A stretch of 64,000 bases of DNA from Arcobacteraceae bacterium (GCA_048268245.1 JBLWVX010000007.1:32319-96318), one strand, 5' to 3'. Shown: positions 1 through 64,000, counted from the first letter of the stretch. Translations and numbers: made by a program. The notes: a model not told the origin generated them from the sequence alone.

Positions 1-635
1 ATATACTCTTTTAAATCAACACTATACCCAACTACAATATTCAATTTAGGAAAATCTTTTATATATGAAACTTTAAAATCTTCTTCATTCGAATTTGATT
101 CATTGTTAGAGTAAAGAATGAAACCTTCACTCTTTTTTTGTATTAGTTTATTGAATTTTTTTAAATAGTCTTTGTTTGTATATATTGGTTCACCTAAACT
201 TCTATCATAGTTTAAATCAAGAAATTTAGTATTGTCTTTGTAAGTATAAATAAAATATTCGCCATTATCACTTGACTTAACTTGACTAAGAGATTTTAAA
301 AGCTCAATTTGAATTGAGCTATGAAGGTCTTTATTTTGTTCATCTTGTTTATTTAAAACTCTACTTGCAAATTCAATCTTTGATTTTATATTATCTTTTA
401 TAACATTTAAAGAACTTGCTTTCTTAAATTTTATATATGAATTAACAGACTCAACTATTGTCAATACTCTTAACTCTTCTTTATCTAAAAAATCTTCTTT
501 TAATTTATTATAATCTGTTTCAAATTTTGAATTAGCTTTTTCTATATGAATAAAAGTAATAATTGATGCTGTTAATATAATAAACACCATAGGTATTATA
601 TATATCAAACCAGTAAAGTGCTTTTCTTTAAACAT
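1..635 (-). CDS. N-terminal fragment of a membrane sensor with a Cache-like periplasmic domain (runs off the window edge)
   Basis: ATG at 635 opens a frame to the window edge. It reads MFKEKHFTGLIYIIPMVFIILTASIITFIHI (TM helix), then ...NGEYFIYTY...EGFILY...KVSYIKDFPKLNIVVGY, a Cache-like pattern. Not in the ORF track because it is truncated. Confidence 0.7.
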   Translation of the reverse strand, partial: MFKEKHFTGLIYIIPMVFIILTASIITFIHIEKANSKFETDYNKLKEDFLDKEELRVLTIVESVNSYIKFKKASSLNVIKDNIKSKIEFASRVLNKQDEQNKDLHSSIQIELLKSLSQVKSSDNGEYFIYTYKDNTKFLDLNYDRSLGEPIYTNKDYLKKFNKLIQKKSEGFILYSNNESNSNEEDFKVSYIKDFPKLNIVVGYSVDLKEY

Positions 636-643
636 ATATTATC

Positions 644-868
644 TTAAATTTTAAATTCTTGCTCTACTTGCTTGGCTAAAAGCTCACCTTTTATACTGAG
701 TGATGAATCTAAAACATATTGATCTTTTTTTAAATTCTTAAGTAATCTTTTTCCCTCTTTTAGTGAAAAAAGTCCACTATTTTCAAGCTTTAAAACTACA
801 TCATTTAAAGACTCATCACTATCTTTTTTAAGAATACCTAAAAGTAAAACTTTTTCATTTATATCCAT
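644..868 (-). CDS. Small hypothetical protein (74 aa), possibly winged-helix-like
   Basis: ORF overlaps the MFS stop and ends 8 nt before the next ATG; helical pattern ending LSIKG. Confidence 0.6.
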   Translation of the reverse strand: MDINEKVLLLGILKKDSDESLNDVVLKLENSGLFSLKEGKRLLKNLKKDQYVLDSSLSIKGELLAKQVEQEFKI

Positions 869-2040
869 GTTTTAATCCTAATAAAATATAGAGCAAATAG
901 CATAAATCCAAGCCCTAAAACAACAGTAATTATAGCAAGAGAAGTTAAAGTTGCCATTAATCCAATAAACATAGTCGTTATTATGCATGAAATCATGAAA
1001 AACATATCATTATAAGAGATTACTCTACCTAAGTACTCATCATCACATTTCTCTTGTAAAAGTGCATAAGTAATAGACCATAAAACAGTAGTGAACAATC
1101 CTGTCATAAAAACAAATATTAATGATACATAAAAGTTATGTTGAGTTAATCCCCAAAGAATGATAGCAATTCCTTGAATTATTAATAAATAGTGTATATT
1201 TGTTTTATTTACATACTTTGATATAAAAAATGGTCCAATCATTAAAGCAAATGCTCTAACGGCATTTGAAATTCCTATAGCCAAAGGAACAGCTATTACA
1301 TACTTATATTCATTTTTAGCAAGTAGTGTTACTAATGTATCAAAAGATGTAAGACCAACACTTGCATGTAAAAAAATTAGGTGCATGATTTTTGGATTTT
1401 CTTTAATATAGAAAAAACCATCTTTTATTAAAGCAAATATTTTATGTTTAATTTCACTTTGTTTTACTTCAAAATCTATTCTAATAAGTACTAAAAGAGC
1501 TGCTAAAAAAAATCCTGCATCTATAATAAAAGCTGTTTTTACACCCACATAATTAACTACAACTCCACTTATTCCCATACCTGCTGAGTAAGCAAAAGAC
1601 CAAATAATAGAATGAACCTCATTTGCTTTTTGTAGAGCAGGTCCTTTTACTAATTTTGCAAGTAATGACATCTCTGTAGAGAAAAACATAGAAGCACAAC
1701 TCATTCTAATAAATATAAATATCAAAAGAAGCCATATTTGACTTTTGTCATCAATAAGTAAAAAACAAAGTGTCATCAGTAGCTCAACACTTAAAAGTGC
1801 TACCATTAAATTTTTTAGTTTAAATCTATCTATAATAGCCCCTGAAAAAGGAGCTATTAATACAGCTGGTAAAAAGTGCATTGCTGTTACTACAGCAATT
1901 GCTAACTCAGAAGAACCAAATTGAACAAGCATTGTATAAATAGCAACATTTGAAAACCATGCTCCAAAATATGCTATTAATTGAACTGCTGATAAATCTC
2001 TTATTACCTTATGTTTTGAAAATAACTCACGATAATTCAA
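859..2040 (-). CDS. MFS transporter (DHA3/macrolide-efflux-like family)
   Basis: About 12 hydrophobic segments; motif A-like GAIIDRFKLK; YLGRV in the C-terminal half; GTG start overlapping the upstream stop. Confidence 0.9.
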   Translation of the reverse strand: MNYRELFSKHKVIRDLSAVQLIAYFGAWFSNVAIYTMLVQFGSSELAIAVVTAMHFLPAVLIAPFSGAIIDRFKLKNLMVALLSVELLMTLCFLLIDDKSQIWLLLIFIFIRMSCASMFFSTEMSLLAKLVKGPALQKANEVHSIIWSFAYSAGMGISGVVVNYVGVKTAFIIDAGFFLAALLVLIRIDFEVKQSEIKHKIFALIKDGFFYIKENPKIMHLIFLHASVGLTSFDTLVTLLAKNEYKYVIAVPLAIGISNAVRAFALMIGPFFISKYVNKTNIHYLLIIQGIAIILWGLTQHNFYVSLIFVFMTGLFTTVLWSITYALLQEKCDDEYLGRVISYNDMFFMISCIITTMFIGLMATLTSLAIITVVLGLGFMLFALYFIRIKTWI

Positions 2041-3733
2041 TTTGGATTAATACCTCTTGATACATAGCAGAAAAAGAATCTTCATCCTCTTTATTAGGAG
2101 TTAAGTAATTAACATACTTATTCCCAGCATAGAAAAAGGCACAATTTTCTTTTATGTCAACACTTGTTTTTACTTTAAATTGTGAGCTTCCATATGGTGA
2201 AGATATTTTTACTTCACTTCCATCTTCAAAACCTACATTTGGATGAAGATATACATTATTATCACTATTAAACTGCGAATTTAATGAGTTTTTACTTTTA
2301 GCAGTTATTAAATAGAAATTCTCTTCTGTTTTATTTTTGTATAAAGGCTCTACATCAAGCTCTTCTATAAATTCAAAAGTATCAAACTTTTCATACTCTA
2401 CTTTATTATTTTCATAATAATCAAGAATTTCATCTTCTTCTTTTAAAGGCTCATATGAAAACTTTTCTATTAAATACTTAGCTAAATCATATTCACTAAT
2501 AGTCTCTTTTGATGCTTCATTTATAACTTCTGATATAGCAATAAATTCATGTCCATAAGATAGTCTAATATCTCTTTTACATAAAAAATCACTTGAAGGA
2601 ATAATAAGATCTGCATATTCACAAGTATCATTATATGTAGTTCCAAAATAAACAACAAAACTTTTTTTAAGTCCATCTATAACAGCTTGTGTATTTGGTG
2701 CTGATACTACTGGATTTGCCCCTTGGATAAATACTAAATCGTAAGAGCCAAAATCAAGTGAGGCTACTGATACTTTTTTGTTTTTGCCTTTATATGCAAA
2801 TTGTTTCTCATATCCATAATTTGAATCACTTAAATACCATACTCCACCTGCTTCTTGATTGTGAATACCCAAAAACATTGCAAAGCCATCAATAGCTCTC
2901 ATTATTTGAGCACCTTCAAAATATTTTTGAACACCAAGTCCTAATACTATTGATACTTTTTTACCTTCAATAATGTCAAATAGTTTATAAGCATCATTTA
3001 AAGCAACTCCTGTTGTTGCTTCATAAGATACCAAAGGTCTATTTTTTGATATATCAAAAAACCAATCATGACCTTCACTATTTTCCTCAAGATACTCTTC
3101 ATCATCTAATCTATTCATAAATGTAAGTCTAGTTAAATACAAAGCCAACTCATGATCTGTTTTAGGGTTTAATTGTAAGTGAAGTTCTGACTTTTTAGCA
3201 ATTTGGGTTTTTATTGGATCTATAGTAATAAATGTTTTATCTTTAACAAGATTATATATATGAGAAGAAGTTTGAGTAAAATTTCTACCCCATACAATAA
3301 TTACATCAGAATCTATTAAATCTTGAATTGGTGGATTTTGTACACTACCTCTATTAGCTTCAATTCCAGCACCTCCACCTCCATCACATAAACTTCCTTT
3401 TGTTAAAACTGCTCCATGCTTAGCAAAAAAGTTTTTAGGGGCACTTTGCATTACACCTAAATTTCCACTTCCCTTATAAAATAAAGTAGAATTAACATCT
3501 GTTGTTTTTAATTTATCTTCTAAAATATCTAAAGAGTCTTGTAAAGAAATATCAGCCCCTTCATATTTTGCTGTTTGTAGATTATCTTGTTTTAATAAAC
3601 TTGCAAAGTTTACACATAATTTTCCATTTGTTACACTATTTTCTTTTGAACCTTTTATTACTCCATCAATACTTTTTGCCTGACATGCGTCATAACAGTC
3701 TAATGGACAGGCTACTTTTTTATCTAAACTCAA
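2027..3733 (-). CDS. Cytoplasmic molybdopterin-dependent oxidoreductase with an N-terminal 4Fe-4S motif
   Basis: CPLDCYDAC...GKLC cluster motif; WGRN, IDP, GANP and YADLIIP motifs; C-terminal molybdopterin-dinucleotide domain (LHP...SPYG); no Tat signal. Confidence 0.85.
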   Translation of the reverse strand: MSLDKKVACPLDCYDACQAKSIDGVIKGSKENSVTNGKLCVNFASLLKQDNLQTAKYEGADISLQDSLDILEDKLKTTDVNSTLFYKGSGNLGVMQSAPKNFFAKHGAVLTKGSLCDGGGGAGIEANRGSVQNPPIQDLIDSDVIIVWGRNFTQTSSHIYNLVKDKTFITIDPIKTQIAKKSELHLQLNPKTDHELALYLTRLTFMNRLDDEEYLEENSEGHDWFFDISKNRPLVSYEATTGVALNDAYKLFDIIEGKKVSIVLGLGVQKYFEGAQIMRAIDGFAMFLGIHNQEAGGVWYLSDSNYGYEKQFAYKGKNKKVSVASLDFGSYDLVFIQGANPVVSAPNTQAVIDGLKKSFVVYFGTTYNDTCEYADLIIPSSDFLCKRDIRLSYGHEFIAISEVINEASKETISEYDLAKYLIEKFSYEPLKEEDEILDYYENNKVEYEKFDTFEFIEELDVEPLYKNKTEENFYLITAKSKNSLNSQFNSDNNVYLHPNVGFEDGSEVKISSPYGSSQFKVKTSVDIKENCAFFYAGNKYVNYLTPNKEDEDSFSAMYQEVLIQIELS

Positions 3734-4427
3734 TTTTTACTAACCTTGAAAATGTTTTAACCTTATCTACAATAATTTCCACTTTATATGATGAAATATG
3801 TGATGAATCAGCAACAGAGTATATTTTATTTATTTTTATATTTGTTTCTTTACCATCTAAAAATATCTTTTTATTTTTTATATTATCAATACTTGAAATA
3901 GGCACAAAAAACTCTAATTTTCCTTTTGATAAATCTTGTGCTTCATATAAAAGTGTTCCAGGATTAACATAATCCCCTTTTTTTACTGCGATATTAGATA
4001 TATAATTTGATTTTTCAATCAACCTTTTTTTTGAAATAGTATCTTTTAAACCCTCTATTTTTATAATAATATCTGCTTTTGAGGATTTAAGATTTACTAC
4101 TTTTAACTTTTGTGAGTCTTTTTCAAAAGCTGGTTTTGAAGATACTCTACTTAATCTTTCATAATTCTTTTGTTCAATATTTATCATTTCATTTATATAT
4201 GAAAGTTTATTTTTTGATTGTTCTAAATCTATTTTATTTATATTTGAATCAATTTGTACAATCAATGAATTATTTGCTTTTTTTCCTTCAATATTTTCAT
4301 TTGTATATATAACTTTTCCAGAAACTGAAGATTTTATTTTATAACTTTGAACTGGTTGTAGTTTCGCATAATATTCACTTGCAAAAGCTGAACCAATTAA
4401 AAACATACTTATTAACACTGCTTTCAT
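3720..4427 (-). CDS. HlyD/membrane-fusion-type periplasmic adaptor
   Basis: Signal peptide; IKSSVSGKV and VKKGDYVNPGTLL lipoyl half-motifs flanking a coiled-coil hairpin. Confidence 0.75.
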   Translation of the reverse strand: MKAVLISMFLIGSAFASEYYAKLQPVQSYKIKSSVSGKVIYTNENIEGKKANNSLIVQIDSNINKIDLEQSKNKLSYINEMINIEQKNYERLSRVSSKPAFEKDSQKLKVVNLKSSKADIIIKIEGLKDTISKKRLIEKSNYISNIAVKKGDYVNPGTLLYEAQDLSKGKLEFFVPISSIDNIKNKKIFLDGKETNIKINKIYSVADSSHISSYKVEIIVDKVKTFSRLVKIEFR

Positions 4428-5909
4428 TTATAATCCTTTTATATCAACTGCTTTTAAATATTTGATAATATCTTTCTTTAGTATTTCTATATCTTCTTTG
4501 TTCTCTTCAACACTAAATATAAACTCATTTAGTTTTTCATCTTTATTTATATAAACACTTAAAACTTTTAAAAGTTCACTTGTAGTCTTAGATAATCTAA
4601 CTTTTTTTATTAAAGGTATATCATCAAGTTTTTTTAATTTTCTTGAATTTATAACATAATAATATAAACCTAATGTTAATAGTGTTGTAATAATACCCAA
4701 AGAGAAATATAAAATATTATTGCTTATTGAACTTTTCTCAACAACTTTTACAATTTGTTTTTTTTCTACACTTTTCACTGCTTTTTCTAAACTAGCTTTT
4801 ATATTGTTTTGAATATTTTCATTTTTTGTAACTTGTATATTAAAAGTTTGTGTTTTTTTATTTATAATCTCTTTTTTATCCTTATCAAAATATGAAAACT
4901 CAAAAGATGGTATTTTATAAGACTCATTTGAGATTATAGTGTAACTCTTTTCATAAAAGCCTTCATATTTACCATCTATATATTTTGTTTCAATTTTAGC
5001 TTTATTTGAATATATCTTTGCATTTGGGATATTAAGATCAAAATCTTTTATATCATCAAAATTTCCATTCCCCGAAATTTTAATAGTATAATTTACAGCA
5101 TCAAAAGCATTTACACTCTTTTTATCAACACTTGCTTCTATATCAAAGCTACCAACTAAGTCTATATTTTGAGGTAAAGGCTTTACTTTAAGTTTTAAAG
5201 CATTGGAATAAATCTTTTTATTTGAAACACTATTAGTGAAAAAACTCATACTATTTCTTGAGTTATCTACATATTGAGCATCAATTCTTAAAGGCTCAAT
5301 TGTAAGTTCACCACTTTTTTGAGGAAATAGTAAAAACTTTAATTCTGTAACTATATAATCATTGTCTTCATAATTTCTTTGATAATTAAGCTTTTTATAC
5401 CAAAAGCTTTGAAAATTTGGATTTATGAAAGCTAAATCGATTATTTGCATTTGTGATTTATATTTAAATTTTAAAAGTAACTCAAAAGGTTCTGATACAT
5501 ATAAATCATTTTTACTCGAAACTATTTCAAAATCAAAATCTTTTGAAATACTCTTTTGAGGTAAAACTAGCTTAAACTCTTTTTCTTTTGTTTCATACTC
5601 TTTACCATCAAGAATAAATTTTAATGATGGAAAAATGAAATTATTATTTGGATAAAAAGAATAAGCTCTTTTTATTTTTTTTGTAATTTTTGAGTTTATG
5701 ATAGTAGTAGAACTAGAGTTCGAAATAGTTGATACTTTTTGTCCTGATATGTTATCTATTTTAGGAAACTGTATATCTTCACCTTGAAGCTCCAAACTAA
5801 AAGTAAAAGCTTCATTTTTTATGGCACTGTTTGGTAAGTTAAGTTTTACATTTGCAAAAACACTTGAAAGAAATAAAAAAAACAGAATTGCAAATCTAAT
5901 TTTTTTCAT
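4428..5909 (-). CDS. BatD family protein
   Basis: Signal peptide; LFPQKSGELTIEP, LKVKPLP...LVGSF, ISGNGNF and IPSFEFSYFD motifs; C-terminal TM helix. Confidence 0.8.
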   Translation of the reverse strand: MKKIRFAILFFLFLSSVFANVKLNLPNSAIKNEAFTFSLELQGEDIQFPKIDNISGQKVSTISNSSSTTIINSKITKKIKRAYSFYPNNNFIFPSLKFILDGKEYETKEKEFKLVLPQKSISKDFDFEIVSSKNDLYVSEPFELLLKFKYKSQMQIIDLAFINPNFQSFWYKKLNYQRNYEDNDYIVTELKFLLFPQKSGELTIEPLRIDAQYVDNSRNSMSFFTNSVSNKKIYSNALKLKVKPLPQNIDLVGSFDIEASVDKKSVNAFDAVNYTIKISGNGNFDDIKDFDLNIPNAKIYSNKAKIETKYIDGKYEGFYEKSYTIISNESYKIPSFEFSYFDKDKKEIINKKTQTFNIQVTKNENIQNNIKASLEKAVKSVEKKQIVKVVEKSSISNNILYFSLGIITTLLTLGLYYYVINSRKLKKLDDIPLIKKVRLSKTTSELLKVLSVYINKDEKLNEFIFSVEENKEDIEILKKDIIKYLKAVDIKGL

Positions 5910-5911
5910 AT

Positions 5912-8035
5912 TTAAAACTCCAATGTTCCTTCAATAGCAAAGTTTGCTTTTGAATCTAATTCAGCATGAGATAATACAGCTACTTGAAGACCAAACTTTT
6001 CATATATTTCAGAAATTCTTTTTCTAAGTGATGGGTCAACTACCATTGCAACTTTACTATACCCTTTTGCTTCAATTTGCTCAATTAAATCTTTTGTATG
6101 GGTTACAAGGTTATTAATTTCAGCAATTGATAACATAAGCTGTGTTGCACCATGTTGGTCTTGTAGTTTTCCAATAAACTGTTGTTCTAACTCAGGTTTT
6201 ATAGTAACAATATGTAAAACGCCATCATTATCAACATATTTTTGAGTAATTAATCTATAAAGCTTAGATCTAACATGTTCAAGTAAAACATCAGGTGCTT
6301 TAGTAAATTCAGCAATATCTGCAATAGCTTCAACAATTGTTAACATATCAACAATTGGTATTTTTTCATGAAGTAAATCTTTTGATACTTTTAATAAAGT
6401 TCCATATGATGTAACTTTCATAGCTTCATCAACTACTATAGGGAAGTCTTTTTTTAACCTATCAATAATATCAACAATATCTTGTCTTGTAATAATATCT
6501 TCTGCATGCTTTTTAATAATCTCTGATATATGAGTTGAAATAATAGTAGGAGCATCAACAACTGTAAAACCTTTCATTAATGCTTCTTCTTTTAAATCTT
6601 GAGAAATCCATGTTGCATCAAGATTAAATACAGGTTCTTTTACTTTTAAACCTCTAAGTTTTTCTGTACCTAAACCTCCCATTGCAAGAAGTTTGTCAGT
6701 TTCAACTCTACCTTTAACTAATGGAATTCTTTTTAAATATAATTGATACTCATTTGGAGCAAGACTTGCATCATCTGAAATTCTAATTTGAGGAATGATA
6801 AAACCTAACTCACCTGCTATTGTCTTTCTAATAGCTTTGATTTTATCTAAAAGTTCAGAATTTCCTTGAACTAATTGAAGAAGTCTAATTCCAAGTTTTA
6901 ACTCCAAGACTTCCATTTTCATAATAGTTTCAATATTCTGTTCTTCATTTGCAGCTGCTGCTTGCTTTTTCTTCTCTTTTATAGTTTCAATATCATCAGT
7001 CATCTTAGTTTTAGATTCTTTTTCCTCCGGTTTAGTTTGAAAGAATCTTGTAATTGCATTTTCTTGACCATTTTCAATCATACTTATTGTATAACCTATA
7101 AATATCATCATTGCACCCATAACAACTAAAATACCTGTAGGGAAACCTGGTACAAAACCAAAAAGAATCATACCAATACCAACTAATACTAAAGCTTTTG
7201 AATCTTTTACAAGTTGTATTACAGATTGGTTTGCAAATTTATCTTCATCCATATTAGATCGTGTAATAATAATAGCAGTTGCTGTTGATAAAATAAGTGC
7301 AGGAATTTGAGCTACTAGTCCATCACCAATCGTTAAAATTGTATAAATTTTTCCACTTTCAGTAACAGTCATATCATGTTGGAAAAGACCTATCAATAAT
7401 CCACCAATTAAATTTACTAAAGTGATAATAATACCAGCAACAGCATCACCTTTTACAAACTTAGATGACCCATCCATAGCTCCATAAAAGTTTGCTTCAG
7501 AAATCAGTGATTTTCTTCTTTCTTGTGCTTCTTTATCATCAATAAAACCAGCATTTAAATCTGCATCAATAGCCATTTGTTTACCAGGCATTGAATCAAG
7601 ATTAAATCTTGCAGTAACTTCAGCAACCCTTGTAGCACCTTTTGTTACAACCATAAAGTTAATAAGTACTAAAATAATAAATACAATAATACCTATTACC
7701 ATATTTCCACCAACAACAAATTCACCAAAGGCTGAAATAATCGAACTTACAGCATCAGGGCCATTATGTCCCTCACTTAAAATAGATCTAGTAGTTGCAA
7801 TATTTAAGGAAAGCCTAAATAGTGCTAATATAAGTATAATTGTTGGAAAAGTTGTTAAGTCTGAGGGTTTATGAATATATAATGAGATTAATAAAATAAG
7901 TAATGATAAAGATAAAGATATTACCAAAAAAAAATCTAATATACCCTTTGATAAGGGAACTATAATAATTACTAATATAGATACAAATAATGCAACTACA
8001 AATAAATCTTTCGATAATATCTTTCTTATGTTCAT
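5912..8035 (-). CDS. flhA: Flagellar export gate protein FlhA
   Basis: FHIPEP motifs RVAEVTARFNLDSMPGKQMAIDADL and FYGAMDGSSKFVKGDA. Confidence 0.97.
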   Translation of the reverse strand: MNIRKILSKDLFVVALFVSILVIIIVPLSKGILDFFLVISLSLSLLILLISLYIHKPSDLTTFPTIILILALFRLSLNIATTRSILSEGHNGPDAVSSIISAFGEFVVGGNMVIGIIVFIILVLINFMVVTKGATRVAEVTARFNLDSMPGKQMAIDADLNAGFIDDKEAQERRKSLISEANFYGAMDGSSKFVKGDAVAGIIITLVNLIGGLLIGLFQHDMTVTESGKIYTILTIGDGLVAQIPALILSTATAIIITRSNMDEDKFANQSVIQLVKDSKALVLVGIGMILFGFVPGFPTGILVVMGAMMIFIGYTISMIENGQENAITRFFQTKPEEKESKTKMTDDIETIKEKKKQAAAANEEQNIETIMKMEVLELKLGIRLLQLVQGNSELLDKIKAIRKTIAGELGFIIPQIRISDDASLAPNEYQLYLKRIPLVKGRVETDKLLAMGGLGTEKLRGLKVKEPVFNLDATWISQDLKEEALMKGFTVVDAPTIISTHISEIIKKHAEDIITRQDIVDIIDRLKKDFPIVVDEAMKVTSYGTLLKVSKDLLHEKIPIVDMLTIVEAIADIAEFTKAPDVLLEHVRSKLYRLITQKYVDNDGVLHIVTIKPELEQQFIGKLQDQHGATQLMLSIAEINNLVTHTKDLIEQIEAKGYSKVAMVVDPSLRKRISEIYEKFGLQVAVLSHAELDSKANFAIEGTLEF

Positions 8036-8064
8036 ATATGAATTTAACTTTTAATTTAAAATAA

Positions 8065-9219
8065 CTATCTAATAAAATTAACTAATGATAATTCATTAGT
8101 CTTATTTATTGTTGAATATAAAGCTGTGAAAGTTAATTCTAAAGCTTTAGCTTCAACAGCAACTTTTGCTAAATCAGCTGCTGCAATTTCTTGAAACATA
8201 ATATTGTATTGTGTGATTTTTGCAGAAATTTTCTCTTCTGAAATTTCAAATACTCTGTTTCTTCCACCAAGTTCTGCATGGGCAACATTTACTGCATCAT
8301 AAGCACTATTAATGCTTTCTAAACCTTCTGTTAAAGCAGCATTAGCAACTGCATCACTTACAGGATTTCCATCAGAATCAACTTTATTCAAAGCATTTAC
8401 AACATTATCTATTTCATCAAATATGTTTGTTTTTGCTTCAAATTTTGTTCCATCAACATTTGGTGTAGTAATTTGATATGGATACTTAGCAGCATTAGCT
8501 CCAGTATTTGGAGTAACTGTTAACTCATCTGTTGTAGCATTTCCATTAAAATCATATCTAACTAACTTAGTTGGAGCAGTTATAGAATCTGGTTTCCACT
8601 CAAAACCATCTTGATCAACTATTCTTTGAGATGTTGAGAATTCTAAAGTTTCTGCTTTTGTTGCAGTATCTGTTGAATACATCATCATATCAAAACCATT
8701 TACACCTTTTTGTCTATAAGAACCTTCGTCAACTGCTATTTTTCTTAAATGATTATCACCATTGTAATTAACTTCTCCTGTTACAGGGTCTTGAACAAAA
8801 GATGCAATTGATGAGTCTGATCCTGAGAATAAATACTCTCCATCAATTTTCGTATTAGCTAAATCTAAAATATTTTGCTTAACACCTGCAATACTAACTG
8901 CAATTGCTTTTTTACCTTCATCAGTTGTTGTATCTGTATTTGCTTTTAAAAGTTCACTTTTTACTTGTTCTAATAGAGTTTTAATCTCTGCAATAGCTGA
9001 ATCTGATACATTGTTATGAACTGTTGTTTTATTTAATTGATCTTGAATTCCTTCAAAAGTTCTTATTTTATCTTCAACAAAAATTTGTCTAGTAAATAAA
9101 ACAGCATCATCACTACCATTGTCTATCTTTTTTCCTGTACTAGATTGATAAGATATTCTTTGTTGCTCGGCATTTAATCTATCTAATCTATGTAATGTTA
9201 CTTCTGTTTGATTTATCAT
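8065..9219 (-). CDS. flgL: Flagellar hook-associated protein 3 FlgL
   Basis: Flagellin-like N-terminus (STGKKI..SDD), LANTKIDGEYLFSG, C-terminal LSLVNFI. Confidence 0.9.
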   Translation of the reverse strand: MINQTEVTLHRLDRLNAEQQRISYQSSTGKKIDNGSDDAVLFTRQIFVEDKIRTFEGIQDQLNKTTVHNNVSDSAIAEIKTLLEQVKSELLKANTDTTTDEGKKAIAVSIAGVKQNILDLANTKIDGEYLFSGSDSSIASFVQDPVTGEVNYNGDNHLRKIAVDEGSYRQKGVNGFDMMMYSTDTATKAETLEFSTSQRIVDQDGFEWKPDSITAPTKLVRYDFNGNATTDELTVTPNTGANAAKYPYQITTPNVDGTKFEAKTNIFDEIDNVVNALNKVDSDGNPVSDAVANAALTEGLESINSAYDAVNVAHAELGGRNRVFEISEEKISAKITQYNIMFQEIAAADLAKVAVEAKALELTFTALYSTINKTNELSLVNFIR

Positions 9220-10520
9220 TGTAATACCTTTCTGAACATCTGTATAATATCATTGAAATTATACCGTTCCTGTGTACCTTGAGTTAAAAACTCTCTTATT
9301 TGCTCTTTTTTAGCCATTGCTGCATCTAATTCTGGATCCATACCAGGTTTATATGCGCCTACTCTAACTAAAACTTCATTCTCTTTTATTAACGATAATA
9401 CTCTTTTTAACTTTAAAAAGCCATTATAATGCTCTTTATCCACTACTTTATCCATTACCCTTGAAGCTGATTTTAGAAGATTTATAGGGGGATAAAAACC
9501 TTGTTCAGTCAACTCTCTGGTAAGAACAATATGTCCATCTAAAATAGATCTACTTTGGTCAGCAATTGGATCATTCATATCATCCCCATCAACAAGCACT
9601 GTAAAAAAAGCAGTTAATGAGCCTTTGTCATTATTACCAGCACGCTCCATTAGCTGTGGTAAAAGAGCAAAAACTGAGGGTGGATAACCTCTACTTACAG
9701 GTGGTTCGCCTGTACTTAATCCTATTTCTCTTTGAGCCATTGCAAATCTAGTTACAGAATCCATCATAAGTAAAACATCATGACCTTTATCTCTAAAATA
9801 TTCTGCAATTGCCATAGCAGTAAAAGCTCCATATTTTCTCATAAGTGCAGATTCATCAGAAGTTGCAGCAACTATTACTGTGTTTTCTAAATTATTATCA
9901 AGATTATAGTGAATAAATTCAGGTATTTCACGACCCCTTTCACCAATAAGAGCTACAACTTTTATTTGTGCTTCACAACCTTTTACAATCATTCCCATAA
10001 GGGTAGATTTACCAACACCAGAACCTGCAAAGATACCTACTTTTTGACCTTTTCCTGATGTTAGCATAGAATCAATAGACTTTACACCTGTTGAGAATCT
10101 TTCATCAATTATTCCCCTATCAAGAGGAGCCATTGATAGCTTATTTATGGCAGAGTTTTCATGTAAATCTTTTATTTTTCCTTTATCGTCAATAGGATCA
10201 CCCAAAGCATTTACTACTCTTCCTAGAAGTCCATATCCACACTTAACAGAAAGACCTTCTTTTTGCAAGTAAACTTTATCATGTATTCTAAAACCATCAA
10301 TAAAAGAAAAAGGAACTATTGTAAAATCACTTCCATTTATAGAAGCAATCATTCCTAAAACAGTATATAGATGCTGAACAGATTCAATTTTTACAATATC
10401 CCCAACTGCAACTTCTAACCCTGTTGCTATAACAGTTGTACTAGAAATATTTTTGATTCTTCCAAAAGCAACGGATAAATCACTTGATTCAATATTACTA
10501 ATTAATTTATCTAAATCCAT
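9216..10520 (-). CDS. fliI: Flagellar export ATPase FliI
   Basis: Walker A GSGVGKST; IGERGRE, MDSVTRFAMAQREIGL, GYPPSVF and SILDGHI motifs. Confidence 0.97.
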   Translation of the reverse strand: MDLDKLISNIESSDLSVAFGRIKNISSTTVIATGLEVAVGDIVKIESVQHLYTVLGMIASINGSDFTIVPFSFIDGFRIHDKVYLQKEGLSVKCGYGLLGRVVNALGDPIDDKGKIKDLHENSAINKLSMAPLDRGIIDERFSTGVKSIDSMLTSGKGQKVGIFAGSGVGKSTLMGMIVKGCEAQIKVVALIGERGREIPEFIHYNLDNNLENTVIVAATSDESALMRKYGAFTAMAIAEYFRDKGHDVLLMMDSVTRFAMAQREIGLSTGEPPVSRGYPPSVFALLPQLMERAGNNDKGSLTAFFTVLVDGDDMNDPIADQSRSILDGHIVLTRELTEQGFYPPINLLKSASRVMDKVVDKEHYNGFLKLKRVLSLIKENEVLVRVGAYKPGMDPELDAAMAKKEQIREFLTQGTQERYNFNDIIQMFRKVLQ

Positions 10521-12514
10521 TACATCTCATCACACATTTTTTTATATAAACTATCAACTGAACCCTTTACTTCTTTACATCTTGTAATATACTCTTGTTT
10601 TTTTGCTTTATTATTTTGTAAATCATATATATTTATTAAATCATAATAAATCTTTACCTCATCATTTGGTTTTATACGTCTTGTATTCTCTAAACCTTCA
10701 ATTAAATAATCCTTTGACTTATCTATATTATTTTTATCTTCTTCAAGTTTAGATAAGGCCATTTCAACAAATGGAGAATAAATATATGCTTTTATTTCTT
10801 TTTGTTTATCATAAAGTTTATTTAAAATATCAATTGCTTCATCTTTTTTAATATGCTTTAACAAATAAAAATAGTAATCATAATAAAAATCCACTATCAA
10901 AGGATTTGTTTCATTTTTCTTAATGTAATCTTTATTTCTAGTAGCATATGAGAAAAATTTATCTAAAGCTAAACTGTCATTTTGAAGTTTTATTATTTTA
11001 TATCTAGTTAAAAATTCTTGTGCTAATACACCCTTATTATTTACCATTTCTACTTTTGCAGAATAATCTAAAGCTTCATCATAAAGATTTAATGCTAGTG
11101 CCATTTTTTCTAAATATAAGTATATATTTGCATCTCTACTTGTATTAAAAGTACTTTTAATTTGATTATAAGCCCTTTCATAAGGCACATCAATTAAACA
11201 TTCAAAGAACTTATATTTTACACTATCATCTTCAATTAGTCTCTCTAAAGTAGAGTTACTTGATGTTTTCAATGCATCATTTAAAGCAAAACATTTATTT
11301 TCATTTAAAAGCATTTTTATTCTATCTATATTAACTTCATCAAATATTGCATTCATTGATTCATATCCAAATCTTTTTGCAATTGTATTTGAAATAGTTT
11401 TGTAAATCTTCTTTTTTCTTAAGATGTCATCAAATCTTTTTGCTTCTTTTTCATTTATTAGCTCTTGTAATAGAGCTTTTTGCTGCATTGATTCTGAATT
11501 TTCATATTTTTGAGAAACTACAGTTGTTTTTAATATATTTTGTCTCATCAGTATTTCATCAATGTACATTTTTGATTTTTCTAAATAAGCACCTTGAGAG
11601 TAGTCATTAATAATATCAGTGTATAAAGCTTTTGCTTTCTCTAAATAGTAATTTGTTCTATCATACATTAGCATGTAAGTATTTGCCAATTTAAACTTAA
11701 AATCTTCAATTGACTCTTCTTTTGTTGTTCTATTTAATAACTCTTTTAAAATATTAGCTGCATGCTCTGGCATACCAGCTTTTATCAATTTATTTATTTT
11801 TCTATTTGCTAAATATGAATCATTTGCATAAAAGTCAATATTGTTTTTAAGAACTTGTGATATTAATTCATTTGCTTTTTCATAATCTTCAGTAAAAATA
11901 TATAAGTCAAATAACTCATTTGCTACAATAGTAGCTACTTCTTTATCTTTAGTTTTAGCTAAAATTTCATATAAAATTCTAATAGCCATTTTAGGCTCTT
12001 GCTGATATTTATAAACCTTAGCTAAAGCTATTTTACCTCTTGTTTTTACAATTTTATCATTAAAGTTATTTACTATAATTTCAGCAAAATATTTTGCATC
12101 TTTTGATCTATTTGATTCAAGTTTTAAATCAACTAAAAGTTCATAAGCTTTTGGTAAATCATATTCATTTATTTGAGCAGAATTAATAGCTTGCTCTAAA
12201 ACTTTTGCAGCCTCAACAATAAATCTTTTTGACTCTTTTTTTAAAGATAACTCACTATAGATAATAATAATATCAGAATTTAAAACCTTTAATCTATTTT
12301 TGTCTTTAAAACTTTTAATTTGAGCATATGCTTCATCAATTTTTCCATCTTTTGCTAATTGTCTTGCATTTTGAATTAAATCAAAGCCATCACTTATTTC
12401 TTGCTTTCTTTGCTCTGATATTTGCGTACCCGAAGAGTTAATAAAACTATAGTAAAAATCCTTTTTTGCATATAGAAAATTTATGAAAAGAAAAAATATA
12501 ATTAAAAATCTCAT
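10520..12514 (-). CDS. Secreted TPR-repeat protein, PflA-like (putative motor scaffold)
   Basis: Signal peptide MRFLIIFFLFINFLYA; all-helical TPR-like repeats; translationally coupled between flhB and fliI. The PflA resemblance is from recollection. Confidence 0.6.
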   Translation of the reverse strand: MRFLIIFFLFINFLYAKKDFYYSFINSSGTQISEQRKQEISDGFDLIQNARQLAKDGKIDEAYAQIKSFKDKNRLKVLNSDIIIIYSELSLKKESKRFIVEAAKVLEQAINSAQINEYDLPKAYELLVDLKLESNRSKDAKYFAEIIVNNFNDKIVKTRGKIALAKVYKYQQEPKMAIRILYEILAKTKDKEVATIVANELFDLYIFTEDYEKANELISQVLKNNIDFYANDSYLANRKINKLIKAGMPEHAANILKELLNRTTKEESIEDFKFKLANTYMLMYDRTNYYLEKAKALYTDIINDYSQGAYLEKSKMYIDEILMRQNILKTTVVSQKYENSESMQQKALLQELINEKEAKRFDDILRKKKIYKTISNTIAKRFGYESMNAIFDEVNIDRIKMLLNENKCFALNDALKTSSNSTLERLIEDDSVKYKFFECLIDVPYERAYNQIKSTFNTSRDANIYLYLEKMALALNLYDEALDYSAKVEMVNNKGVLAQEFLTRYKIIKLQNDSLALDKFFSYATRNKDYIKKNETNPLIVDFYYDYYFYLLKHIKKDEAIDILNKLYDKQKEIKAYIYSPFVEMALSKLEEDKNNIDKSKDYLIEGLENTRRIKPNDEVKIYYDLINIYDLQNNKAKKQEYITRCKEVKGSVDSLYKKMCDEM

Positions 12515-12517
12515 AAT

Positions 12518-13570
12518 TTACCTTTTATTCTTTTTTAGTTCATATATATATGAGAAAATTTCTGCCAATGTTTTATAAAACTCACTTGGAACTTGTTGTT
12601 CAACTTCTATTTGATCAAATAAAGCCCTTGCTAAAGCTGGATTTTCAATAATTGGAATATCATTTTCTTTTGCAATATCTTTTATTTTTATAGCTAAAAA
12701 ATCTATACCTTTAGCTATCATTTTAGGTGCAGAATCTACACTGTTATCATATTTCATAGCAACTGCATAATGGGTAGGATTTGTAATTACAACATCCGCA
12801 TCAGGAACATCTGACATCATTCTTTTTTGTGCCATTTGCATTTGTATTCTTCTAATACGACCTTTTACTTGTGGATCTCCATCCATATTTTTAAATTCAT
12901 CTTTTATCTCTTGTTTACTCATTCTAAGAGACTTCATATAATAATGTCTTGTAAAATAAAAATCAATTATAGCAAAAATAATTATAATAAGTAATATCGC
13001 AGCTAAGAAATAAGCTGTTAATTCTATCATTGTATTAATAGTACCTATAGTTTCTTGATCCATCATAGAAAGCATCATTTCACCTGTAAAAAGAAAAAGC
13101 ATAACCATTACAGCCATAATAATTATAAGTTTTAATGTCAATTTGAAAGCTTCGACTAATTTTTTTAAACCAAATACATTTTTCATTCCCTTAATTGGGT
13201 CTAGTTTTTGCAGATCTAACTTTATTGGTGTTACGATCATTCCAAACTGCACCCAATTAAAAATTAGAGCTAATACAAAAACTAATATAAAAATAGGTGC
13301 TAAAGCTTTAAAAGTTGCCATTGTTACAGAATAAGTCAAAGAATAAAATATTGTATTATCCATTTCTTGACCAATCAAATTATAACAATACATCATAAGC
13401 TTTTTGATTTCAAACATTGCAGATGATGAAAAAAACAGTAAGTATAAAGAGCCAAAAAACAGTATTGCAGCCCCTGTTACTTCCATGGATTTAGCAACAT
13501 TACCTTCTTTCTTGGCATCCTCTATTTTTTTGGGTGTGGGTTCTTCGGTTTTTTCGTCTTCATCAGCCAT
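12518..13570 (-). CDS. flhB: Flagellar export switch protein FlhB
   Basis: EKTEEPTPKK N-terminus; DGDPQVKGRIR; NPTH autocleavage motif. Confidence 0.97.
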   Translation of the reverse strand: MADEDEKTEEPTPKKIEDAKKEGNVAKSMEVTGAAILFFGSLYLLFFSSSAMFEIKKLMMYCYNLIGQEMDNTIFYSLTYSVTMATFKALAPIFILVFVLALIFNWVQFGMIVTPIKLDLQKLDPIKGMKNVFGLKKLVEAFKLTLKLIIIMAVMVMLFLFTGEMMLSMMDQETIGTINTMIELTAYFLAAILLIIIIFAIIDFYFTRHYYMKSLRMSKQEIKDEFKNMDGDPQVKGRIRRIQMQMAQKRMMSDVPDADVVITNPTHYAVAMKYDNSVDSAPKMIAKGIDFLAIKIKDIAKENDIPIIENPALARALFDQIEVEQQVPSEFYKTLAEIFSYIYELKKNKR

Positions 13571-13583
13571 TATACAATCCTAC

Positions 13584-14333
13584 TTATTGAAACTTAGATA
13601 AAAAATATTCTGTAAAAGTTTCTGTAAATACTTCCATCCCAAACATTAAAAATAGAAAAATCAAACCAAACTTCATCTGAAATGTAATAACAAAAGGTGA
13701 AAATGCTGGCATTGATTTTGTTCCATAACCATAATATAAATCTATAATAAAACCAATAAAAAATAAAGGTAAGGCAAATGCGAAAGCAAATGCGAACATT
13801 CTTTTTATCTCATCAATTGCTAGTTGAATTCCATCGTATGAAAATATATCAAAAGATCCTAAATGAACCATTGAAAAACTTTTAACTAACATTACAATTG
13901 TTAATTCATACATTCCTGTTTGAAAAAATAGTGCAATAATTATCCAATATAAAAGCCTAGATACTAAACCTTCTTGAGAACCAGTTGAAGGGTCAAACAT
14001 CATAGCCATAGATAAAGCAGTAGAGTAACCTACAAAATCACCAATAATCCTTACTGCTGCAAACATTATATGAAAAAAAAGTGAAGCTATCGCACCTAAG
14101 GTAATCTCTGAAATCAACCCTATAATAAAAGTTTCTTGCGTAATTGCTGTAGTTACATCAACAACAGGAAATAAAAATACTGTTATATAAAATGCGAAGG
14201 CTATTCTTATTCTTACACTTACTGCTGCATCACCAAATATTGGCATAAATGCAACAAATGCTAAGATTCTAGCAAGTAAGAGTAGAAATTCATAGATTAC
14301 ATTTTCATTTAATAAAGATAGAAAGGCTTCCAT
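13584..14333 (-). CDS. fliR: Flagellar export protein FliR
   Basis: Hydrophobic 249 aa; LLARILAF..FMPIFG, MMFDPSTG and MPAF..F motifs; upstream of flhB. Confidence 0.93.
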   Translation of the reverse strand: MEAFLSLLNENVIYEFLLLLARILAFVAFMPIFGDAAVSVRIRIAFAFYITVFLFPVVDVTTAITQETFIIGLISEITLGAIASLFFHIMFAAVRIIGDFVGYSTALSMAMMFDPSTGSQEGLVSRLLYWIIIALFFQTGMYELTIVMLVKSFSMVHLGSFDIFSYDGIQLAIDEIKRMFAFAFAFALPLFFIGFIIDLYYGYGTKSMPAFSPFVITFQMKFGLIFLFLMFGMEVFTETFTEYFLSKFQ

Positions 14334-14339
14334 TAAATA

Positions 14340-16874
14340 CTACATATAATCTAAATTTTTATCATCAGTTTTATTATTCTCTCTTGCTTCTAATATACTT
14401 CTAGTATCTGAGCTATTATTTTGTGAACCTTTATTTTGTTTAGTATTCTCTTGATTATTTGAAGAGTTATCGTTATTTTCATTTGAATTAAAATCTAAAT
14501 TGAAATTAGACTCTTCATTAAATGTTTTACTTAATGCATTCTTTAAACCATTTTGACTATCAATAAAGGCTTCAAGTGTAGAATTATTTGAAATATTCAT
14601 ACTAATATTAATGCCATTATCTTTATCACTTTTCATAATAATTGCAATTGAACCAAGGTTTGCTGGGTTTAAATTAATTCTAAAAGCAGTCACAGGAGGC
14701 TTATAATTTTCATACATTTGTCTAGCAACATCTGACATCATTGTAGACATTTGCTGCTTAGCACCAATAATTCTTGCTTGTATACTTTGAGCTAAAGAAG
14801 GATTAACATTTACAGTAACCTCTTCTATTTTTTCTGTAGAAGTTGAAACTGTGTTTATTAAAGTTTCAGTTGCCTTTACTGTATTTGTAATTTCTATGTT
14901 TTTATTTATTATATTTCTAATTTCATCTTGTTTAACACTATTACTCATAGCAAGTCTATCTAAAAGGCTTCTTCTATCTGTATAAGCTTTATCTTCAACT
15001 TTTATTTCTTGATTATTACTTACTTTCACCTCAACTTTTTTAGCATTTAAATCAAGCTTTTTCGCCGCTTCTTTTACATCTTCCGTACTTTTTGCATTTT
15101 TAACTTGATTTATAGCATCTGCTTTATTTGCAAGTGAGCTTTTATTGGCATTACTTCTTTGTGTGCTTAAATAAATATTTGTTAAAAAATCTTTTGAATC
15201 ATTACTATTTTTAACAGAAGAACTAGCATCATTTTTTTGTACTTCAACATTTGTTTTAACATCATTTAATGTTTTTTTCTCATCTATTTTTTTACTATCA
15301 TCAACTAATTTATCAAGCAAAGATTTACTATCTTCTTTTTTATCATCATTTTTAATAATATTAGGTGATTCAAGCTCTTTTTTTGAAATATTTACTGTTT
15401 GTTCACTATTTTTAGAATCAATTGAAGCTAATTCTTTTGCAACTTTTTCACTCTTAATATCATATGATTGACTTGAAACCAATGATTCTTTATTTAAATT
15501 ATTGTTATTCTCAACTTTTGTGTTACTTAAAACTTCACTTGATACTTTTGTTTCTTTTACTTCTTTCTTCTCAGTTAAGTTAACATTATTTATATTTTTA
15601 GTTTTTTCAAAATCTGAAACTTCTTTAGAATTTGAACTATTAACATCTTTTTTATCAATAGTTTCAGTTTTAAGCTCTGTTGTTTTTAATATATCTTGAT
15701 TTTTTTCTGTTTTAACTGAACTATTTGAAGACACAATGATGTCAAGATTAGTACTCTTATCATCAATTGTTGTACTATTTAATACTTGTATATTTTTTGA
15801 TTCTTCAGAAACTTCATTTTGTATTTGATTCTCATTTTTACTTATTTGAGTTAAATTAGCTTCTTGTGTATTCTCAAAAGCTTTAGAATTAACACTAATA
15901 TTTTCTTTATTAGATTTCTTTTCACTTATTGAAACTTCTTCTTTTTTATCATTATCAGTGATTATTTTATTCTGAGAGTTTTTATCTGACGCTTCAACTG
16001 TCTTATTATTTAAAGTCGAATTATCTACTTTTAAAGTATCTTTTTTTTCTTCTACTATTTTATCTTTTACACCTGATTTTTCTAAATCTTTATTTTCAAC
16101 ATCAGTTTTAACTTTTGTATCAGGCAAAGACTCTGCTTTTATATCTTTTGTTTTTTTATCACTAGAGTTTTCTACATCATTTGAATTATTAGGTAAACTA
16201 TTAGCAGTATTATTTTTTTCATTCTCTAAATTATCTTTAGCATCTTTTTTAGAAATATTGTGAAGGAGATCTTTTTTTTCTTCAATTTTATTATCAATAT
16301 TTTTACTACTTGTTTTATTCTCTTCAGAAGACTCATCTAAGGTATCTTTATTAGATGTTGAAACTTTTTCAACATCTTTAATATTTTCTTTTTCTGTTTT
16401 AATTTCTTTTTTAGATTCACTTTTCGCTTCAACTATTAATCTATCAAGTAATGAACTTTGTTTAGAAGAAGATGTATTAGTACTATTTTTTGAAGTCTTT
16501 AAAGTTGAACTATCTTCAGTATTAACTTTTGCTAAATCTGTATTTTTTGTATTAGACTGTTTTAAATCACTATCTTTTAATGAAGTTTTATCTTCTTGAT
16601 TTATATTTTTATCAGTAGTCTTAACTTCTTTTTTTACTTCTTCATTTATAGTTGATTTATTAACATTACTTTCATTTTCACTATTTCTTTCTTTAGTGGG
16701 AATTTCTGTTTTATTTTCATTTAAAACAGGTTTTTTTTCTTCTTTCATTCCACTTAACATAGAATCAAAAAAAGAAGCTCCTTCTTTTTTTTCTCCCTTA
16801 TTAGAAGTTTTATTACTAGATGAAGCTTCATTTACAGTAGTCTGTTTTGTTAAAAAATCAACTTGTTTACTCAT
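14340..16874 (-). CDS. fliK: Flagellar hook-length control protein FliK (long, low-complexity)
   Basis: Long K/E/S/N-rich disordered region; C-terminal T3S4 domain FRINLNPANLGSIAI. Confidence 0.8.
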   Translation of the reverse strand: MSKQVDFLTKQTTVNEASSSNKTSNKGEKKEGASFFDSMLSGMKEEKKPVLNENKTEIPTKERNSENESNVNKSTINEEVKKEVKTTDKNINQEDKTSLKDSDLKQSNTKNTDLAKVNTEDSSTLKTSKNSTNTSSSKQSSLLDRLIVEAKSESKKEIKTEKENIKDVEKVSTSNKDTLDESSEENKTSSKNIDNKIEEKKDLLHNISKKDAKDNLENEKNNTANSLPNNSNDVENSSDKKTKDIKAESLPDTKVKTDVENKDLEKSGVKDKIVEEKKDTLKVDNSTLNNKTVEASDKNSQNKIITDNDKKEEVSISEKKSNKENISVNSKAFENTQEANLTQISKNENQIQNEVSEESKNIQVLNSTTIDDKSTNLDIIVSSNSSVKTEKNQDILKTTELKTETIDKKDVNSSNSKEVSDFEKTKNINNVNLTEKKEVKETKVSSEVLSNTKVENNNNLNKESLVSSQSYDIKSEKVAKELASIDSKNSEQTVNISKKELESPNIIKNDDKKEDSKSLLDKLVDDSKKIDEKKTLNDVKTNVEVQKNDASSSVKNSNDSKDFLTNIYLSTQRSNANKSSLANKADAINQVKNAKSTEDVKEAAKKLDLNAKKVEVKVSNNQEIKVEDKAYTDRRSLLDRLAMSNSVKQDEIRNIINKNIEITNTVKATETLINTVSTSTEKIEEVTVNVNPSLAQSIQARIIGAKQQMSTMMSDVARQMYENYKPPVTAFRINLNPANLGSIAIIMKSDKDNGINISMNISNNSTLEAFIDSQNGLKNALSKTFNEESNFNLDFNSNENNDNSSNNQENTKQNKGSQNNSSDTRSILEARENNKTDDKNLDYM

Positions 16875-16877
16875 AAT

Positions 16878-17354
16878 CTATGCTTTCAATATATCTAATG
16901 TTTTTGTATCGATATTCTTATGCGTGTTAAATGCTGCAACATTCGACTCATAAGACCTCATTGCTTCAATTAAGTTAACCATTTCAATTACTGGATTAAT
17001 ATCAGGATAAGCTACATATCCTTCTTCATTTGCATCTGGATGTTGGGGTTCAAATCTCATTACAGGCTTAGCATCAGATTCAACAATAGATTTAACACCT
17101 ACTCCTCTTAAAGCTACATCAGTTTGTTCTTTTGCACTCATATTATTCAAAGATGAAGCACTATTTTCTTTAGTATTAGTTTTACCTAATAATATATCCT
17201 CAAAAACTACTTCTTGCTTTTTGTAAGGACCACCTTGTTCTGTGTGTGTTGTCTTTGCGTTTGCTATATTTGCACTTGTAACATTTATTCTTGTTCTTTC
17301 CGCACTCATACCAGAAGTTGCTATATTATATCCATCAAAAAAACCCATTATCAA
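16878..17354 (-). CDS. flgC: Flagellar rod protein FlgC
   Basis: SGMSAERTRINVTSANIANA; HPDANEEGYVAYPDINPVIEM. Start may be the ATG at 17348. Confidence 0.97.
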   Translation of the reverse strand: MIMGFFDGYNIATSGMSAERTRINVTSANIANAKTTHTEQGGPYKKQEVVFEDILLGKTNTKENSASSLNNMSAKEQTDVALRGVGVKSIVESDAKPVMRFEPQHPDANEEGYVAYPDINPVIEMVNLIEAMRSYESNVAAFNTHKNIDTKTLDILKA

Positions 17355-17361
17355 CTCCTAT

Positions 17362-17658
17362 TTATATTTGCATTCTCATAACTTCTTTGTATGCATTTAA
17401 AGCTTTGTTTTTAACTTCTAGTCCAAGTTTCATAGAAAGTTCAGCTTCCTCTATTTGTTGAACTGCATGTTGAAGATTTGTTACTTTTCCACTAGCTATT
17501 TCTTCCATGGCTTTATAACCTTGAAGTTGTTCTTTATTCACTTCAGATACAGCATCATTTAGCATATTTGAAAATGTAGAATCTTTTTTGTTATCTATAT
17601 TTACATTATCTTTAAGTGTCAGTGGATTTATTGAGTCTGCTATTGAAGATATATTCAT
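17362..17658 (-). CDS. fliE: Hook-basal body protein FliE
   Basis: AELSMKLGLEVKNKALNAYKEVMRMQI C-terminus. Confidence 0.95.
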   Translation of the reverse strand: MNISSIADSINPLTLKDNVNIDNKKDSTFSNMLNDAVSEVNKEQLQGYKAMEEIASGKVTNLQHAVQQIEEAELSMKLGLEVKNKALNAYKEVMRMQI

Positions 17659-17668
17659 CTATTATCCT

Positions 17669-18007
17669 TTAGCTTGCATTTTGTTTTCCAGCTTTTTCTT
17701 CAGCTTTTACTATATCTTGAACATTTAGTTCATTTAACATAGCATCTATTTTTTCCTCATTATAGTTAAAATCTAGTTCAGCTTTTCTATCATCTAAACT
17801 AAATAAGGAGATTATTAATGAAAGCATCATATTACTGATACCTTTTAAAATTACTGTTATACCTATTATACCTAAAATCATTTCATAAGGCGTAAACAGT
17901 TCTGCATTTACTACAAAAAATATCACTGTTGCAAAGAATCCAGTGGCTATGTATAATCTAAAAATTCCACTGTTTATAACATTTTGAGAAAATCTTTCTA
18001 CTACCAT
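17669..18007 (-). CDS. Hypothetical two-TM membrane protein in the flagellar cluster
   Basis: Two hydrophobic helices and a charged helical tail; 10 nt upstream of fliE. Confidence 0.75.
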   Translation of the reverse strand: MVVERFSQNVINSGIFRLYIATGFFATVIFFVVNAELFTPYEMILGIIGITVILKGISNMMLSLIISLFSLDDRKAELDFNYNEEKIDAMLNELNVQDIVKAEEKAGKQNAS

Positions 18008-18075
18008 GTTACTCTTTTTTCTTTAACAATAAAAAAAGTACAATATTTTATATGCTCTTGCACTTCAACAAACCT

Positions 18076-18897
18076 TTAGTGAATATTTTTTAATAAATAA
18101 TCAATTATCACCTGCAGTTGTCTTGTAGAATCATCTTGGATAAACTCTTTAGTAAAGAGTTTTCTCAATCTTCCAGTTGTAGATATGTTAGCAGATGTTG
18201 AAACGTTACCTACATATTTTACCATAAAATCTTCACTTAGTCTATTTTTTTTTGCTAAATTTACAAGAGAATTTACGATAGTTTGGCCTATCTGGTAGCT
18301 CTTAGTATGGTTAAAACACAACATAAGCTTACTTTTATCATTGGATAGCATTTTTATAAGAGAATATACATCTGTCAAGGCACTTGGATCAGTAGTTGTA
18401 ATAGCTAATATATTGTCAGAAATTGATAAAAACTCTTTTACATAATCATTTAATCCCGCTCCTGTATCTACAAGAACTATATCAAATTTATTTAAGTCAA
18501 TTACATCTTGAACAATTCTTGAAAAAATAAAAGAGTTTGAATGATTTGAATACTGATATCCACTCTTTCCAGCTACTAAATATAAATCTTCGTAATCTGT
18601 TTTTAAAATAACTTCATCTAAACTTTTCATTCCATCTATATAATCAAAAAGTGTCACTTTTGGTTTTATATTTAGAAGTACTTGCATATTAGCCAAACCA
18701 ATATCTGCATCAATTACTGCTACTTTAAAACCTCTTTGTGATAATAAAAAAGCCATATTTGCTGTAAAAGTAGATTTTCCAACCCCACCTTTACCTGAAG
18801 TGATAGTGACAAGTTTTGTTTTAGATTTATAGTTACCTCTAACTTTATTAGTTAGATTTACAAGCTTACTAGCTTGTGATGAAATTGCATCAAACAA
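18076..18897 (-). CDS. flhG: MinD/ParA-type ATPase FlhG (FleN)
   Basis: SGKGGVGKS, DADIGLAN, DTGAG and DPSALTD motifs; directly after flhF. Confidence 0.93.
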   Translation of the reverse strand: MFDAISSQASKLVNLTNKVRGNYKSKTKLVTITSGKGGVGKSTFTANMAFLLSQRGFKVAVIDADIGLANMQVLLNIKPKVTLFDYIDGMKSLDEVILKTDYEDLYLVAGKSGYQYSNHSNSFIFSRIVQDVIDLNKFDIVLVDTGAGLNDYVKEFLSISDNILAITTTDPSALTDVYSLIKMLSNDKSKLMLCFNHTKSYQIGQTIVNSLVNLAKKNRLSEDFMVKYVGNVSTSANISTTGRLRKLFTKEFIQDDSTRQLQVIIDYLLKNIH

Positions 18898-18899
18898 GC

Positions 18900-20054
18900 C
18901 TATCTCCTAGCACATTCATTATTCATAAAACAATCAATTAAAAAAGAGCTATCTGATACAACTAAATCATCTGGAACATTCTGCCCAATTGAAAAATATG
19001 TTATTGATTTTTTTGTTTTATGAGCAAATGAAATTAGATTACCAAAACTTTTTGTCTCATCAAGTTTTGTAAATGTTAAATAATCAATATTTAATCTTGA
19101 ATAGTTTGCATATATTTCAAGTAAATCACTTTGTTTAACATTTGCAGGCATTACCAGTATTTTCTCTATAGGTAACTCTTCTACTTTCTTTTGGTAATCA
19201 TTAATCATCTCAATTTTATCAACATCATATTGACTAGATCCTGCTGTATCAATAAATATATAATTACAATCTTTTAATCTTAAAAGTGCCTCAGATAAAT
19301 CCTCTGGTTTTTTTACAATCTCCAAAGGAAGTCGCATAATATTTGTATAAGCTTGTAATTGCTCAATAGCACCAACTCTAAATGAATCTAAAGTAACAAT
19401 TCCTACTTTATAACTTTGTCCTAATTTATATGCATATCTAGCAGCCAATTTTGAAATAGTAGTAGTTTTACCAACACCTGTTGGCCCTACCATCATAATA
19501 ATCTTTCTTTGATGTTTTCTTAATGGCATTTCATATTTAATAGGAATAATTCTTCTAAGAATTAATTTGAAAAAATCATTAACTTTTTTAGGATTTGATT
19601 TTAGAGAAATAGGCAATTGTTTAATTGTCTTTTTCATAATAGTATAAGTCATTTCTTGATCAAACTCATTTTGTTCAAATAAATTATAAATATCTACAAA
19701 TTCATGGGGAATAGTTAAATCATATAACTGGCTTTTAGGATTCCATAAAGATTTTTGAACAAGTTCCAACTTTTCTTGCATTTTTGTAATTTCTTCTTTG
19801 AAATCATAAACTTGCGTTTGAATAGGAGTTGAATCTTGTTTATATTTTTTTGTAACAACTGACTTTTTATATGGCATATCATTTTTATTGTCTTCATCTT
19901 CTAAAGCAACAACCACTTCATACATGTTTTTACCTGCATCATGAGCATTGGCAATTTTTTTAGTTGATATTACAATAGCTTCTTCACCACACTCATCTTG
20001 CGCAGCCCTTAGTGCAGCAGTAGGTGTTTCTCCTAAGAAAGAGAGCATATTCAT
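18900..20054 (-). CDS. flhF: SRP-type GTPase FlhF
   Basis: GPTGVGKTTTISKLAA, DSFRVGAIEQL, DTAG, TKLDET and GQNVPDDL motifs. Confidence 0.96.
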   Translation of the reverse strand: MNMLSFLGETPTAALRAAQDECGEEAIVISTKKIANAHDAGKNMYEVVVALEDEDNKNDMPYKKSVVTKKYKQDSTPIQTQVYDFKEEITKMQEKLELVQKSLWNPKSQLYDLTIPHEFVDIYNLFEQNEFDQEMTYTIMKKTIKQLPISLKSNPKKVNDFFKLILRRIIPIKYEMPLRKHQRKIIMMVGPTGVGKTTTISKLAARYAYKLGQSYKVGIVTLDSFRVGAIEQLQAYTNIMRLPLEIVKKPEDLSEALLRLKDCNYIFIDTAGSSQYDVDKIEMINDYQKKVEELPIEKILVMPANVKQSDLLEIYANYSRLNIDYLTFTKLDETKSFGNLISFAHKTKKSITYFSIGQNVPDDLVVSDSSFLIDCFMNNECARR

Positions 20055-20443
20055 TTTAATCTTCCATCTTTATAGATTTTCTCGATTGTACCATCAGCCT
20101 TTTTTATTCTGATAAAATCATCATTTTCATAAATAATTTTACCTTTTTTCTCTATTTCTAATGCACCGAACTTAAATGTAACACTCTCTTTTTTATAAGT
20201 CTTTACATTTTTTTGACAAAGAATTGATCCATCATTTATATAATGTCTTGTTACATACTCATTTTGATTTATATCTTTCAAAGTTAAAGGTATACAAGAC
20301 TTTCTGATTTTATTAACATTAGCTAATCTTAATTTTGATTTAGATAGTTTTTCTTCATATGCAAATGATTCTTTTGCAATAAGAACAGTTATTGCATAAG
20401 AGTGAATTGATAAAAGAATAATCAATAAACTATGCTTTAACAT
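20051..20443 (-). CDS. flgA: Minimal FlgA-like P-ring chaperone (SAF domain plus C-terminal beta domain)
   Basis: ATG at 20443 gives signal peptide MLKHSLLIILLSIHSYA. VLIAKE...YINDGSIL...VTFKFGALEIEKKGK...IRIKK follows the FlgA SAF/C-terminal pattern. Confidence 0.55.
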   Translation of the reverse strand: MLKHSLLIILLSIHSYAITVLIAKESFAYEEKLSKSKLRLANVNKIRKSCIPLTLKDINQNEYVTRHYINDGSILCQKNVKTYKKESVTFKFGALEIEKKGKIIYENDDFIRIKKADGTIEKIYKDGRLK

Positions 20444-20807
20444 CGAAGATTTGTCCTCCATTTACAGCTGTAATTTCGTCAACTAAATCACTATACATTT
20501 GTTTAATAGGTAAAACAATTGAAGCTAGTTTTTTATTTAATTCATATAGTTCTTTTAATTCATTTTCCAAGGCATCAACTTCTTCTCTGTATATATTTAC
20601 GTCAATACCCTCTTTCATTTCAGAAATTAGTTCACGATTTAAATCTGATTTCAAAGAAACAATTTCATTAATTAAATAGTGTTTATGGTCATTTCTTTCA
20701 AGTAAACCTTCATTTTTACCTTCTTTTATATCCACAATATCTTGTTTAATTGAATCTTTTAATTCATTTACAAGCTTTGTCATATTATCCACTACATCTG
20801 TAACCAT
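20430..20807 (-). CDS. flgN: FlgN-like export chaperone
   Basis: 125-aa helical protein with LKELYELNKKLA; next to flgJ. Confidence 0.6.
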   Translation of the reverse strand: MVTDVVDNMTKLVNELKDSIKQDIVDIKEGKNEGLLERNDHKHYLINEIVSLKSDLNRELISEMKEGIDVNIYREEVDALENELKELYELNKKLASIVLPIKQMYSDLVDEITAVNGGQIFDVKA

Positions 20808-20816
20808 AATTTATCC

Positions 20817-21116
20817 TTACTTATTATTTCTTGATAAGAACTCATAAAGCATATTACTTATTCCTAAACTACCTGTTGAATTATCTGAAACAGCTTGTGT
20901 GTACATCCCTTTTATAATATCAGAACCTGCACCATCTCCTGCAACTTTTGTTGATTTTAGAGATATATCCATAATTTGTTTTAAAAAAAATGCTTCAAAC
21001 TCATCACTTACTTTTTTCAACTGATCTTCTTCTAATTTATCTGTTTTTATATTGTCGAATTTTTTTGTATTATTTATTACTGACATATTTACTAAATTAT
21101 TGCTATTAATATTCAT
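20817..21116 (-). CDS. flgJ: Short FlgJ (rod-binding domain only)
   Basis: LKKVSDEFEAFFLKQIM...GMY...LGISNMLY rod-binding motif; no muramidase domain. Confidence 0.85.
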   Translation of the reverse strand: MNINSNNLVNMSVINNTKKFDNIKTDKLEEDQLKKVSDEFEAFFLKQIMDISLKSTKVAGDGAGSDIIKGMYTQAVSDNSTGSLGISNMLYEFLSRNNK

Positions 21117-21892
21117 TATTCCAACCTATCAAAGAAATTTTCTTCACTTAAAATATCATCTTGTGCTTCTTGTGCAAAGAATCTCATTTCAACTCTTCTA
21201 TTATCTGCTGAAAGTTCACTTTTAGGATGATATGACGAATAAGCAGATACCTTTAAAATTGATGGGTCGATTCTATTTTTTATAAGCTCTTTTACAACAG
21301 ATATAGATCTTAATGCTGATATATCCCACCCATCTCTTGGTATTTCGCTATTATTTAAATTGTTTCTATCTGTATGCCCTATAATTTCAATATTAAAAGT
21401 TTGAGGCATAGTTCTAATAACTCTTGCTATTTTTGCAACAAAGTTTTTAGCTGCTGGATTTGCTAAATCATATTCTCCTGGTTTAAACATAATTGTTGAA
21501 GGGATGTCTAATGTAAACTCATTCTTACCTTTTTCAATATTCACTTCTTGAAGTTCAGTTGTAGAGTTTGAATTTATTTCTTGTACAATTTGAGACATTT
21601 CCTCTGCTGCATTTTCTGCTGCATTCTCACTAGAACCATCACTATCATCATTTTCTGAAGTACTTTGAGCATTATCATGTTTTTCTGTTTGAGTTTCTAC
21701 TGAAGTATTAGTATCAATAAATCCCATTGCCTTTTTCATTACTTCAAAATACTCTTCTACTTTCTTTTTATCCATTACTGCCATAGATAAAAGAAGAATA
21801 AAGAATGTTAAAAGTAATGACATTAAATCACCAAATTGAACTAACCAACCTGGCAAACATTTTGGACATTCAGGACATTTATCTTTACCCAT
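21116..21892 (-). CDS. motB: Stator B subunit (MotB/PomB type)
   Basis: WLVQFGDLMSLLLTFFILL TM helix with the ion-binding Asp; OmpA-like domain GHTD...ISALRS...NRRVE. Confidence 0.95.
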   Translation of the reverse strand: MGKDKCPECPKCLPGWLVQFGDLMSLLLTFFILLLSMAVMDKKKVEEYFEVMKKAMGFIDTNTSVETQTEKHDNAQSTSENDDSDGSSENAAENAAEEMSQIVQEINSNSTTELQEVNIEKGKNEFTLDIPSTIMFKPGEYDLANPAAKNFVAKIARVIRTMPQTFNIEIIGHTDRNNLNNSEIPRDGWDISALRSISVVKELIKNRIDPSILKVSAYSSYHPKSELSADNRRVEMRFFAQEAQDDILSEENFFDRLE

Positions 21893-21900
21893 TTTATTTT

Positions 21901-22656
21901 CTACTCTTCCACTTCAGTTAAAATTGCATTTAACTGCATTTTAATATTACCAATTGATTCTTCAGCTGCAATCATAGTAGTACCTTTAATAATTACTTCA
22001 CATACAACCATCTCTTTACTATGTTTTTGTTCTAATTTACTTTCAAAAATACCTGCGATTAAAGTTCCTACTAAAGCTCCGTACATTGTAGTAAGTAAAG
22101 CAACGGCCATTGCAGGACCAACTGCTGCTGGATCTGAAAGGTTAGCAAGCATAGCAACAAGACCAACAAGTGTACCAATCATACCCATGGCACCAGCAGT
22201 TCCTCCGATATTTCCAAAGATACTAATCATTGTCTTGTGTCTTTTTTCCATATGCTCTAATTTATACTCAAGTAAAGGTTGTAAAACCTCTGGTTTTGTA
22301 CCATCAACTAAAAGCTGAAAACCTTCTTTGAAGAAAGGATTTGTTTCTTCCATTACCTTTTGTTCAATTTGCATTACACCATGCTTTTTAATCTCAGTAG
22401 CATAAAATATAATTTTTTCAACTAATTCAGGTAAAGGTTCTACTTTAACTTCATTTATTGCAACTTTCATTGAAGCACCAATTCTTTTTAAATCACTTGC
22501 TTCAAATTGTCCTGCTGTAACAGCAATTGTACCACCAAATACAATAACAACAGAAGGTACATCAATATAAGGGCCAAAACCAACACCACCTAAAATAATG
22601 GCTAATGCTACTAACCCCCATCCACCAGCAAATCCAGCTAAGGTACTTTTATCCAT
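21901..22656 (-). CDS. motA: Stator A subunit (MotA/PomA type)
   Basis: IVFGGT, GFQLLVDG, GMIGTLVGLVAML and GPAMAVALLTTMYG motifs. Confidence 0.95.
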   Translation of the reverse strand: MDKSTLAGFAGGWGLVALAIILGGVGFGPYIDVPSVVIVFGGTIAVTAGQFEASDLKRIGASMKVAINEVKVEPLPELVEKIIFYATEIKKHGVMQIEQKVMEETNPFFKEGFQLLVDGTKPEVLQPLLEYKLEHMEKRHKTMISIFGNIGGTAGAMGMIGTLVGLVAMLANLSDPAAVGPAMAVALLTTMYGALVGTLIAGIFESKLEQKHSKEMVVCEVIIKGTTMIAAEESIGNIKMQLNAILTEVEE

Positions 22657-22659
22657 AAC

Positions 22660-23532
22660 TTACATCCCTATTTGACTTAATCTTAAGTCTTCGTTTCCAA
22701 TTTTTTTGATTTTTAAACCAAATTTTCCTTCAACAATAACGGCTTCACCTTCACCAATCTTTACCCCATTTACTAAAACTTCTAAAGGCTCATTTACCAT
22801 TTGTTCAAGTTCAATAATTTCTCCAACATCCCATTTTAAAATATCTTTTAATAAAACAATCTTTGTACCAAGTCTTACACTAAGTTTTAATTTTACATCA
22901 TATAATAATTCTAAATTTTTAGGTGGTTTAAAAGAGTTGTCAATGTTATGGCTTGGACTTGAAATAGGAGCCTGTGGCGCACTTTGAGGTGCTTGTTCCT
23001 GAATAGGAGCTGTATCACCAACAATTGTAGAGAAAAAAGGAAGTATAATTTCATCAAAACTTACAATAATCGGTAATTTTTCATCTCCTAAAGATACTAT
23101 AAACTCATGACTATTTTGTTTTGATTCTAAAACATCAATTTCAATTATTTTTGAACCTACAACTTCAGCTTTAATTGATTCAACATCACCAAAACCTTGT
23201 GCATTAACTGCTGTACAAAAGCTTCCACATATATTTGATATAATTTCATTTACAGCATCAGTAATTTCATCATCAATATGCTCTTTTAAATCTCCCATCC
23301 CACCTAACATTAAGTACTCAAATTTTGTGGCACTTATAGTTGGTACATAAAAAAAACAAGTTGAAGATATAGATTTAAATTCAAATTTAACTTGTGCTTC
23401 TATGAACTGTGAAGACTCATAGTTTTCTAGTGATAAAGGGTTTACTGTTTCAACTTGTGAACTATTTGATAATAACTGCTCTAGGGTATTTGCAAGTTCA
23501 TCTTTGAATATATTTGATAAATCTGATGCCAA
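22660..23532 (-). CDS. fliY: C-ring protein FliY (CheC-like domain plus FliN/SpoA domain)
   Basis: DAVNEIISNICGS in the N-terminal domain; C-terminal LLYDVKLKLSVRLG...GEAVIVEGKFGLKI. Confidence 0.85.
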   Translation of the reverse strand: MASDLSNIFKDELANTLEQLLSNSSQVETVNPLSLENYESSQFIEAQVKFEFKSISSTCFFYVPTISATKFEYLMLGGMGDLKEHIDDEITDAVNEIISNICGSFCTAVNAQGFGDVESIKAEVVGSKIIEIDVLESKQNSHEFIVSLGDEKLPIIVSFDEIILPFFSTIVGDTAPIQEQAPQSAPQAPISSPSHNIDNSFKPPKNLELLYDVKLKLSVRLGTKIVLLKDILKWDVGEIIELEQMVNEPLEVLVNGVKIGEGEAVIVEGKFGLKIKKIGNEDLRLSQIGM

Positions 23533-23543
23533 TTAAACTAACC

Positions 23544-23861
23544 TTATTTTTTATTTTGTGTTTCTTCTAATTGTTGAAGGATGTATGCTTTTACTTTCAT
23601 CATATCTTCTGTAGGATATTTATATTCCGCATCACCTTTAGTAATTTTTACAAAAAAATCTTTTGAGTTTTTGTTATACCCAAATCGTACATTGTCTAAA
23701 ATTACTTCATTTGCTTGTATTTCTTGCTTACTTCCAAGTGTTTTTTTATACTCTTCATCTTGAATAAGTTTACTTTTTTCACTAGTTTCATTTACTTTTT
23801 CAACTTTTTCAATGTTATTTAGTTTTGCATTATCTATTCCAGCTATTCTACCAAGTTCCAT
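23544..23861 (-). CDS. flaG: FlaG-like protein
   Basis: NVRFGYNKNSKDFFVKI...YPTEDMMKV matches the FlaG pattern (F...V.V...IP.EE.L). Confidence 0.65.
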   Translation of the reverse strand: MELGRIAGIDNAKLNNIEKVEKVNETSEKSKLIQDEEYKKTLGSKQEIQANEVILDNVRFGYNKNSKDFFVKITKGDAEYKYPTEDMMKVKAYILQQLEETQNKK

Positions 23862-23893
23862 ACTAGACTCCTTGAAAGATACTATTTTTAGAT

Positions 23894-23902
23894 ATTATAG
23901 CA
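23894..23902 (-). promoter_or_regulatory. Extended -10 sigma70 promoter (TGCTATAAT) upstream of flaG-fliY-motAB
   Basis: Plus strand attatagca at 23894-23902 in an 87-nt intergenic gap with AT-rich upstream sequence; GGAG SD before the flaG ATG. Confidence 0.7.
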
Positions 23903-23948
23903 GAAAAAAATTTAAATAATTAGTTGTATAAAAAGTTTTGTGTATAAA

Positions 23949-25988
23949 TTATAAAGATTCTAAATATTCATCAAAGCCAATAAGTTTAAAGTCAATAAGA
24001 GCATCTTTATAAGCTTGTGTTATATATTGTTTTGCACTTGATATTTTAAGTTCTTGAATAAGCTGTACTGCAGTTAAAAAGTCTGCATCTTTATCATTTA
24101 AAATTGCTTTAATTAATGAAATTTGGATAGAAGCATCATTATATCTACCTGCTTTAAGTAAGCCAGCAACTAAAAGATACATAGTGTATTTATCCTCTAA
24201 TTTATACTCTTTTTGAAGATATTCAATTGTTTTAATAGTTTCATCTGGTTTACCTAAATGTAAATCACTTAAAGCTTTAGTTCTAAGATAGGATGGGGAT
24301 TTTTTACCTGCAATTGTTAAATCTGCTTTTCTCATTAGTCCAATCGCTTTTAAAGTATCAATATAATACTGTGTTATTATTAATGGACCTTCTAAGAAAT
24401 TATTATTAAGAGTTAATGGAACACTATCTTGAAGTCTTGAATAATACCTATAATTAGATTCATTTTCATTTCTATAAACCAATCTCATTAAATATGTCAA
24501 AGGATCTTTAAAATGCTTAGATAATAAAGGATGATCAATTGTTTGTTCATTATCTTTTAGTTTTTCTAAGTAATCTAATGCTTTAAAGAATATTGTACTT
24601 TTATAAGCTAAAGGTTCTTTTTCAAACTTGTATTCTTCATTTATAAAAAGTTTATAAACTTTTTTTGCAAAATAGTTATAAGTACCTTCCTTTGTTCTAA
24701 TAATAGCATCAATATAATCTTTATCCTCAAGTTTTTTACCTAACTTATTTGCAGTAATAAGAGTCATTACAGCATAAAGTTTATTACCTGGATTTAATTT
24801 AAAGGCTTTTAAGAAATATTTATGAGCATTAAAATAGTCTTGAATGTGAGTATAAGATAAAGCTAAATTATAATAGATATATGATTTGGTATCTGTAACA
24901 AGAAGCTTTTTTAATTTAACCACTCTAATAATTGGATCTTCTTTTATAATACTTAAAAATTTTGTATTATATTCAACCATTTCCTCTAATGAGTTTAAAT
25001 TTCCTTCAGAATTAAATATAAATCCTTTTGAGCTATCATATATAATCTCTTGTGAATCAGAAAATATGAAAGGTGCAAAATAAAATAAAAAATTATATTT
25101 TCTATCATCATCAAAATTTAATATAAAGTTTAAGTAATCTTTAGCAGTGTATTTATTTTCATTAAAAAATATTTCTAAAGGTAAATCTTGATTAGCTTTA
25201 AAAATAGATTTTCTTTCTTGTACTAAATCTAGATTTTCTCTTAACCTTTCAATGTTATTTGATTTTAAATCTACAAAAACTCTAAACCAAAGAATATGAT
25301 TTAATCTATTAGGATTTAAAGTATTATTTTGTGCTTTTTCTAAAAGAAGATTCGCTTTTTCATAGTCTTTTAACTTTATATGTAAAAGTGCTTTTTTTAA
25401 ATCCATTGCATAATCCATTGAATTTAAGATTTTTAAAGCACTTTTATACTCTTTTAGAATTATATATGTGTCAGCTAACATTCTTTTTGAATGTTCAGTT
25501 AAATTTTTATATTTTCTTGCAATCTTTACAATAGTATCTAAGTACTTATTATCTTTAGATATTTGATATAAATAATAACATGCTGACATATAAGAATAAG
25601 TGTTTGTATTAGCACTAGCTTTATTTTCATAAATACTATTTAAGTAGACAATTGCTTTGTCAATTGCTTCAAGCTTATAATAAGCAATTCCCATATTCAA
25701 TTTTGAGGGTATTTTAATTACTTTTGAAGTTCTTTCAAGAATTTCTATAGCTTTTTTGTACTCGCCTTTTCCTAAAAAAAGTACAGCTTTATTAAATTCC
25801 ACCTGTAAGGCTAAATTTTCTTGTGTTTTTTTTAATTTGTCATATTGAAAAAGTATCTCAGGTTGAGACTCAATTAATTCATTTTTAGCATATAAAGTAT
25901 TACTAAAAATAGTAAATACTAATAATATTTTATATACTAAACTACTTATTAATTTATTTTTTCTAAACCATTGTATTAACTTGTGCAT
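23949..25988 (-). CDS. Secreted or membrane-anchored TPR protein, PflB-like (putative motor scaffold)
   Basis: N-terminal hydrophobic segment ending TLYA; TPR repeats such as LNMGIAYYKL and YYNLALSYTHIQDYFNAHKYFLKAFKLNPGN. Start is uncertain (ORF track 26018; ATG at 25988 chosen). Confidence 0.6.
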   Translation of the reverse strand: MHKLIQWFRKNKLISSLVYKILLVFTIFSNTLYAKNELIESQPEILFQYDKLKKTQENLALQVEFNKAVLFLGKGEYKKAIEILERTSKVIKIPSKLNMGIAYYKLEAIDKAIVYLNSIYENKASANTNTYSYMSACYYLYQISKDNKYLDTIVKIARKYKNLTEHSKRMLADTYIILKEYKSALKILNSMDYAMDLKKALLHIKLKDYEKANLLLEKAQNNTLNPNRLNHILWFRVFVDLKSNNIERLRENLDLVQERKSIFKANQDLPLEIFFNENKYTAKDYLNFILNFDDDRKYNFLFYFAPFIFSDSQEIIYDSSKGFIFNSEGNLNSLEEMVEYNTKFLSIIKEDPIIRVVKLKKLLVTDTKSYIYYNLALSYTHIQDYFNAHKYFLKAFKLNPGNKLYAVMTLITANKLGKKLEDKDYIDAIIRTKEGTYNYFAKKVYKLFINEEYKFEKEPLAYKSTIFFKALDYLEKLKDNEQTIDHPLLSKHFKDPLTYLMRLVYRNENESNYRYYSRLQDSVPLTLNNNFLEGPLIITQYYIDTLKAIGLMRKADLTIAGKKSPSYLRTKALSDLHLGKPDETIKTIEYLQKEYKLEDKYTMYLLVAGLLKAGRYNDASIQISLIKAILNDKDADFLTAVQLIQELKISSAKQYITQAYKDALIDFKLIGFDEYLESL

Positions 25989-26292
25989 ATAACTCTTCAT
26001 TTCTACTTTCAAGTTCATCTACTCTATGTCTTAGATTCATATTTTCAAGTCTTGCTTCTTGCAAGTCATCCCTAGCAACTTGAAGATTATCATGACTTTT
26101 TGACAATGTATTAGAACTAATTTTTGCTTGTTTTTCATATCTATCAACAATTTTTTGTAACTTATTTATTTCTTCTTCTAATAGATTTTTTTCTTCATTT
26201 ACCTTCCTATACAAAGACTTGTATACATTAGCACTTGAGAAAAAATATAATAATAAGATTCCTATAATTGTAATTAATAAAAAATTTTCCAA
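25963..26292 (-). CDS. Hypothetical single-TM coiled-coil protein
   Basis: TTG start with AGGA SD; N-terminal TM helix followed by about 80 aa of heptad coiled coil; overlaps the TPR gene. Confidence 0.75.
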   Translation of the reverse strand: MENFLLITIIGILLLYFFSSANVYKSLYRKVNEEKNLLEEEINKLQKIVDRYEKQAKISSNTLSKSHDNLQVARDDLQEARLENMNLRHRVDELESRNEELYAQVNTMV

Positions 26293-26309
26293 AACTATCC
26301 TACGTAATT

Positions 26310-26340
26310 TAAGTAAAGTAGTATAATACTACTCTACTTA
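26310..26340 (-). other. 14-bp RNA hairpin immediately after the long flgE stop (no U-tail)
   Basis: Minus strand TAAGTAGAGTAGTA-TTA-TACTACTTTACTTA; pairs fully on the minus-strand RNA with one G-U. Confidence 0.7.
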
Positions 26341-28572
26341 TTATCTTTTTAAGTTGATTAATGTATTTAATAACTGATCTGAAGTTGTGATTGATTTAGC
26401 ATTTGCTTCAAAGGCTCTTTGGAAAACCATAAGATTTACTAAACTCTCACTTAAATCAGCTGTACTAAGCTCAAGTGTTTTACCTTCAACCTTAGCAGTT
26501 TTGTCATTATTTAAGTTATAAATGGGCTCACCTGATTCATTTGTTTTAGCAAGTAAGTTATCCCCTGATGGATTTAATCCTCTGTTATTATTAAATAAAG
26601 CAATTGCTACTTGACCAATAGCAAAATCAGCACCATCTTGTTTCATCATAATAAGACCAGTGCTGTCAACAGAAAACTCACCAAAGGCCGAATCTGATAT
26701 ACCTAAAGTATCAAGTCTTAATTGTAATGACCCTTTTGTTGCAGTTTGATCAACTTTATTTATAAGTTCAATAAACTCTGCCCCAGCACCTTGTCTTCCA
26801 CTGTAATCATTATTTTTATCAAGTGGAGTATAAACAGCTGTTAAGTTGGCACCAGCTGTATCTGTAGTGTGATCATCAGCAATTTTCATAGAACCTGTAA
26901 ACTCTACATCATAATTTTCATTTAACGTTTCAATTACTAAATGTCCATTTACATTTTTTGCAACTATATGATCAGGTAAGTTATTTGTTACTGTTGATGT
27001 AGTACCATCCTCTGACGAATAAGTAATTCTTGAACTATCATTAATAGCTGCAACAATATCATCTATTGATGTAACACCATCTAAGTGAATATTTAAAGCA
27101 TTTGGAGGAGTTGCACCATCATTTGGAATTGGTACACTTTGACCTAACTCTTTATCATAAATTGTAATACCATATATAAAGTCCTTTGTAACACTTCCAT
27201 CTTTTGCCAATGATAAATCAGTAGTAGTATAAACATCTCTTTGCTTACCAGTAATAAGTTTAGATAAAGCATCTTTTGATGACTCTAATGCTCCTATCCC
27301 TTCACCTTTTTTAGCCTCTATTGTTGTTAAATAGTTACCTTGTACTGTTGTATTCCCTGAACTCTCACCTACTTCTGATATTGTAAACTCTTGTCCTGGT
27401 ATAAGTGATTTAATCTGTATTATACCTTTTGACATTTGGTATAAGTCATGAGAATTTGGAGTTAATGTATCATCTAATTCTAATACATCATTATTTGTTC
27501 CACCACCTTCATCTGACATATATGCTACTAACCCTGGAACTTCATCTGATATCTTATTTGCTAGACCTTTATATGTCTCTATTCTACTTGCTATCATATT
27601 TAAAGTATCTCTTTGATTACTTGTTAAAGCATCAATCTCAGCATCTGTTGGAGGTGATGATAATGTTCCTGTTGCTGGTAAACTATAATCTGCTAAGTAA
27701 GCATCACCAAATGGTGCATTTGCTGCTGCATCAACATAAAAGTCTTTTATCCATTGTTCTGTTGCTGTTGTTGATATATATGTTTGTGATTTTTTTACAC
27801 CATCTATAAATACATATATCTCTTCACCCTCTTTACTTACTAGAGAATCGGCATCTGACGTTTTAAAGTTAATATGTGATACTTGTGCTGTTGATGTTGC
27901 AGACGCTCCATCTGGCTCTTCTGATAATCTTTGTAACCATGTAGCATAATCTTTTATTGCTGCTTCTATATCTGATACTTTTGCTGATTTACTTTTATAT
28001 CCTGCTCCATCAAATACTGTTTCTGAATCACCCTTTGCAGTTTGTGTATAATCAGTGGCTTTTGCTGTAATTGTCTCAACATATGTACTATGCTTTATTA
28101 TTTTTGATGATAAAAGTTTTGTATAATCATTTGTGAACACATTTACATTTGGGTTTGTACTTGTTACATCTTTTATTGGATCTATTGAAGACATCATCCA
28201 ACCTTGTACTTCATTTCCAGCAGAATCTTGCAAGGTTCCATTATCACCCATTCTAAAGTTTCCAGCTCTTGTATAGAAGTTTTCAGTTGTTCCTGTTGCT
28301 CTTGTATTTGCAACTGTAAAGAAACCCTCACCACTTAAGGCCATATCGTAATCAACACCTGTTAATTTTAGGTTACCTTGTGTGTATAGTTTCTCTGCAT
28401 CTAATATTTTTGAACCTTTACCAATTCTATCTTGGTACATTTGGTCTGCAAATGATATTCTTGATGACTTAAATCCGATTGTATTTACATTGGCAATGTT
28501 ATTTGATTCATTGTCTAATGCTTGTTGTTGTGAAGATAGTCCAGATATCCCCGTCCATAGTGCGCCAATCAT
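26341..28572 (-). CDS. flgE: Flagellar hook protein FlgE (long paralogue, 743 aa)
   Basis: SNNIANVNTIGFK, YTRAGNF, LELSTADLSESLVNLMVFQRAFEANAKSITTSD. Confidence 0.92.
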   Translation of the reverse strand: MIGALWTGISGLSSQQQALDNESNNIANVNTIGFKSSRISFADQMYQDRIGKGSKILDAEKLYTQGNLKLTGVDYDMALSGEGFFTVANTRATGTTENFYTRAGNFRMGDNGTLQDSAGNEVQGWMMSSIDPIKDVTSTNPNVNVFTNDYTKLLSSKIIKHSTYVETITAKATDYTQTAKGDSETVFDGAGYKSKSAKVSDIEAAIKDYATWLQRLSEEPDGASATSTAQVSHINFKTSDADSLVSKEGEEIYVFIDGVKKSQTYISTTATEQWIKDFYVDAAANAPFGDAYLADYSLPATGTLSSPPTDAEIDALTSNQRDTLNMIASRIETYKGLANKISDEVPGLVAYMSDEGGGTNNDVLELDDTLTPNSHDLYQMSKGIIQIKSLIPGQEFTISEVGESSGNTTVQGNYLTTIEAKKGEGIGALESSKDALSKLITGKQRDVYTTTDLSLAKDGSVTKDFIYGITIYDKELGQSVPIPNDGATPPNALNIHLDGVTSIDDIVAAINDSSRITYSSEDGTTSTVTNNLPDHIVAKNVNGHLVIETLNENYDVEFTGSMKIADDHTTDTAGANLTAVYTPLDKNNDYSGRQGAGAEFIELINKVDQTATKGSLQLRLDTLGISDSAFGEFSVDSTGLIMMKQDGADFAIGQVAIALFNNNRGLNPSGDNLLAKTNESGEPIYNLNNDKTAKVEGKTLELSTADLSESLVNLMVFQRAFEANAKSITTSDQLLNTLINLKR

Positions 28573-28605
28573 GATTTATCCTTTTTATAAAAATGGTGAA
28601 CAAAA

Positions 28606-28647
28606 TGTTCACATATTAACACTTCAAAAAGTACTAATATGAAAACA
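28606..28647 (-). other. Long imperfect RNA hairpin between the two flgE genes
   Basis: Minus strand TGTTTTCATATTAGTACTT-TTTG-AAGTGTTAATATGTGAACA; about 19 bp with G-U pairs that favour the minus strand. Confidence 0.65.
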
Positions 28648-28657
28648 CAAATAGCTA

Positions 28658-30118
28658 TTATTTTCTAAGATTAATAGCTGTTTTTAATAACTCATCAGAT
28701 GTAGTTATTGATTTAGAGTTCGCTTCAAAAGCTTTTTGATAAGTTAGTAAATTAGTCATAGTGTCAGCATTATTCGTATTACTAACTTCCAATGAGTCTT
28801 TATGCAAAGTATTAATTTTTCCTGCATACTGTGGTTTTCCTGCTTCTAAACCGCTTTTATACAAGTTATTTCCTTGAGGTTCTAATCCTTGATCATTTCT
28901 AAAGAATGCAGTTTGGATCTTACCTACTACAAACTTATTATCTCCATCAGATAAATAAATAATACCCTCATCCATACTGATAGATCCAAACGTATATTCT
29001 GAAAGATTTAAATTAGCTAATTTCATTTGAATATCATTAACCTGTAAAGCTTCTTGATTTTGTAAATTGATTGTACTTGTTATTTCAATAAACTCTGAAC
29101 CAGCTGTTTCAACTGCAGCTTTTAGTGCATCTCTAGCACTTATTACCATTCCATAACCTGTACCTAAACTTTGATTTTGTATTTGGTTAATAGAAGCTGC
29201 TTTATCATTTACAGCAACATCAACTATAGCTATTTCTTTAGCTGGTATCATAGATTCAACTGTTACTTTTCCAACTGTAGTATCGACATAAGAGTTCATA
29301 CCTTGTATATTAGCTATTTTATCTGCAAATAATCTCATCGTCGTATCAACATCAGTATCAAATTGTTGTCTTACTTCTCTATTATTAATGTTAACTTTTA
29401 TAAAATCATTTTCATCTTTTAACTCTGATAAATAACTGCTAAAATCTAAACTTGTAATTTGATTTTGTGAAAGTGTTGTTTCTTCAGTAGAAACTGATCT
29501 ATATAAATCTAATTTATCTTTATAATCAGTAATTAAAGCTTCAATATCAACTACTTTTGAACTAGCTCTTTTAAAACCTTCTCCACTAATACCACTAGCT
29601 TGAGCAGTTTTTGAATAATCACCAATTCTTGCATTAATTGTTTGAATAAAGTTCTCATTACCTATTGATTCACTTGCAAGAAAATTTGAATGAATACCAC
29701 TTAATTGTGTGTAATTTGGGTTAGTTGTAATAATTTGTGGTTCTTGAGGAGTTAAACCTTGAACTTTTAATCCATCTGGCGTTTGTAATAATCCATCTGC
29801 ACCTAGCTTAAAGTTTCCAGCTCTAGTATAGTAAAGTTCATTATTTTGTGGATCATTTACCATAAAATAACCCTTACCCTCAATACCTATATCTAAACTA
29901 TGTCCTGTGGGTTTAATATCACCTTGTTGAAACCTCTTAAATACTTGCTCGACTTGGACACCATTACCTGTACCGTTTTTATACATTAAATCTTCAAATC
30001 TTACATCATTAGCTTTATATCCAACAGTATTAGTATTTGAAGAGTTATTTGATTCAGCTGTTAAAGCTTTTTCATATGTATTTAAACCAGAGTATCCGTT
30101 CCAAAGTCCACCAATCAT
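28658..30118 (-). CDS. flgE: Flagellar hook protein FlgE (short paralogue, 486 aa)
   Basis: NTNTVGYK, YYTRAGNF, LEVSNT...YQKAFEANSKSITTSDE; directly after flgD. Confidence 0.85.
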   Translation of the reverse strand: MIGGLWNGYSGLNTYEKALTAESNNSSNTNTVGYKANDVRFEDLMYKNGTGNGVQVEQVFKRFQQGDIKPTGHSLDIGIEGKGYFMVNDPQNNELYYTRAGNFKLGADGLLQTPDGLKVQGLTPQEPQIITTNPNYTQLSGIHSNFLASESIGNENFIQTINARIGDYSKTAQASGISGEGFKRASSKVVDIEALITDYKDKLDLYRSVSTEETTLSQNQITSLDFSSYLSELKDENDFIKVNINNREVRQQFDTDVDTTMRLFADKIANIQGMNSYVDTTVGKVTVESMIPAKEIAIVDVAVNDKAASINQIQNQSLGTGYGMVISARDALKAAVETAGSEFIEITSTINLQNQEALQVNDIQMKLANLNLSEYTFGSISMDEGIIYLSDGDNKFVVGKIQTAFFRNDQGLEPQGNNLYKSGLEAGKPQYAGKINTLHKDSLEVSNTNNADTMTNLLTYQKAFEANSKSITTSDELLKTAINLRK

Positions 30119-30128
30119 AGTTCAGCCT

Positions 30129-30815
30129 TTAAAATATTTTTGTTAGACTAGAGAAAGGAATTGAAGTTAGCTGATCTGAATATACAGGTGTTGTAGCCCC
30201 TGTTAACTCATACTTATGATCTGCTATTTCTTCATTATTTTCATCAAGAATAACTAATTTACCATCTCTAACTAAAGGAAGTCCTGGTTCTTGTAATACT
30301 ATTTTATTACCTGTAACATTACCTTCACTATCTAAGATTTCACCTTTTACATTATAATTTACTAAAGTATCTGGTGTAGAATCATCGTCATCAGTAAGTT
30401 TTACTCTATCTTCGTAATATAAAATTTCTTGTGCTTTTACTTGAACTTCACCATCAGTTGTTTCAACAGATCTAACAGTATAAGCTTTATTTACGCCATT
30501 TTCACTAATATTACCATCTTCAACATTTTTTCCTATAATATTTGCAGCATTTGATAATGCAGTTTGGGCATAAGAATTCTGCAATGAAGCCATAGCTTTT
30601 ACCATTTCTTGATTTGTACTAATAGTTGACATTTGCATTTGAGAAGCCAACATTTGTTTTGAATCCATAGGTTTTGTAGGATCTTGAAGTTTTAATTCTT
30701 GAATCATTAATCTTAAAAAATCATCATTAGTTAATTCATCATTACTAATAGAAGAAGTGTATGAACTTCCATCAATACCTGTGTTTGTATTTACTTGAAC
30801 ATTATCAACAGCCAT
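30129..30815 (-). CDS. flgD: Hook-capping protein FlgD
   Basis: LTNDDFLRLMIQELKLQDPTKPMD...AANIIGK. Confidence 0.95.
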   Translation of the reverse strand: MAVDNVQVNTNTGIDGSSYTSSISNDELTNDDFLRLMIQELKLQDPTKPMDSKQMLASQMQMSTISTNQEMVKAMASLQNSYAQTALSNAANIIGKNVEDGNISENGVNKAYTVRSVETTDGEVQVKAQEILYYEDRVKLTDDDDSTPDTLVNYNVKGEILDSEGNVTGNKIVLQEPGLPLVRDGKLVILDENNEEIADHKYELTGATTPVYSDQLTSIPFSSLTKIF

Positions 30816-30825
30816 AATATAACTC

Positions 30826-31119
30826 CTATACTAAATTTTCATCAAAGAAATATCTAACAACATTGTCTGAATCCATTGCATCTTGAACTCTTACAGCTAA
30901 TTTATCATCAATTACAATAATATCGCCTGTACCAATAATTCTTTGATTTACATATATATCTCCACCAGCACCTGCTGGCTTATCCAATGAAATTATGTCT
31001 CCATCACCTAGTTTTAGAAACTCTGCAATTGTAATATCTGAGTTTCCTAGCATCACATCAACAGTAATTTCCGTATCAACTAATATATCATAATCTCTTT
31101 CACTTATTTCCATAACCAA
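30826..31119 (-). CDS. fliN: C-ring protein FliN (SpoA domain)
   Basis: DTEITVDVMLG...GDIISLDK...IGTGDIIVIDDKLAVRV. Confidence 0.88.
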   Translation of the reverse strand: MVMEISERDYDILVDTEITVDVMLGNSDITIAEFLKLGDGDIISLDKPAGAGGDIYVNQRIIGTGDIIVIDDKLAVRVQDAMDSDNVVRYFFDENLV

Positions 31120-31148
31120 ACTTTTATAAAAAATATTATTCTACATAC

Positions 31149-31157
31149 ATTATAACA
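31149..31157 (-). promoter_or_regulatory. Extended -10 sigma70 promoter (TGTTATAAT) upstream of fliN-flgD-flgE-flgE
   Basis: Plus strand attataaca at 31149-31157 in the 75-nt fliH-fliN gap. Confidence 0.7.
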
Positions 31158-31194
31158 TAAACTTTTAAGAAATAAAATAGCAACTTGTATTTAA

Positions 31195-31860
31195 CTAAAT
31201 AACAGTATCTAAGGTTTCTAACATTGAAGCAACTTTTGCTTCAATATTTCCATCAAAGTTACCTAAATCACTTGCAATTACAACTCCACCTGCAGCAACA
31301 TTAGGATCTTCTCTTAATTCTATATAAGGCTCAAGTGCTAATTGGTCTTTTAAAAGTTGATAATCTTTAGGATTCAAATGAATTTGAACTTTTGAAGCAG
31401 TTTTAATTTTATCTAGTAAATGAGAAATAGTTTGTTTAGCAATCTTTGCTGAATTCTCTCCAACTTCAATACTAATTATTTTTTGTGCAATTGAGATAGA
31501 AGTTTTTAAAAGTTTTGATTCCATTTGAAAAGTTGCTTGCTCAAAAAAAGCAGCATAATGTTTTAAATCTTTTATAGCTTGTACTACTTGTGCATCAATA
31601 TCTCTACCTTGAACCCCACCATTTTCAATACTATTAACTTTTTGTGAAATTTGACTAATTTGTGCTGCAAGATTCCTAACTTCACTTAAAACAGGATCTA
31701 TATGTCCATTTAATTCTCTAGTATCTAAAACAGCCTGAGTAGTAGGTGTCTCTTCTTGTATACTATTTGAACTATTAACAAAATTGCCTAATTCATACTT
31801 TTGTACTTCACCACTTCCATTTAAAACTTTTGCATTTGATCGAACATTATTACTTGCCAT
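31195..31860 (-). CDS. fliH: Flagellar assembly protein FliH
   Basis: IHLNPKD...DPNVAAGGVVIASDLGNFDG C-terminal domain; after fliG. Confidence 0.92.
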   Translation of the reverse strand: MASNNVRSNAKVLNGSGEVQKYELGNFVNSSNSIQEETPTTQAVLDTRELNGHIDPVLSEVRNLAAQISQISQKVNSIENGGVQGRDIDAQVVQAIKDLKHYAAFFEQATFQMESKLLKTSISIAQKIISIEVGENSAKIAKQTISHLLDKIKTASKVQIHLNPKDYQLLKDQLALEPYIELREDPNVAAGGVVIASDLGNFDGNIEAKVASMLETLDTVI

Positions 31861-32873
31861 TATTCATCCATTTCTCTATCAATTATTCCATCTTCAATCA
31901 TTTTTTGTGCAACATCAAGCATTTTTCTTTGTGCAGCTTCGATATCTTTAATCTTAACTTTATTAAGCATTTCAAACTCTTCTTTAAATCTATCCCTTGC
32001 TCTTTGAGACATAGCACCAGTTATTTTTTCCATATCTTCATCAGGAGCATTTTTCATAGCAACAGCAACATCTGCTGTATCAACATTTTGTAAAATCTTC
32101 ATAACATATTCAGTATCAAGATTTAATAAGTCTTCAAATACAAACATGTTTTCTTTGATCTTTGTAGCTAAAGAAGTATCCACACCATTAATATTTTTAA
32201 GGATATCTTGTGATTTTGGACCTAATCTATTTAACATATCTGCAACAACTTTAACACCACCAACATCAACAATAGAAGACAATAATGATTCTAACTTTTT
32301 CTCAAGTACTACAGAAATAGTTCTTACAACATCAGGTGAAACGTCTTTTATTGTTGCCATTTGCATAGTAACCTTAACTCTTACTTCTTCTTCTAATTGC
32401 ATTAAAACTTCAGCTGACTTTGGTGCATCCATATGAGATAAAATTACTGCAATTGTATGAGGAGATTCATCTTTAATAAAGTCAGATAACTGTTTTGGAT
32501 TAATAGCATCTAAATAAGAAAAAGATTGTGATGCTAATCTTAATCTTGATAACTTTGCTAATACTTCATCAGCTTCGCCCTTACCAAGTGATTTATATAA
32601 AATATCCCTTGCAAAATCATAACCACCAGAACTAATAAAACCTTTTGTTCTCGTATATAAATGAAACTCTTCTAAAATAGCTAAAGATGTTTCTTTATCT
32701 ATAGAGTTTATTTGAGTAATCGAAGTTGAAATATCTTCAACTATCTCTTTTGGTAAGTGTTGAAAAATTTTTACAGTTGCTTCTTCTCCTATTAAAACAA
32801 AGAATCTTGCAACTTTGTCTTTCATGGACATTCCTTTTAGAACTTCATGTAAACTTTCACTCTTTTCTGACAT
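31860..32873 (-). CDS. fliG: Rotor protein FliG
   Basis: GGYDFAR, ESPHTIAVILS, GGVKVVADMLN, MFVFEDL and MSQRA motifs. Confidence 0.97.
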   Translation of the reverse strand: MSEKSESLHEVLKGMSMKDKVARFFVLIGEEATVKIFQHLPKEIVEDISTSITQINSIDKETSLAILEEFHLYTRTKGFISSGGYDFARDILYKSLGKGEADEVLAKLSRLRLASQSFSYLDAINPKQLSDFIKDESPHTIAVILSHMDAPKSAEVLMQLEEEVRVKVTMQMATIKDVSPDVVRTISVVLEKKLESLLSSIVDVGGVKVVADMLNRLGPKSQDILKNINGVDTSLATKIKENMFVFEDLLNLDTEYVMKILQNVDTADVAVAMKNAPDEDMEKITGAMSQRARDRFKEEFEMLNKVKIKDIEAAQRKMLDVAQKMIEDGIIDREMDE

Positions 32874-34612
32874 TATTTCTTACCTTTTAAATTTGCATCA
32901 CCCTCTGATAATAAAAGTTCAATCATTGAAGCCATTTCAGCTGGATTATTATTTACTTCTTTATCTAATTCTTCAACTAAAACTTCATACTTCGCAGCTG
33001 ATTCTTCATCTAAGCCCTCAATATTATTTAGAATTTGACTCTTGATTTTATTTTTTAATCTACCTTTTGCTGATTCTCTGTCAAATTGATCACCATAATC
33101 TCCTAACATATCATCAACAAGATTTTCATCATCTACTTCATCTTTCTTCTTTGCAGTTCCATCACCTAATATAACAACTTCATGATTTACTATAAACTTT
33201 TTGTAGAAAACAAATAGTAAAACTGCTGCAATTAAATATTGAATATATTCACTGAACTCTTTAAGTATAGTCTTAACCATTGCAAGAGTATCTAATGAAG
33301 AAGCTACTGAACTTCCACCTTCAATTGGGTTACCATTTTCATCAAGCTGTGCACCATTTACTGAAAGTGGCTTAACTCCAATGAATTTAAAGTCTCTTAC
33401 AGTTACCTTATCTCCCCTTTTACTATCATAGCCTACTGTATCTTGAACAATTGATTCAATTGATGCCAAAAACTCTTCTTTGTTCTCAACATCATTTAAT
33501 ACAGTTGAATCAAATGTAACTCCTGCTGTAATTCTGTTAATTCTTGAATAGTTATTATCTTTTTGTTTTATTATCTTTTTCGAAATTTCATAGTTTGTTA
33601 CAGTATTAGTTCCTTCACTATTTGATTGTGAATTCCCATTACCAGCAGCACCACCTGGAGTTTGTATATTATTATCAACCCCAGCAGTTCCTCCTGTACT
33701 ACCTGTTGTTCCTTGAGAAGAAGATATATTTTCTATAACCTGTTGAGATCTAATAGTTCCTTCTGGATCATAAATCTCTTCTTGAATATCTTGCATAATA
33801 AAATCAAGTGAAACTGAAACTTTTGCTACAACTCTTCCTGGACCAACAAAAGGTTCTAGTAATTCAACTATCTTCTTTTCATAATCATCTTCAATTTTCT
33901 TTTTATATTTTGACTGAGAATATGATTTTTGTGTTGCCATATCATCTTTTGATTTTTGAAGTAAACTTCCATCTTGATCAATTAATTTAATATTCTCATG
34001 AGTTAAATCAGGAACTGCAGAGGCAATAAAGTTTTTGATACCATCAATTTGTTTTTGCGTTAAAAAAACACCTGGCTTTAAAGATAATACAGCAGAAGCA
34101 GTAGGAAGAGTTTTTCTCTCAGTAAATATTGTATCTTTAGGAATAGCTATTTTCACACTTGCTCTTAAAACACCTGTTAAAGACTCCAAAGATCTTGAAA
34201 GTTCCCCCTCTAAAGCTCTTAGATATTTAACTTTATTCTCAAAATTAGTAGTCCCCAATGATGATTTTTCAAAAATTTCCCATCCAACATGTTTACTAGT
34301 TGAAGCTTCACTTGTTACAAGTTTGATTTTTGCAATATTAATAAACTCTTTTGAAGTTTTCAAAGTAAGATTATTACCAGAACCAATTACACTAAAAGCA
34401 ATACCAGAGGCTTCAAGTTCATCACTTGCTAACATTACTTGTGATTTTGTTAAATTTGAAGCAATTGTATAGTTTAGTTTTTTGTCTTCTGCTTTTATAT
34501 TTGAATAAACTAATAGACCAATCAATAATATAAATAAAAGAGAAAATCCCCCAATTATAACTGCTCTTTGAGCAGCATTTAAATTATTTATAAATTTTAG
34601 AAGTTGATCCAT
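32873..34612 (-). CDS. fliF: MS-ring protein FliF
   Basis: Two TM helices; GWEIFE, RALEGELSRSL, PTASAVL and TNYEISK motifs. Confidence 0.96.
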   Translation of the reverse strand: MDQLLKFINNLNAAQRAVIIGGFSLLFILLIGLLVYSNIKAEDKKLNYTIASNLTKSQVMLASDELEASGIAFSVIGSGNNLTLKTSKEFINIAKIKLVTSEASTSKHVGWEIFEKSSLGTTNFENKVKYLRALEGELSRSLESLTGVLRASVKIAIPKDTIFTERKTLPTASAVLSLKPGVFLTQKQIDGIKNFIASAVPDLTHENIKLIDQDGSLLQKSKDDMATQKSYSQSKYKKKIEDDYEKKIVELLEPFVGPGRVVAKVSVSLDFIMQDIQEEIYDPEGTIRSQQVIENISSSQGTTGSTGGTAGVDNNIQTPGGAAGNGNSQSNSEGTNTVTNYEISKKIIKQKDNNYSRINRITAGVTFDSTVLNDVENKEEFLASIESIVQDTVGYDSKRGDKVTVRDFKFIGVKPLSVNGAQLDENGNPIEGGSSVASSLDTLAMVKTILKEFSEYIQYLIAAVLLFVFYKKFIVNHEVVILGDGTAKKKDEVDDENLVDDMLGDYGDQFDRESAKGRLKNKIKSQILNNIEGLDEESAAKYEVLVEELDKEVNNNPAEMASMIELLLSEGDANLKGKK

Positions 34613-34628
34613 ATATTATTTATCCTGA

Positions 34629-35036
34629 TTAATTTTTAGCTGATGATTCTATAACTGATCTAAATAGTCTTGAATCTTTTTTAATTGCTGCTTGCAATGC
34701 ATCAAAAATTACTTTATTTTTTGACATTTCACTCATTTGTGTATCTAAGTTTACATTATTCCCATCATTTTGTTCTTCTAAACCTTTTACTTTAACTAAT
34801 CTTGGATTAGGAATATTAGAATTATGATTTATGTTTGGCAAGTGTTTGCCACTTGTTTGAGCTAAAGCTAATCTTGGCTCTTTTTTCTGATTTGATAGTT
34901 CATCTTCAAAAACTAATTCTTTAGTCTTATAATTTGGTGTATTTATATTAGCAATATTACTCGATATTACTTTTTGTCTTTCACCTCTAAAGTTTAAATG
35001 TGCAAAGAGTGTGTTTGTTACGCTACTTGCTTCCAT
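34629..35036 (-). CDS. flgB: Rod protein FlgB
   Basis: RQKVISSNIANINTPNYK; DGNNVNLDTQM. Confidence 0.96.
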   Translation of the reverse strand: MEASSVTNTLFAHLNFRGERQKVISSNIANINTPNYKTKELVFEDELSNQKKEPRLALAQTSGKHLPNINHNSNIPNPRLVKVKGLEEQNDGNNVNLDTQMSEMSKNKVIFDALQAAIKKDSRLFRSVIESSAKN

Positions 35037-35755
35037 TATCTAGTATTGTTCCCTATTTTATCAATTAATTTAGAATTTATTTCATCTATACTTGAAACTG
35101 CCTTTTGAGATTGTTCAAATCTTCTATGTGCATCAATTAATTCAACCATTGCAGTAACTGAATTAACATTTGATTTTTCAATAGCACCTTGTTCTAACAA
35201 ACCATCTGTATTTTCAAATAATAGAACTTCATTTTCATCTTTTAGTTTATAAGTATTATTCCCGATTTTTTGAAGGTTTGAGTAAGGAGTTTGAGCAACA
35301 CCAATATTATTTTTAAAACCTTCCTCTACAAGTACAGGTTCATTATCAGCATTAAGTACATTATTTCCATTAGAATCAACTAAAAACCCATCAAAACTTT
35401 TAAATGCACCATCTCTGCTATAAACTATGTCTCCGTTTTGATTTTGTATCTTAAAAAAAGTATCTGGTTGAGTTAATGCAAAATCCAAATTATTCCCTGT
35501 AGGAGCTATTGGTCCCATTTCACCATTTATAAACTTTGCATCGATTTTTGGAATATTATTTGTAACTTCATTTATTTTTGTTGGAATAAACCCTTCATCT
35601 TTTGCTCTTTGAAGATAATAATTAAAAGTAGTTTCTGTTGTTCCTTCTTGTTTAAATCCATTAGTATTAACATTTGCTAAGTTATTACTTATTTGGTCTA
35701 ATCTATTTATTTGATTGACCATTGATGCTGCAAGAGGGTATGTTCCTTGATTCAT
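35036..35755 (-). CDS. flgF: Proximal rod protein FlgF
   Basis: ISNNLANVNTNGFK, YSRDGAF, IEKSNVNSVTAMVELI; 239 aa. Confidence 0.85.
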   Translation of the reverse strand: MNQGTYPLAASMVNQINRLDQISNNLANVNTNGFKQEGTTETTFNYYLQRAKDEGFIPTKINEVTNNIPKIDAKFINGEMGPIAPTGNNLDFALTQPDTFFKIQNQNGDIVYSRDGAFKSFDGFLVDSNGNNVLNADNEPVLVEEGFKNNIGVAQTPYSNLQKIGNNTYKLKDENEVLLFENTDGLLEQGAIEKSNVNSVTAMVELIDAHRRFEQSQKAVSSIDEINSKLIDKIGNNTR

Positions 35756-35764
35756 AAAATATCC

Positions 35765-36793
35765 TTACTTTCCAAACTCTTCAATTAGTTTATCTAAATC
35801 TTCACCTATCAAAACTTCACCTTCATCTCCATGAATATGTTTTGCAACTGCAATTTCTTGTTCAGTATAATCATCTTCAAATAAATTGTTAAGATATAAT
35901 GAAAGTTTTCTAATAACTGACATAACTCTTTCAATTTTTTGTCTGTTAATATCATTAAACTGCATAAGTTCCATTGCTTCAAAAATTTTCATATCTTCTG
36001 CATTTATTATAGTTTTCATGTCTTCTAAGCTCTTATTTACTTCTTCAACTTTTTGAAGATGATGTTTAAAAACTTCAATATTTGGAAATTTTGCATTTAA
36101 TGATTTTAATAACTTATCTTGAGAAACTAAAAACCCTTCTATATCTGAAACTTTTGTTCTAAATTCATTATTATTATCTAAAGCAAGACTTAACACATCA
36201 AAAATTTGAGAAACTTTTTCTTCTGAATCATTTGCTACTTGATTTAATTGATTTACAACTTTTGTATCTTTCTCAGCAGGCAAGGGAATTACACCTTCAT
36301 TTATTTTAGTGTCAGTCCAATCTTGTACAATTTTTTCAGGGCTTACTTCCTCTTTTTTAGGCTCAGGATTAGGTCTTGTATCCACAGTAGGTGTATATTC
36401 AGTAATCCCATCTATTTGAGATAATAAATCATCAATGTCATCAGATGAAGCCTGTTCACTAGAAGTATTCATTTCTAAATCATTTAGAATATCATCTGTT
36501 TTCACTTCATCATTTATTTCAAAATCTTTTAATAAAGCATCAATATCATCATTATCAACAGTTTCATTAGAAGTTTCAATATCTTTTGTTTCTTCAACAT
36601 CATTTATTTCAGAAACTGATCTTTCTTCTTGAACTGGTTCAATTTTTTCTTCATTTTGTGTCTGAGAGATTAATTCATCAATTTCACTTGTATCTACAGT
36701 TTCAGATGCTTTATCTGATGATTCAGATGACTCATCATCAGAAATATCAAGTCCATTCATTAATGCTTCAATTTCTTCTTGGCTCATACTCAT
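35765..36793 (-). CDS. cheZ: Campylobacterota-type CheZ phosphatase
   Basis: Catalytic MQFNDINRQKIERV (DxxxQ); N-terminal MSQEEIEALM; C-terminal DLDKLIEEFG peptide; follows cheY. Confidence 0.85.
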   Translation of the reverse strand: MSMSQEEIEALMNGLDISDDESSESSDKASETVDTSEIDELISQTQNEEKIEPVQEERSVSEINDVEETKDIETSNETVDNDDIDALLKDFEINDEVKTDDILNDLEMNTSSEQASSDDIDDLLSQIDGITEYTPTVDTRPNPEPKKEEVSPEKIVQDWTDTKINEGVIPLPAEKDTKVVNQLNQVANDSEEKVSQIFDVLSLALDNNNEFRTKVSDIEGFLVSQDKLLKSLNAKFPNIEVFKHHLQKVEEVNKSLEDMKTIINAEDMKIFEAMELMQFNDINRQKIERVMSVIRKLSLYLNNLFEDDYTEQEIAVAKHIHGDEGEVLIGEDLDKLIEEFGK

Positions 36794-36810
36794 AATAACG
36801 CCTTATTAAC

Positions 36811-37185
36811 TTATTTTTTTAATACCCCATCAAGCTTCTCTTTTAAAACTTCTGCATTGAATGGTTTTACAATATAATTATTTACCCCAGCTTTTAAAGC
36901 TGTAATAACTTCACCTTTTCCACCTTCAGTTGTAATCATGATAATAGGAGTCTTTTGATGAGCACCCTCTGCTCTTACTTTTTTAACTAAATCTAAACCA
37001 TTCATATTAGGCATATTCCAATCAGTTAAAATAACATCGTAGTTAGACTCGCCTAATAATTTCCAAGCTTTAACACCATCTTCAGCCTCATCAAAATCAT
37101 CTTTTGCATAACCTAACTGCATTACAACATTACCAATAATTCTCCTCATAGTAGAACTATCATCAACTATTAGAATTCTCATCAT
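36811..37185 (-). CDS. cheY: Chemotaxis response regulator CheY
   Basis: VDDSSTMRRII, TDWNMP, ITTEGGK and NYIVKPF motifs. Confidence 0.95.
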   Translation of the reverse strand: MMRILIVDDSSTMRRIIGNVVMQLGYAKDDFDEAEDGVKAWKLLGESNYDVILTDWNMPNMNGLDLVKKVRAEGAHQKTPIIMITTEGGKGEVITALKAGVNNYIVKPFNAEVLKEKLDGVLKK

Positions 37186-37223
37186 ACAACCCTTTAATCT
37201 TTATTAATATTCAATTATTGATT

Positions 37224-37229
37224 ATTATA
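37224..37229 (-). promoter_or_regulatory. Putative -10 (TATAAT) for the cheY-led flagellar run
   Basis: TATAAT on the minus strand about 40 nt upstream of cheY, with TTAAGT further upstream. The region is very AT-rich, so specificity is limited. Confidence 0.45.
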
Positions 37230-37309
37230 TATAATTTGTTTTAAATATCCACTTAATCTAAACTGATTAATAACTATATAGATTTATCTTTTTTTAATTG
37301 TTCTTAAAA

Positions 37310-37315
37310 TATAAT
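37310..37315 (+). promoter_or_regulatory. Putative -10 (TATAAT) for the flgG operon
   Basis: TATAAT at 37310 (second copy at 37320); AAGG SD before the ATG at 37348. Confidence 0.45.
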
Positions 37316-37347
37316 AACTTATAATCTAAAACTCTAAAGGAAATTCG

Positions 37348-38136
37348 ATGATAAGAGGACTTTACACTGCTGCAACAGGTATGAATTCTATGCAACATCA
37401 AATTGATGTTACATCAAACAATATTGCAAACGTAAACTCAACAGGCTTTAAACAAGACAGAGCTGAATTTCAAGACTTAATTTATGAAACTTTAAACTAT
37501 ACAGCAGGTCAAACCTCACAAACAACTCTTAATCCAACAGGAATAGATGTTGGTTTAGGTGTAAGAATTTCTGGTGTTCAAAAAAACTTTACAGAAGGTG
37601 ACTTAAAACTCACTTCAAACCCTTTAGACATTGCTATTGAGGGAAAAGGGTTTTTTCAAATTACTCTTCCAAGTGGTGAAACTGCCTATACAAGAAATGG
37701 TACATTTAAACTTAATGCAGAAGGAACAATTGTAAATGGAAATGGGTATCCACTTTCACCACAAATAGTGGTACCTGATAATGTAACAAAATTAACTGTT
37801 GGTAAAGATGGAACCATTACAGCTACAAATCCTCAAACAGAAGAGATTGTAAATTTAGGACAAATAGAAATTGCTGATTTTATTAACCCAGCAGGTTTAG
37901 CTCCCATGGGTGAGTCTTTATTTAAAGAAACAGAAGCTTCTGGTGCTGTTTTTACAGGTAATCCAACTACAGAGCAGTTTGGTAATACAAGGCAAGGTAT
38001 GATTGAGTTATCAAACGTTAAACTTGTTAATGAAATGGTAGATTTGATTACAGCACAAAGAGCATATGAAGCTAACTCTAAAGCAATTACAACTACTGAT
38101 GGTATGCTTGATACAGTTAATAGGTTAAAAAGATAG
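37348..38136 (+). CDS. flgG: Distal rod protein FlgG
   Basis: 262 aa; NNIANVN, FQDLIYE, YTRNGTF, LSNVKLVNEMVDLITAQRAYEANSK. Confidence 0.97.
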   Translation: MIRGLYTAATGMNSMQHQIDVTSNNIANVNSTGFKQDRAEFQDLIYETLNYTAGQTSQTTLNPTGIDVGLGVRISGVQKNFTEGDLKLTSNPLDIAIEGKGFFQITLPSGETAYTRNGTFKLNAEGTIVNGNGYPLSPQIVVPDNVTKLTVGKDGTITATNPQTEEIVNLGQIEIADFINPAGLAPMGESLFKETEASGAVFTGNPTTEQFGNTRQGMIELSNVKLVNEMVDLITAQRAYEANSKAITTTDGMLDTVNRLKR

Positions 38137-38151
38137 GTAACTAAATAAGAT

Positions 38152-38565
38152 ATGAATTTAAATGAATTAAAAAAACTTCGAGAAGAAAAATTTTTAGCTC
38201 ATAAAAGGAAAAAGAGAGAGTACTATTTAAAAAATAAAGCAAAGAAAAAAAGAGAAGTTATTGATTATGAAAATGAATTAAATGATTTAAACTTTGTAAA
38301 TAAAATTAAAGAAATTGCTAAGGTACAAAAAGCACATGTTGATGATAGAAAAGAGTTGATTGTAGCAAAAATCAATGAATATAAAAACAAGAAAAAAGAG
38401 TACTACGAAGAAAATAAAGAAAAAAGATTAGAGTACGATAAAGAGTATAGAGAAAAGAAAAAAGAAGAGTTAAGAGAGTATAGACGTCAATATTATCAAA
38501 AAAATAAAGAGAAAATATTAGCAAGACAAAAAGAAAAAAGAAAATATTCCAAAAAGAGTGACTAA
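38152..38565 (+). CDS. Highly charged K/E/R/Y-rich hypothetical protein
   Basis: 137 aa with repeated (E/Q)YYxxNK motifs; its stop overlaps the next start (TAATG). Confidence 0.7.
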   Translation: MNLNELKKLREEKFLAHKRKKREYYLKNKAKKKREVIDYENELNDLNFVNKIKEIAKVQKAHVDDRKELIVAKINEYKNKKKEYYEENKEKRLEYDKEYREKKKEELREYRRQYYQKNKEKILARQKEKRKYSKKSD

Positions 38566-39614
38566 TGGCAGAAGAACAAAAAGAAGAAGAGTTAGAATTA
38601 ACACTAGAAGAGACTCAAGACTCTTCAAATGATACACAAACAAATGATAAAGTTAATGACAATAACTCAAATAATGAAGATACGTCTGATGAAAAACCAA
38701 GTTTTAAAAAGAAAAAAGATGATAATAAAATCAAAAAAATACTTTTTGGAGTAATTGGTTTTTTAGTTTTAACACTTATAATTGGATTAATACTTTATTT
38801 AATGGGATTTTTTGATCCAGAAGAACAAAAAGAAGAAATTCCTGATAAACCCATAGCTCAAAAACAAATTACTCAGCCAAAAGATGAGTACAAATTTAGT
38901 TTAAAAGATGTAAACACTGATAATTTAAATAAAGAGCTTTCAAAACTAACAAACAAAGATATTTTAGCTAAAAAAGAACAAGATAAGATAGAAGAACAGA
39001 AGCAAATATTAGAGAAAGAAAGACAAGAATATAAAGAAAAACTTTCCCAGCAAGAAGAAGAATTAACAAAAGAAAAAGAACTACTTCAGGCTAAAAAAGA
39101 GAAATTAGAAATACAAAAAAATGAACTTGAAATTTTAAAAGAACAAGCAAAATCTTTAAAAGAAGAAATGCTAAGAGAAAAAGAAATATTAGAAGTTGAA
39201 AGAGAAAAATTAATTCTTGCTCAAATGGAAATAGAAAATACTATTAAACATGAAGAGAATAAGAAAGAACAAGAAATGTCAAAGCAAACACCTTCAAATG
39301 AATTAATAACTGCTTCTAAGGAGCAAATGCTAACAAATACAAATGAATCACTTGATACAGAATTTGTAAATCTAATTAATGTAGCAAAAATAAAAGGTGA
39401 ACTATTTAAAGATTATTTAGACAAAATTTTAGCTATTCATAATAATGTATTACTATGTAGAGATGACTTCAATAATATTGAAATATATTTTGGTCCATTT
39501 ACTGATAATAATCAAAGAAATGAGATATTCAATAAACTAAATACAACTGACTTTTCAAATGCATATGAAGTTGAACTAACAAGAGAAGAGTTTGATAAAA
39601 GATGTAATTATTAG
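38565..39614 (+). CDS. Bitopic membrane protein: acidic N-terminus, TM helix, long coiled coil, C-terminal SPOR-like domain
   Basis: TM ILFGVIGFLVLTLIIGLILYLMGFF; E/K-rich heptads; IEIYFGPFTD..QRNEIFNKL...FSNAYEV is SPOR-like; two Cys in the C-terminal domain. Confidence 0.65.
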   Translation: MAEEQKEEELELTLEETQDSSNDTQTNDKVNDNNSNNEDTSDEKPSFKKKKDDNKIKKILFGVIGFLVLTLIIGLILYLMGFFDPEEQKEEIPDKPIAQKQITQPKDEYKFSLKDVNTDNLNKELSKLTNKDILAKKEQDKIEEQKQILEKERQEYKEKLSQQEEELTKEKELLQAKKEKLEIQKNELEILKEQAKSLKEEMLREKEILEVEREKLILAQMEIENTIKHEENKKEQEMSKQTPSNELITASKEQMLTNTNESLDTEFVNLINVAKIKGELFKDYLDKILAIHNNVLLCRDDFNNIEIYFGPFTDNNQRNEIFNKLNTTDFSNAYEVELTREEFDKRCNY

Positions 39615-39622
39615 TAAACTCA

Positions 39623-40153
39623 CTATGAGTTTTCTAATATTACAAAAGCATCTTGTACATTTATAATTTTATTCTCAATATCTACATTTAAAATATATTT
39701 ATCAAAAATATGAGGTAGTAAAAAAGTTTTAGGTAGACCTTTTTCTACTAATTCATCAGATGTTTTAATTTCAAGATAATCACTAGAAGGATATCTATGA
39801 AGCTCTACTACAACACCTAATTCTAGATCATTTTCAATTATTTTACAATCCATTAAATCAAACCAAAAATGCTCATTTTCTTCTAATTTACAGTTTTGTC
39901 TTGTTTGCTCTGGCGTTGAAAATAGTTGCTGATTAGTAAGTTTTTTTGCAAGATCAACATCTTCATAATCTTCAAATTGAATAATCTCTCTATTTGCATT
40001 ATACTCTTTTACAATTAGTGATGTCTTTTTATTTGTAATAAATTCTGAACCTTTTTTGAACTGTTCAGGGAAGTCTGAGTCAATGAAAAGTCTTAAATGA
40101 CCTTTCAGACCCACAGCTTTTCCAAGCTTAGCTACGTAAATTTTATCATTCAT
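39623..40153 (-). CDS. rimM: Ribosome maturation factor RimM
   Basis: AKLGKAVGLKG; FWFDLMDC...LGVV; position after rpsP-khpA. Confidence 0.95.
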   Translation of the reverse strand: MNDKIYVAKLGKAVGLKGHLRLFIDSDFPEQFKKGSEFITNKKTSLIVKEYNANREIIQFEDYEDVDLAKKLTNQQLFSTPEQTRQNCKLEENEHFWFDLMDCKIIENDLELGVVVELHRYPSSDYLEIKTSDELVEKGLPKTFLLPHIFDKYILNVDIENKIINVQDAFVILENS

Positions 40154-40159
40154 AGAAAA

Positions 40160-40399
40160 CTACTTAGATACCACTTGAATTTTATAAGAAATACCATCTT
40201 TTGCTTTACAACCATTTGCCATAGTTTTTAAAGCATTAATCATATTTCCATTCTTACCAATTAGTTTGCCAATATCAACACTATTAGCTACAATTGTTAT
40301 TTCTGCAAATGTATCATCAATCATCTCTTTATAAACCTTAATATCATTAGGTTCACTAACAATTAATTTTGCATAGTTTTCTATAAATTTAGTAATCAT
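40160..40399 (-). CDS. khpA: KH-domain RNA-binding protein KhpA
   Basis: DIGKLIGKNGNMINAL (GxxG loop); between rpsP and rimM. Confidence 0.9.
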   Translation of the reverse strand: MITKFIENYAKLIVSEPNDIKVYKEMIDDTFAEITIVANSVDIGKLIGKNGNMINALKTMANGCKAKDGISYKIQVVSK

Positions 40400-40415
40400 T
40401 ACTTATCTCGATGAA

Positions 40416-40643
40416 TTATTTAGCTGCTAATTTTTTAACTTTTTCAGATGGCTTAGCACCAACACTTAACCAGTAGTTATATCTTTCTTCATCTAATTTT
40501 AATACTTTTGGCTCTGAAACTGGGTTAAAGTAACCAATTGATTCAATCCATCCTGAATCTCTTCTTTTTCTTGAGTCTGTTACAACGATTCTGTAAAATG
40601 GTTTCTTGTTTCTACCCATTCTAGTTAATCTAATTACTGTCAT
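40416..40643 (-). CDS. rpsP: 30S ribosomal protein S16
   Basis: [25 protein letters not shown]...[10 protein letters not shown]. Confidence 0.98.
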
Positions 40644-40671
40644 GTTATTTTCCTTTAATTTTTTTACTATT

Positions 40672-40717
40672 ATAGTATTGAATTCTAAACTCCATAAAGT
40701 TTACAGCTCAATACTAT
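40672..40717 (-). other. Long imperfect hairpin between ffh and rpsP
   Basis: Minus strand ATAGTATTGAGCTGTAAACTT-TATG-GAGTTTAGAATTCAATACTAT; perfect 10-bp base, no minus-strand U-tail. Confidence 0.65.
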
Positions 40718-40727
40718 TAAGTATTTT

Positions 40728-42080
40728 TTATTTAGGGATTTTTGGCATCCCACCAGGTCCCATCTGAGACATCATATTTTGAAGACCTTTCATTCCACCT
40801 TTTGATGAAAGTTTCTTAGCCATTTTTGAAGCATTTTTAAATTGCTTTAAAATTTTATTTATTTGCATTTCTGTTAAACCAGAACCTTTTGCAATTCTTT
40901 TCTTTCTTGAAGCATTCATTAAGCTTGGTTGTTCTCTCTCTTTTGGAGTCATTGAACCAATTAAAGCTTTAATCCTTTTAATCTCATCAGAGTTTTCAAA
41001 ATCCATATCTTTTAATGGCCCAGCCATTTGTGAAAGTCCTGGAATCATTCCGATAATAGATTTCATTGAACCTAATTTACTCATCATTGCAAGTTGATCT
41101 AAGAAATCATTGAAGTTAAATTCACCTTTTTTAATTTTCTTAGTAACTTCTTTTGCTTTTTTTTCATCAATTACAGCAGATGTTTTCTCAGCTAAACCTT
41201 CAATATCACCTGCACCCATTAATCTAGATACAATTCTATCAGGAATAAATACTTCAAGATCTGGCATTTTTTCACCAATACCAACAAATCTTAATGGAAT
41301 TCCTACTTGATGAGCAATAGATAAGGCAACTCCACCTTTTGTATCACCATCATATTTAGAAAGGATAACACCATCAATTCCAATTTTTTCTTTGAATGTA
41401 GTTGCCGTTTTAGTTGCATCATGACCTGTTAAAGAGTCAGCCACATAAAAAATCTCATCTACTTTAATAGAGTCTCTAACTTCTTTTAATTGAAGCATTA
41501 ACTCTTCATCAATCGCAAGTCTACCTGCTGTATCCACTAATAATACATCATAGTGTTCAGTTTTTGCTTTTTCTTGTGCTGCAATTGCAATTTTTACTGG
41601 ATCTTTTTCATTATCATCAAAGTAAATATCAACTTCAACTTGTGCTGCAATTTGTTTTAATTGCTCTACCGCTGCTAATCTTTGTAAGTCAGCTGCTGCT
41701 ACTAAAACTTTTTTCTTTCTTTGCTTTAAATAGTTAGCTAACTTACCTGTAGTTGTTGTTTTACCTGACCCTTGAAGTCCTGTCATTAAAATCGTTGTTG
41801 GAGGAGTATTTGAGAATACAAAACCTTGATTACCATCAGTAGTTAAAAGCTTTGTTAATTCATCTTTTAAGGCATTTAAGAAAGAGTCTTGCCCTATTCC
41901 ATTTTTCTTTGTTTCTAATTCAACAGAAGTAATTAACTCTTTTGTAGTTTTATGATGTACATCAGATTTTAATAAAGATTTTCTAAGTTCTGTTACTGCT
42001 TTTTTTAATGAAGCAGCATCATCTTTATGTCTTATTTTATTAACTGCACTTTTTATTGAACCGGTTATTGAATCAAACAA
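40728..42080 (-). CDS. ffh: Signal recognition particle protein Ffh
   Basis: GLQGSGKTTT, DTAGRL, KYDGDTKGG; Met-rich M domain; TTG start. Confidence 0.98.
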   Translation of the reverse strand: MFDSITGSIKSAVNKIRHKDDAASLKKAVTELRKSLLKSDVHHKTTKELITSVELETKKNGIGQDSFLNALKDELTKLLTTDGNQGFVFSNTPPTTILMTGLQGSGKTTTTGKLANYLKQRKKKVLVAAADLQRLAAVEQLKQIAAQVEVDIYFDDNEKDPVKIAIAAQEKAKTEHYDVLLVDTAGRLAIDEELMLQLKEVRDSIKVDEIFYVADSLTGHDATKTATTFKEKIGIDGVILSKYDGDTKGGVALSIAHQVGIPLRFVGIGEKMPDLEVFIPDRIVSRLMGAGDIEGLAEKTSAVIDEKKAKEVTKKIKKGEFNFNDFLDQLAMMSKLGSMKSIIGMIPGLSQMAGPLKDMDFENSDEIKRIKALIGSMTPKEREQPSLMNASRKKRIAKGSGLTEMQINKILKQFKNASKMAKKLSSKGGMKGLQNMMSQMGPGGMPKIPK

Positions 42081-42110
42081 AACGAAACTCCATGATTTTA
42101 AATTTTGAGG

Positions 42111-42116
42111 ATTATA
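42111..42116 (-). promoter_or_regulatory. -10 (TATAAT) of the ffh-rpsP-khpA-rimM promoter
   Basis: Minus strand ...TTAAAGTATTTTAAAAGTATAAT about 30 nt before the ffh start, downstream of a terminator. Confidence 0.6.
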
Positions 42117-42198
42117 CTTTTAAAATACTTTAAGTAAGGTTAAATAAGAATAGAATTAAGTTTTTTTTCAGAAACATTTTTAAGTTTCTTCATATAAG

Positions 42199-42227
42199 AA
42201 GCCCTAAAAAAGGGCTTTTTGTTTTTT
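42199..42227. terminator. Rho-independent terminator after the pseudouridine synthase gene (possibly bidirectional)
   Basis: AAGCCCT-AAAAA-AGGGCTT stem-loop with T-rich flanks. Confidence 0.75.
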
Positions 42228-42253
42228 TAGATAGTCTACTTTAAACTTAATTT

Positions 42254-43009
42254 TTAATTAAATTCATACACATTAAATTCTCTAGGTTCTCTAGCTTCAA
42301 ATTCATAGTCTAAAATTTTAGTCTTTTTTGAGTGAAGTAATACTCTATTAATATTAGGTGCTGCTTTACCATAAACTGCATCACCAATTATAGGTAGACC
42401 AACTGAATTTAAGTGAACTCTAATTTGATGTGTTCTACCTGATTCAATAACAACTTTAATCTTTGATTTTTTACCTTCAACTAGCATTGGATAAACAGTA
42501 GTTTTTGCATGCTTACCTTTTTTAGTATCAATCTTAGATTTAGCACTTCCTTTTCTCTCTCTTGTAGTTAAAATTGGCTTATCTATTTCAATTTCATCAA
42601 CTACTCTACCCTCAACTATTGCAACATACTCTTTATAAACTCTATTTGCTGCAAACTCTTTAATAGCTTTTACTCTAAACTCTTCAGTTTTAGCAAACAT
42701 CATTACACCAGATGTCTCTTTATCAAGTCTATTTAAAAGTATTGCATCTTTAAACTTTTTTGCTACTTCATCTGCTGTTAAAAATGCTGGTTTATCTACA
42801 GCAATGATATTATCATCTTGGAAAAGTACTTTTACTTCATTTGGTAATTTAACACTGAATTTTGTATCAGTGCTAATCTCACCTCTTGCAATCATTACTT
42901 TTTTACCCTCAGCTCTTACTAAACCTTTATCAATTAAGTCTTTTGCTTTTGAATTTGAGATATTTTCTTGTTTTGCTAATACTTTGTATGCTTTATCATA
43001 AGTTGCCAT
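42254..43009 (-). CDS. RluA-family RNA pseudouridine synthase with an S4 domain
   Basis: VDKPA, NRLDKETSGV and GRTHQIRVH...PIIGD.VYG motifs. Confidence 0.93.
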   Translation of the reverse strand: MATYDKAYKVLAKQENISNSKAKDLIDKGLVRAEGKKVMIARGEISTDTKFSVKLPNEVKVLFQDDNIIAVDKPAFLTADEVAKKFKDAILLNRLDKETSGVMMFAKTEEFRVKAIKEFAANRVYKEYVAIVEGRVVDEIEIDKPILTTRERKGSAKSKIDTKKGKHAKTTVYPMLVEGKKSKIKVVIESGRTHQIRVHLNSVGLPIIGDAVYGKAAPNINRVLLHSKKTKILDYEFEAREPREFNVYEFN

Positions 43010-44144
43010 TTATTTCCTTTATTATAGGTTCTAGTGAACCTATTTTTGTTAATTGTGATTTTTCTAAAGTATCTAATTTATTTAAATACTCACCTAATTG
43101 TTCGTTTTCAATTAAATAGTAATTCTTTACACACTCAAAAAGTGGTTTTTGATTAAATATATTTTTACCACTAATAATTTTACATGAAAAATATGCAGGC
43201 TCAATTGGGTTATGTCCTCCGATTTTTTCAAAAGCTCCACCTAATACAACAGTATTTGATATTGCAAAAATTTCATTTAAAATACCCATTTTATCTATAA
43301 GTATTATATCTGATTCAAAATTCTGCTTTGTAGAAAATTTATGATATGTAATATCACTATTTTCTACAAATTTTCTAATTAATACATCAACCTTATCAAA
43401 CCTTTCAGGATGTCTTGGAACTATTAAAAGTTTCCCAAAAGATTTTTTATAAACATTTAATATTAACTCTTCTTCTTTTTCATGTGTACTTGCTGCTGTT
43501 ATAACATTTGTATCTAATTTATTAAAAATGTTTTCAACTTTTGGAAGTTGAGCTAATTTTATGTTACCTATAACTTCCACATTTTTTGCACCTAAACTCT
43601 CTAATCTTTTTTTATCAAGTTGACTTTGTGCAAATACTTTATCAATATTTTCAAAAACCTTTTTATAAAAAAATGACAATTTCTTATATGAACTATAAGA
43701 CTTATCAGAAATTCTTGCATTTATTAAAAAAGTCTTTGCACCTTTTGCTCTTGCACATAAAAACAACATATACCAAAGCTCTGCTTCCATAACCACTAAA
43801 ACCTTTTGTTTGTTCACCCAAAATGGTAAAAAAATCTCAAAAGGTAAATACCTTACATTTGAAGTAGATTTTTTAGCTTCTTCAAAACCTGTATTTGTAA
43901 TTACTGAAACATTAGCTAAATTACTAAACTCATCTATTAAAGGTTTAATAGCTTTTGTTTCTCCCATAGAACATGAGTGAAACCACACACCATTTTCTTT
44001 AAACTTTTTATTGTTTTTTAAAAAAAATTTTGCTGGGATTGCTTCTTTATATTTTGTAGTTCTTGATTTATAAAATAAATAAGGTAGTGCAAGTATATAT
44101 ATTACAAAAAGTAATATGTAATAGAATATACTAAAAAGGCTCAA
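42996..44144 (-). CDS. waaA: Kdo transferase WaaA
   Basis: WFHSCSMGE, EAELW, NARIS, PRHPERF and GGHNPIEPA motifs. Confidence 0.95.
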   Translation of the reverse strand: MSLFSIFYYILLFVIYILALPYLFYKSRTTKYKEAIPAKFFLKNNKKFKENGVWFHSCSMGETKAIKPLIDEFSNLANVSVITNTGFEEAKKSTSNVRYLPFEIFLPFWVNKQKVLVVMEAELWYMLFLCARAKGAKTFLINARISDKSYSSYKKLSFFYKKVFENIDKVFAQSQLDKKRLESLGAKNVEVIGNIKLAQLPKVENIFNKLDTNVITAASTHEKEEELILNVYKKSFGKLLIVPRHPERFDKVDVLIRKFVENSDITYHKFSTKQNFESDIILIDKMGILNEIFAISNTVVLGGAFEKIGGHNPIEPAYFSCKIISGKNIFNQKPLFECVKNYYLIENEQLGEYLNKLDTLEKSQLTKIGSLEPIIKEINGNL

Positions 44145-44146
44145 AA

Positions 44147-44866
44147 TTAAGCCTCTTCAGTTTCATCTTCTTTATATAGAATTCTTCCACAGTGTGGACA
44201 GTTGATAATCTCTTCTGACTTGATTACTTCTGCATATGTCTTATCATTGATTTTCATATAACATCCATAACAAGCTTGTTTTTTTACAGGAACTACAGCT
44301 GAGTCTTTTGCCCATCTTTTAATTTTTTCATAGAAAGTTAAAATTTTATTATCAAATTTCTCTAATAATTCACTTCTTTCTTGGTAGACTACATTTCTTT
44401 CTTGATTAATCTCTTCAATTGTATTATCAACTGATAATTGGATATCTTTGATAGATTCTTCTTCTTCAGCTAATTTTTCTTGAAGCTCTTTTAACTCTTC
44501 TTCTCTAGCACTTGCTAAAGTATCAAGTCTTTCAATCTCTTCATTTGCAAATGAGATTTGTTCTTTTGCTATTTCTTCTTCTAACTGTAAAGCTTTTAAC
44601 TCTTTTTCAGTTTGAACATCTTTATTTTTCTTAGCAATATCTTCTAATTTAGACTTTAATTCTGCTAAATGGATATTGTTTTTTGTTCTTTTAGATTTGA
44701 TTTCATCAATCTCTAAATAAATATCATTTATTGATTTTTTAATTGACTCTGCTGTTTCAATAAATGTTGCTAATTTTGCCTTTTCATTTTCGATTTTAGG
44801 CTCAAACATACTAATTGCTTTATCAAATTTTGATAACTTGATTAGATCCTGTAAATACTTATTCAA
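44147..44866 (-). CDS. Coiled-coil C4 zinc-ribbon protein (HP0958/CT398 family)
   Basis: Long coiled coil followed by CYGC...CPHCGRILY; likely TTG start at 44866 with GGAG SD. Confidence 0.9.
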   Translation of the reverse strand: MNKYLQDLIKLSKFDKAISMFEPKIENEKAKLATFIETAESIKKSINDIYLEIDEIKSKRTKNNIHLAELKSKLEDIAKKNKDVQTEKELKALQLEEEIAKEQISFANEEIERLDTLASAREEELKELQEKLAEEEESIKDIQLSVDNTIEEINQERNVVYQERSELLEKFDNKILTFYEKIKRWAKDSAVVPVKKQACYGCYMKINDKTYAEVIKSEEIINCPHCGRILYKEDETEEA

Positions 44867-45614
44867 CCGTTTCTCCTTGTTTAAAAAACTCAAATGGATT
44901 TTTTGAAGCTGTTATTATAGCTTTTAATTCATTTTTTTTCAAATATTCTGAAAGTAGCGACTCTAAAAGCTCACTAAAAAATCTTTCACTCTCATAATGT
45001 CTTATATCAATTAAAGAAATCCCTCTTGCTTTTGCTTCCATAGCATCATGATATTTAATATCACCTGTTAAAAAACAATCAGCTTGAACTTCTCCTAATA
45101 AAGACATTCCTGCCCCTGTAACAATAGCAACTTTTTTTATTTCATCACTACATTTAACTGCTTTTGTTGTTTTAAGATTTAGTTTTGTAGAAATATACTT
45201 TACTAAATCTTCAAATTTCATATTCACATTTGAATATGAAATAAACTCTTCACTATTTAAAATATCAAAACCTAAAACTTCATTGATTACATATTTATTT
45301 AAATGTGTTTTATCAATATTTGTATGCATTGAAATCAAAGCAATATCTTTTTTAATTAGCTGCTTTAAAATTTTAGTAGTGTAAGAATCATAATTAACTC
45401 TTTTAAGTCCTGAAAAAATCAATGGATGATGTGTGATTATTAAACTATTTGGTTCAATTTGTTCAACTAAAGCTTCATCTAAATCAATACTAATATGTAC
45501 TTCTTTAATTTCATCTTCCATCGAACCAACTAATAAACCTGAGTTATCCCATTTTTCTTGAAGCTCAAAAGGAGATAATTCATTTAAATAGTTATAAATA
45601 TCTTTTACTTTCAA
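44859..45614 (-). CDS. Nif3-like dinuclear metal-centre protein
   Basis: EKWDNSGLLVG, THHPLIF, HTNID, TGDIKYH and HYESE motifs. Confidence 0.93.
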   Translation of the reverse strand: MKVKDIYNYLNELSPFELQEKWDNSGLLVGSMEDEIKEVHISIDLDEALVEQIEPNSLIITHHPLIFSGLKRVNYDSYTTKILKQLIKKDIALISMHTNIDKTHLNKYVINEVLGFDILNSEEFISYSNVNMKFEDLVKYISTKLNLKTTKAVKCSDEIKKVAIVTGAGMSLLGEVQADCFLTGDIKYHDAMEAKARGISLIDIRHYESERFFSELLESLLSEYLKKNELKAIITASKNPFEFFKQGETVE

Positions 45615-45623
45615 ATGTCTACC

Positions 45624-46562
45624 TTATGCAAATAGTTCTGGTTTTGTTTCTTTTAGATTAGCCAAAGCTTTTTTAGCTGCAATGCTATCAACTTTTTCTA
45701 ATCTTTGAACTTCTTGTTCTTTATATAAAACAGCACAACCTTGAGCTAATTCTCTAACTTTTAAGATATAGTTTTGTCTTTCAGTAACAGAAATAGCTTT
45801 TCTTGCATCTAAAGTATTAAAAGCATGTGAAGCTATCATACATTGGTCATAAGCTGGAAGTGGAAGTCCATTTTCTAAACAAGATTTACACTCATTAAAA
45901 GCATCATCAAAATGTCTAAATAACATCTCAGTATTAGCTACTTCAAAGTTATATTTAGAGAATTCATATTCATCTTCTTTATGAACATCAGCATAAGTTG
46001 TAACACCATGAGCATTTTCATTCCATACAATATCAAATACAGAATCAACACCTTGTAAATACATAGCAAGTCTTTCTGTTCCATATGTAATTTCAACTGC
46101 AACAGGATCACAAGGAAGACCTCCTACTTGTTGGAAGTAAGTAAACTGAGTAACTTCCATACCATCAAGCCATACTTCCCATCCAAGCCCCCATGCTCCA
46201 AGAGTTGGTGACTCCCAGTTATCTTCAACAAATCTAATATCATGTTTAGATAAATCTAAACCTAAATACTCTAAAGATTGTAAATATAAATCTTGAATAT
46301 TATCTGGACTTGGTTTAATTAAAGTTTGAAACTGATAATAAGCTCCAAGTCTATTTGGATTTTCACCATATCTTCCATCAGTTGGTCTTCTACTTGGTGC
46401 AACATAAGCTGTACTCCAAGGAGTTGAATCTAAACTTCTTAAAAGTGTTGCTGGATGAAATGTACCAGCACCTGCTGGAATATCGTAAGGTTGAACAATA
46501 TTACAACCTTGATTAGCCCAGAACTCTTGTAATTTTAATAGAATTTGTGAAAATGTAACCAT
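45624..46562 (-). CDS. glyQ: Glycine--tRNA ligase alpha subunit
   Basis: [45 protein letters not shown]. Confidence 0.98.
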
Positions 46563-46675
46563 TAATTTATTTCCTACTTTTAAATTTTCAAAACCATAGA
46601 TCTAACAATAATTAATTTAATCTATTTTATTACATCCATGCTTTTGATTGTTTATTTTTAGTATTTTAAAAGAAG

Positions 46676-46717
46676 TAGACTATATATCAAGGTGAAGACT
46701 TAAAGATAAATAGTCTA
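46676..46717 (-). terminator. Hairpin with a U-rich tail between the GT9-like gene and glyQ
   Basis: Minus strand TAGACTAT...ATAGTCTA stem with inner pairing, followed by CTTCTTTT. Confidence 0.55.
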
Positions 46718-46739
46718 GTTCATAAAGTGTAAGATTATA

Positions 46740-48044
46740 TCAAAATGTTTCTAATAGTTTTATAATCTTTGATGTTTTAAGCTTTTTCCAAGATTCAAAT
46801 CTATAAAAAGTCAATGAATCATTTTCAAAAATAAATTTTGACATACTCTTTGATGAGTCTTCTATTTTAATAGCTTTTACATAGTCATAATACTTAATTA
46901 GTTCATCAATTTTGGGACTTGTTGAAATAACTACAGTTGGTATCATAAAAGCATCACTTAAATGCATTGTTGCAGTATGAGTTGTAACCATACAATCCAT
47001 ACATGATACTATATAAGTTAAATCTTGGAAAGTTTGTGAATCTCTATTAAGATTAACTAATCTATCATCTTTAAATTTTGAATCAATATTTAAAGTTGTT
47101 ATTATCAAATAGTCTTCATGTTTTTTAAGTAAATTTTTCAATATTTTTACAGCATACTCTTGAGGAATACTCTTTTTAGGGTCAGCTGAATAAGGATGAT
47201 ATAAAAGAAGTTTACCTTTTCTTTTCAACTTTGTAAGTTTAAGTTTTAGCTCATCTTTTACATTAACTTTTTCAATATTAATTTGATTATACTTTTCATA
47301 TTTACTTATCTTAGTAAAATCTATTCCAAACTTGTATAGCCAAGCGTCTATATGATTTAACTCACTATAATAACTTGTATTTTTGCTAACCATACTATTA
47401 TCTACAAAATAATCATAAGTACAAAATCTTTTAACATTTAAACTTAAAGGATGAACTTTATTTATAAAATCTTGATTTAGATATATTTGTTTATCCCTTG
47501 AGAAGTAAGTGTTATTTGAAGCATTTAAATATACATCAATTAACACCTCATCATAAACCTCTTTTAACTTATTATAAAATATTCTAAGAGCTGTACAAGA
47601 ACATATCATTTGTCCAATAGTATCTCCAAGACTTCCTATAAAAGCTACATTTATCTTTGATTTTTTAATAATTAATTGTTTAAATAAATCTACTTTTTGA
47701 TTGTCTTGTAAAAAACTTTCAACATTTGATTTATCATTTATAAAAAACTCACTACTATCTTCTTTATATTTTGCATAGTTTAGATGTTCATTTTCATTTG
47801 AAATACCAAGCTCAATTGGAAAATCTTCCAATTGTCTTACTTTCTCTTCTTTTAGAAGTCGTGCATGATATAGTTTTGCATCTACATTTTTAAAAACTGT
47901 TTTTAAATCTTCAAAATCATCATATGTTGTAATATATGCTGTTTCATTATTTAAATCAGATGGCATCTTAAATTTAAAATACTTAACTAAAGTGCCATCT
48001 GTTGTTTTAACATTGATATTTTGAGTTACTCTAAAAAAAACCAT
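46740..48044 (-). CDS. Glycosyltransferase family 9 (heptosyltransferase)-like protein with an N-terminal extension
   Basis: GDTIGQMICSCTAL, YHPYSADPKKSIP and CMVTTHTATMHLSDAFMIPTVVI match GT9 motifs (IGD..., HP.S...K, D.G..HLA.A...PTV). Confidence 0.65.
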   Translation of the reverse strand: MVFFRVTQNINVKTTDGTLVKYFKFKMPSDLNNETAYITTYDDFEDLKTVFKNVDAKLYHARLLKEEKVRQLEDFPIELGISNENEHLNYAKYKEDSSEFFINDKSNVESFLQDNQKVDLFKQLIIKKSKINVAFIGSLGDTIGQMICSCTALRIFYNKLKEVYDEVLIDVYLNASNNTYFSRDKQIYLNQDFINKVHPLSLNVKRFCTYDYFVDNSMVSKNTSYYSELNHIDAWLYKFGIDFTKISKYEKYNQINIEKVNVKDELKLKLTKLKRKGKLLLYHPYSADPKKSIPQEYAVKILKNLLKKHEDYLIITTLNIDSKFKDDRLVNLNRDSQTFQDLTYIVSCMDCMVTTHTATMHLSDAFMIPTVVISTSPKIDELIKYYDYVKAIKIEDSSKSMSKFIFENDSLTFYRFESWKKLKTSKIIKLLETF

Positions 48045-48055
48045 TTATGTAAAAA

Positions 48056-49336
48056 CTATACCTCTTCAGTATTTTCTACTCTTAACATTGTTAAGTAAGG
48101 TAGCTTTCCTGGTAGTTGAATCTTATTAGTATTACCACTATGAACAGAATCTAATTCTTTATTTGTTTCAGTTAAAATTTTATTAAAGTTTACATAATAA
48201 AGACCATCTTCTTTTTTGAAGATTTTACCTATTTCATTTTCACACTCTTCTATAACTGCACCTCTTGGAGCAAAAATCTCTACATCATCACCTGGGTAAA
48301 TTTTGTATTTACACATAAAATGTTTTTCATCTTCTGTTACTAGTCCACTTACTTCATAAGAACCTTTTGATAATGCATACTCATGATTTTGTGTAGTAGT
48401 CTTTTCAAATGGTCTATGAACTAAATAAGCATCAGTAAAGCCTCTATTTTTTGTAGTGTGTAGTTCTCTTTGATATTTTTCAGGTTTAAATTCACCTGCA
48501 TAATAATCATCAATAGCTTCTCTATATGCGTTAGCTGTAACTGCGGCATAATAAGGAGATTTTGTTCTACCTTCAATTTTAAGAGAATCAACTGCACCTG
48601 AATCTAAAATTTCTTGAATATGTGAAGCTAAGTTCATATCTTTTGAATTAAAGATATAAGTTCCAACACCTGGTTCTTCTTCTAATCTAAATAATGTATT
48701 TTGATTTGTACTTTCTGCATATAAAGTATATTCAAATCTACAGTCATTTGCACATGAACCTCTATTTGGAACTCTACCACTTTGAACTGCTGAAACTAAA
48801 CATCTTCCAGAGTATGCAAAACACATAGAACCATGTACAAAAATCTCAATTTCCATATCAGGTAAATGCTCTTTAATTTGCTTTACATCTTTAAGAGAAA
48901 TTTCTCTTGCTACAACAATTCTTTTTACACCTAAATCCCAGAATACTTTTGCATCTAAATAGTTAAGTACATTTGCTTGTGTTGATAAGTGAACATCAAT
49001 ATCAGGAGCAATTTCTCTACAAAGTTTAACAACTCCTGGTGCTGCTACGATAAAACCATCTGGTTTTACTTCTGCCATTTTTTCAATATGTTTTTTAAGT
49101 AAATCTATTTGATTATTAAAAGGGAAACCGTTAATTGTTGCATATACTTTTTTACCTCTTGCATGTGCATAATCAATTCCCTCTTTAAATGTTTCAAATG
49201 TAAACTCTTTTCCAGCTCTAATTCTTAAACTAAAGTGACTAACACCTGCATAAACAGCGTCAGCACCATAGTTGATAGCAATTTTTAATTTTTCTAAATT
49301 CCCTGCGGGGGAAAGTAGCTCTACTTTTTCGCTCAT
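48056..49336 (-). CDS. Peptidase U32 family protein (TrhP/YegQ-like tRNA hydroxylase)
   Basis: ELLSPAG, GADAVYAG, HLSTQAN, FVHGSMCFAYSGRC, NRGSCANDCR and SLKIEGR motifs. Confidence 0.93.
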   Translation of the reverse strand: MSEKVELLSPAGNLEKLKIAINYGADAVYAGVSHFSLRIRAGKEFTFETFKEGIDYAHARGKKVYATINGFPFNNQIDLLKKHIEKMAEVKPDGFIVAAPGVVKLCREIAPDIDVHLSTQANVLNYLDAKVFWDLGVKRIVVAREISLKDVKQIKEHLPDMEIEIFVHGSMCFAYSGRCLVSAVQSGRVPNRGSCANDCRFEYTLYAESTNQNTLFRLEEEPGVGTYIFNSKDMNLASHIQEILDSGAVDSLKIEGRTKSPYYAAVTANAYREAIDDYYAGEFKPEKYQRELHTTKNRGFTDAYLVHRPFEKTTTQNHEYALSKGSYEVSGLVTEDEKHFMCKYKIYPGDDVEIFAPRGAVIEECENEIGKIFKKEDGLYYVNFNKILTETNKELDSVHSGNTNKIQLPGKLPYLTMLRVENTEEV

Positions 49337-49434
49337 AAAATTCCTTTAATAATATTTATCAATTGTATATATTTTCTAAAATCTGGCATTATAGCGAATT
49401 TTGCCATAAATATAAAAGTTAAATTTAAATTTAA

Positions 49435-49456
49435 GGAAAGCTTCTAAAAGCTTTCC
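49435..49456 (-). terminator. Stem-loop terminator overlapping the cryptic EWESF-stop end of the MCP
   Basis: GGAAAGCTT-TTAG-AAGCTTTCC followed by TTAAATTT on the minus strand. Confidence 0.6.
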
Positions 49457-49497
49457 CATTCATCAGTAGTTGAAGAGTTAGATAGTTCTGGTTGAGT

Positions 49498-52284
49498 CTA
49501 TTTTTTAGTTTCACTTCTAGCTTGATTATTATTAGTTTTTTCTATTTTTACATCATTTTCTTTTTTTATTTGATCTAAACTAGAGAATACTTTTCTCATA
49601 GAAACTTCTAAATTTGTTGCTATGTCTTTTAATCTATCATTATTTCTTGAATCATTAGCATTTACATCTACATATTCTTGAACTAATGAATGAACTTTTT
49701 CATGTTCTACTTTTAAATTACTCCAATTAGATGTTTTTGTAAAACTTTTTGCTTTTAACTCAGCTTCATTTATCCACTTACCAAATTTACACTCATTTGA
49801 AGTTTTTACTTTCCATGAATTTTTAGTATTTCCTACTTTTTCAAAGTTTTCATTTTTAAATTTAATATGGTCGTTTTTTAATTCTGAGATTTTATAAACT
49901 AAATCAATATCTGATATCTCATCATTTGAGTACTCATTAAATTTAGCCCTTTTTGCAACATCCAGTAAATTATCAGATAATGAACTAACCTCAACAGCTA
50001 AAGTACTTATAGTTGTAGCAGAATTTGCATTTTCTTGTGTTGCTTTATCTAAATCATTGATAGTATCATTTATTTGAATAATACCTTGTTCTTCTTCACT
50101 ACTAGCTTGAGTAACATCCTCTATTAATTTAATTGTTTCATTAACTTTTTCATTTAAATTACTATAACCACTAATCATATTATTAGCTATATCTTTACCT
50201 TCATTTGCTTTTGAAGTAGCCTTTTCAACAATCTGCTTAATCTCTTTTGCAGCATCTGCACTTCTATTAGCTAGATTTCTTACTTCTTGAGCTACTACAG
50301 CAAACCCTTTACCTGCTTCACCTGCAGTTGCTGCTTCAACTGCTGCATTAAGTGAAAGAATATTTGTTTGGAAAGCAATCTGATCAATTACTGTAATAGC
50401 CTCATTAATAGAGTTTACTTGCTCATCAATTTCATCCATTGACTTAGTAGTTTGAGAAGCTAGACTTTCACCTTGAGAAGATGAATCTTTAAGTTGAGTT
50501 GCTAAAACAGACATTTTATTAACTTTTTCAACATTTGATTTAATAATAGAAGTTATTTGCTCAACTGCTGCTGCTGTTTCTTCTAAAGAAGCAGCTTGTT
50601 GATTTGCAGAAGATGAAAGACTTGATGCACTTGTTGATAAGATTTTTGTATCATCATTTAACTTCTTACCACTTGCTGTAATCATTGATAAAAGCTCAGA
50701 AACACTTCTTCCAATTAATACAGTACTTGAATCAATTGAAGCAATAATTCCATTTGTACCACTTGCTTCACTATTTGATAATGCTTTAAAGTTTGAGTTT
50801 CCATACTCAATTAACACATTATTTAGTTTTACCAAATTATCATTTGTTCTATCTATCATAGTATTAATAGAATCTCTTAATTTCATAATCTGTGGATTTG
50901 AAGAGTTCTGTTCAACTTTATAAACATAAAAACCATTATTTACTTTAGTAATAACATCATCAACTTCTTCAATTACTTTTGAGTCTTGTTTTGATTGATC
51001 AATCAGTTTTCTAATGTATTTGTTAAAGCTTCCCACTAATTTTCCAAATTCATCTTTTGAACTAAGTTTTATCTCTTCATTTTCACTATTTACATCACTC
51101 ATTTTTAAAATAGCTTCATTCAGATTGTTTATAGGATTTACTATGGCTCGTCTTACAAAATATGAATAAATTAAGTACATTACTATAATTGCAACTAAAG
51201 AAAAGATTACAATATTCTTAATAATTCTATTTATCTCTGAACTTGTTTTTTCTTTCATTCTAATGATGTCTGCTTCTATATCATCAACATAAGCACCTGT
51301 TCCTATTACCCAACCCCATGGCTCAAAAAGTTGAACATAGGAGAATTTTTCTTGAGGTTTATCGAAACCTGGTTTTGGCCAAAGATAAGGAACTAAACCT
51401 CCTTCTTTATTTTTTTTAGAAATCTCTACAAACTCTTGAAAAAAGAACTTCCCATTTTTATCTTTCAAGTTTGCTAAATCTTTTCCATTTAATGCTGGCT
51501 TTATTGGGTGCATAATCATTTTTGAAGAGGTATCATTTATCCAAAAATATCCATTTTTACCGTATCTCATTTTATTTATAGTAGCTAAAGCTTCTTTTTT
51601 TATCTTTGCTGATACATCATCTACATATGCTCCTGTTCCTACAACCCAATTATAAGGTTCAAAAAGCTTTACATAAGATACTTTTGGTTGTGGTTTTTCA
51701 AAACCTGGCTTTGGCCATACATAATCTACAAAACCATCACCATTTGCTTTTGCAACACTTGCAAACTCTTTAAATATCTGCTTTCCACTTTTATCTTTAT
51801 AAGAAAAAAGATTTTTGCTATTTAATTGGGGTTTTATAGGATGCATTACCATAATAGCATCTGTATCATTTATCCAAAAATATCCATTTTTACCATATCT
51901 AGATTCTTCAACTATTGTTTTTAATCTAAGTTTTAATTCTTCTTGAGATAGAGTATTTTTATATCTTTCATACTCTGCATTTAATATTGAAAATATGAAA
52001 TTAGTTTGTTCTTTTAGATGGTCTTGAACCTCTAACTTAATTCTATCAATAGAAGTTCTTTTATGATAAGCATTTACTGTTTTCATTGCAAGTGAAACAT
52101 AATTTTTAAGCTCTTCTTCTTTTTTAGAAAAAGATTCTTGCTTATATTCTTTCATATTTTGTTTAGAAAATTTGCTAATTGAATATATAGACTCAATTGC
52201 AACAACACTTGAAACAACTAAAATTGTAAATAATGAAAGCATTAAAAGCTTAGCTTTTATTGTTAGATTAGAAAACATGAACAA
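49498..52284 (-). CDS. Methyl-accepting chemotaxis protein: tandem Cache domains, HAMP, signalling domain and C-terminal CZB domain
   Basis: Two TM helices; duplicated [42 protein letters not shown]-like DHIKFK/CKFGKW/HEKVH. The frame resumes after the TAG to DEWESF* at 49444. Start may be the ATG at 52278. Confidence 0.95.
51530..51894. repeat. Internal tandem duplication (333-nt period) encoding the two Cache domains
   Basis: Identical 32-mer gtatcatttatccaaaaatatccatttttacc at 51530-51561 and 51863-51894. Confidence 0.85.
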
Positions 52285-52348
52285 CCCTTAAAATTAAACT
52301 AGTTTATAATAGCCTCTAAAATAATAAAATGTCAAGTTTATCTATATA

Positions 52349-53506
52349 TTATTCTAATGTATTTTCAAAATCTCTTACAATAGTTTCATCTATTTTATTA
52401 TTTTTTGCCATTTCATACATTATTTTAATGGCTGCTTTATGTGTGTGAGCACATCTATAAATTTTATTACTTATTAATGCATCATAAATAACTGCACACT
52501 GAAGTACTCTATCTTTTAAGCTTAAATCTTTTGCTTCATATAAATAAGGATAACCAGAACCATCGATTCTTTCTTGAATTTTACTTGCCCAAATACTAAT
52601 ATCATTGAAACCTATTATATTAGATAAAAATTTTCTGTTGTAATAGGGATATGCTTTTATTATTTCACTCTCTTCTTCATCTAATTTATCCTTTTTATTT
52701 AATATATTTGATGGGATTATAAATTTACCTAATTTACACAATGAAGCAGTTATTAAAAGGCTTATTTTATCTTTATATTCTAAACCATATTGCTCCATAA
52801 CTTTTTCTAAAACAATTAAAAGTTTGCTATCTTTTGACTCAATTTTTTCAAATATTGATGTGATTTCTAGAAGCTCATCATAAGATAAAACTTTTGAATA
52901 ATCTAAAAGATTTGAGAATATATAAAACAGTATCTCATTTTCATTTTGTAAATCTAACCAAAAGCTTGAGCTTTTACTATACTCTAGAAAGTATTTTGAG
53001 AAATCTTCTTTAAATAAAATATTTGAATTTTGTTTACAGAAATCTTTTATATTATTGATATTTTCTATACTGTTATTAGATAGATCAAAATTAATATCTA
53101 AACTACTTACAAAAGATATAATTTGTGAAAAAAGTGGTATTTCATCATTCTTTAATCCATAAAAACCACTTCCGTCTATTTTTTCATGCGAATACTTTAG
53201 TATATCATTACTTTGAGTTAAAAAAGGAAGCCTATTTGCATACTCTTGTGAAAGTTCACAAAACTCTTTTGAAAGTTTTTTTGTTTCATATAAACCAAAG
53301 TTTGCACATAAACAATATGCACATAAATCAAATTTTTGTTCATTTGAAAGATTTAATTCATTTGCAATTTTTAAACTAACGTATGCAACTCTTTTTGAGT
53401 GCCCTAAAGATATATTAAAATACTCTTTTGATGTATAATCAATAGCATTTGAAATTGATAATAAGAAGTTATTTAAATTAAAAACTATCTGTGTTTTCTT
53501 ATCCAT
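52349..53506 (-). CDS. Tandem HD-GYP-domain protein with degenerate metal ligands
   Basis: GHSKRVA, SHEKIDGSGFYG and ERIDGSGYP motifs; the HD positions read CANFG and CKLGK. Confidence 0.8.
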   Translation of the reverse strand: MDKKTQIVFNLNNFLLSISNAIDYTSKEYFNISLGHSKRVAYVSLKIANELNLSNEQKFDLCAYCLCANFGLYETKKLSKEFCELSQEYANRLPFLTQSNDILKYSHEKIDGSGFYGLKNDEIPLFSQIISFVSSLDINFDLSNNSIENINNIKDFCKQNSNILFKEDFSKYFLEYSKSSSFWLDLQNENEILFYIFSNLLDYSKVLSYDELLEITSIFEKIESKDSKLLIVLEKVMEQYGLEYKDKISLLITASLCKLGKFIIPSNILNKKDKLDEEESEIIKAYPYYNRKFLSNIIGFNDISIWASKIQERIDGSGYPYLYEAKDLSLKDRVLQCAVIYDALISNKIYRCAHTHKAAIKIMYEMAKNNKIDETIVRDFENTLE

Positions 53507-53540
53507 GTAAAATATTCCTAGAATTTATTTATAAAGGTAG

Positions 53541-53566
53541 AAAAAAGACTCAAAAGAGTCTTTTTT
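53541..53566. terminator. Bidirectional-type Rho-independent terminator closing the sox accessory run
   Basis: AAAAAAGACTC-AAAA-GAGTCTTTTTT perfect inverted repeat. Confidence 0.85.
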
Positions 53567-54347
53567 AATAATCAAGAAGTTCAGATATAGCTTCAACTGA
53601 AGTATCATGCATATCTAAATCTAAATGTGGTGCACCCTTAACTTCAATTAGTTTAACTGATAAACCTTTATCTTTTGCTAATTTGTAAAAGTTTTTTGTA
53701 ACTTCTGGTTTTGATATTTTATCTTCTGTTCCATAGATAAGTAAAATATTTGTCTCTTTTAATACCTTATCAATCACATCAACAACAGAAATAAGATCTT
53801 TTTCTTTAGAGACTTCATGAATATCATATCTTCCACCAACTAAAGCAATATTATTAATCAAGTCAGGATATAAACCAGTAATAGTTGCACCTATCATAGC
53901 TCCAGCAGAATGACCTATAAAGTTAATTGTTTGGGCACTATACTTTTGTTTTAACTTTTTGATAACATCAGCTACGAATCTAACATAATCTTCTTTTGCT
54001 GCTAAATTTTTTATTTTATCATTATCTAAACTAGGAAAACTATTTGTTGTTGAATTTGAATATCCAGGAAGAGCTACTGCTACAGTAGTGTAATCTGTAA
54101 TCATATTTAAACTCTCAGCAAAAGGGGCATATCTTCCAAGAGTATTTGTTCCTTTATCCCATGTACCGTGTAGTATTATATTTAAAGAATCACTATCTTC
54201 TGTTTCAATTACTGCTAATTGTAAACACTCATTTTGTACATAAATATAGTTTTCACCTTTTGAAATACAACTATTCTCACTTGCATATAGTACTGATGTA
54301 AAAAATATAATTAAAAATGCTACTTTAAAAAACTTAATATAATTCAT
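53565..54347 (-). CDS. Secreted alpha/beta hydrolase
   Basis: Signal peptide; LHG, GHSAG nucleophile elbow, YGTED and GAPH catalytic triad. Confidence 0.85.
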   Translation of the reverse strand: MNYIKFFKVAFLIIFFTSVLYASENSCISKGENYIYVQNECLQLAVIETEDSDSLNIILHGTWDKGTNTLGRYAPFAESLNMITDYTTVAVALPGYSNSTTNSFPSLDNDKIKNLAAKEDYVRFVADVIKKLKQKYSAQTINFIGHSAGAMIGATITGLYPDLINNIALVGGRYDIHEVSKEKDLISVVDVIDKVLKETNILLIYGTEDKISKPEVTKNFYKLAKDKGLSVKLIEVKGAPHLDLDMHDTSVEAISELLDY

Positions 54348-54364
54348 AATAAACCCCTACTAAT

Positions 54365-54802
54365 TTAATAAGCAATTATGCCAACATAACCATCTACTTG
54401 TCTTTCAATAAGTTCAACAATACCTGCTTGAACATATTCAATATCTTCTATAAAATCATCTTGCGTCCATTTCATAGTTTCCATTGTATTTTTACATACA
54501 ATAAACTCTACATCATACTCCATTAGAGAGTTAATTCTTGATAGTGTTTTCTTATCATAATCTTTTTTTAAAGCTCTAATACCATTACCATAAGCAATAA
54601 CAACAACTTTTAAAGATTCACTTGGATACTCTTTTAAAATATTGTAAATAGTACTTAGATTATGATTTACTTTTTTTAACTCTGAATCATAAATCTGTAT
54701 AGCAACTTTTCTAGGATTATCAAAACTTGGTTTTGGCTCACTAAAAGTTGATTGTGCATAAGCAAATATACTTAAAATTAAAACTAATAAAATTTTTTTC
54801 AT
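54365..54802 (-). CDS. Secreted DsrE-family protein
   Basis: ATG at 54802 gives signal peptide MKKILLVLILSIFAYA; VIAYGNGI, FIVCKNTM and VQAGIVELIERQVDGY motifs. Confidence 0.85.
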   Translation of the reverse strand: MKKILLVLILSIFAYAQSTFSEPKPSFDNPRKVAIQIYDSELKKVNHNLSTIYNILKEYPSESLKVVVIAYGNGIRALKKDYDKKTLSRINSLMEYDVEFIVCKNTMETMKWTQDDFIEDIEYVQAGIVELIERQVDGYVGIIAY

Positions 54803-54812
54803 GACTATCCTT

Positions 54813-55253
54813 TTATATTTTTTCAACGGGCATACTCTTTTCTACAATGCCACTTTTTATAATTTTACAATATAAACCTCTGCAATCTTTTAGAACTATT
54901 GGAAGTTCATTATCAAAAACTGCTAAATGATTACAAATCGTACACTTTTGTGTAACTTCAATAATACCAGCACATATTTTAAACTGTGTTCCTATCTCAT
55001 AATCATGAGGATTAAAATCAAATAAAATATTTTCTCCCAAACTACCTTCTTCTAAATCTATACCATTTTTTAGTGCAATTTCATAAGAAGCTCTTCCTAC
55101 TATCATTACAGTACTATCTAAATCTTTATTTGCAAACTTATCAAATTCAATTCCATAATCTTTTATAAGATTTAAATTATTTACCTTAGGTCTAGGAGAA
55201 CCACTTTGACCTTTTTTTGCACTAAAAGTATTTATTACTTTACCTATAGTCAT
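54813..55253 (-). CDS. MOSC-domain protein
   Basis: GIEFD, GSLGENI, IEVTQKCTICNHL and RGLYCKIIKSG motifs. Confidence 0.85.
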   Translation of the reverse strand: MTIGKVINTFSAKKGQSGSPRPKVNNLNLIKDYGIEFDKFANKDLDSTVMIVGRASYEIALKNGIDLEEGSLGENILFDFNPHDYEIGTQFKICAGIIEVTQKCTICNHLAVFDNELPIVLKDCRGLYCKIIKSGIVEKSMPVEKI

Positions 55254-56041
55254 TATAGATTTTCCTTTAAAATTTCAATAAAATCTTTTTTAACCCATGC
55301 TCCTGGATATGTATTTAAAAGTACCCCATCTTGAGTTAAAACAAAAAATGTAGGAGTCATACCTTTAAACTTTTTCTTTAATTGAAAAGGAAGAGTCACA
55401 AAATCAACATCTACTTCTAAGAAAATATAATCATCATTGATTTTTTCTTGAATCTCTTCTAAATCTAAAACTTCTCTTTTCATTTTTTTACAAAAATAAC
55501 AACTTTGAGATGTTGCATAAACTAAGAAATGCTTTCCTTGTGATTGAGCTTCTTTTAATAACTCTTTTTCATTATATTTTTTATCTAAGACTTTTATTTT
55601 TTCAGCAGTACTTTTTAATCTATTTTTTTTATACTCCATAAAAAAATATGCTAAATTCACAGCCTCTTCATCACTAATACTCATAGGCTCTTTTTTCTTA
55701 TAATATTTTAATACATGAGCATCACAAATACTATTATTTATATCAGGATTTTCTAAATACTCTTTTAAATACTCTTCAATTTCTATAACTCTCATTTCAG
55801 GGTCACTTGGATCACCTATTTTTCTAGAGCTTTCCATCATTGCCCAGGCAAGCATATTTACTGTTGGAATTTCAAGATTTAATAGTTCATTATTTCTTTG
55901 AAAAAAATTCTCTTTTAGTTTTGTAAAAGAGATATATCCCTTATGACAACTTGCACATTTGTTATCAAATATCTCTTTTCCCTCTTTATAATCTGCATTC
56001 AAAAATGTAATCATTAATAAAAATGCTAATAAAATTCTCAT
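55253..56041 (-). CDS. Periplasmic cytochrome c-thioredoxin (SoxW-like) fusion
   Basis: Signal peptide from the ATG at 56041; CASCH haem motif; C-terminal SCYFCKKM...MTPTF thioredoxin fold. Confidence 0.8.
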   Translation of the reverse strand: MRILLAFLLMITFLNADYKEGKEIFDNKCASCHKGYISFTKLKENFFQRNNELLNLEIPTVNMLAWAMMESSRKIGDPSDPEMRVIEIEEYLKEYLENPDINNSICDAHVLKYYKKKEPMSISDEEAVNLAYFFMEYKKNRLKSTAEKIKVLDKKYNEKELLKEAQSQGKHFLVYATSQSCYFCKKMKREVLDLEEIQEKINDDYIFLEVDVDFVTLPFQLKKKFKGMTPTFFVLTQDGVLLNTYPGAWVKKDFIEILKENL

Positions 56042-56098
56042 ATTTATTCCTCTTTTCAATTTAATAAATCACTTATTTAAAGAGACTTATTAAATTAA

Positions 56099-56128
56099 AA
56101 AAGTATAAAGAAAACTCTTTATACTTTT
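56099..56128 (-). terminator. Rho-independent terminator after soxB
   Basis: AAAAGTATAAAGA-GTTT-TCTTTATACTTTT inverted repeat with a T-tail. Confidence 0.75.
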
Positions 56129-56134
56129 CAAAAA

Positions 56135-57901
56135 TTAAACAATTCCTGGGTTACCTTTTACTCCAACAATATCAGGAGTATCAACTTTTAAGTTTTGGAT
56201 ATGTTTTACATTTTTTAGATATGTTTCAACTGTTTCCCATACTGGCTCACCTGGTGATTTTGCACCAACTGTAGACCATCCAGCAACAGAGTATTTTTTA
56301 TTTGCTTCTAATTTAGCTCCATTTCTAGTAAGTTGGATTTCAGAAATTCTTTCACCCATTTTAGCAGTTGGATTTATTTTATAAGAAATTCCACCTGTTC
56401 TTACCATATCACCACCTTGTTGATAGAATGGATCTTCATTAAATAAGTTATCAGCAACATCTTCTAAAATAAGCTTAATATCTTTTCCTGAGATATCTCT
56501 TCTATAAGTTTCTGGATATGTCATAGCTGTTTGAGTCATTAGATCATCAAAAGTAATAGCTTGACCAGGCATCACAGATGTACCCCATCTAAATCCAGGA
56601 GATAAAGAGATCTCTGCATCTTTTACTTCCATTAAAGCATCACAAATAATTTGATCCCAAGAACCATTAAAATTACCTCTTCTAAATAGAGTTTCATCAG
56701 TAGTTGCAATTTCTCTAGTTAACTCTTTTAAATAAGGTGCTCTTACATCTTCAATGTATTTTTTCATTTGTTTATCTTCAGGAATTAAATCTGAGAAGAT
56801 TGGAAGTAATGTAAATTTAAAGTCTTTGATTTTTCCATTTTGAATATCTAAATCAAGTACATTTAAGAATTTACCATTTGACCCCGCATTACAAACATAA
56901 GTTGTACCTGCTTCATTTTTAACAGGATATGCTTCAGGAACACCATCATGAGTATGTCCACCCATGATAAAATCAATTCCAGTTACAACTTCTGCCATCT
57001 TTTTATCAGTATCATAACCATTATGTGAAAGAACGATTACTGCATCAGGTTTTTCTTCTTCTCTAACCTCATCAACTAACTCTTGCATTCCCTCATCATT
57101 AATTCCAAAAGTCCAATCAGGAATAAATCTTTGAGGATTTGCAATTGTAGTATAAGGGAAAGCTTGACCAATAATAGCTACTCTTGCATTACCCATCTTC
57201 TTAATTGTATAAGGTTTAAATGCATGACCTGTATCTTCATCATAAGCTTCTGCAGTACCTTCAAATAAAGCATCTTCTTTTACTTTTACATTTTGAGCTA
57301 AGAATTCAGCATCTAATAGTTTTACATTTTCAAGTACTTCTTCAGCCTTATATGTAAACTCCCAGTGTCCAACTGCTACATCAACACCAAGTAAGTTCAT
57401 AGCACCAACCATATCCTTACCTCTTGTATATAAAGCTGTTGCACTTCCTTGCCAAGTATCACCACCATCTAATAATAAAGTTTTATCTTCACCAAAAGAT
57501 TTAGATAAAAAATCAACTACAGTTTTAATCTGAGCAAAACCACCTGTTCTACCCATTGCTTTTGCATGCTTTTCAAAGTTTACACAAGAATAAGCATACT
57601 CTAATCTTTTATTACCTTTAATACCATAATAATCAAGAAGTTTTTCACCTACAATATGAGGTGGCTTACCATAGTTACCATGAAAACCTAAGTTAACACT
57701 TGGTTCTCTAAAGTATACAGGTAATAATTGTGCATGTGAATCTGTCATATGCATTAATCTTGCATTACCAAATGGCTTTAACTTGTAGTAATCTTCTAAC
57801 TTGTTTGTATCAGTCATTCTTGTATGAGAGTTAGCAAATACAGGTGCAGCACCTAGCATTGCCATCATATAAACAAACTCTCTTCTACTTAATTTACTCA
57901 T
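56135..57901 (-). CDS. soxB: Thiosulfohydrolase SoxB
   Basis: Tat motif SRREFV; HMTDSHAQL.PVYFREPS, DGGDTWQG, GHWEFT, LSHNG, GGHTHD and DPFYQQGGDMVR motifs. Confidence 0.96.
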   Translation of the reverse strand: MSKLSRREFVYMMAMLGAAPVFANSHTRMTDTNKLEDYYKLKPFGNARLMHMTDSHAQLLPVYFREPSVNLGFHGNYGKPPHIVGEKLLDYYGIKGNKRLEYAYSCVNFEKHAKAMGRTGGFAQIKTVVDFLSKSFGEDKTLLLDGGDTWQGSATALYTRGKDMVGAMNLLGVDVAVGHWEFTYKAEEVLENVKLLDAEFLAQNVKVKEDALFEGTAEAYDEDTGHAFKPYTIKKMGNARVAIIGQAFPYTTIANPQRFIPDWTFGINDEGMQELVDEVREEEKPDAVIVLSHNGYDTDKKMAEVVTGIDFIMGGHTHDGVPEAYPVKNEAGTTYVCNAGSNGKFLNVLDLDIQNGKIKDFKFTLLPIFSDLIPEDKQMKKYIEDVRAPYLKELTREIATTDETLFRRGNFNGSWDQIICDALMEVKDAEISLSPGFRWGTSVMPGQAITFDDLMTQTAMTYPETYRRDISGKDIKLILEDVADNLFNEDPFYQQGGDMVRTGGISYKINPTAKMGERISEIQLTRNGAKLEANKKYSVAGWSTVGAKSPGEPVWETVETYLKNVKHIQNLKVDTPDIVGVKGNPGIV

Positions 57902-57918
57902 AAAATTACCTTTTTATA

Positions 57919-58572
57919 TTATTTTCCAGAACCTACTACTGTAAATCCTAATGATGTCCAAGCTTGCATACCACCTCTGTAGTATTTAATTTTTTCAGCA
58001 GGATATCCCATATTAAGTAGTGAATACTTAACATTTTTCACCATTGCTGGTGTTTGACCACACCAGTAACCATTACAATAAGCAACAATTGTTTTTGCTT
58101 TTGAGAAGTCAAGAGTACCATCTTCTTTTTCAACAACACCCATTTCATCTTCCATCATTTCAATTGCTGTTTCTTTACTATTAAAGTTTGTAAAAGGAAC
58201 ATTTACAGAACCTGGTATTCTTAGTTTTGCATGCCAACCTGGTTTTCTTGAATCCATAATCAAAATTGAGTCATCATTTTGAGCTTTTTTCATATATTCA
58301 ATAAACTCTAATTCACCAAGAGTTTCAACTTTTGGATGTAATTTAATAGGTTGAGGAGCACCTCTATTTGTTGTATTATATAATTCAGAAATTACATTTC
58401 CAGGATTTTGGTTTCTCATAAGTGTAAACTTCTCACCATTTAAACTCATTTCAATTGATTTTACACCCTTTGAAATTGGCACAAATTTAGAAGCTTCACC
58501 TTCAGCAAATGAACCTGTAGTACATAGTGCAGCAACTGCAGTTGCTAGTAATGTTTTTTTTAAAAACTTCAT
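57919..58572 (-). CDS. Periplasmic rhodanese-domain sulfurtransferase
   Basis: ATG at 58572 with GGAGG SD and a signal peptide; MDSR, RIPGSVNVP, YCNGYWCGQ and YYRGGMQAW motifs. Confidence 0.88.
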   Translation of the reverse strand: MKFLKKTLLATAVAALCTTGSFAEGEASKFVPISKGVKSIEMSLNGEKFTLMRNQNPGNVISELYNTTNRGAPQPIKLHPKVETLGELEFIEYMKKAQNDDSILIMDSRKPGWHAKLRIPGSVNVPFTNFNSKETAIEMMEDEMGVVEKEDGTLDFSKAKTIVAYCNGYWCGQTPAMVKNVKYSLLNMGYPAEKIKYYRGGMQAWTSLGFTVVGSGK

Positions 58573-58679
58573 TTTATCCTCCAAATTTTTATTAATTAAT
58601 AATATTTTTTCTTTAGTATGACTAAAAAAAGCCAAGATATAAAATCTTGACTCAAAAAAACACTGTTTTTAACTATTTA

Positions 58680-59114
58680 TTAATATTTATAACCCGCACC
58701 TGGTTGAGCTAACTTCCAAGTTGATTTTGCTTCATGTGCTTGTTGTAAACCTCTAATTGCAAACTTACAAGCTCTATGAGCAGCAAAATTTGTTTCTAAA
58801 ACTGTTTTAGATTTCTTACCTTTAAAAGTTTTAGGATTAACCTCTTTAGCACCTGTTTTTATAGCTTCTTCAACAGCTACAATAATTGCTGAGTTATTAA
58901 CACCTAATCTTCTAAATTCTAATCCCTCTTTTTGAGAAATAGCATTATATTTTTTTGCAGTTGCAATTACATTTTTAATACCATTTTTCTCAACACTACA
59001 AACTTTTTCAATGTCAATTTTTGAAGCCATTTCAGGAGCTGAAGGAGTCTTAGCAAAAGCACTAAGTGCAAATGCAGCTGTTAAAGCTAATGATAAATTT
59101 AATAATCTTTTCAT
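58680..59114 (-). CDS. Small basic periplasmic protein between soxA and the rhodanese gene
   Basis: Signal peptide ending ALSAFA; two Cys; GAAGGG SD. Confidence 0.75.
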   Translation of the reverse strand: MKRLLNLSLALTAAFALSAFAKTPSAPEMASKIDIEKVCSVEKNGIKNVIATAKKYNAISQKEGLEFRRLGVNNSAIIVAVEEAIKTGAKEVNPKTFKGKKSKTVLETNFAAHRACKFAIRGLQQAHEAKSTWKLAQPGAGYKY

Positions 59115-59126
59115 AATAATCCCTTC

Positions 59127-60062
59127 TTACTTTCTAATATCTGGGCCATCAACTGGCATTCCATTTGACATATAAGCCATAAAGTACAATAACTCTTTCA
59201 TAGTCTCAGACTCGTTTCCAGGAGGTACTTGACCTTGATCTTTTATGCATCCAGACATTCTTCTTTCTAAAGTTCCTAAACCATCATTTGAAGGACTTGC
59301 TGCACCCCATTTTAATCTATATACTGGAAAATGAGAAGTTTGACCTAATAACTGTGATAAACTCTCGTTTCTAACTCTCTGACCTGCACCTTGAACGTGA
59401 CAAGTTGCACAAGAAAGTTTTAGATAACCTCTTTGAGAATAGTAGTACTCTTTTCCTCTTTCATAAGCTTCAGCTGCTGCTTCACTAGTAATTTGGATAT
59501 TAACTTTTTTTTCTGCATCTCTTGATTCATTTGCAAAATATGCTTGTAAATGAGCCATTTTACCTTTTGTAGTTTTCCAAGGTTTCTCACCATTATCTTT
59601 AAGACAAGTATTTACAGCTGATGTTAATGAGACTAATTGATCTTTTTTATCATCATAGTATGGATAATCACCCACTACATCAGGATTTGGAAAACAGTTC
59701 TTAAACGATTTTCCATTTGCAAAAGGCTTATTATATAATTCTTCTCCATTCTCTACAAACTCTTCATATGGAGGAAATTCATTTATCTCTTCATACGAAG
59801 CTTGTCCATTTTTAGAAAAAGCATAGTTTCCTTTAGAGAAGTCTTCATGCTTTAGACCACTTATGATATTATTTTTTAATTCATCATCATTTGAATATGG
59901 GAAAAATGTATTTTTATTTCCATAAGGATCTTTGAACTTAGCTTCAAAATAATCAATTAAAGCAAGTCTATCTTTTTCAGCTTGAGCATTAAAATCAGCT
60001 GCATTTAAAGCACATGATGTAAGTGCTACTAACACAGTTGTTTTAGCAATTTTTAATAACAT
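59127..60062 (-). CDS. soxA: SoxA (monohaem cytochrome c, L-cysteine S-thiosulfotransferase)
   Basis: RGYLKLSCATCH, HFPVYRLKW and TLERRMSGC (active-site Cys); C-terminal SNGMPVDGPDIRK. Confidence 0.95.
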   Translation of the reverse strand: MLLKIAKTTVLVALTSCALNAADFNAQAEKDRLALIDYFEAKFKDPYGNKNTFFPYSNDDELKNNIISGLKHEDFSKGNYAFSKNGQASYEEINEFPPYEEFVENGEELYNKPFANGKSFKNCFPNPDVVGDYPYYDDKKDQLVSLTSAVNTCLKDNGEKPWKTTKGKMAHLQAYFANESRDAEKKVNIQITSEAAAEAYERGKEYYYSQRGYLKLSCATCHVQGAGQRVRNESLSQLLGQTSHFPVYRLKWGAASPSNDGLGTLERRMSGCIKDQGQVPPGNESETMKELLYFMAYMSNGMPVDGPDIRK

Positions 60063-60104
60063 AATCTCTCCTTAGGTTTAGCTAGTTACTTTTTATGTAA
60101 CTAA

Positions 60105-60422
60105 CTATTTAATCTTACTTGAATCAGTTCTTGAGTCACCTTTTAAATCTACCCAAGAAATCTCAACTTTATCACCTTTTTTAGCACCAACTGCATCTGC
60201 ATTAAACTTAAATTTTAAATATGGATTTTTAGATAAGAATTGAGAAGTTGAAGCTTCAAATACGATCTTATCATTTACTTTTGCAGTTAAATAAGTGATA
60301 AAATTAGCTTCTTTTTTTGCTCTTTCTGCTTCTTGGTAACTTAACATTGCGTGTTTAGCCATAGCTTTAACAGTTACAACACCTTTTTTTAACTTTGCTT
60401 TAATTCTAGTTTTACCAGCCAT
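60105..60422 (-). CDS. soxZ: Sulfur carrier SoxZ
   Basis: SKNPYLKFKF...GDKVEISWVDLKG. Confidence 0.95.
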   Translation of the reverse strand: MAGKTRIKAKLKKGVVTVKAMAKHAMLSYQEAERAKKEANFITYLTAKVNDKIVFEASTSQFLSKNPYLKFKFNADAVGAKKGDKVEISWVDLKGDSRTDSSKIK

Positions 60423-60486
60423 TTTTATTCCTTTTTTATTTCTTTTTTTCTTTTAATTTTTAATTTTTTTAGTAGTTGGGGTTAAA

Positions 60487-60936
60487 TCAACCTCCACATC
60501 CACCAATTGTTACTTTTACTAATTTTGAATCTGCGAATAATTTTCCATTTTCTTCAACAACTGCTGTTACAGTTCCTGTTTTAGCCATTTTGATTCTGAT
60601 TGAATAATCAATAATTCCACCTTGTGGTACTGTAAATACAGCTACTGCACTCTCTGGATTTGCATCTTGGAATACAGCCACTTTAGAACCAGCTAATTTT
60701 GAAGAAACTGTTACAGGAATAACTGCACCATTTTCAGCAATATCTGGAGCTTTTAATTTTACTTTACCTTTAGTAGTAGCAGACGTACCAAAGATTTCTT
60801 TCATAGCTTCATCAACTTTTGTTGCAGTCCAAGCTTTTGGTTTAGTTTCTCTAAAGTTAACAGCACTTAAAGTTGAAGGTGCCATTGATAATGCTAATGT
60901 TCCTAATCCTAATCCTAAAAAATTTCTTCTATTCAT
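60487..60936 (-). CDS. soxY: Sulfur carrier SoxY
   Basis: Tat motif NRRNFL; APDIAENGAVIPV; C-terminal VKVTIGGCGG swinging arm. Confidence 0.97.
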   Translation of the reverse strand: MNRRNFLGLGLGTLALSMAPSTLSAVNFRETKPKAWTATKVDEAMKEIFGTSATTKGKVKLKAPDIAENGAVIPVTVSSKLAGSKVAVFQDANPESAVAVFTVPQGGIIDYSIRIKMAKTGTVTAVVEENGKLFADSKLVKVTIGGCGG

Positions 60937-60952
60937 AATTTATTCCTTTTCT

Positions 60953-61303
60953 TTATTTAATTGTTTTTAAAAATGCTACAACAGCTTTAATTTCGCTATC
61001 ACTTAACCATCCATTTTTACCAAATGCAGGCATTGCAGAAATTGGGTTTGTTGTATATGGGTCATAAACTTTGTCATATAAAGCCTCATCAGGCCAGTAT
61101 TGTAAAGCTTGAAGTTCTGGTCCCATACTTCCTGGTCCATCAACATTCATGCCTTTTATTCCATGACAGGCAAGACAATTACCTTTATTTTTTGTCATAA
61201 AGATTTCTTTACCTTGTTTTATTAAAGCGTCATTTGCTACTGCACCAGTAAAACAAACTGTACTAAGAGCTGATGCAATTAGTAGTTTTTTAACTATCTT
61301 CAT
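60953..61303 (-). CDS. soxX: Cytochrome c SoxX
   Basis: KGNCLACH, GSMGPEL and NPISAMPAFG motifs. Confidence 0.95.
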   Translation of the reverse strand: MKIVKKLLIASALSTVCFTGAVANDALIKQGKEIFMTKNKGNCLACHGIKGMNVDGPGSMGPELQALQYWPDEALYDKVYDPYTTNPISAMPAFGKNGWLSDSEIKAVVAFLKTIK

Positions 61304-61314
61304 TCCTTACCCCT

Positions 61315-62496
61315 TTATTTACTTGCGTTGATCATATAGTCAACAACTTTTTTGAACTCTTCATCAGATAAATGCATTGCACCACCTTTAGGAGGCATTG
61401 CGTTTATACCTTTGATACTATTATTATACACTGCTTCTTTTCCTTTTGCAAGTACAGAAGCCCATGCTTCTTTATCACCAACAACAGGAGCACCTATTGC
61501 TTTATTTCCATGACAAGCAGCACAAGAAGTTTCATATGCTTGCTTAGATTTTGGATTAGCAACACTACTTTTTTCTTCAGCAACTTTCCATGATCTTTCA
61601 GTAGATGCAGGTGGTTCAAAATCTTTTAACTCATTTTTAATTCTAAGAATAGGAACTTTACCTTTGATACAATCTTTCATACATCTAGTACCAGTTCCAT
61701 AGTTTTTAGGATCACTTAAAAATGCTCTCATATTCTCAACAGCTTGTTTTGGATCTTTAGTATCTACATTTGGATAAAAACCATCTTCATTTGGCATTTT
61801 AATCTTTAAGAACTTTTCTCTATCTAAAACATACTCTTCATCTAATTCTTCACCATCAATTTCAATACCATTTTCCATTAATAAATATGCAGTAATTGCA
61901 TAAACTTCACTATTTGTTAATGATTTTGGATGATTAAATGGCATAGCATCTTTTATATACCAAAAAAGTGTAGTTGCATATGGCCAATATGTACCAATAA
62001 CTTTAGAAGGTCCTTCAGGACTTGGGTTTTCATCTGCTGGGTTTAATAACTGTTTACTTAAAGAAGCTGTTGAAGCTTCACCAATTGATAAAGGAGGATA
62101 ACCTTTTCCACCAGCTCCAAACTCTCCATGACACATAGAACACTGTGCTTCATAAAGTTCATTACCCCATTCTACAGAACCTTCAGCTTTTTTTGGTTTT
62201 CCATTTTCTAATACAGTTTTTCCATGTTTAGTATCGTACATTGGAAGTCCAGTTCCATCAGGCATAACATCAGTATTCCATGCTGCTAATTCATTTTTAG
62301 TAGCAGATCTAAAGTGATTGAACTCTTTTACTTTTTGAGTATTTACATGATAAGATGTGTATTTTCCATCTTTAACTTCATACTTAATAGAACCATCTAC
62401 AAGTTTTTCACTTGCAAGTGATGATGTTAATAATGTAGAAGCAGCAACAAGACCTAATAGAGTTTTTTTAAGCTTTATGTTTTCTAATGTGAACAT
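61315..62496 (-). CDS. soxD: Dihaem cytochrome c SoxD
   Basis: PDGTGLP, CSMCHG, GTYWPYATTLFWYI..AMP; second haem CAACH with MPPKGG. Confidence 0.9.
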   Translation of the reverse strand: MFTLENIKLKKTLLGLVAASTLLTSSLASEKLVDGSIKYEVKDGKYTSYHVNTQKVKEFNHFRSATKNELAAWNTDVMPDGTGLPMYDTKHGKTVLENGKPKKAEGSVEWGNELYEAQCSMCHGEFGAGGKGYPPLSIGEASTASLSKQLLNPADENPSPEGPSKVIGTYWPYATTLFWYIKDAMPFNHPKSLTNSEVYAITAYLLMENGIEIDGEELDEEYVLDREKFLKIKMPNEDGFYPNVDTKDPKQAVENMRAFLSDPKNYGTGTRCMKDCIKGKVPILRIKNELKDFEPPASTERSWKVAEEKSSVANPKSKQAYETSCAACHGNKAIGAPVVGDKEAWASVLAKGKEAVYNNSIKGINAMPPKGGAMHLSDEEFKKVVDYMINASK

Positions 62497-63799
62497 TATT
62501 AACCTCCCCTTTAGAATTAACTTCCCAAGTTACTATACCATTTCTATGGTAGATATTTTCAACACCAACTACAGATGTTTCTTCATCAATTGTAGGCTGT
62601 ACATTTCCTGTATCATCAACTGCTCTACTTGTTAATAATATAGGTTTGCCATCCCATTTATAAATATAACTAAATCTAGTCCATGCTTTTGGTAAAACTA
62701 AACCTTTTAAGCTAGCTTCAACCCAATTATCTCCACCATCAAGTGAAATATCAACATGTTTTATTGTTCCTTGACCAGACCAAGCAATACCTTCAATTTC
62801 TACCATATCACCTTTTTTAAGGTTAGTCCATGGTTTTTCAGGACAAGGAGATGTAATAACTGAGTTTACTTCATTTATCCAGAAGAATTGTATTGCTTTT
62901 CCTGATTTTTGAAGCATTGTATATTTTGAAGTTTCTTCTTTTGCATGCCATGGCTTATCAGAGAATTCTAATCTTCTTAACCATTTTGTATTTAAATTAC
63001 CTTCCCAACCTGGTACTAATAATCTTAAAGGATAACCTTGTTCAGCTCTTAAAGCCTCACCATTTTGACCCCATACAAGCATAGCATCATCTAGTGCTTT
63101 TTCAACAGGAATAGTTCTAGGATTAGTAGCATTATCACTACCCTCTGCTAACATCCATAAGGCGTCTTTTTCTAGACCAATATCTTCAAGAACAGTTTTA
63201 AGCATTACACCTGTCCACTCAGCTTGACTCATCATACCTTTCATGAATTGTAAGTTATTAAATTGAGGTCCTCTCCATCCTGTACTACCATTTGCAGGAC
63301 ACTCAATAAAATAAATTCTACTTTCACTTGGATATTTTTTTATATCATCTAAAGTTAAAACAACTTCTTTTTTAACTTTTCCGTGAATCATCAATCTAAA
63401 CTCTTTAGGATCAATATGTGCAGTACCACCATGATTTCTAGTGAAGAATAAACCATTTGGAACTATAATTCCATCTAACTCATGAAGCGGACACATAGAT
63501 ACAGTTGCGTATTTATCACCTGAAGATAAAAGTTCACTAGTTCTTCTAACAACATTATGTTCATAAGGAGATGGTACTCCATATGGATACTTATCAGTTT
63601 TATCACCAAGCTTTATTCCCCAAGGGGCTTCATTCATAATAGCTGGATCATCTGCTCTTGCTTCAACAGGACCTAAAACACTAGCAGCTGCTATCGCACC
63701 AGCTGAATATGCTGTTTTTCTGAAAAAATCTCTTCTACTTAGTTTCTCTTCAGAAACATCTAATGCTTTTTCAGAATTCTTACTTGCTTTCGTCATCAT
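62468..63799 (-). CDS. soxC: Sulfane dehydrogenase molybdoprotein SoxC
   Basis: Tat motif SRRDFF; FFTRNHGG, FIECPAN, QNGEALRAEQGYPLRL.VPGWEGN and KEETSKYT motifs; overlaps soxD. Confidence 0.93.
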   Translation of the reverse strand: MMTKASKNSEKALDVSEEKLSRRDFFRKTAYSAGAIAAASVLGPVEARADDPAIMNEAPWGIKLGDKTDKYPYGVPSPYEHNVVRRTSELLSSGDKYATVSMCPLHELDGIIVPNGLFFTRNHGGTAHIDPKEFRLMIHGKVKKEVVLTLDDIKKYPSESRIYFIECPANGSTGWRGPQFNNLQFMKGMMSQAEWTGVMLKTVLEDIGLEKDALWMLAEGSDNATNPRTIPVEKALDDAMLVWGQNGEALRAEQGYPLRLLVPGWEGNLNTKWLRRLEFSDKPWHAKEETSKYTMLQKSGKAIQFFWINEVNSVITSPCPEKPWTNLKKGDMVEIEGIAWSGQGTIKHVDISLDGGDNWVEASLKGLVLPKAWTRFSYIYKWDGKPILLTSRAVDDTGNVQPTIDEETSVVGVENIYHRNGIVTWEVNSKGEVNNVHIRKHKA

Positions 63800-63825
63800 T
63801 CCTCCTTATATAATTTGGTATTTTC

Positions 63826-63834
63826 ATTATACCA
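63826..63834 (-). promoter_or_regulatory. Extended -10 sigma70 promoter (TGGTATAAT) of the sox operon
   Basis: Plus strand attatacca at 63826-63834, 26 nt upstream of soxC, which has an AGGAGG SD. Confidence 0.7.
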
Positions 63835-64000
63835 AGACAAACATTCCAATTATAGGTTGACAACTCTTAATTAAAACTAAATATCTAAATATAAAAAAAA
63901 CTTATACATAGATATAACCATTCTATTATTACTATATCATATAGTTATCATAACTAAGATTTATTATAAATTCTATAATAGTATATAAATAGCTGTAAAT

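Follow-up and report, generated by a model that had tools for sequence, protein, structure and literature searches.

Does this flagellar locus encode a motor scaffold of its own kind? The initial annotation had proposed an alternative scaffold built from six unassigned open reading frames (ORFs) in the window, the whole stretch of 64,000 nucleotides of Arcobacteraceae DNA analyzed here. Its 664-aa protein shares 97 % identity with a protein of Arcobacter roscoffensis.

The locus and its six ORFs

The window is a large flagellar locus of an Arcobacter-type motor. Using Pfam and NCBIfam, with the small ORFs named by position from the available part of the S8 Table of Mo et al. (2022), we identified a supercluster (5912..38136, no strand assigned) comprising flhA, flgL, fliI, flhB, fliR, fliK, flgC, fliE, flhG, flhF, flgA, flgN, flgJ, fliY, flaG, two flgE-like genes, flgD, fliN, fliH, fliG, fliF, flgB, flgF, cheZ, cheY, and flgG. 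All six ORFs are present at the annotated coordinates and are tightly coupled to flagellar genes. Two are TPR proteins of 664 and 689 aa (TPR664 and TPR689; the second, at 23949, had been given as ~680 aa). The features ascribed to the other four were also found: two hydrophobic helices in p112, a transmembrane (TM) helix and coiled coil in p109, a strongly positive charge in p137, and a TM helix, long helix, and SPOR-type fold in p349. The six had been described as having no core flagellar identity. This holds in curated HMM libraries, as no flagellar family of Pfam or NCBIfam matched any of them above the cut-off, and the 689-aa protein was matched by generic TPR models only. It does not hold in the literature, where PflB (Gao 2014), PflA and PflB (Chaban 2018; Mo 2022), and FlgV (Botting 2023) are already named or proposed for A. 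butzleri.

The ORFs are true genes rather than fortuitous frames. When 151 genomes of the family were searched with single proteins, full-length matches free of stops were obtained for p349 in 131 genomes, for p112 in 136, for p109 in 133, and for p137 in 137. The sample contains 138 FlhA-positive genomes and 13 FlhA-negative ones, the latter from about six genera and mostly small (most 1.2–2.0 Mb). Retention in non-flagellated relatives had been named as a refuting condition, and the outcome favors the initial annotation: p112 and p109 were found in none of the 13 FlhA-negative genomes, p137 in one, and p349 in two (85 % and 88 % complete). Among the FlhA-positive genomes, p112 and p137 were each found in 136 of 138 and p109 in 133 of 138, and p349 was missed in nine. 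Because the family genomes are related and the FlhA-negative ones are mostly small and fall in about six genera, the co-loss with the flagellum could partly reflect genome reduction. One genome of 2.9 Mb (G028), which is 100 % complete, has neither FlhA nor any of p112, p109, p137, and p349. The local gene order is the same in 19–20 loci from about 17 genera.

What the window holds is a variant of a known scaffold, with trimmed PflA and PflB, together with three candidate parts. The locus very probably encodes Arcobacter-type forms of PflA, PflB, and FlgV and three conserved flagellum-linked genes (p109, p137, and p349). This reading is built on the homology, folds, gene order, and co-occurrence that we observed, from which locations, binding partners, and roles are proposed.

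Homologues of PflA, PflB, and FlgV, and the stator

TPR664 (10520..12514, minus strand) was assigned as a PflA homologue by hhalign, Foldseek, and gene position. Its gene shares 1 nt with fliI and follows flhB at a distance of 3 nt. When it was compared with seven PflA orthologues by hhalign, a probability of 99.9 and an E value of 6.3e-31 were obtained over 596 columns, with residues 21–663 aligned onto PflA 157–779. The Foldseek comparison that had been suggested placed C. jejuni PflA (9hmf_K) first among PDB structures (E 5.7e-14; runner-up 1.9e-8). At the sequence level, neither the single sequence nor its profile matched a PDB entry. Database searches gave 463 relatives at E ≤ 0.001. The family profile reaches the C-terminus of 746–812-aa ORFs in 7 of 115 genomes outside the family (E 2.5e-9 to 2.3e-4), and the two of these ORFs that were tested match solved PflA at 8e-57 and 1e-59.

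The protein consists of a signal-peptide-like start, a conserved N-terminal peptide (residues ~17–45), an all-α TPR superhelix, and a C-terminal two-Cys motif. By inspection, the N-terminal hydrophobic segment ends in LYA before KK, and the Cys pair is invariant. The predicted structure (pLDDT 83) has 37 helices and not one strand of at least three residues. The β-sandwich of the PflA N-terminus was not found in TPR664; as the model is all-helical and the alignment begins at PflA 157, the protein is classed as a β-sandwich-less variant and not as canonical PflA. It would thus be a trimmed PflA, in which the β-sandwich is lost and a linker-like peptide, the superhelix, and the Cys motif are retained. 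The A. butzleri gene in the equivalent position is named PflA in the available part of the S8 Table (Mo 2022). For C. jejuni, the accessible part of the published work describes the β-sandwich and linker of PflA as required for PflB recruitment.

TPR689 is a PflB homologue (689 aa in the longest frame, 23949..26018, minus strand), although its true start is possibly Met7 or Met11. A phmmer search of the PDB with this protein matched residues 143–662 to H. pylori PflB (9leq_B, 3.9e-8) and to the 820-aa chain of C. jejuni PflB (9hmf_L, 6e-8); the next matches were designed TPRs (2e-4). A short signal-peptide-like N-terminus is followed by the TPR region, and 17 of 19 PflB sequences of the family begin with a signal-like segment of ~20 residues and then ESQPxIxF. 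PflB of other families carries an N-terminal acidic tail of 35–65 residues and a TM helix. No such cytoplasmic tail or anchor was found in the N-terminus of TPR689, and the short signal-peptide-like start appears to replace both. The name PflB has been given in A. butzleri by Gao (2014) and in the available part of the S8 Table of Mo (2022). The annotated role of the two TPR proteins, a periplasmic scaffold of the PflA/PflB kind, is thus supported by phmmer, hhalign, and Foldseek.

The third homologue, p112 (112 aa; 17669..18007, minus strand), is a divergent FlgV, assigned by its position after flhG and by hhalign. It lies 68 nt after flhG and 10 nt before fliE. Members of its family measure 102–123 aa and have two hydrophobic segments (20 of 20 sequences). 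The first helix keeps GFF, with F24 invariant and F25 in at least 90 %, and the position of the final G in GFFxG is taken by T, S, or some other residue. Against 15 genuine FlgV sequences, hhalign gave a probability of 92.9 and an E value of 3.6e-7 with GFF on GFF, which tops all 43 controls (maximum 58.3). HMM searches with this profile outside the family gave nothing credible. In other families, a GFFxG two-helix ORF lies downstream of flhG in 22 of 24 loci. FlgV was proposed for A. butzleri in the available part of Botting (2023). Compared with FlgV of H. pylori and C. jejuni described in that work, p112 agrees in its place after flhG, its length of ~110 aa, the two hydrophobic helices, GFF, and the profile–profile match. 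It differs in that blastp- or HMM-level similarity is absent, the last G of the motif is replaced, and fliE instead of fliA follows downstream. As a two-helix inner-membrane protein, it may form a ring where the MS- and C-rings meet, as FlgV does in H. pylori.

The stator genes motB–motA (21116..22656, minus strand) were identified by Pfam (MotB_plug/OmpA and MotA_ExbB) and by PDB ranking. The best solved relative is Vibrio PomA (E 1.6e-40, versus 1.5e-13 for C. jejuni MotA), so the stator is PomA-like and, as had been proposed, not of the Campylobacter type. A genome search showed this motB to be the only MotB-plug gene, which makes this the sole stator set. A. butzleri has PflA and PflB, and imaging has shown a 16-fold proximal ring in its motor, according to the available part of Chaban (2018). 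By homology, the exported TPR proteins PflA and PflB would build a similar spoke-and-rim proximal ring that holds the PomA-like stators at a wide radius. A system that was both alternative and made of unassigned genes is therefore not what the window contains, since PflA, PflB, and FlgV were already named or proposed and the ring had been imaged.

Three conserved flagellum-linked genes

The largest of the three, p349 (349 aa; 38565..39614, plus strand), was characterized by its predicted fold and by comparison of orthologues. It comprises an acidic, disordered tail predicted to be cytoplasmic, a TM helix (54–80), a conserved juxtamembrane motif, a long helix (118–237), and a C-terminal domain (267–347) with two invariant Cys. 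In the model, this domain contains a β-α-β-β-α-β fold of ~75 residues that is superposable on solved SPOR domains. As no Pfam SPOR (PF05036) match exceeded the cut-off, membership is assigned by predicted structure only: the window protein gave no match, and the best value was E 0.077, in one of six orthologues scanned. Foldseek with p349 gave no match at E ≤ 0.001. The predicted fold makes p349 a plausible form of the peptidoglycan tether that had been envisaged. It would be anchored in the inner membrane, with its acidic tail in the cytoplasm and its long helix in the periplasm, where the helix would display the SPOR domain to peptidoglycan at the motor or the flagellated pole. SPOR domains target septal glycan, and SPOR proteins are classically divisome-associated. 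Compared with RlpA, DamX, DedD, FtsN, and CwlC, p349 lacks the sequence-level SPOR match, has a single helix of 120 residues, and is encoded in, and lost with, the flagellar cluster.

The acidic tail is present in 17 of 18 orthologues. In some genera, long forms have an extra N-terminal domain that the window's p349 lacks, with weak CheX (PF13690) matches in 5 of 5 (E 7.7e-6 to 0.0096), all below the Pfam cut-off of 27 bits. It is possible, though we consider it somewhat unlikely, that p349, together with p137, is a polar organizer and not a motor part, functionally analogous to HubP/FimV. Its SPOR domain would then target the denuded glycan that division leaves behind at the future new pole, and the acidic tail, with its CheX-like domain in some genera, would recruit chemotaxis or flagellar-placement factors. 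The available descriptions of HubP/FimV give a similar layout, in which a periplasmic domain that binds peptidoglycan is joined through one TM helix to an acidic region in the cytoplasm. However, p349 has a predicted SPOR fold and not LysM, no FimV motif, the opposite topology, and a much smaller size, so the resemblance is functional only; the low scores of the CheX matches also weaken this reading, and a motor part would account just as well for the place beside flgG and for the loss together with the flagellum.

The gene of p137 (137 aa; 38152..38565, plus strand), analyzed by family alignment, charge, and co-occurrence, starts 15 nt after flgG and overlaps that of p349 by 1 nt. It encodes a very basic, Tyr-rich helical repeat protein (pI 9.5–10) with a net charge of +11 to +25 in 19 of 19 orthologues, which are 55–96 % identical. 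The Tyr pairs are invariant in the family alignment. No TM helix or signal peptide was found in p137; it is apparently cytoplasmic and without a scaffold feature. Searches with p137 of the PDB and Pfam gave no match. The only FlhA-negative genome with p137 also retains a flgG remnant and an adjacent p349. We propose that p137 may be a basic cytoplasmic partner of p349.

The p137 family is narrow, and two to four copies of its C-terminal repeat occur in Zn-ribbon/HNH-type proteins. This likeness points to nucleic-acid binding and away from a partnership with p349. A role as a nucleic-acid-binding regulator of flagellar genes, filling a gap in Arcobacter, which has lost RpoN, FlgRS, FliA, and FlgM, seems quite improbable to us. 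The charge, the high conservation, and the repeat are in line with it, and in the available part of Mo (2022) a DNA-binding regulator was found neither in nor near the loci. Against it, p137 lacks any known domain for binding DNA or RNA, the match of the repeat may reflect composition, and translational coupling to an acidic-tailed membrane protein suggests a protein partner.

The third gene, p109 (109 aa; 25963..26292, minus strand), was analyzed by family alignment and co-occurrence. It overlaps the longest pflB frame by 56 nt, is translationally coupled to pflB, and encodes an N-terminal TM helix followed by a coiled coil of ~85 residues. The protein is probably a membrane-anchored coiled coil made together with PflB. 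It is the sole member of its family in its own genome. The family is phylum-wide: of 115 genomes from other families, 59 contain a full-length relative, which lies between rpiB and apt, a housekeeping context, in 9 of 9 loci examined. The rpiB–apt slot of one non-flagellated genome retains an 80-aa TM/coiled-coil ORF. Pfam DivIC matched p109 at E 0.0024 and 18.1 bits, below the cut-off of 28.9, and the likeness to FtsB/DivIC is one of architecture only.

This context of the p109 family, the persisting 80-aa syntenic ORF, the FtsB/DivIC-like architecture, the divisome association of SPOR proteins, and the small size of most FlhA-negative genomes would also fit a reading in which p109, p137, and p349 are passengers of the cluster with envelope, division, or regulatory functions, absent from non-flagellated relatives through genome reduction and shared ancestry. 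We regard this as unlikely, as the 2.9 Mb genome lacks FlhA together with the four genes, all examined loci from about 17 genera retain the order beside pflB and flgG, and p137 persists without FlhA only next to the flgG remnant and p349.

That all six genes form one scaffold distinct from that of Campylobacter is very unlikely. The small genes co-occur with the flagellum, PflA and PflB lie inside its cluster, and both TPR proteins differ in architecture from those of C. jejuni. The N-terminal module of p349 also resembles that of PflB in other families (probability 96.3, 67 columns), but FliL N-termini reached 93.8–95.4 in the same comparison (reversed control, 48.3), so this likeness is largely generic. 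In addition, PflA, PflB, and FlgV are homologues of Campylobacter parts, and nothing ties p137 or p109 to the ring. The p109 family lies at rpiB–apt elsewhere, and p137 lacks a scaffold feature. The suggestion of a re-partitioned scaffold survives as a lead, in that PflA has lost the β-sandwich, PflB the tail and anchor, and p349 has a similar module, with the reservation that the similarity is mostly generic. In an extended form, which we think has little chance of being right, p349 carries the module lost by PflB and ties the PflAB ring to peptidoglycan through SPOR, with p137 on its tail; p109 moved beside pflB from the rpiB–apt slot, so that the entire phylum-wide family, with its members in C. 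jejuni and H. pylori, would be a flagellar component that has been overlooked.

Implications and comparison with known motors

In studies of motor evolution, the Arcobacter-type motor serves as an intermediate that links simple motors to the high-torque ones of the Campylobacter type. If PflA indeed lacks the PflB-recruiting domain and PflB its membrane anchor, ring assembly must differ here, which bears on stepwise scaffold evolution. The genes p109, p137, and p349 are a short, testable list of candidates for remaining motor parts or polar placement; for p109 relatives in C. jejuni-type and H. pylori-type genomes, apparently no motility tests have been reported. In agreement with the initial annotation, we found no genetic dissection of the system in the literature, and a screen of 56 A. 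butzleri transposon mutants struck only fliH, fliD, nspC, and sasA, according to its available part. Such tests are feasible, since a transposon tool for A. butzleri now exists.

The PflA/PflB proximal disk known from C. jejuni (9hmf chains K and L) and H. pylori (9leq) consists of TPR superhelices homologous to those described here (6e-31, profile–profile, for PflA; 4e-8, single sequence, for PflB). The PflA C-terminal Cys motif and the location of the genes in a flagellar locus are common to both, and periplasmic export is predicted here. In contrast, the window PflA lacks the β-sandwich of ~150 residues that recruits PflB in C. jejuni, the window PflB lacks the acidic tail and TM anchor, the stator is PomA-like, and, according to the literature, the genus has no FlgP/FlgQ. 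The A. butzleri counterparts of p109, p137, and p349 are unnamed in the available part of the Mo (2022) table. The motAB genes lie outside the cluster in A. butzleri and inside it here. The available parts of Chaban et al. (2018) and Mo et al. (2022) otherwise give the same orders, fliI–pflA–flhB and flaG–pflB, and similar sizes of PflA and PflB (666 and 696 aa in A. butzleri versus 664 and 689 aa here). The A. butzleri motor, with its 16-fold proximal ring, is the expected orthologue.

Six ORFs within the flagellar cluster

The flagellar genes of the window (G+C 27 %) form one long minus-strand run from approximately 5.9 to 37.2 kb, and the plus strand carries flgG followed by two further ORFs. 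Six ORFs are packed among these genes, and the distances to their neighbors range from −56 to +87 nt: TPR664 (10520..12514), p112 (17669..18007), TPR689 (23949..26018), and p109 (25963..26292) on the minus strand, and p137 (38152..38565) and p349 (38565..39614) on the plus strand. None of them matches a flagellar family in Pfam or NCBIfam at the curated cut-off. The initial annotation had proposed them as six unassigned genes of one candidate alternative motor scaffold. The observation itself is confirmed, and the ORFs are real. The reading is partly supported: one half of the set is the known PflA, PflB, and FlgV and so is not unassigned, and the other half consists of three conserved candidates, p109, p137, and p349.

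Several other genes in and around the cluster were noted. A 493-aa BatD-domain ORF without a flagellar family match (4428-5909, minus strand; PF13584, E 6e-16) lies directly downstream of flhA. After cheY, inside the cluster, is the gene of a CheZ-like protein (35765-36793, minus strand) that matches NF041271 (E 2.6e-31) in its C-terminal half only and carries about 160 additional N-terminal residues of acidic character. A CdsZ-type zinc-ribbon coiled-coil protein (44147-44893, minus strand; NF047363, E 4.7e-24, below the cut-off) is encoded 4.5 kb past the end of the cluster. Relatives of this type have flagellar regulatory roles in H. pylori.

PflA, PflB, and FlgV

TPR664 shares 97 % identity with a database protein attributed to Arcobacter roscoffensis. 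The best 120 of its 463 relatives are all 64-100 % identical to it, and the named ones are from Arcobacteraceae. Neither TPR664 alone nor a profile of 18 sequences drawn from these 120 matched PflA in the PDB by sequence; the link was reached only through intermediate PflA orthologues and through the fold. The AlphaFold model is all helix (pLDDT 83.4), and Foldseek ranks C. jejuni scaffold chain K, labeled “Paralyzed flagella protein PflA”, first among PDB structures (E 5.7e-14; next match 1.9e-8). In 7 of the 115 genomes searched outside the family, which represent five families, the TPR664 profile also aligns with the C terminus of ORFs 746-812 aa long; the two of these ORFs that were checked match chain K at 8e-57 and 1e-59. 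Profile–profile comparison of TPR664 with the seven ORFs gave a probability of 99.9 % (E 6.3e-31), with residues 21-663 aligned to PflA positions 157-779. Therefore, TPR664 is a true PflA homologue without the first ~150 residues, which form a beta-sandwich. A conserved N-terminal peptide, which aligns with the PflA linker, and the C-terminal two-Cys motif are both retained. In C. jejuni, deletion of the sandwich and linker of PflA is reported to abolish PflB binding. Since the sandwich is absent here, by analogy the PflA/PflB assembly would have to differ or to depend on the linker alone.

TPR689 could be linked to PflB directly. In a sequence search of the PDB, its residues 143-662 matched both the H. 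pylori PflB structure (E 3.9e-8) and the 820-aa chain of the C. jejuni scaffold (6e-8); the next matches, designed TPR proteins, scored well below. The kinship of the two TPR ORFs with PflA and PflB, raised in the initial annotation, is borne out, by profile–profile comparison and fold for the first and by sequence for the second. In 17 of 19 family sequences, PflB begins with a signal-like segment of about 20 residues followed by a conserved ESQPxIxF, versus an acidic tail of 35-65 residues and a TM helix in other families (n=10). Across Campylobacterota, PflB (loci L108 and L132-L140) and FliL (L107, L109, L110, and L141-L145) have a similar N-terminus, in which a MAEE-type acidic tail leads through a Lys cluster into a TM helix (hhalign 95.4 %). 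This likeness may reflect common origin or common constraints.

The FlgV homologue is p112, which has a conserved GFF in its first hydrophobic helix (n=20 family sequences). Over 121 phylum genomes its profile gave sound matches in six family genomes only; outside the family it returned 14 fragments at E values of at least 0.001, many with stops and none credible. In other families, the ORF after flhG is a two-helix GFFxG protein at 22 of 24 loci. A FlgV profile was built from 15 of these 22 ORFs, leaving out seven near-duplicates, and hhalign aligned p112 to it at 92.9 % (E 3.6e-7), GFF on GFF. All 43 controls scored below this: the maximum was 3.4 for two reversed profiles, 2.7 for 20 column shuffles, and 58.3 for 20 block shuffles, and an unrelated profile reached 4.7. 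For A. butzleri, Botting et al. (2023) proposed that the gene after flhG encodes a FlgV, on the grounds of its size, topology, and predicted fold; blastp gave no match.

Three conserved candidates: p109, p137, and p349

We found no assignment of p109, p137, or p349 in the literature searched. The p109 protein consists of a TM helix and a coiled coil, and its gene is directly upstream of pflB in 20 of 20 loci. Of the 115 genomes searched outside the family, 59, spread over nine families, contain full-length ORFs that its profile matches (E 1e-12 to 3e-6; mostly 110-133 aa). In all nine loci of other families that were examined, a p109-type ORF lies between rpiB and apt. Within the window's genome the reciprocal profile matched p109 and nothing else (E 3e-8), and rpiB and apt are on contigs other than that of p109. 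From this distribution, p109 looks like the gene of the rpiB–apt slot moved next to pflB. An origin as a split-off PflB N-terminus was rejected: the profile gives only generic coiled coils in the PDB, and the real relatives are free-standing proteins of ~110 aa. In four phylum genomes without flagella (FlhA and FlhG both absent), neither profile found a p109-type gene. One of the four keeps an 80-aa TM/coiled-coil ORF in the rpiB–apt slot, so a flagellar role of the wider p109 family is a conjecture only. Among papers retrieved with putative locus tags of the rpiB–apt gene, no title concerned motility.

The genes of p137 and p349 overlap by one base. All 19 p137 orthologues compared are basic, with net charges of +11 to +25, and the tail of p349 is acidic in 17 of 18 sequences. 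A p137 profile run against 1.84 billion proteins gave 362 matches at E ≤ 0.001. The full-length relatives form a narrow family; the remaining matches cover the C-terminal repeat only, two to four times each. The profile had no match in the PDB, and in the ESM Atlas p137 falls in its own Campylobacterota clusters only. The Tyr/Lys/Glu-rich repeat, K-x-Y-Y-x-x-N-K-E-K, occurs in many proteins of 200-400 aa, and no Pfam family covers it. Two repeat-sharing database proteins (P0144 and P0155) have an N-terminal Zn ribbon and a C-terminal HNH-type motif; a third (P0147) has Cys-pair motifs and, by eye, no HNH-type motif. On contig 8 of genome G007, the p137–p349 pair is found ~17 kb from flhA, on the side opposite to its normal location. 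Therefore, the supercluster is rearranged in that genus; the pair nonetheless stays together.

The p349 model combines an acidic, disordered tail with a TM helix (54-80), a single 120-residue helix (118-237), and a C-terminal domain confidently predicted as beta-alpha-beta-beta-alpha-beta. Foldseek alone gave weak matches and did not single out SPOR. Among the papers listed that join “SPOR domain” and “flagellar motor”, none deals with a flagellar SPOR protein, judging by titles and opening abstract lines. Two Cys residues of the C-terminal domain are invariant across 18 sequences. This pair and the Lys cluster ahead of the TM helix both fit a periplasmic location. In some genera, long forms of p349 have an additional N-terminal domain of ~150 residues, with weak CheX matches, all below the cut-off, in five of five. 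Outside the family, the p349 profile reaches only the N-termini of FliL and PflB, apart from three weak matches to the coil/SPOR part. The N-terminal membrane module aligns with that of PflB from other families at 96.3 % over 67 columns (reversed control 48.3 %). FliL N-termini align about as well (93.8-95.4 %), and we treat the proposal of a “re-partitioned” scaffold as a lead only.

Co-occurrence with the flagellum and comparison with A. butzleri

FlhA was found in 138 of the 151 family genomes. Single-protein searches for the four smaller proteins placed p112 in 136, p109 in 133, p137 in 136, and p349 in 129 of these 138. Among the 13 FlhA-negative relatives, where retention would have spoken against a flagellar role, p112 and p109 were not found (0/13), p137 occurred in one, and p349 in two. 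Because the genomes are related, the counts do not represent independent events. In the p137 exception (G062), p137 is grouped directly with a shortened flgG and a p349 of the long form; this group sits beside an ORF associated with a transposase, where the contig ends. The two FlhA-negative genomes with p349 are 85 % and 88 % complete, and one FlhA-negative genome (2.9 Mb, 100 % complete) lacks each of the four genes. The most divergent family genome (G042) encodes FlhA twice, at 65 % and 63 % identity to the window's protein, and its cluster (L037 and L038) contains genes resembling those of p112, p109, and p137, with 28-40 % identity. Single-protein search found no p349 there; the locus beside its p137 (L038) ends at the contig end.

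The stator genes motB–motA (21116-22656, minus strand) lie inside the cluster between flgJ and fliY. They are PomA-like and the sole stator set found, with one MotB-plug gene in the genome. Among solved structures, MotA is closest to Vibrio PomA (1.6e-40), together with several MotA/MotP proteins, versus 1.5e-13 for C. jejuni MotA, in agreement with the proposal that the stator is not of the Campylobacter type.

According to Chaban et al. (2018), A. butzleri has PflA and PflB, and its imaged motor shows a 16-fold proximal ring, no visible stators, and an outer-membrane disk, without the FlgP/FlgQ disk; PflB is also listed for this species by Gao et al. (2014, Table 2). For this species, the row in the S8 Table from Mo et al. 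(2022) gives PflA as a 666-aa gene between fliI and flhB and PflB as a 696-aa gene adjoining flaG. It names the small neighbors FlgA, FlgN, FlgJ, and FlaG, has no FlgV entry, and leaves the counterparts of p112, p109, p137, and p349 unnamed. In the window (20051-20807, minus strand), FlgA (136 aa) and FlgN (125 aa) are positional names that come from that table only; the two frames overlap by 32 nt, and neither matches its own family in Pfam or NCBIfam. The two tandem FlgE-like genes (743 and 486 aa; 26341-30118, minus strand) have a parallel in the two genes of 723 and 583 aa in the A. butzleri table, whereas motAB is placed there at a distant locus. Compared with the known set, the PflA/PflB/FlgV set here is a trimmed, lineage-specific form.
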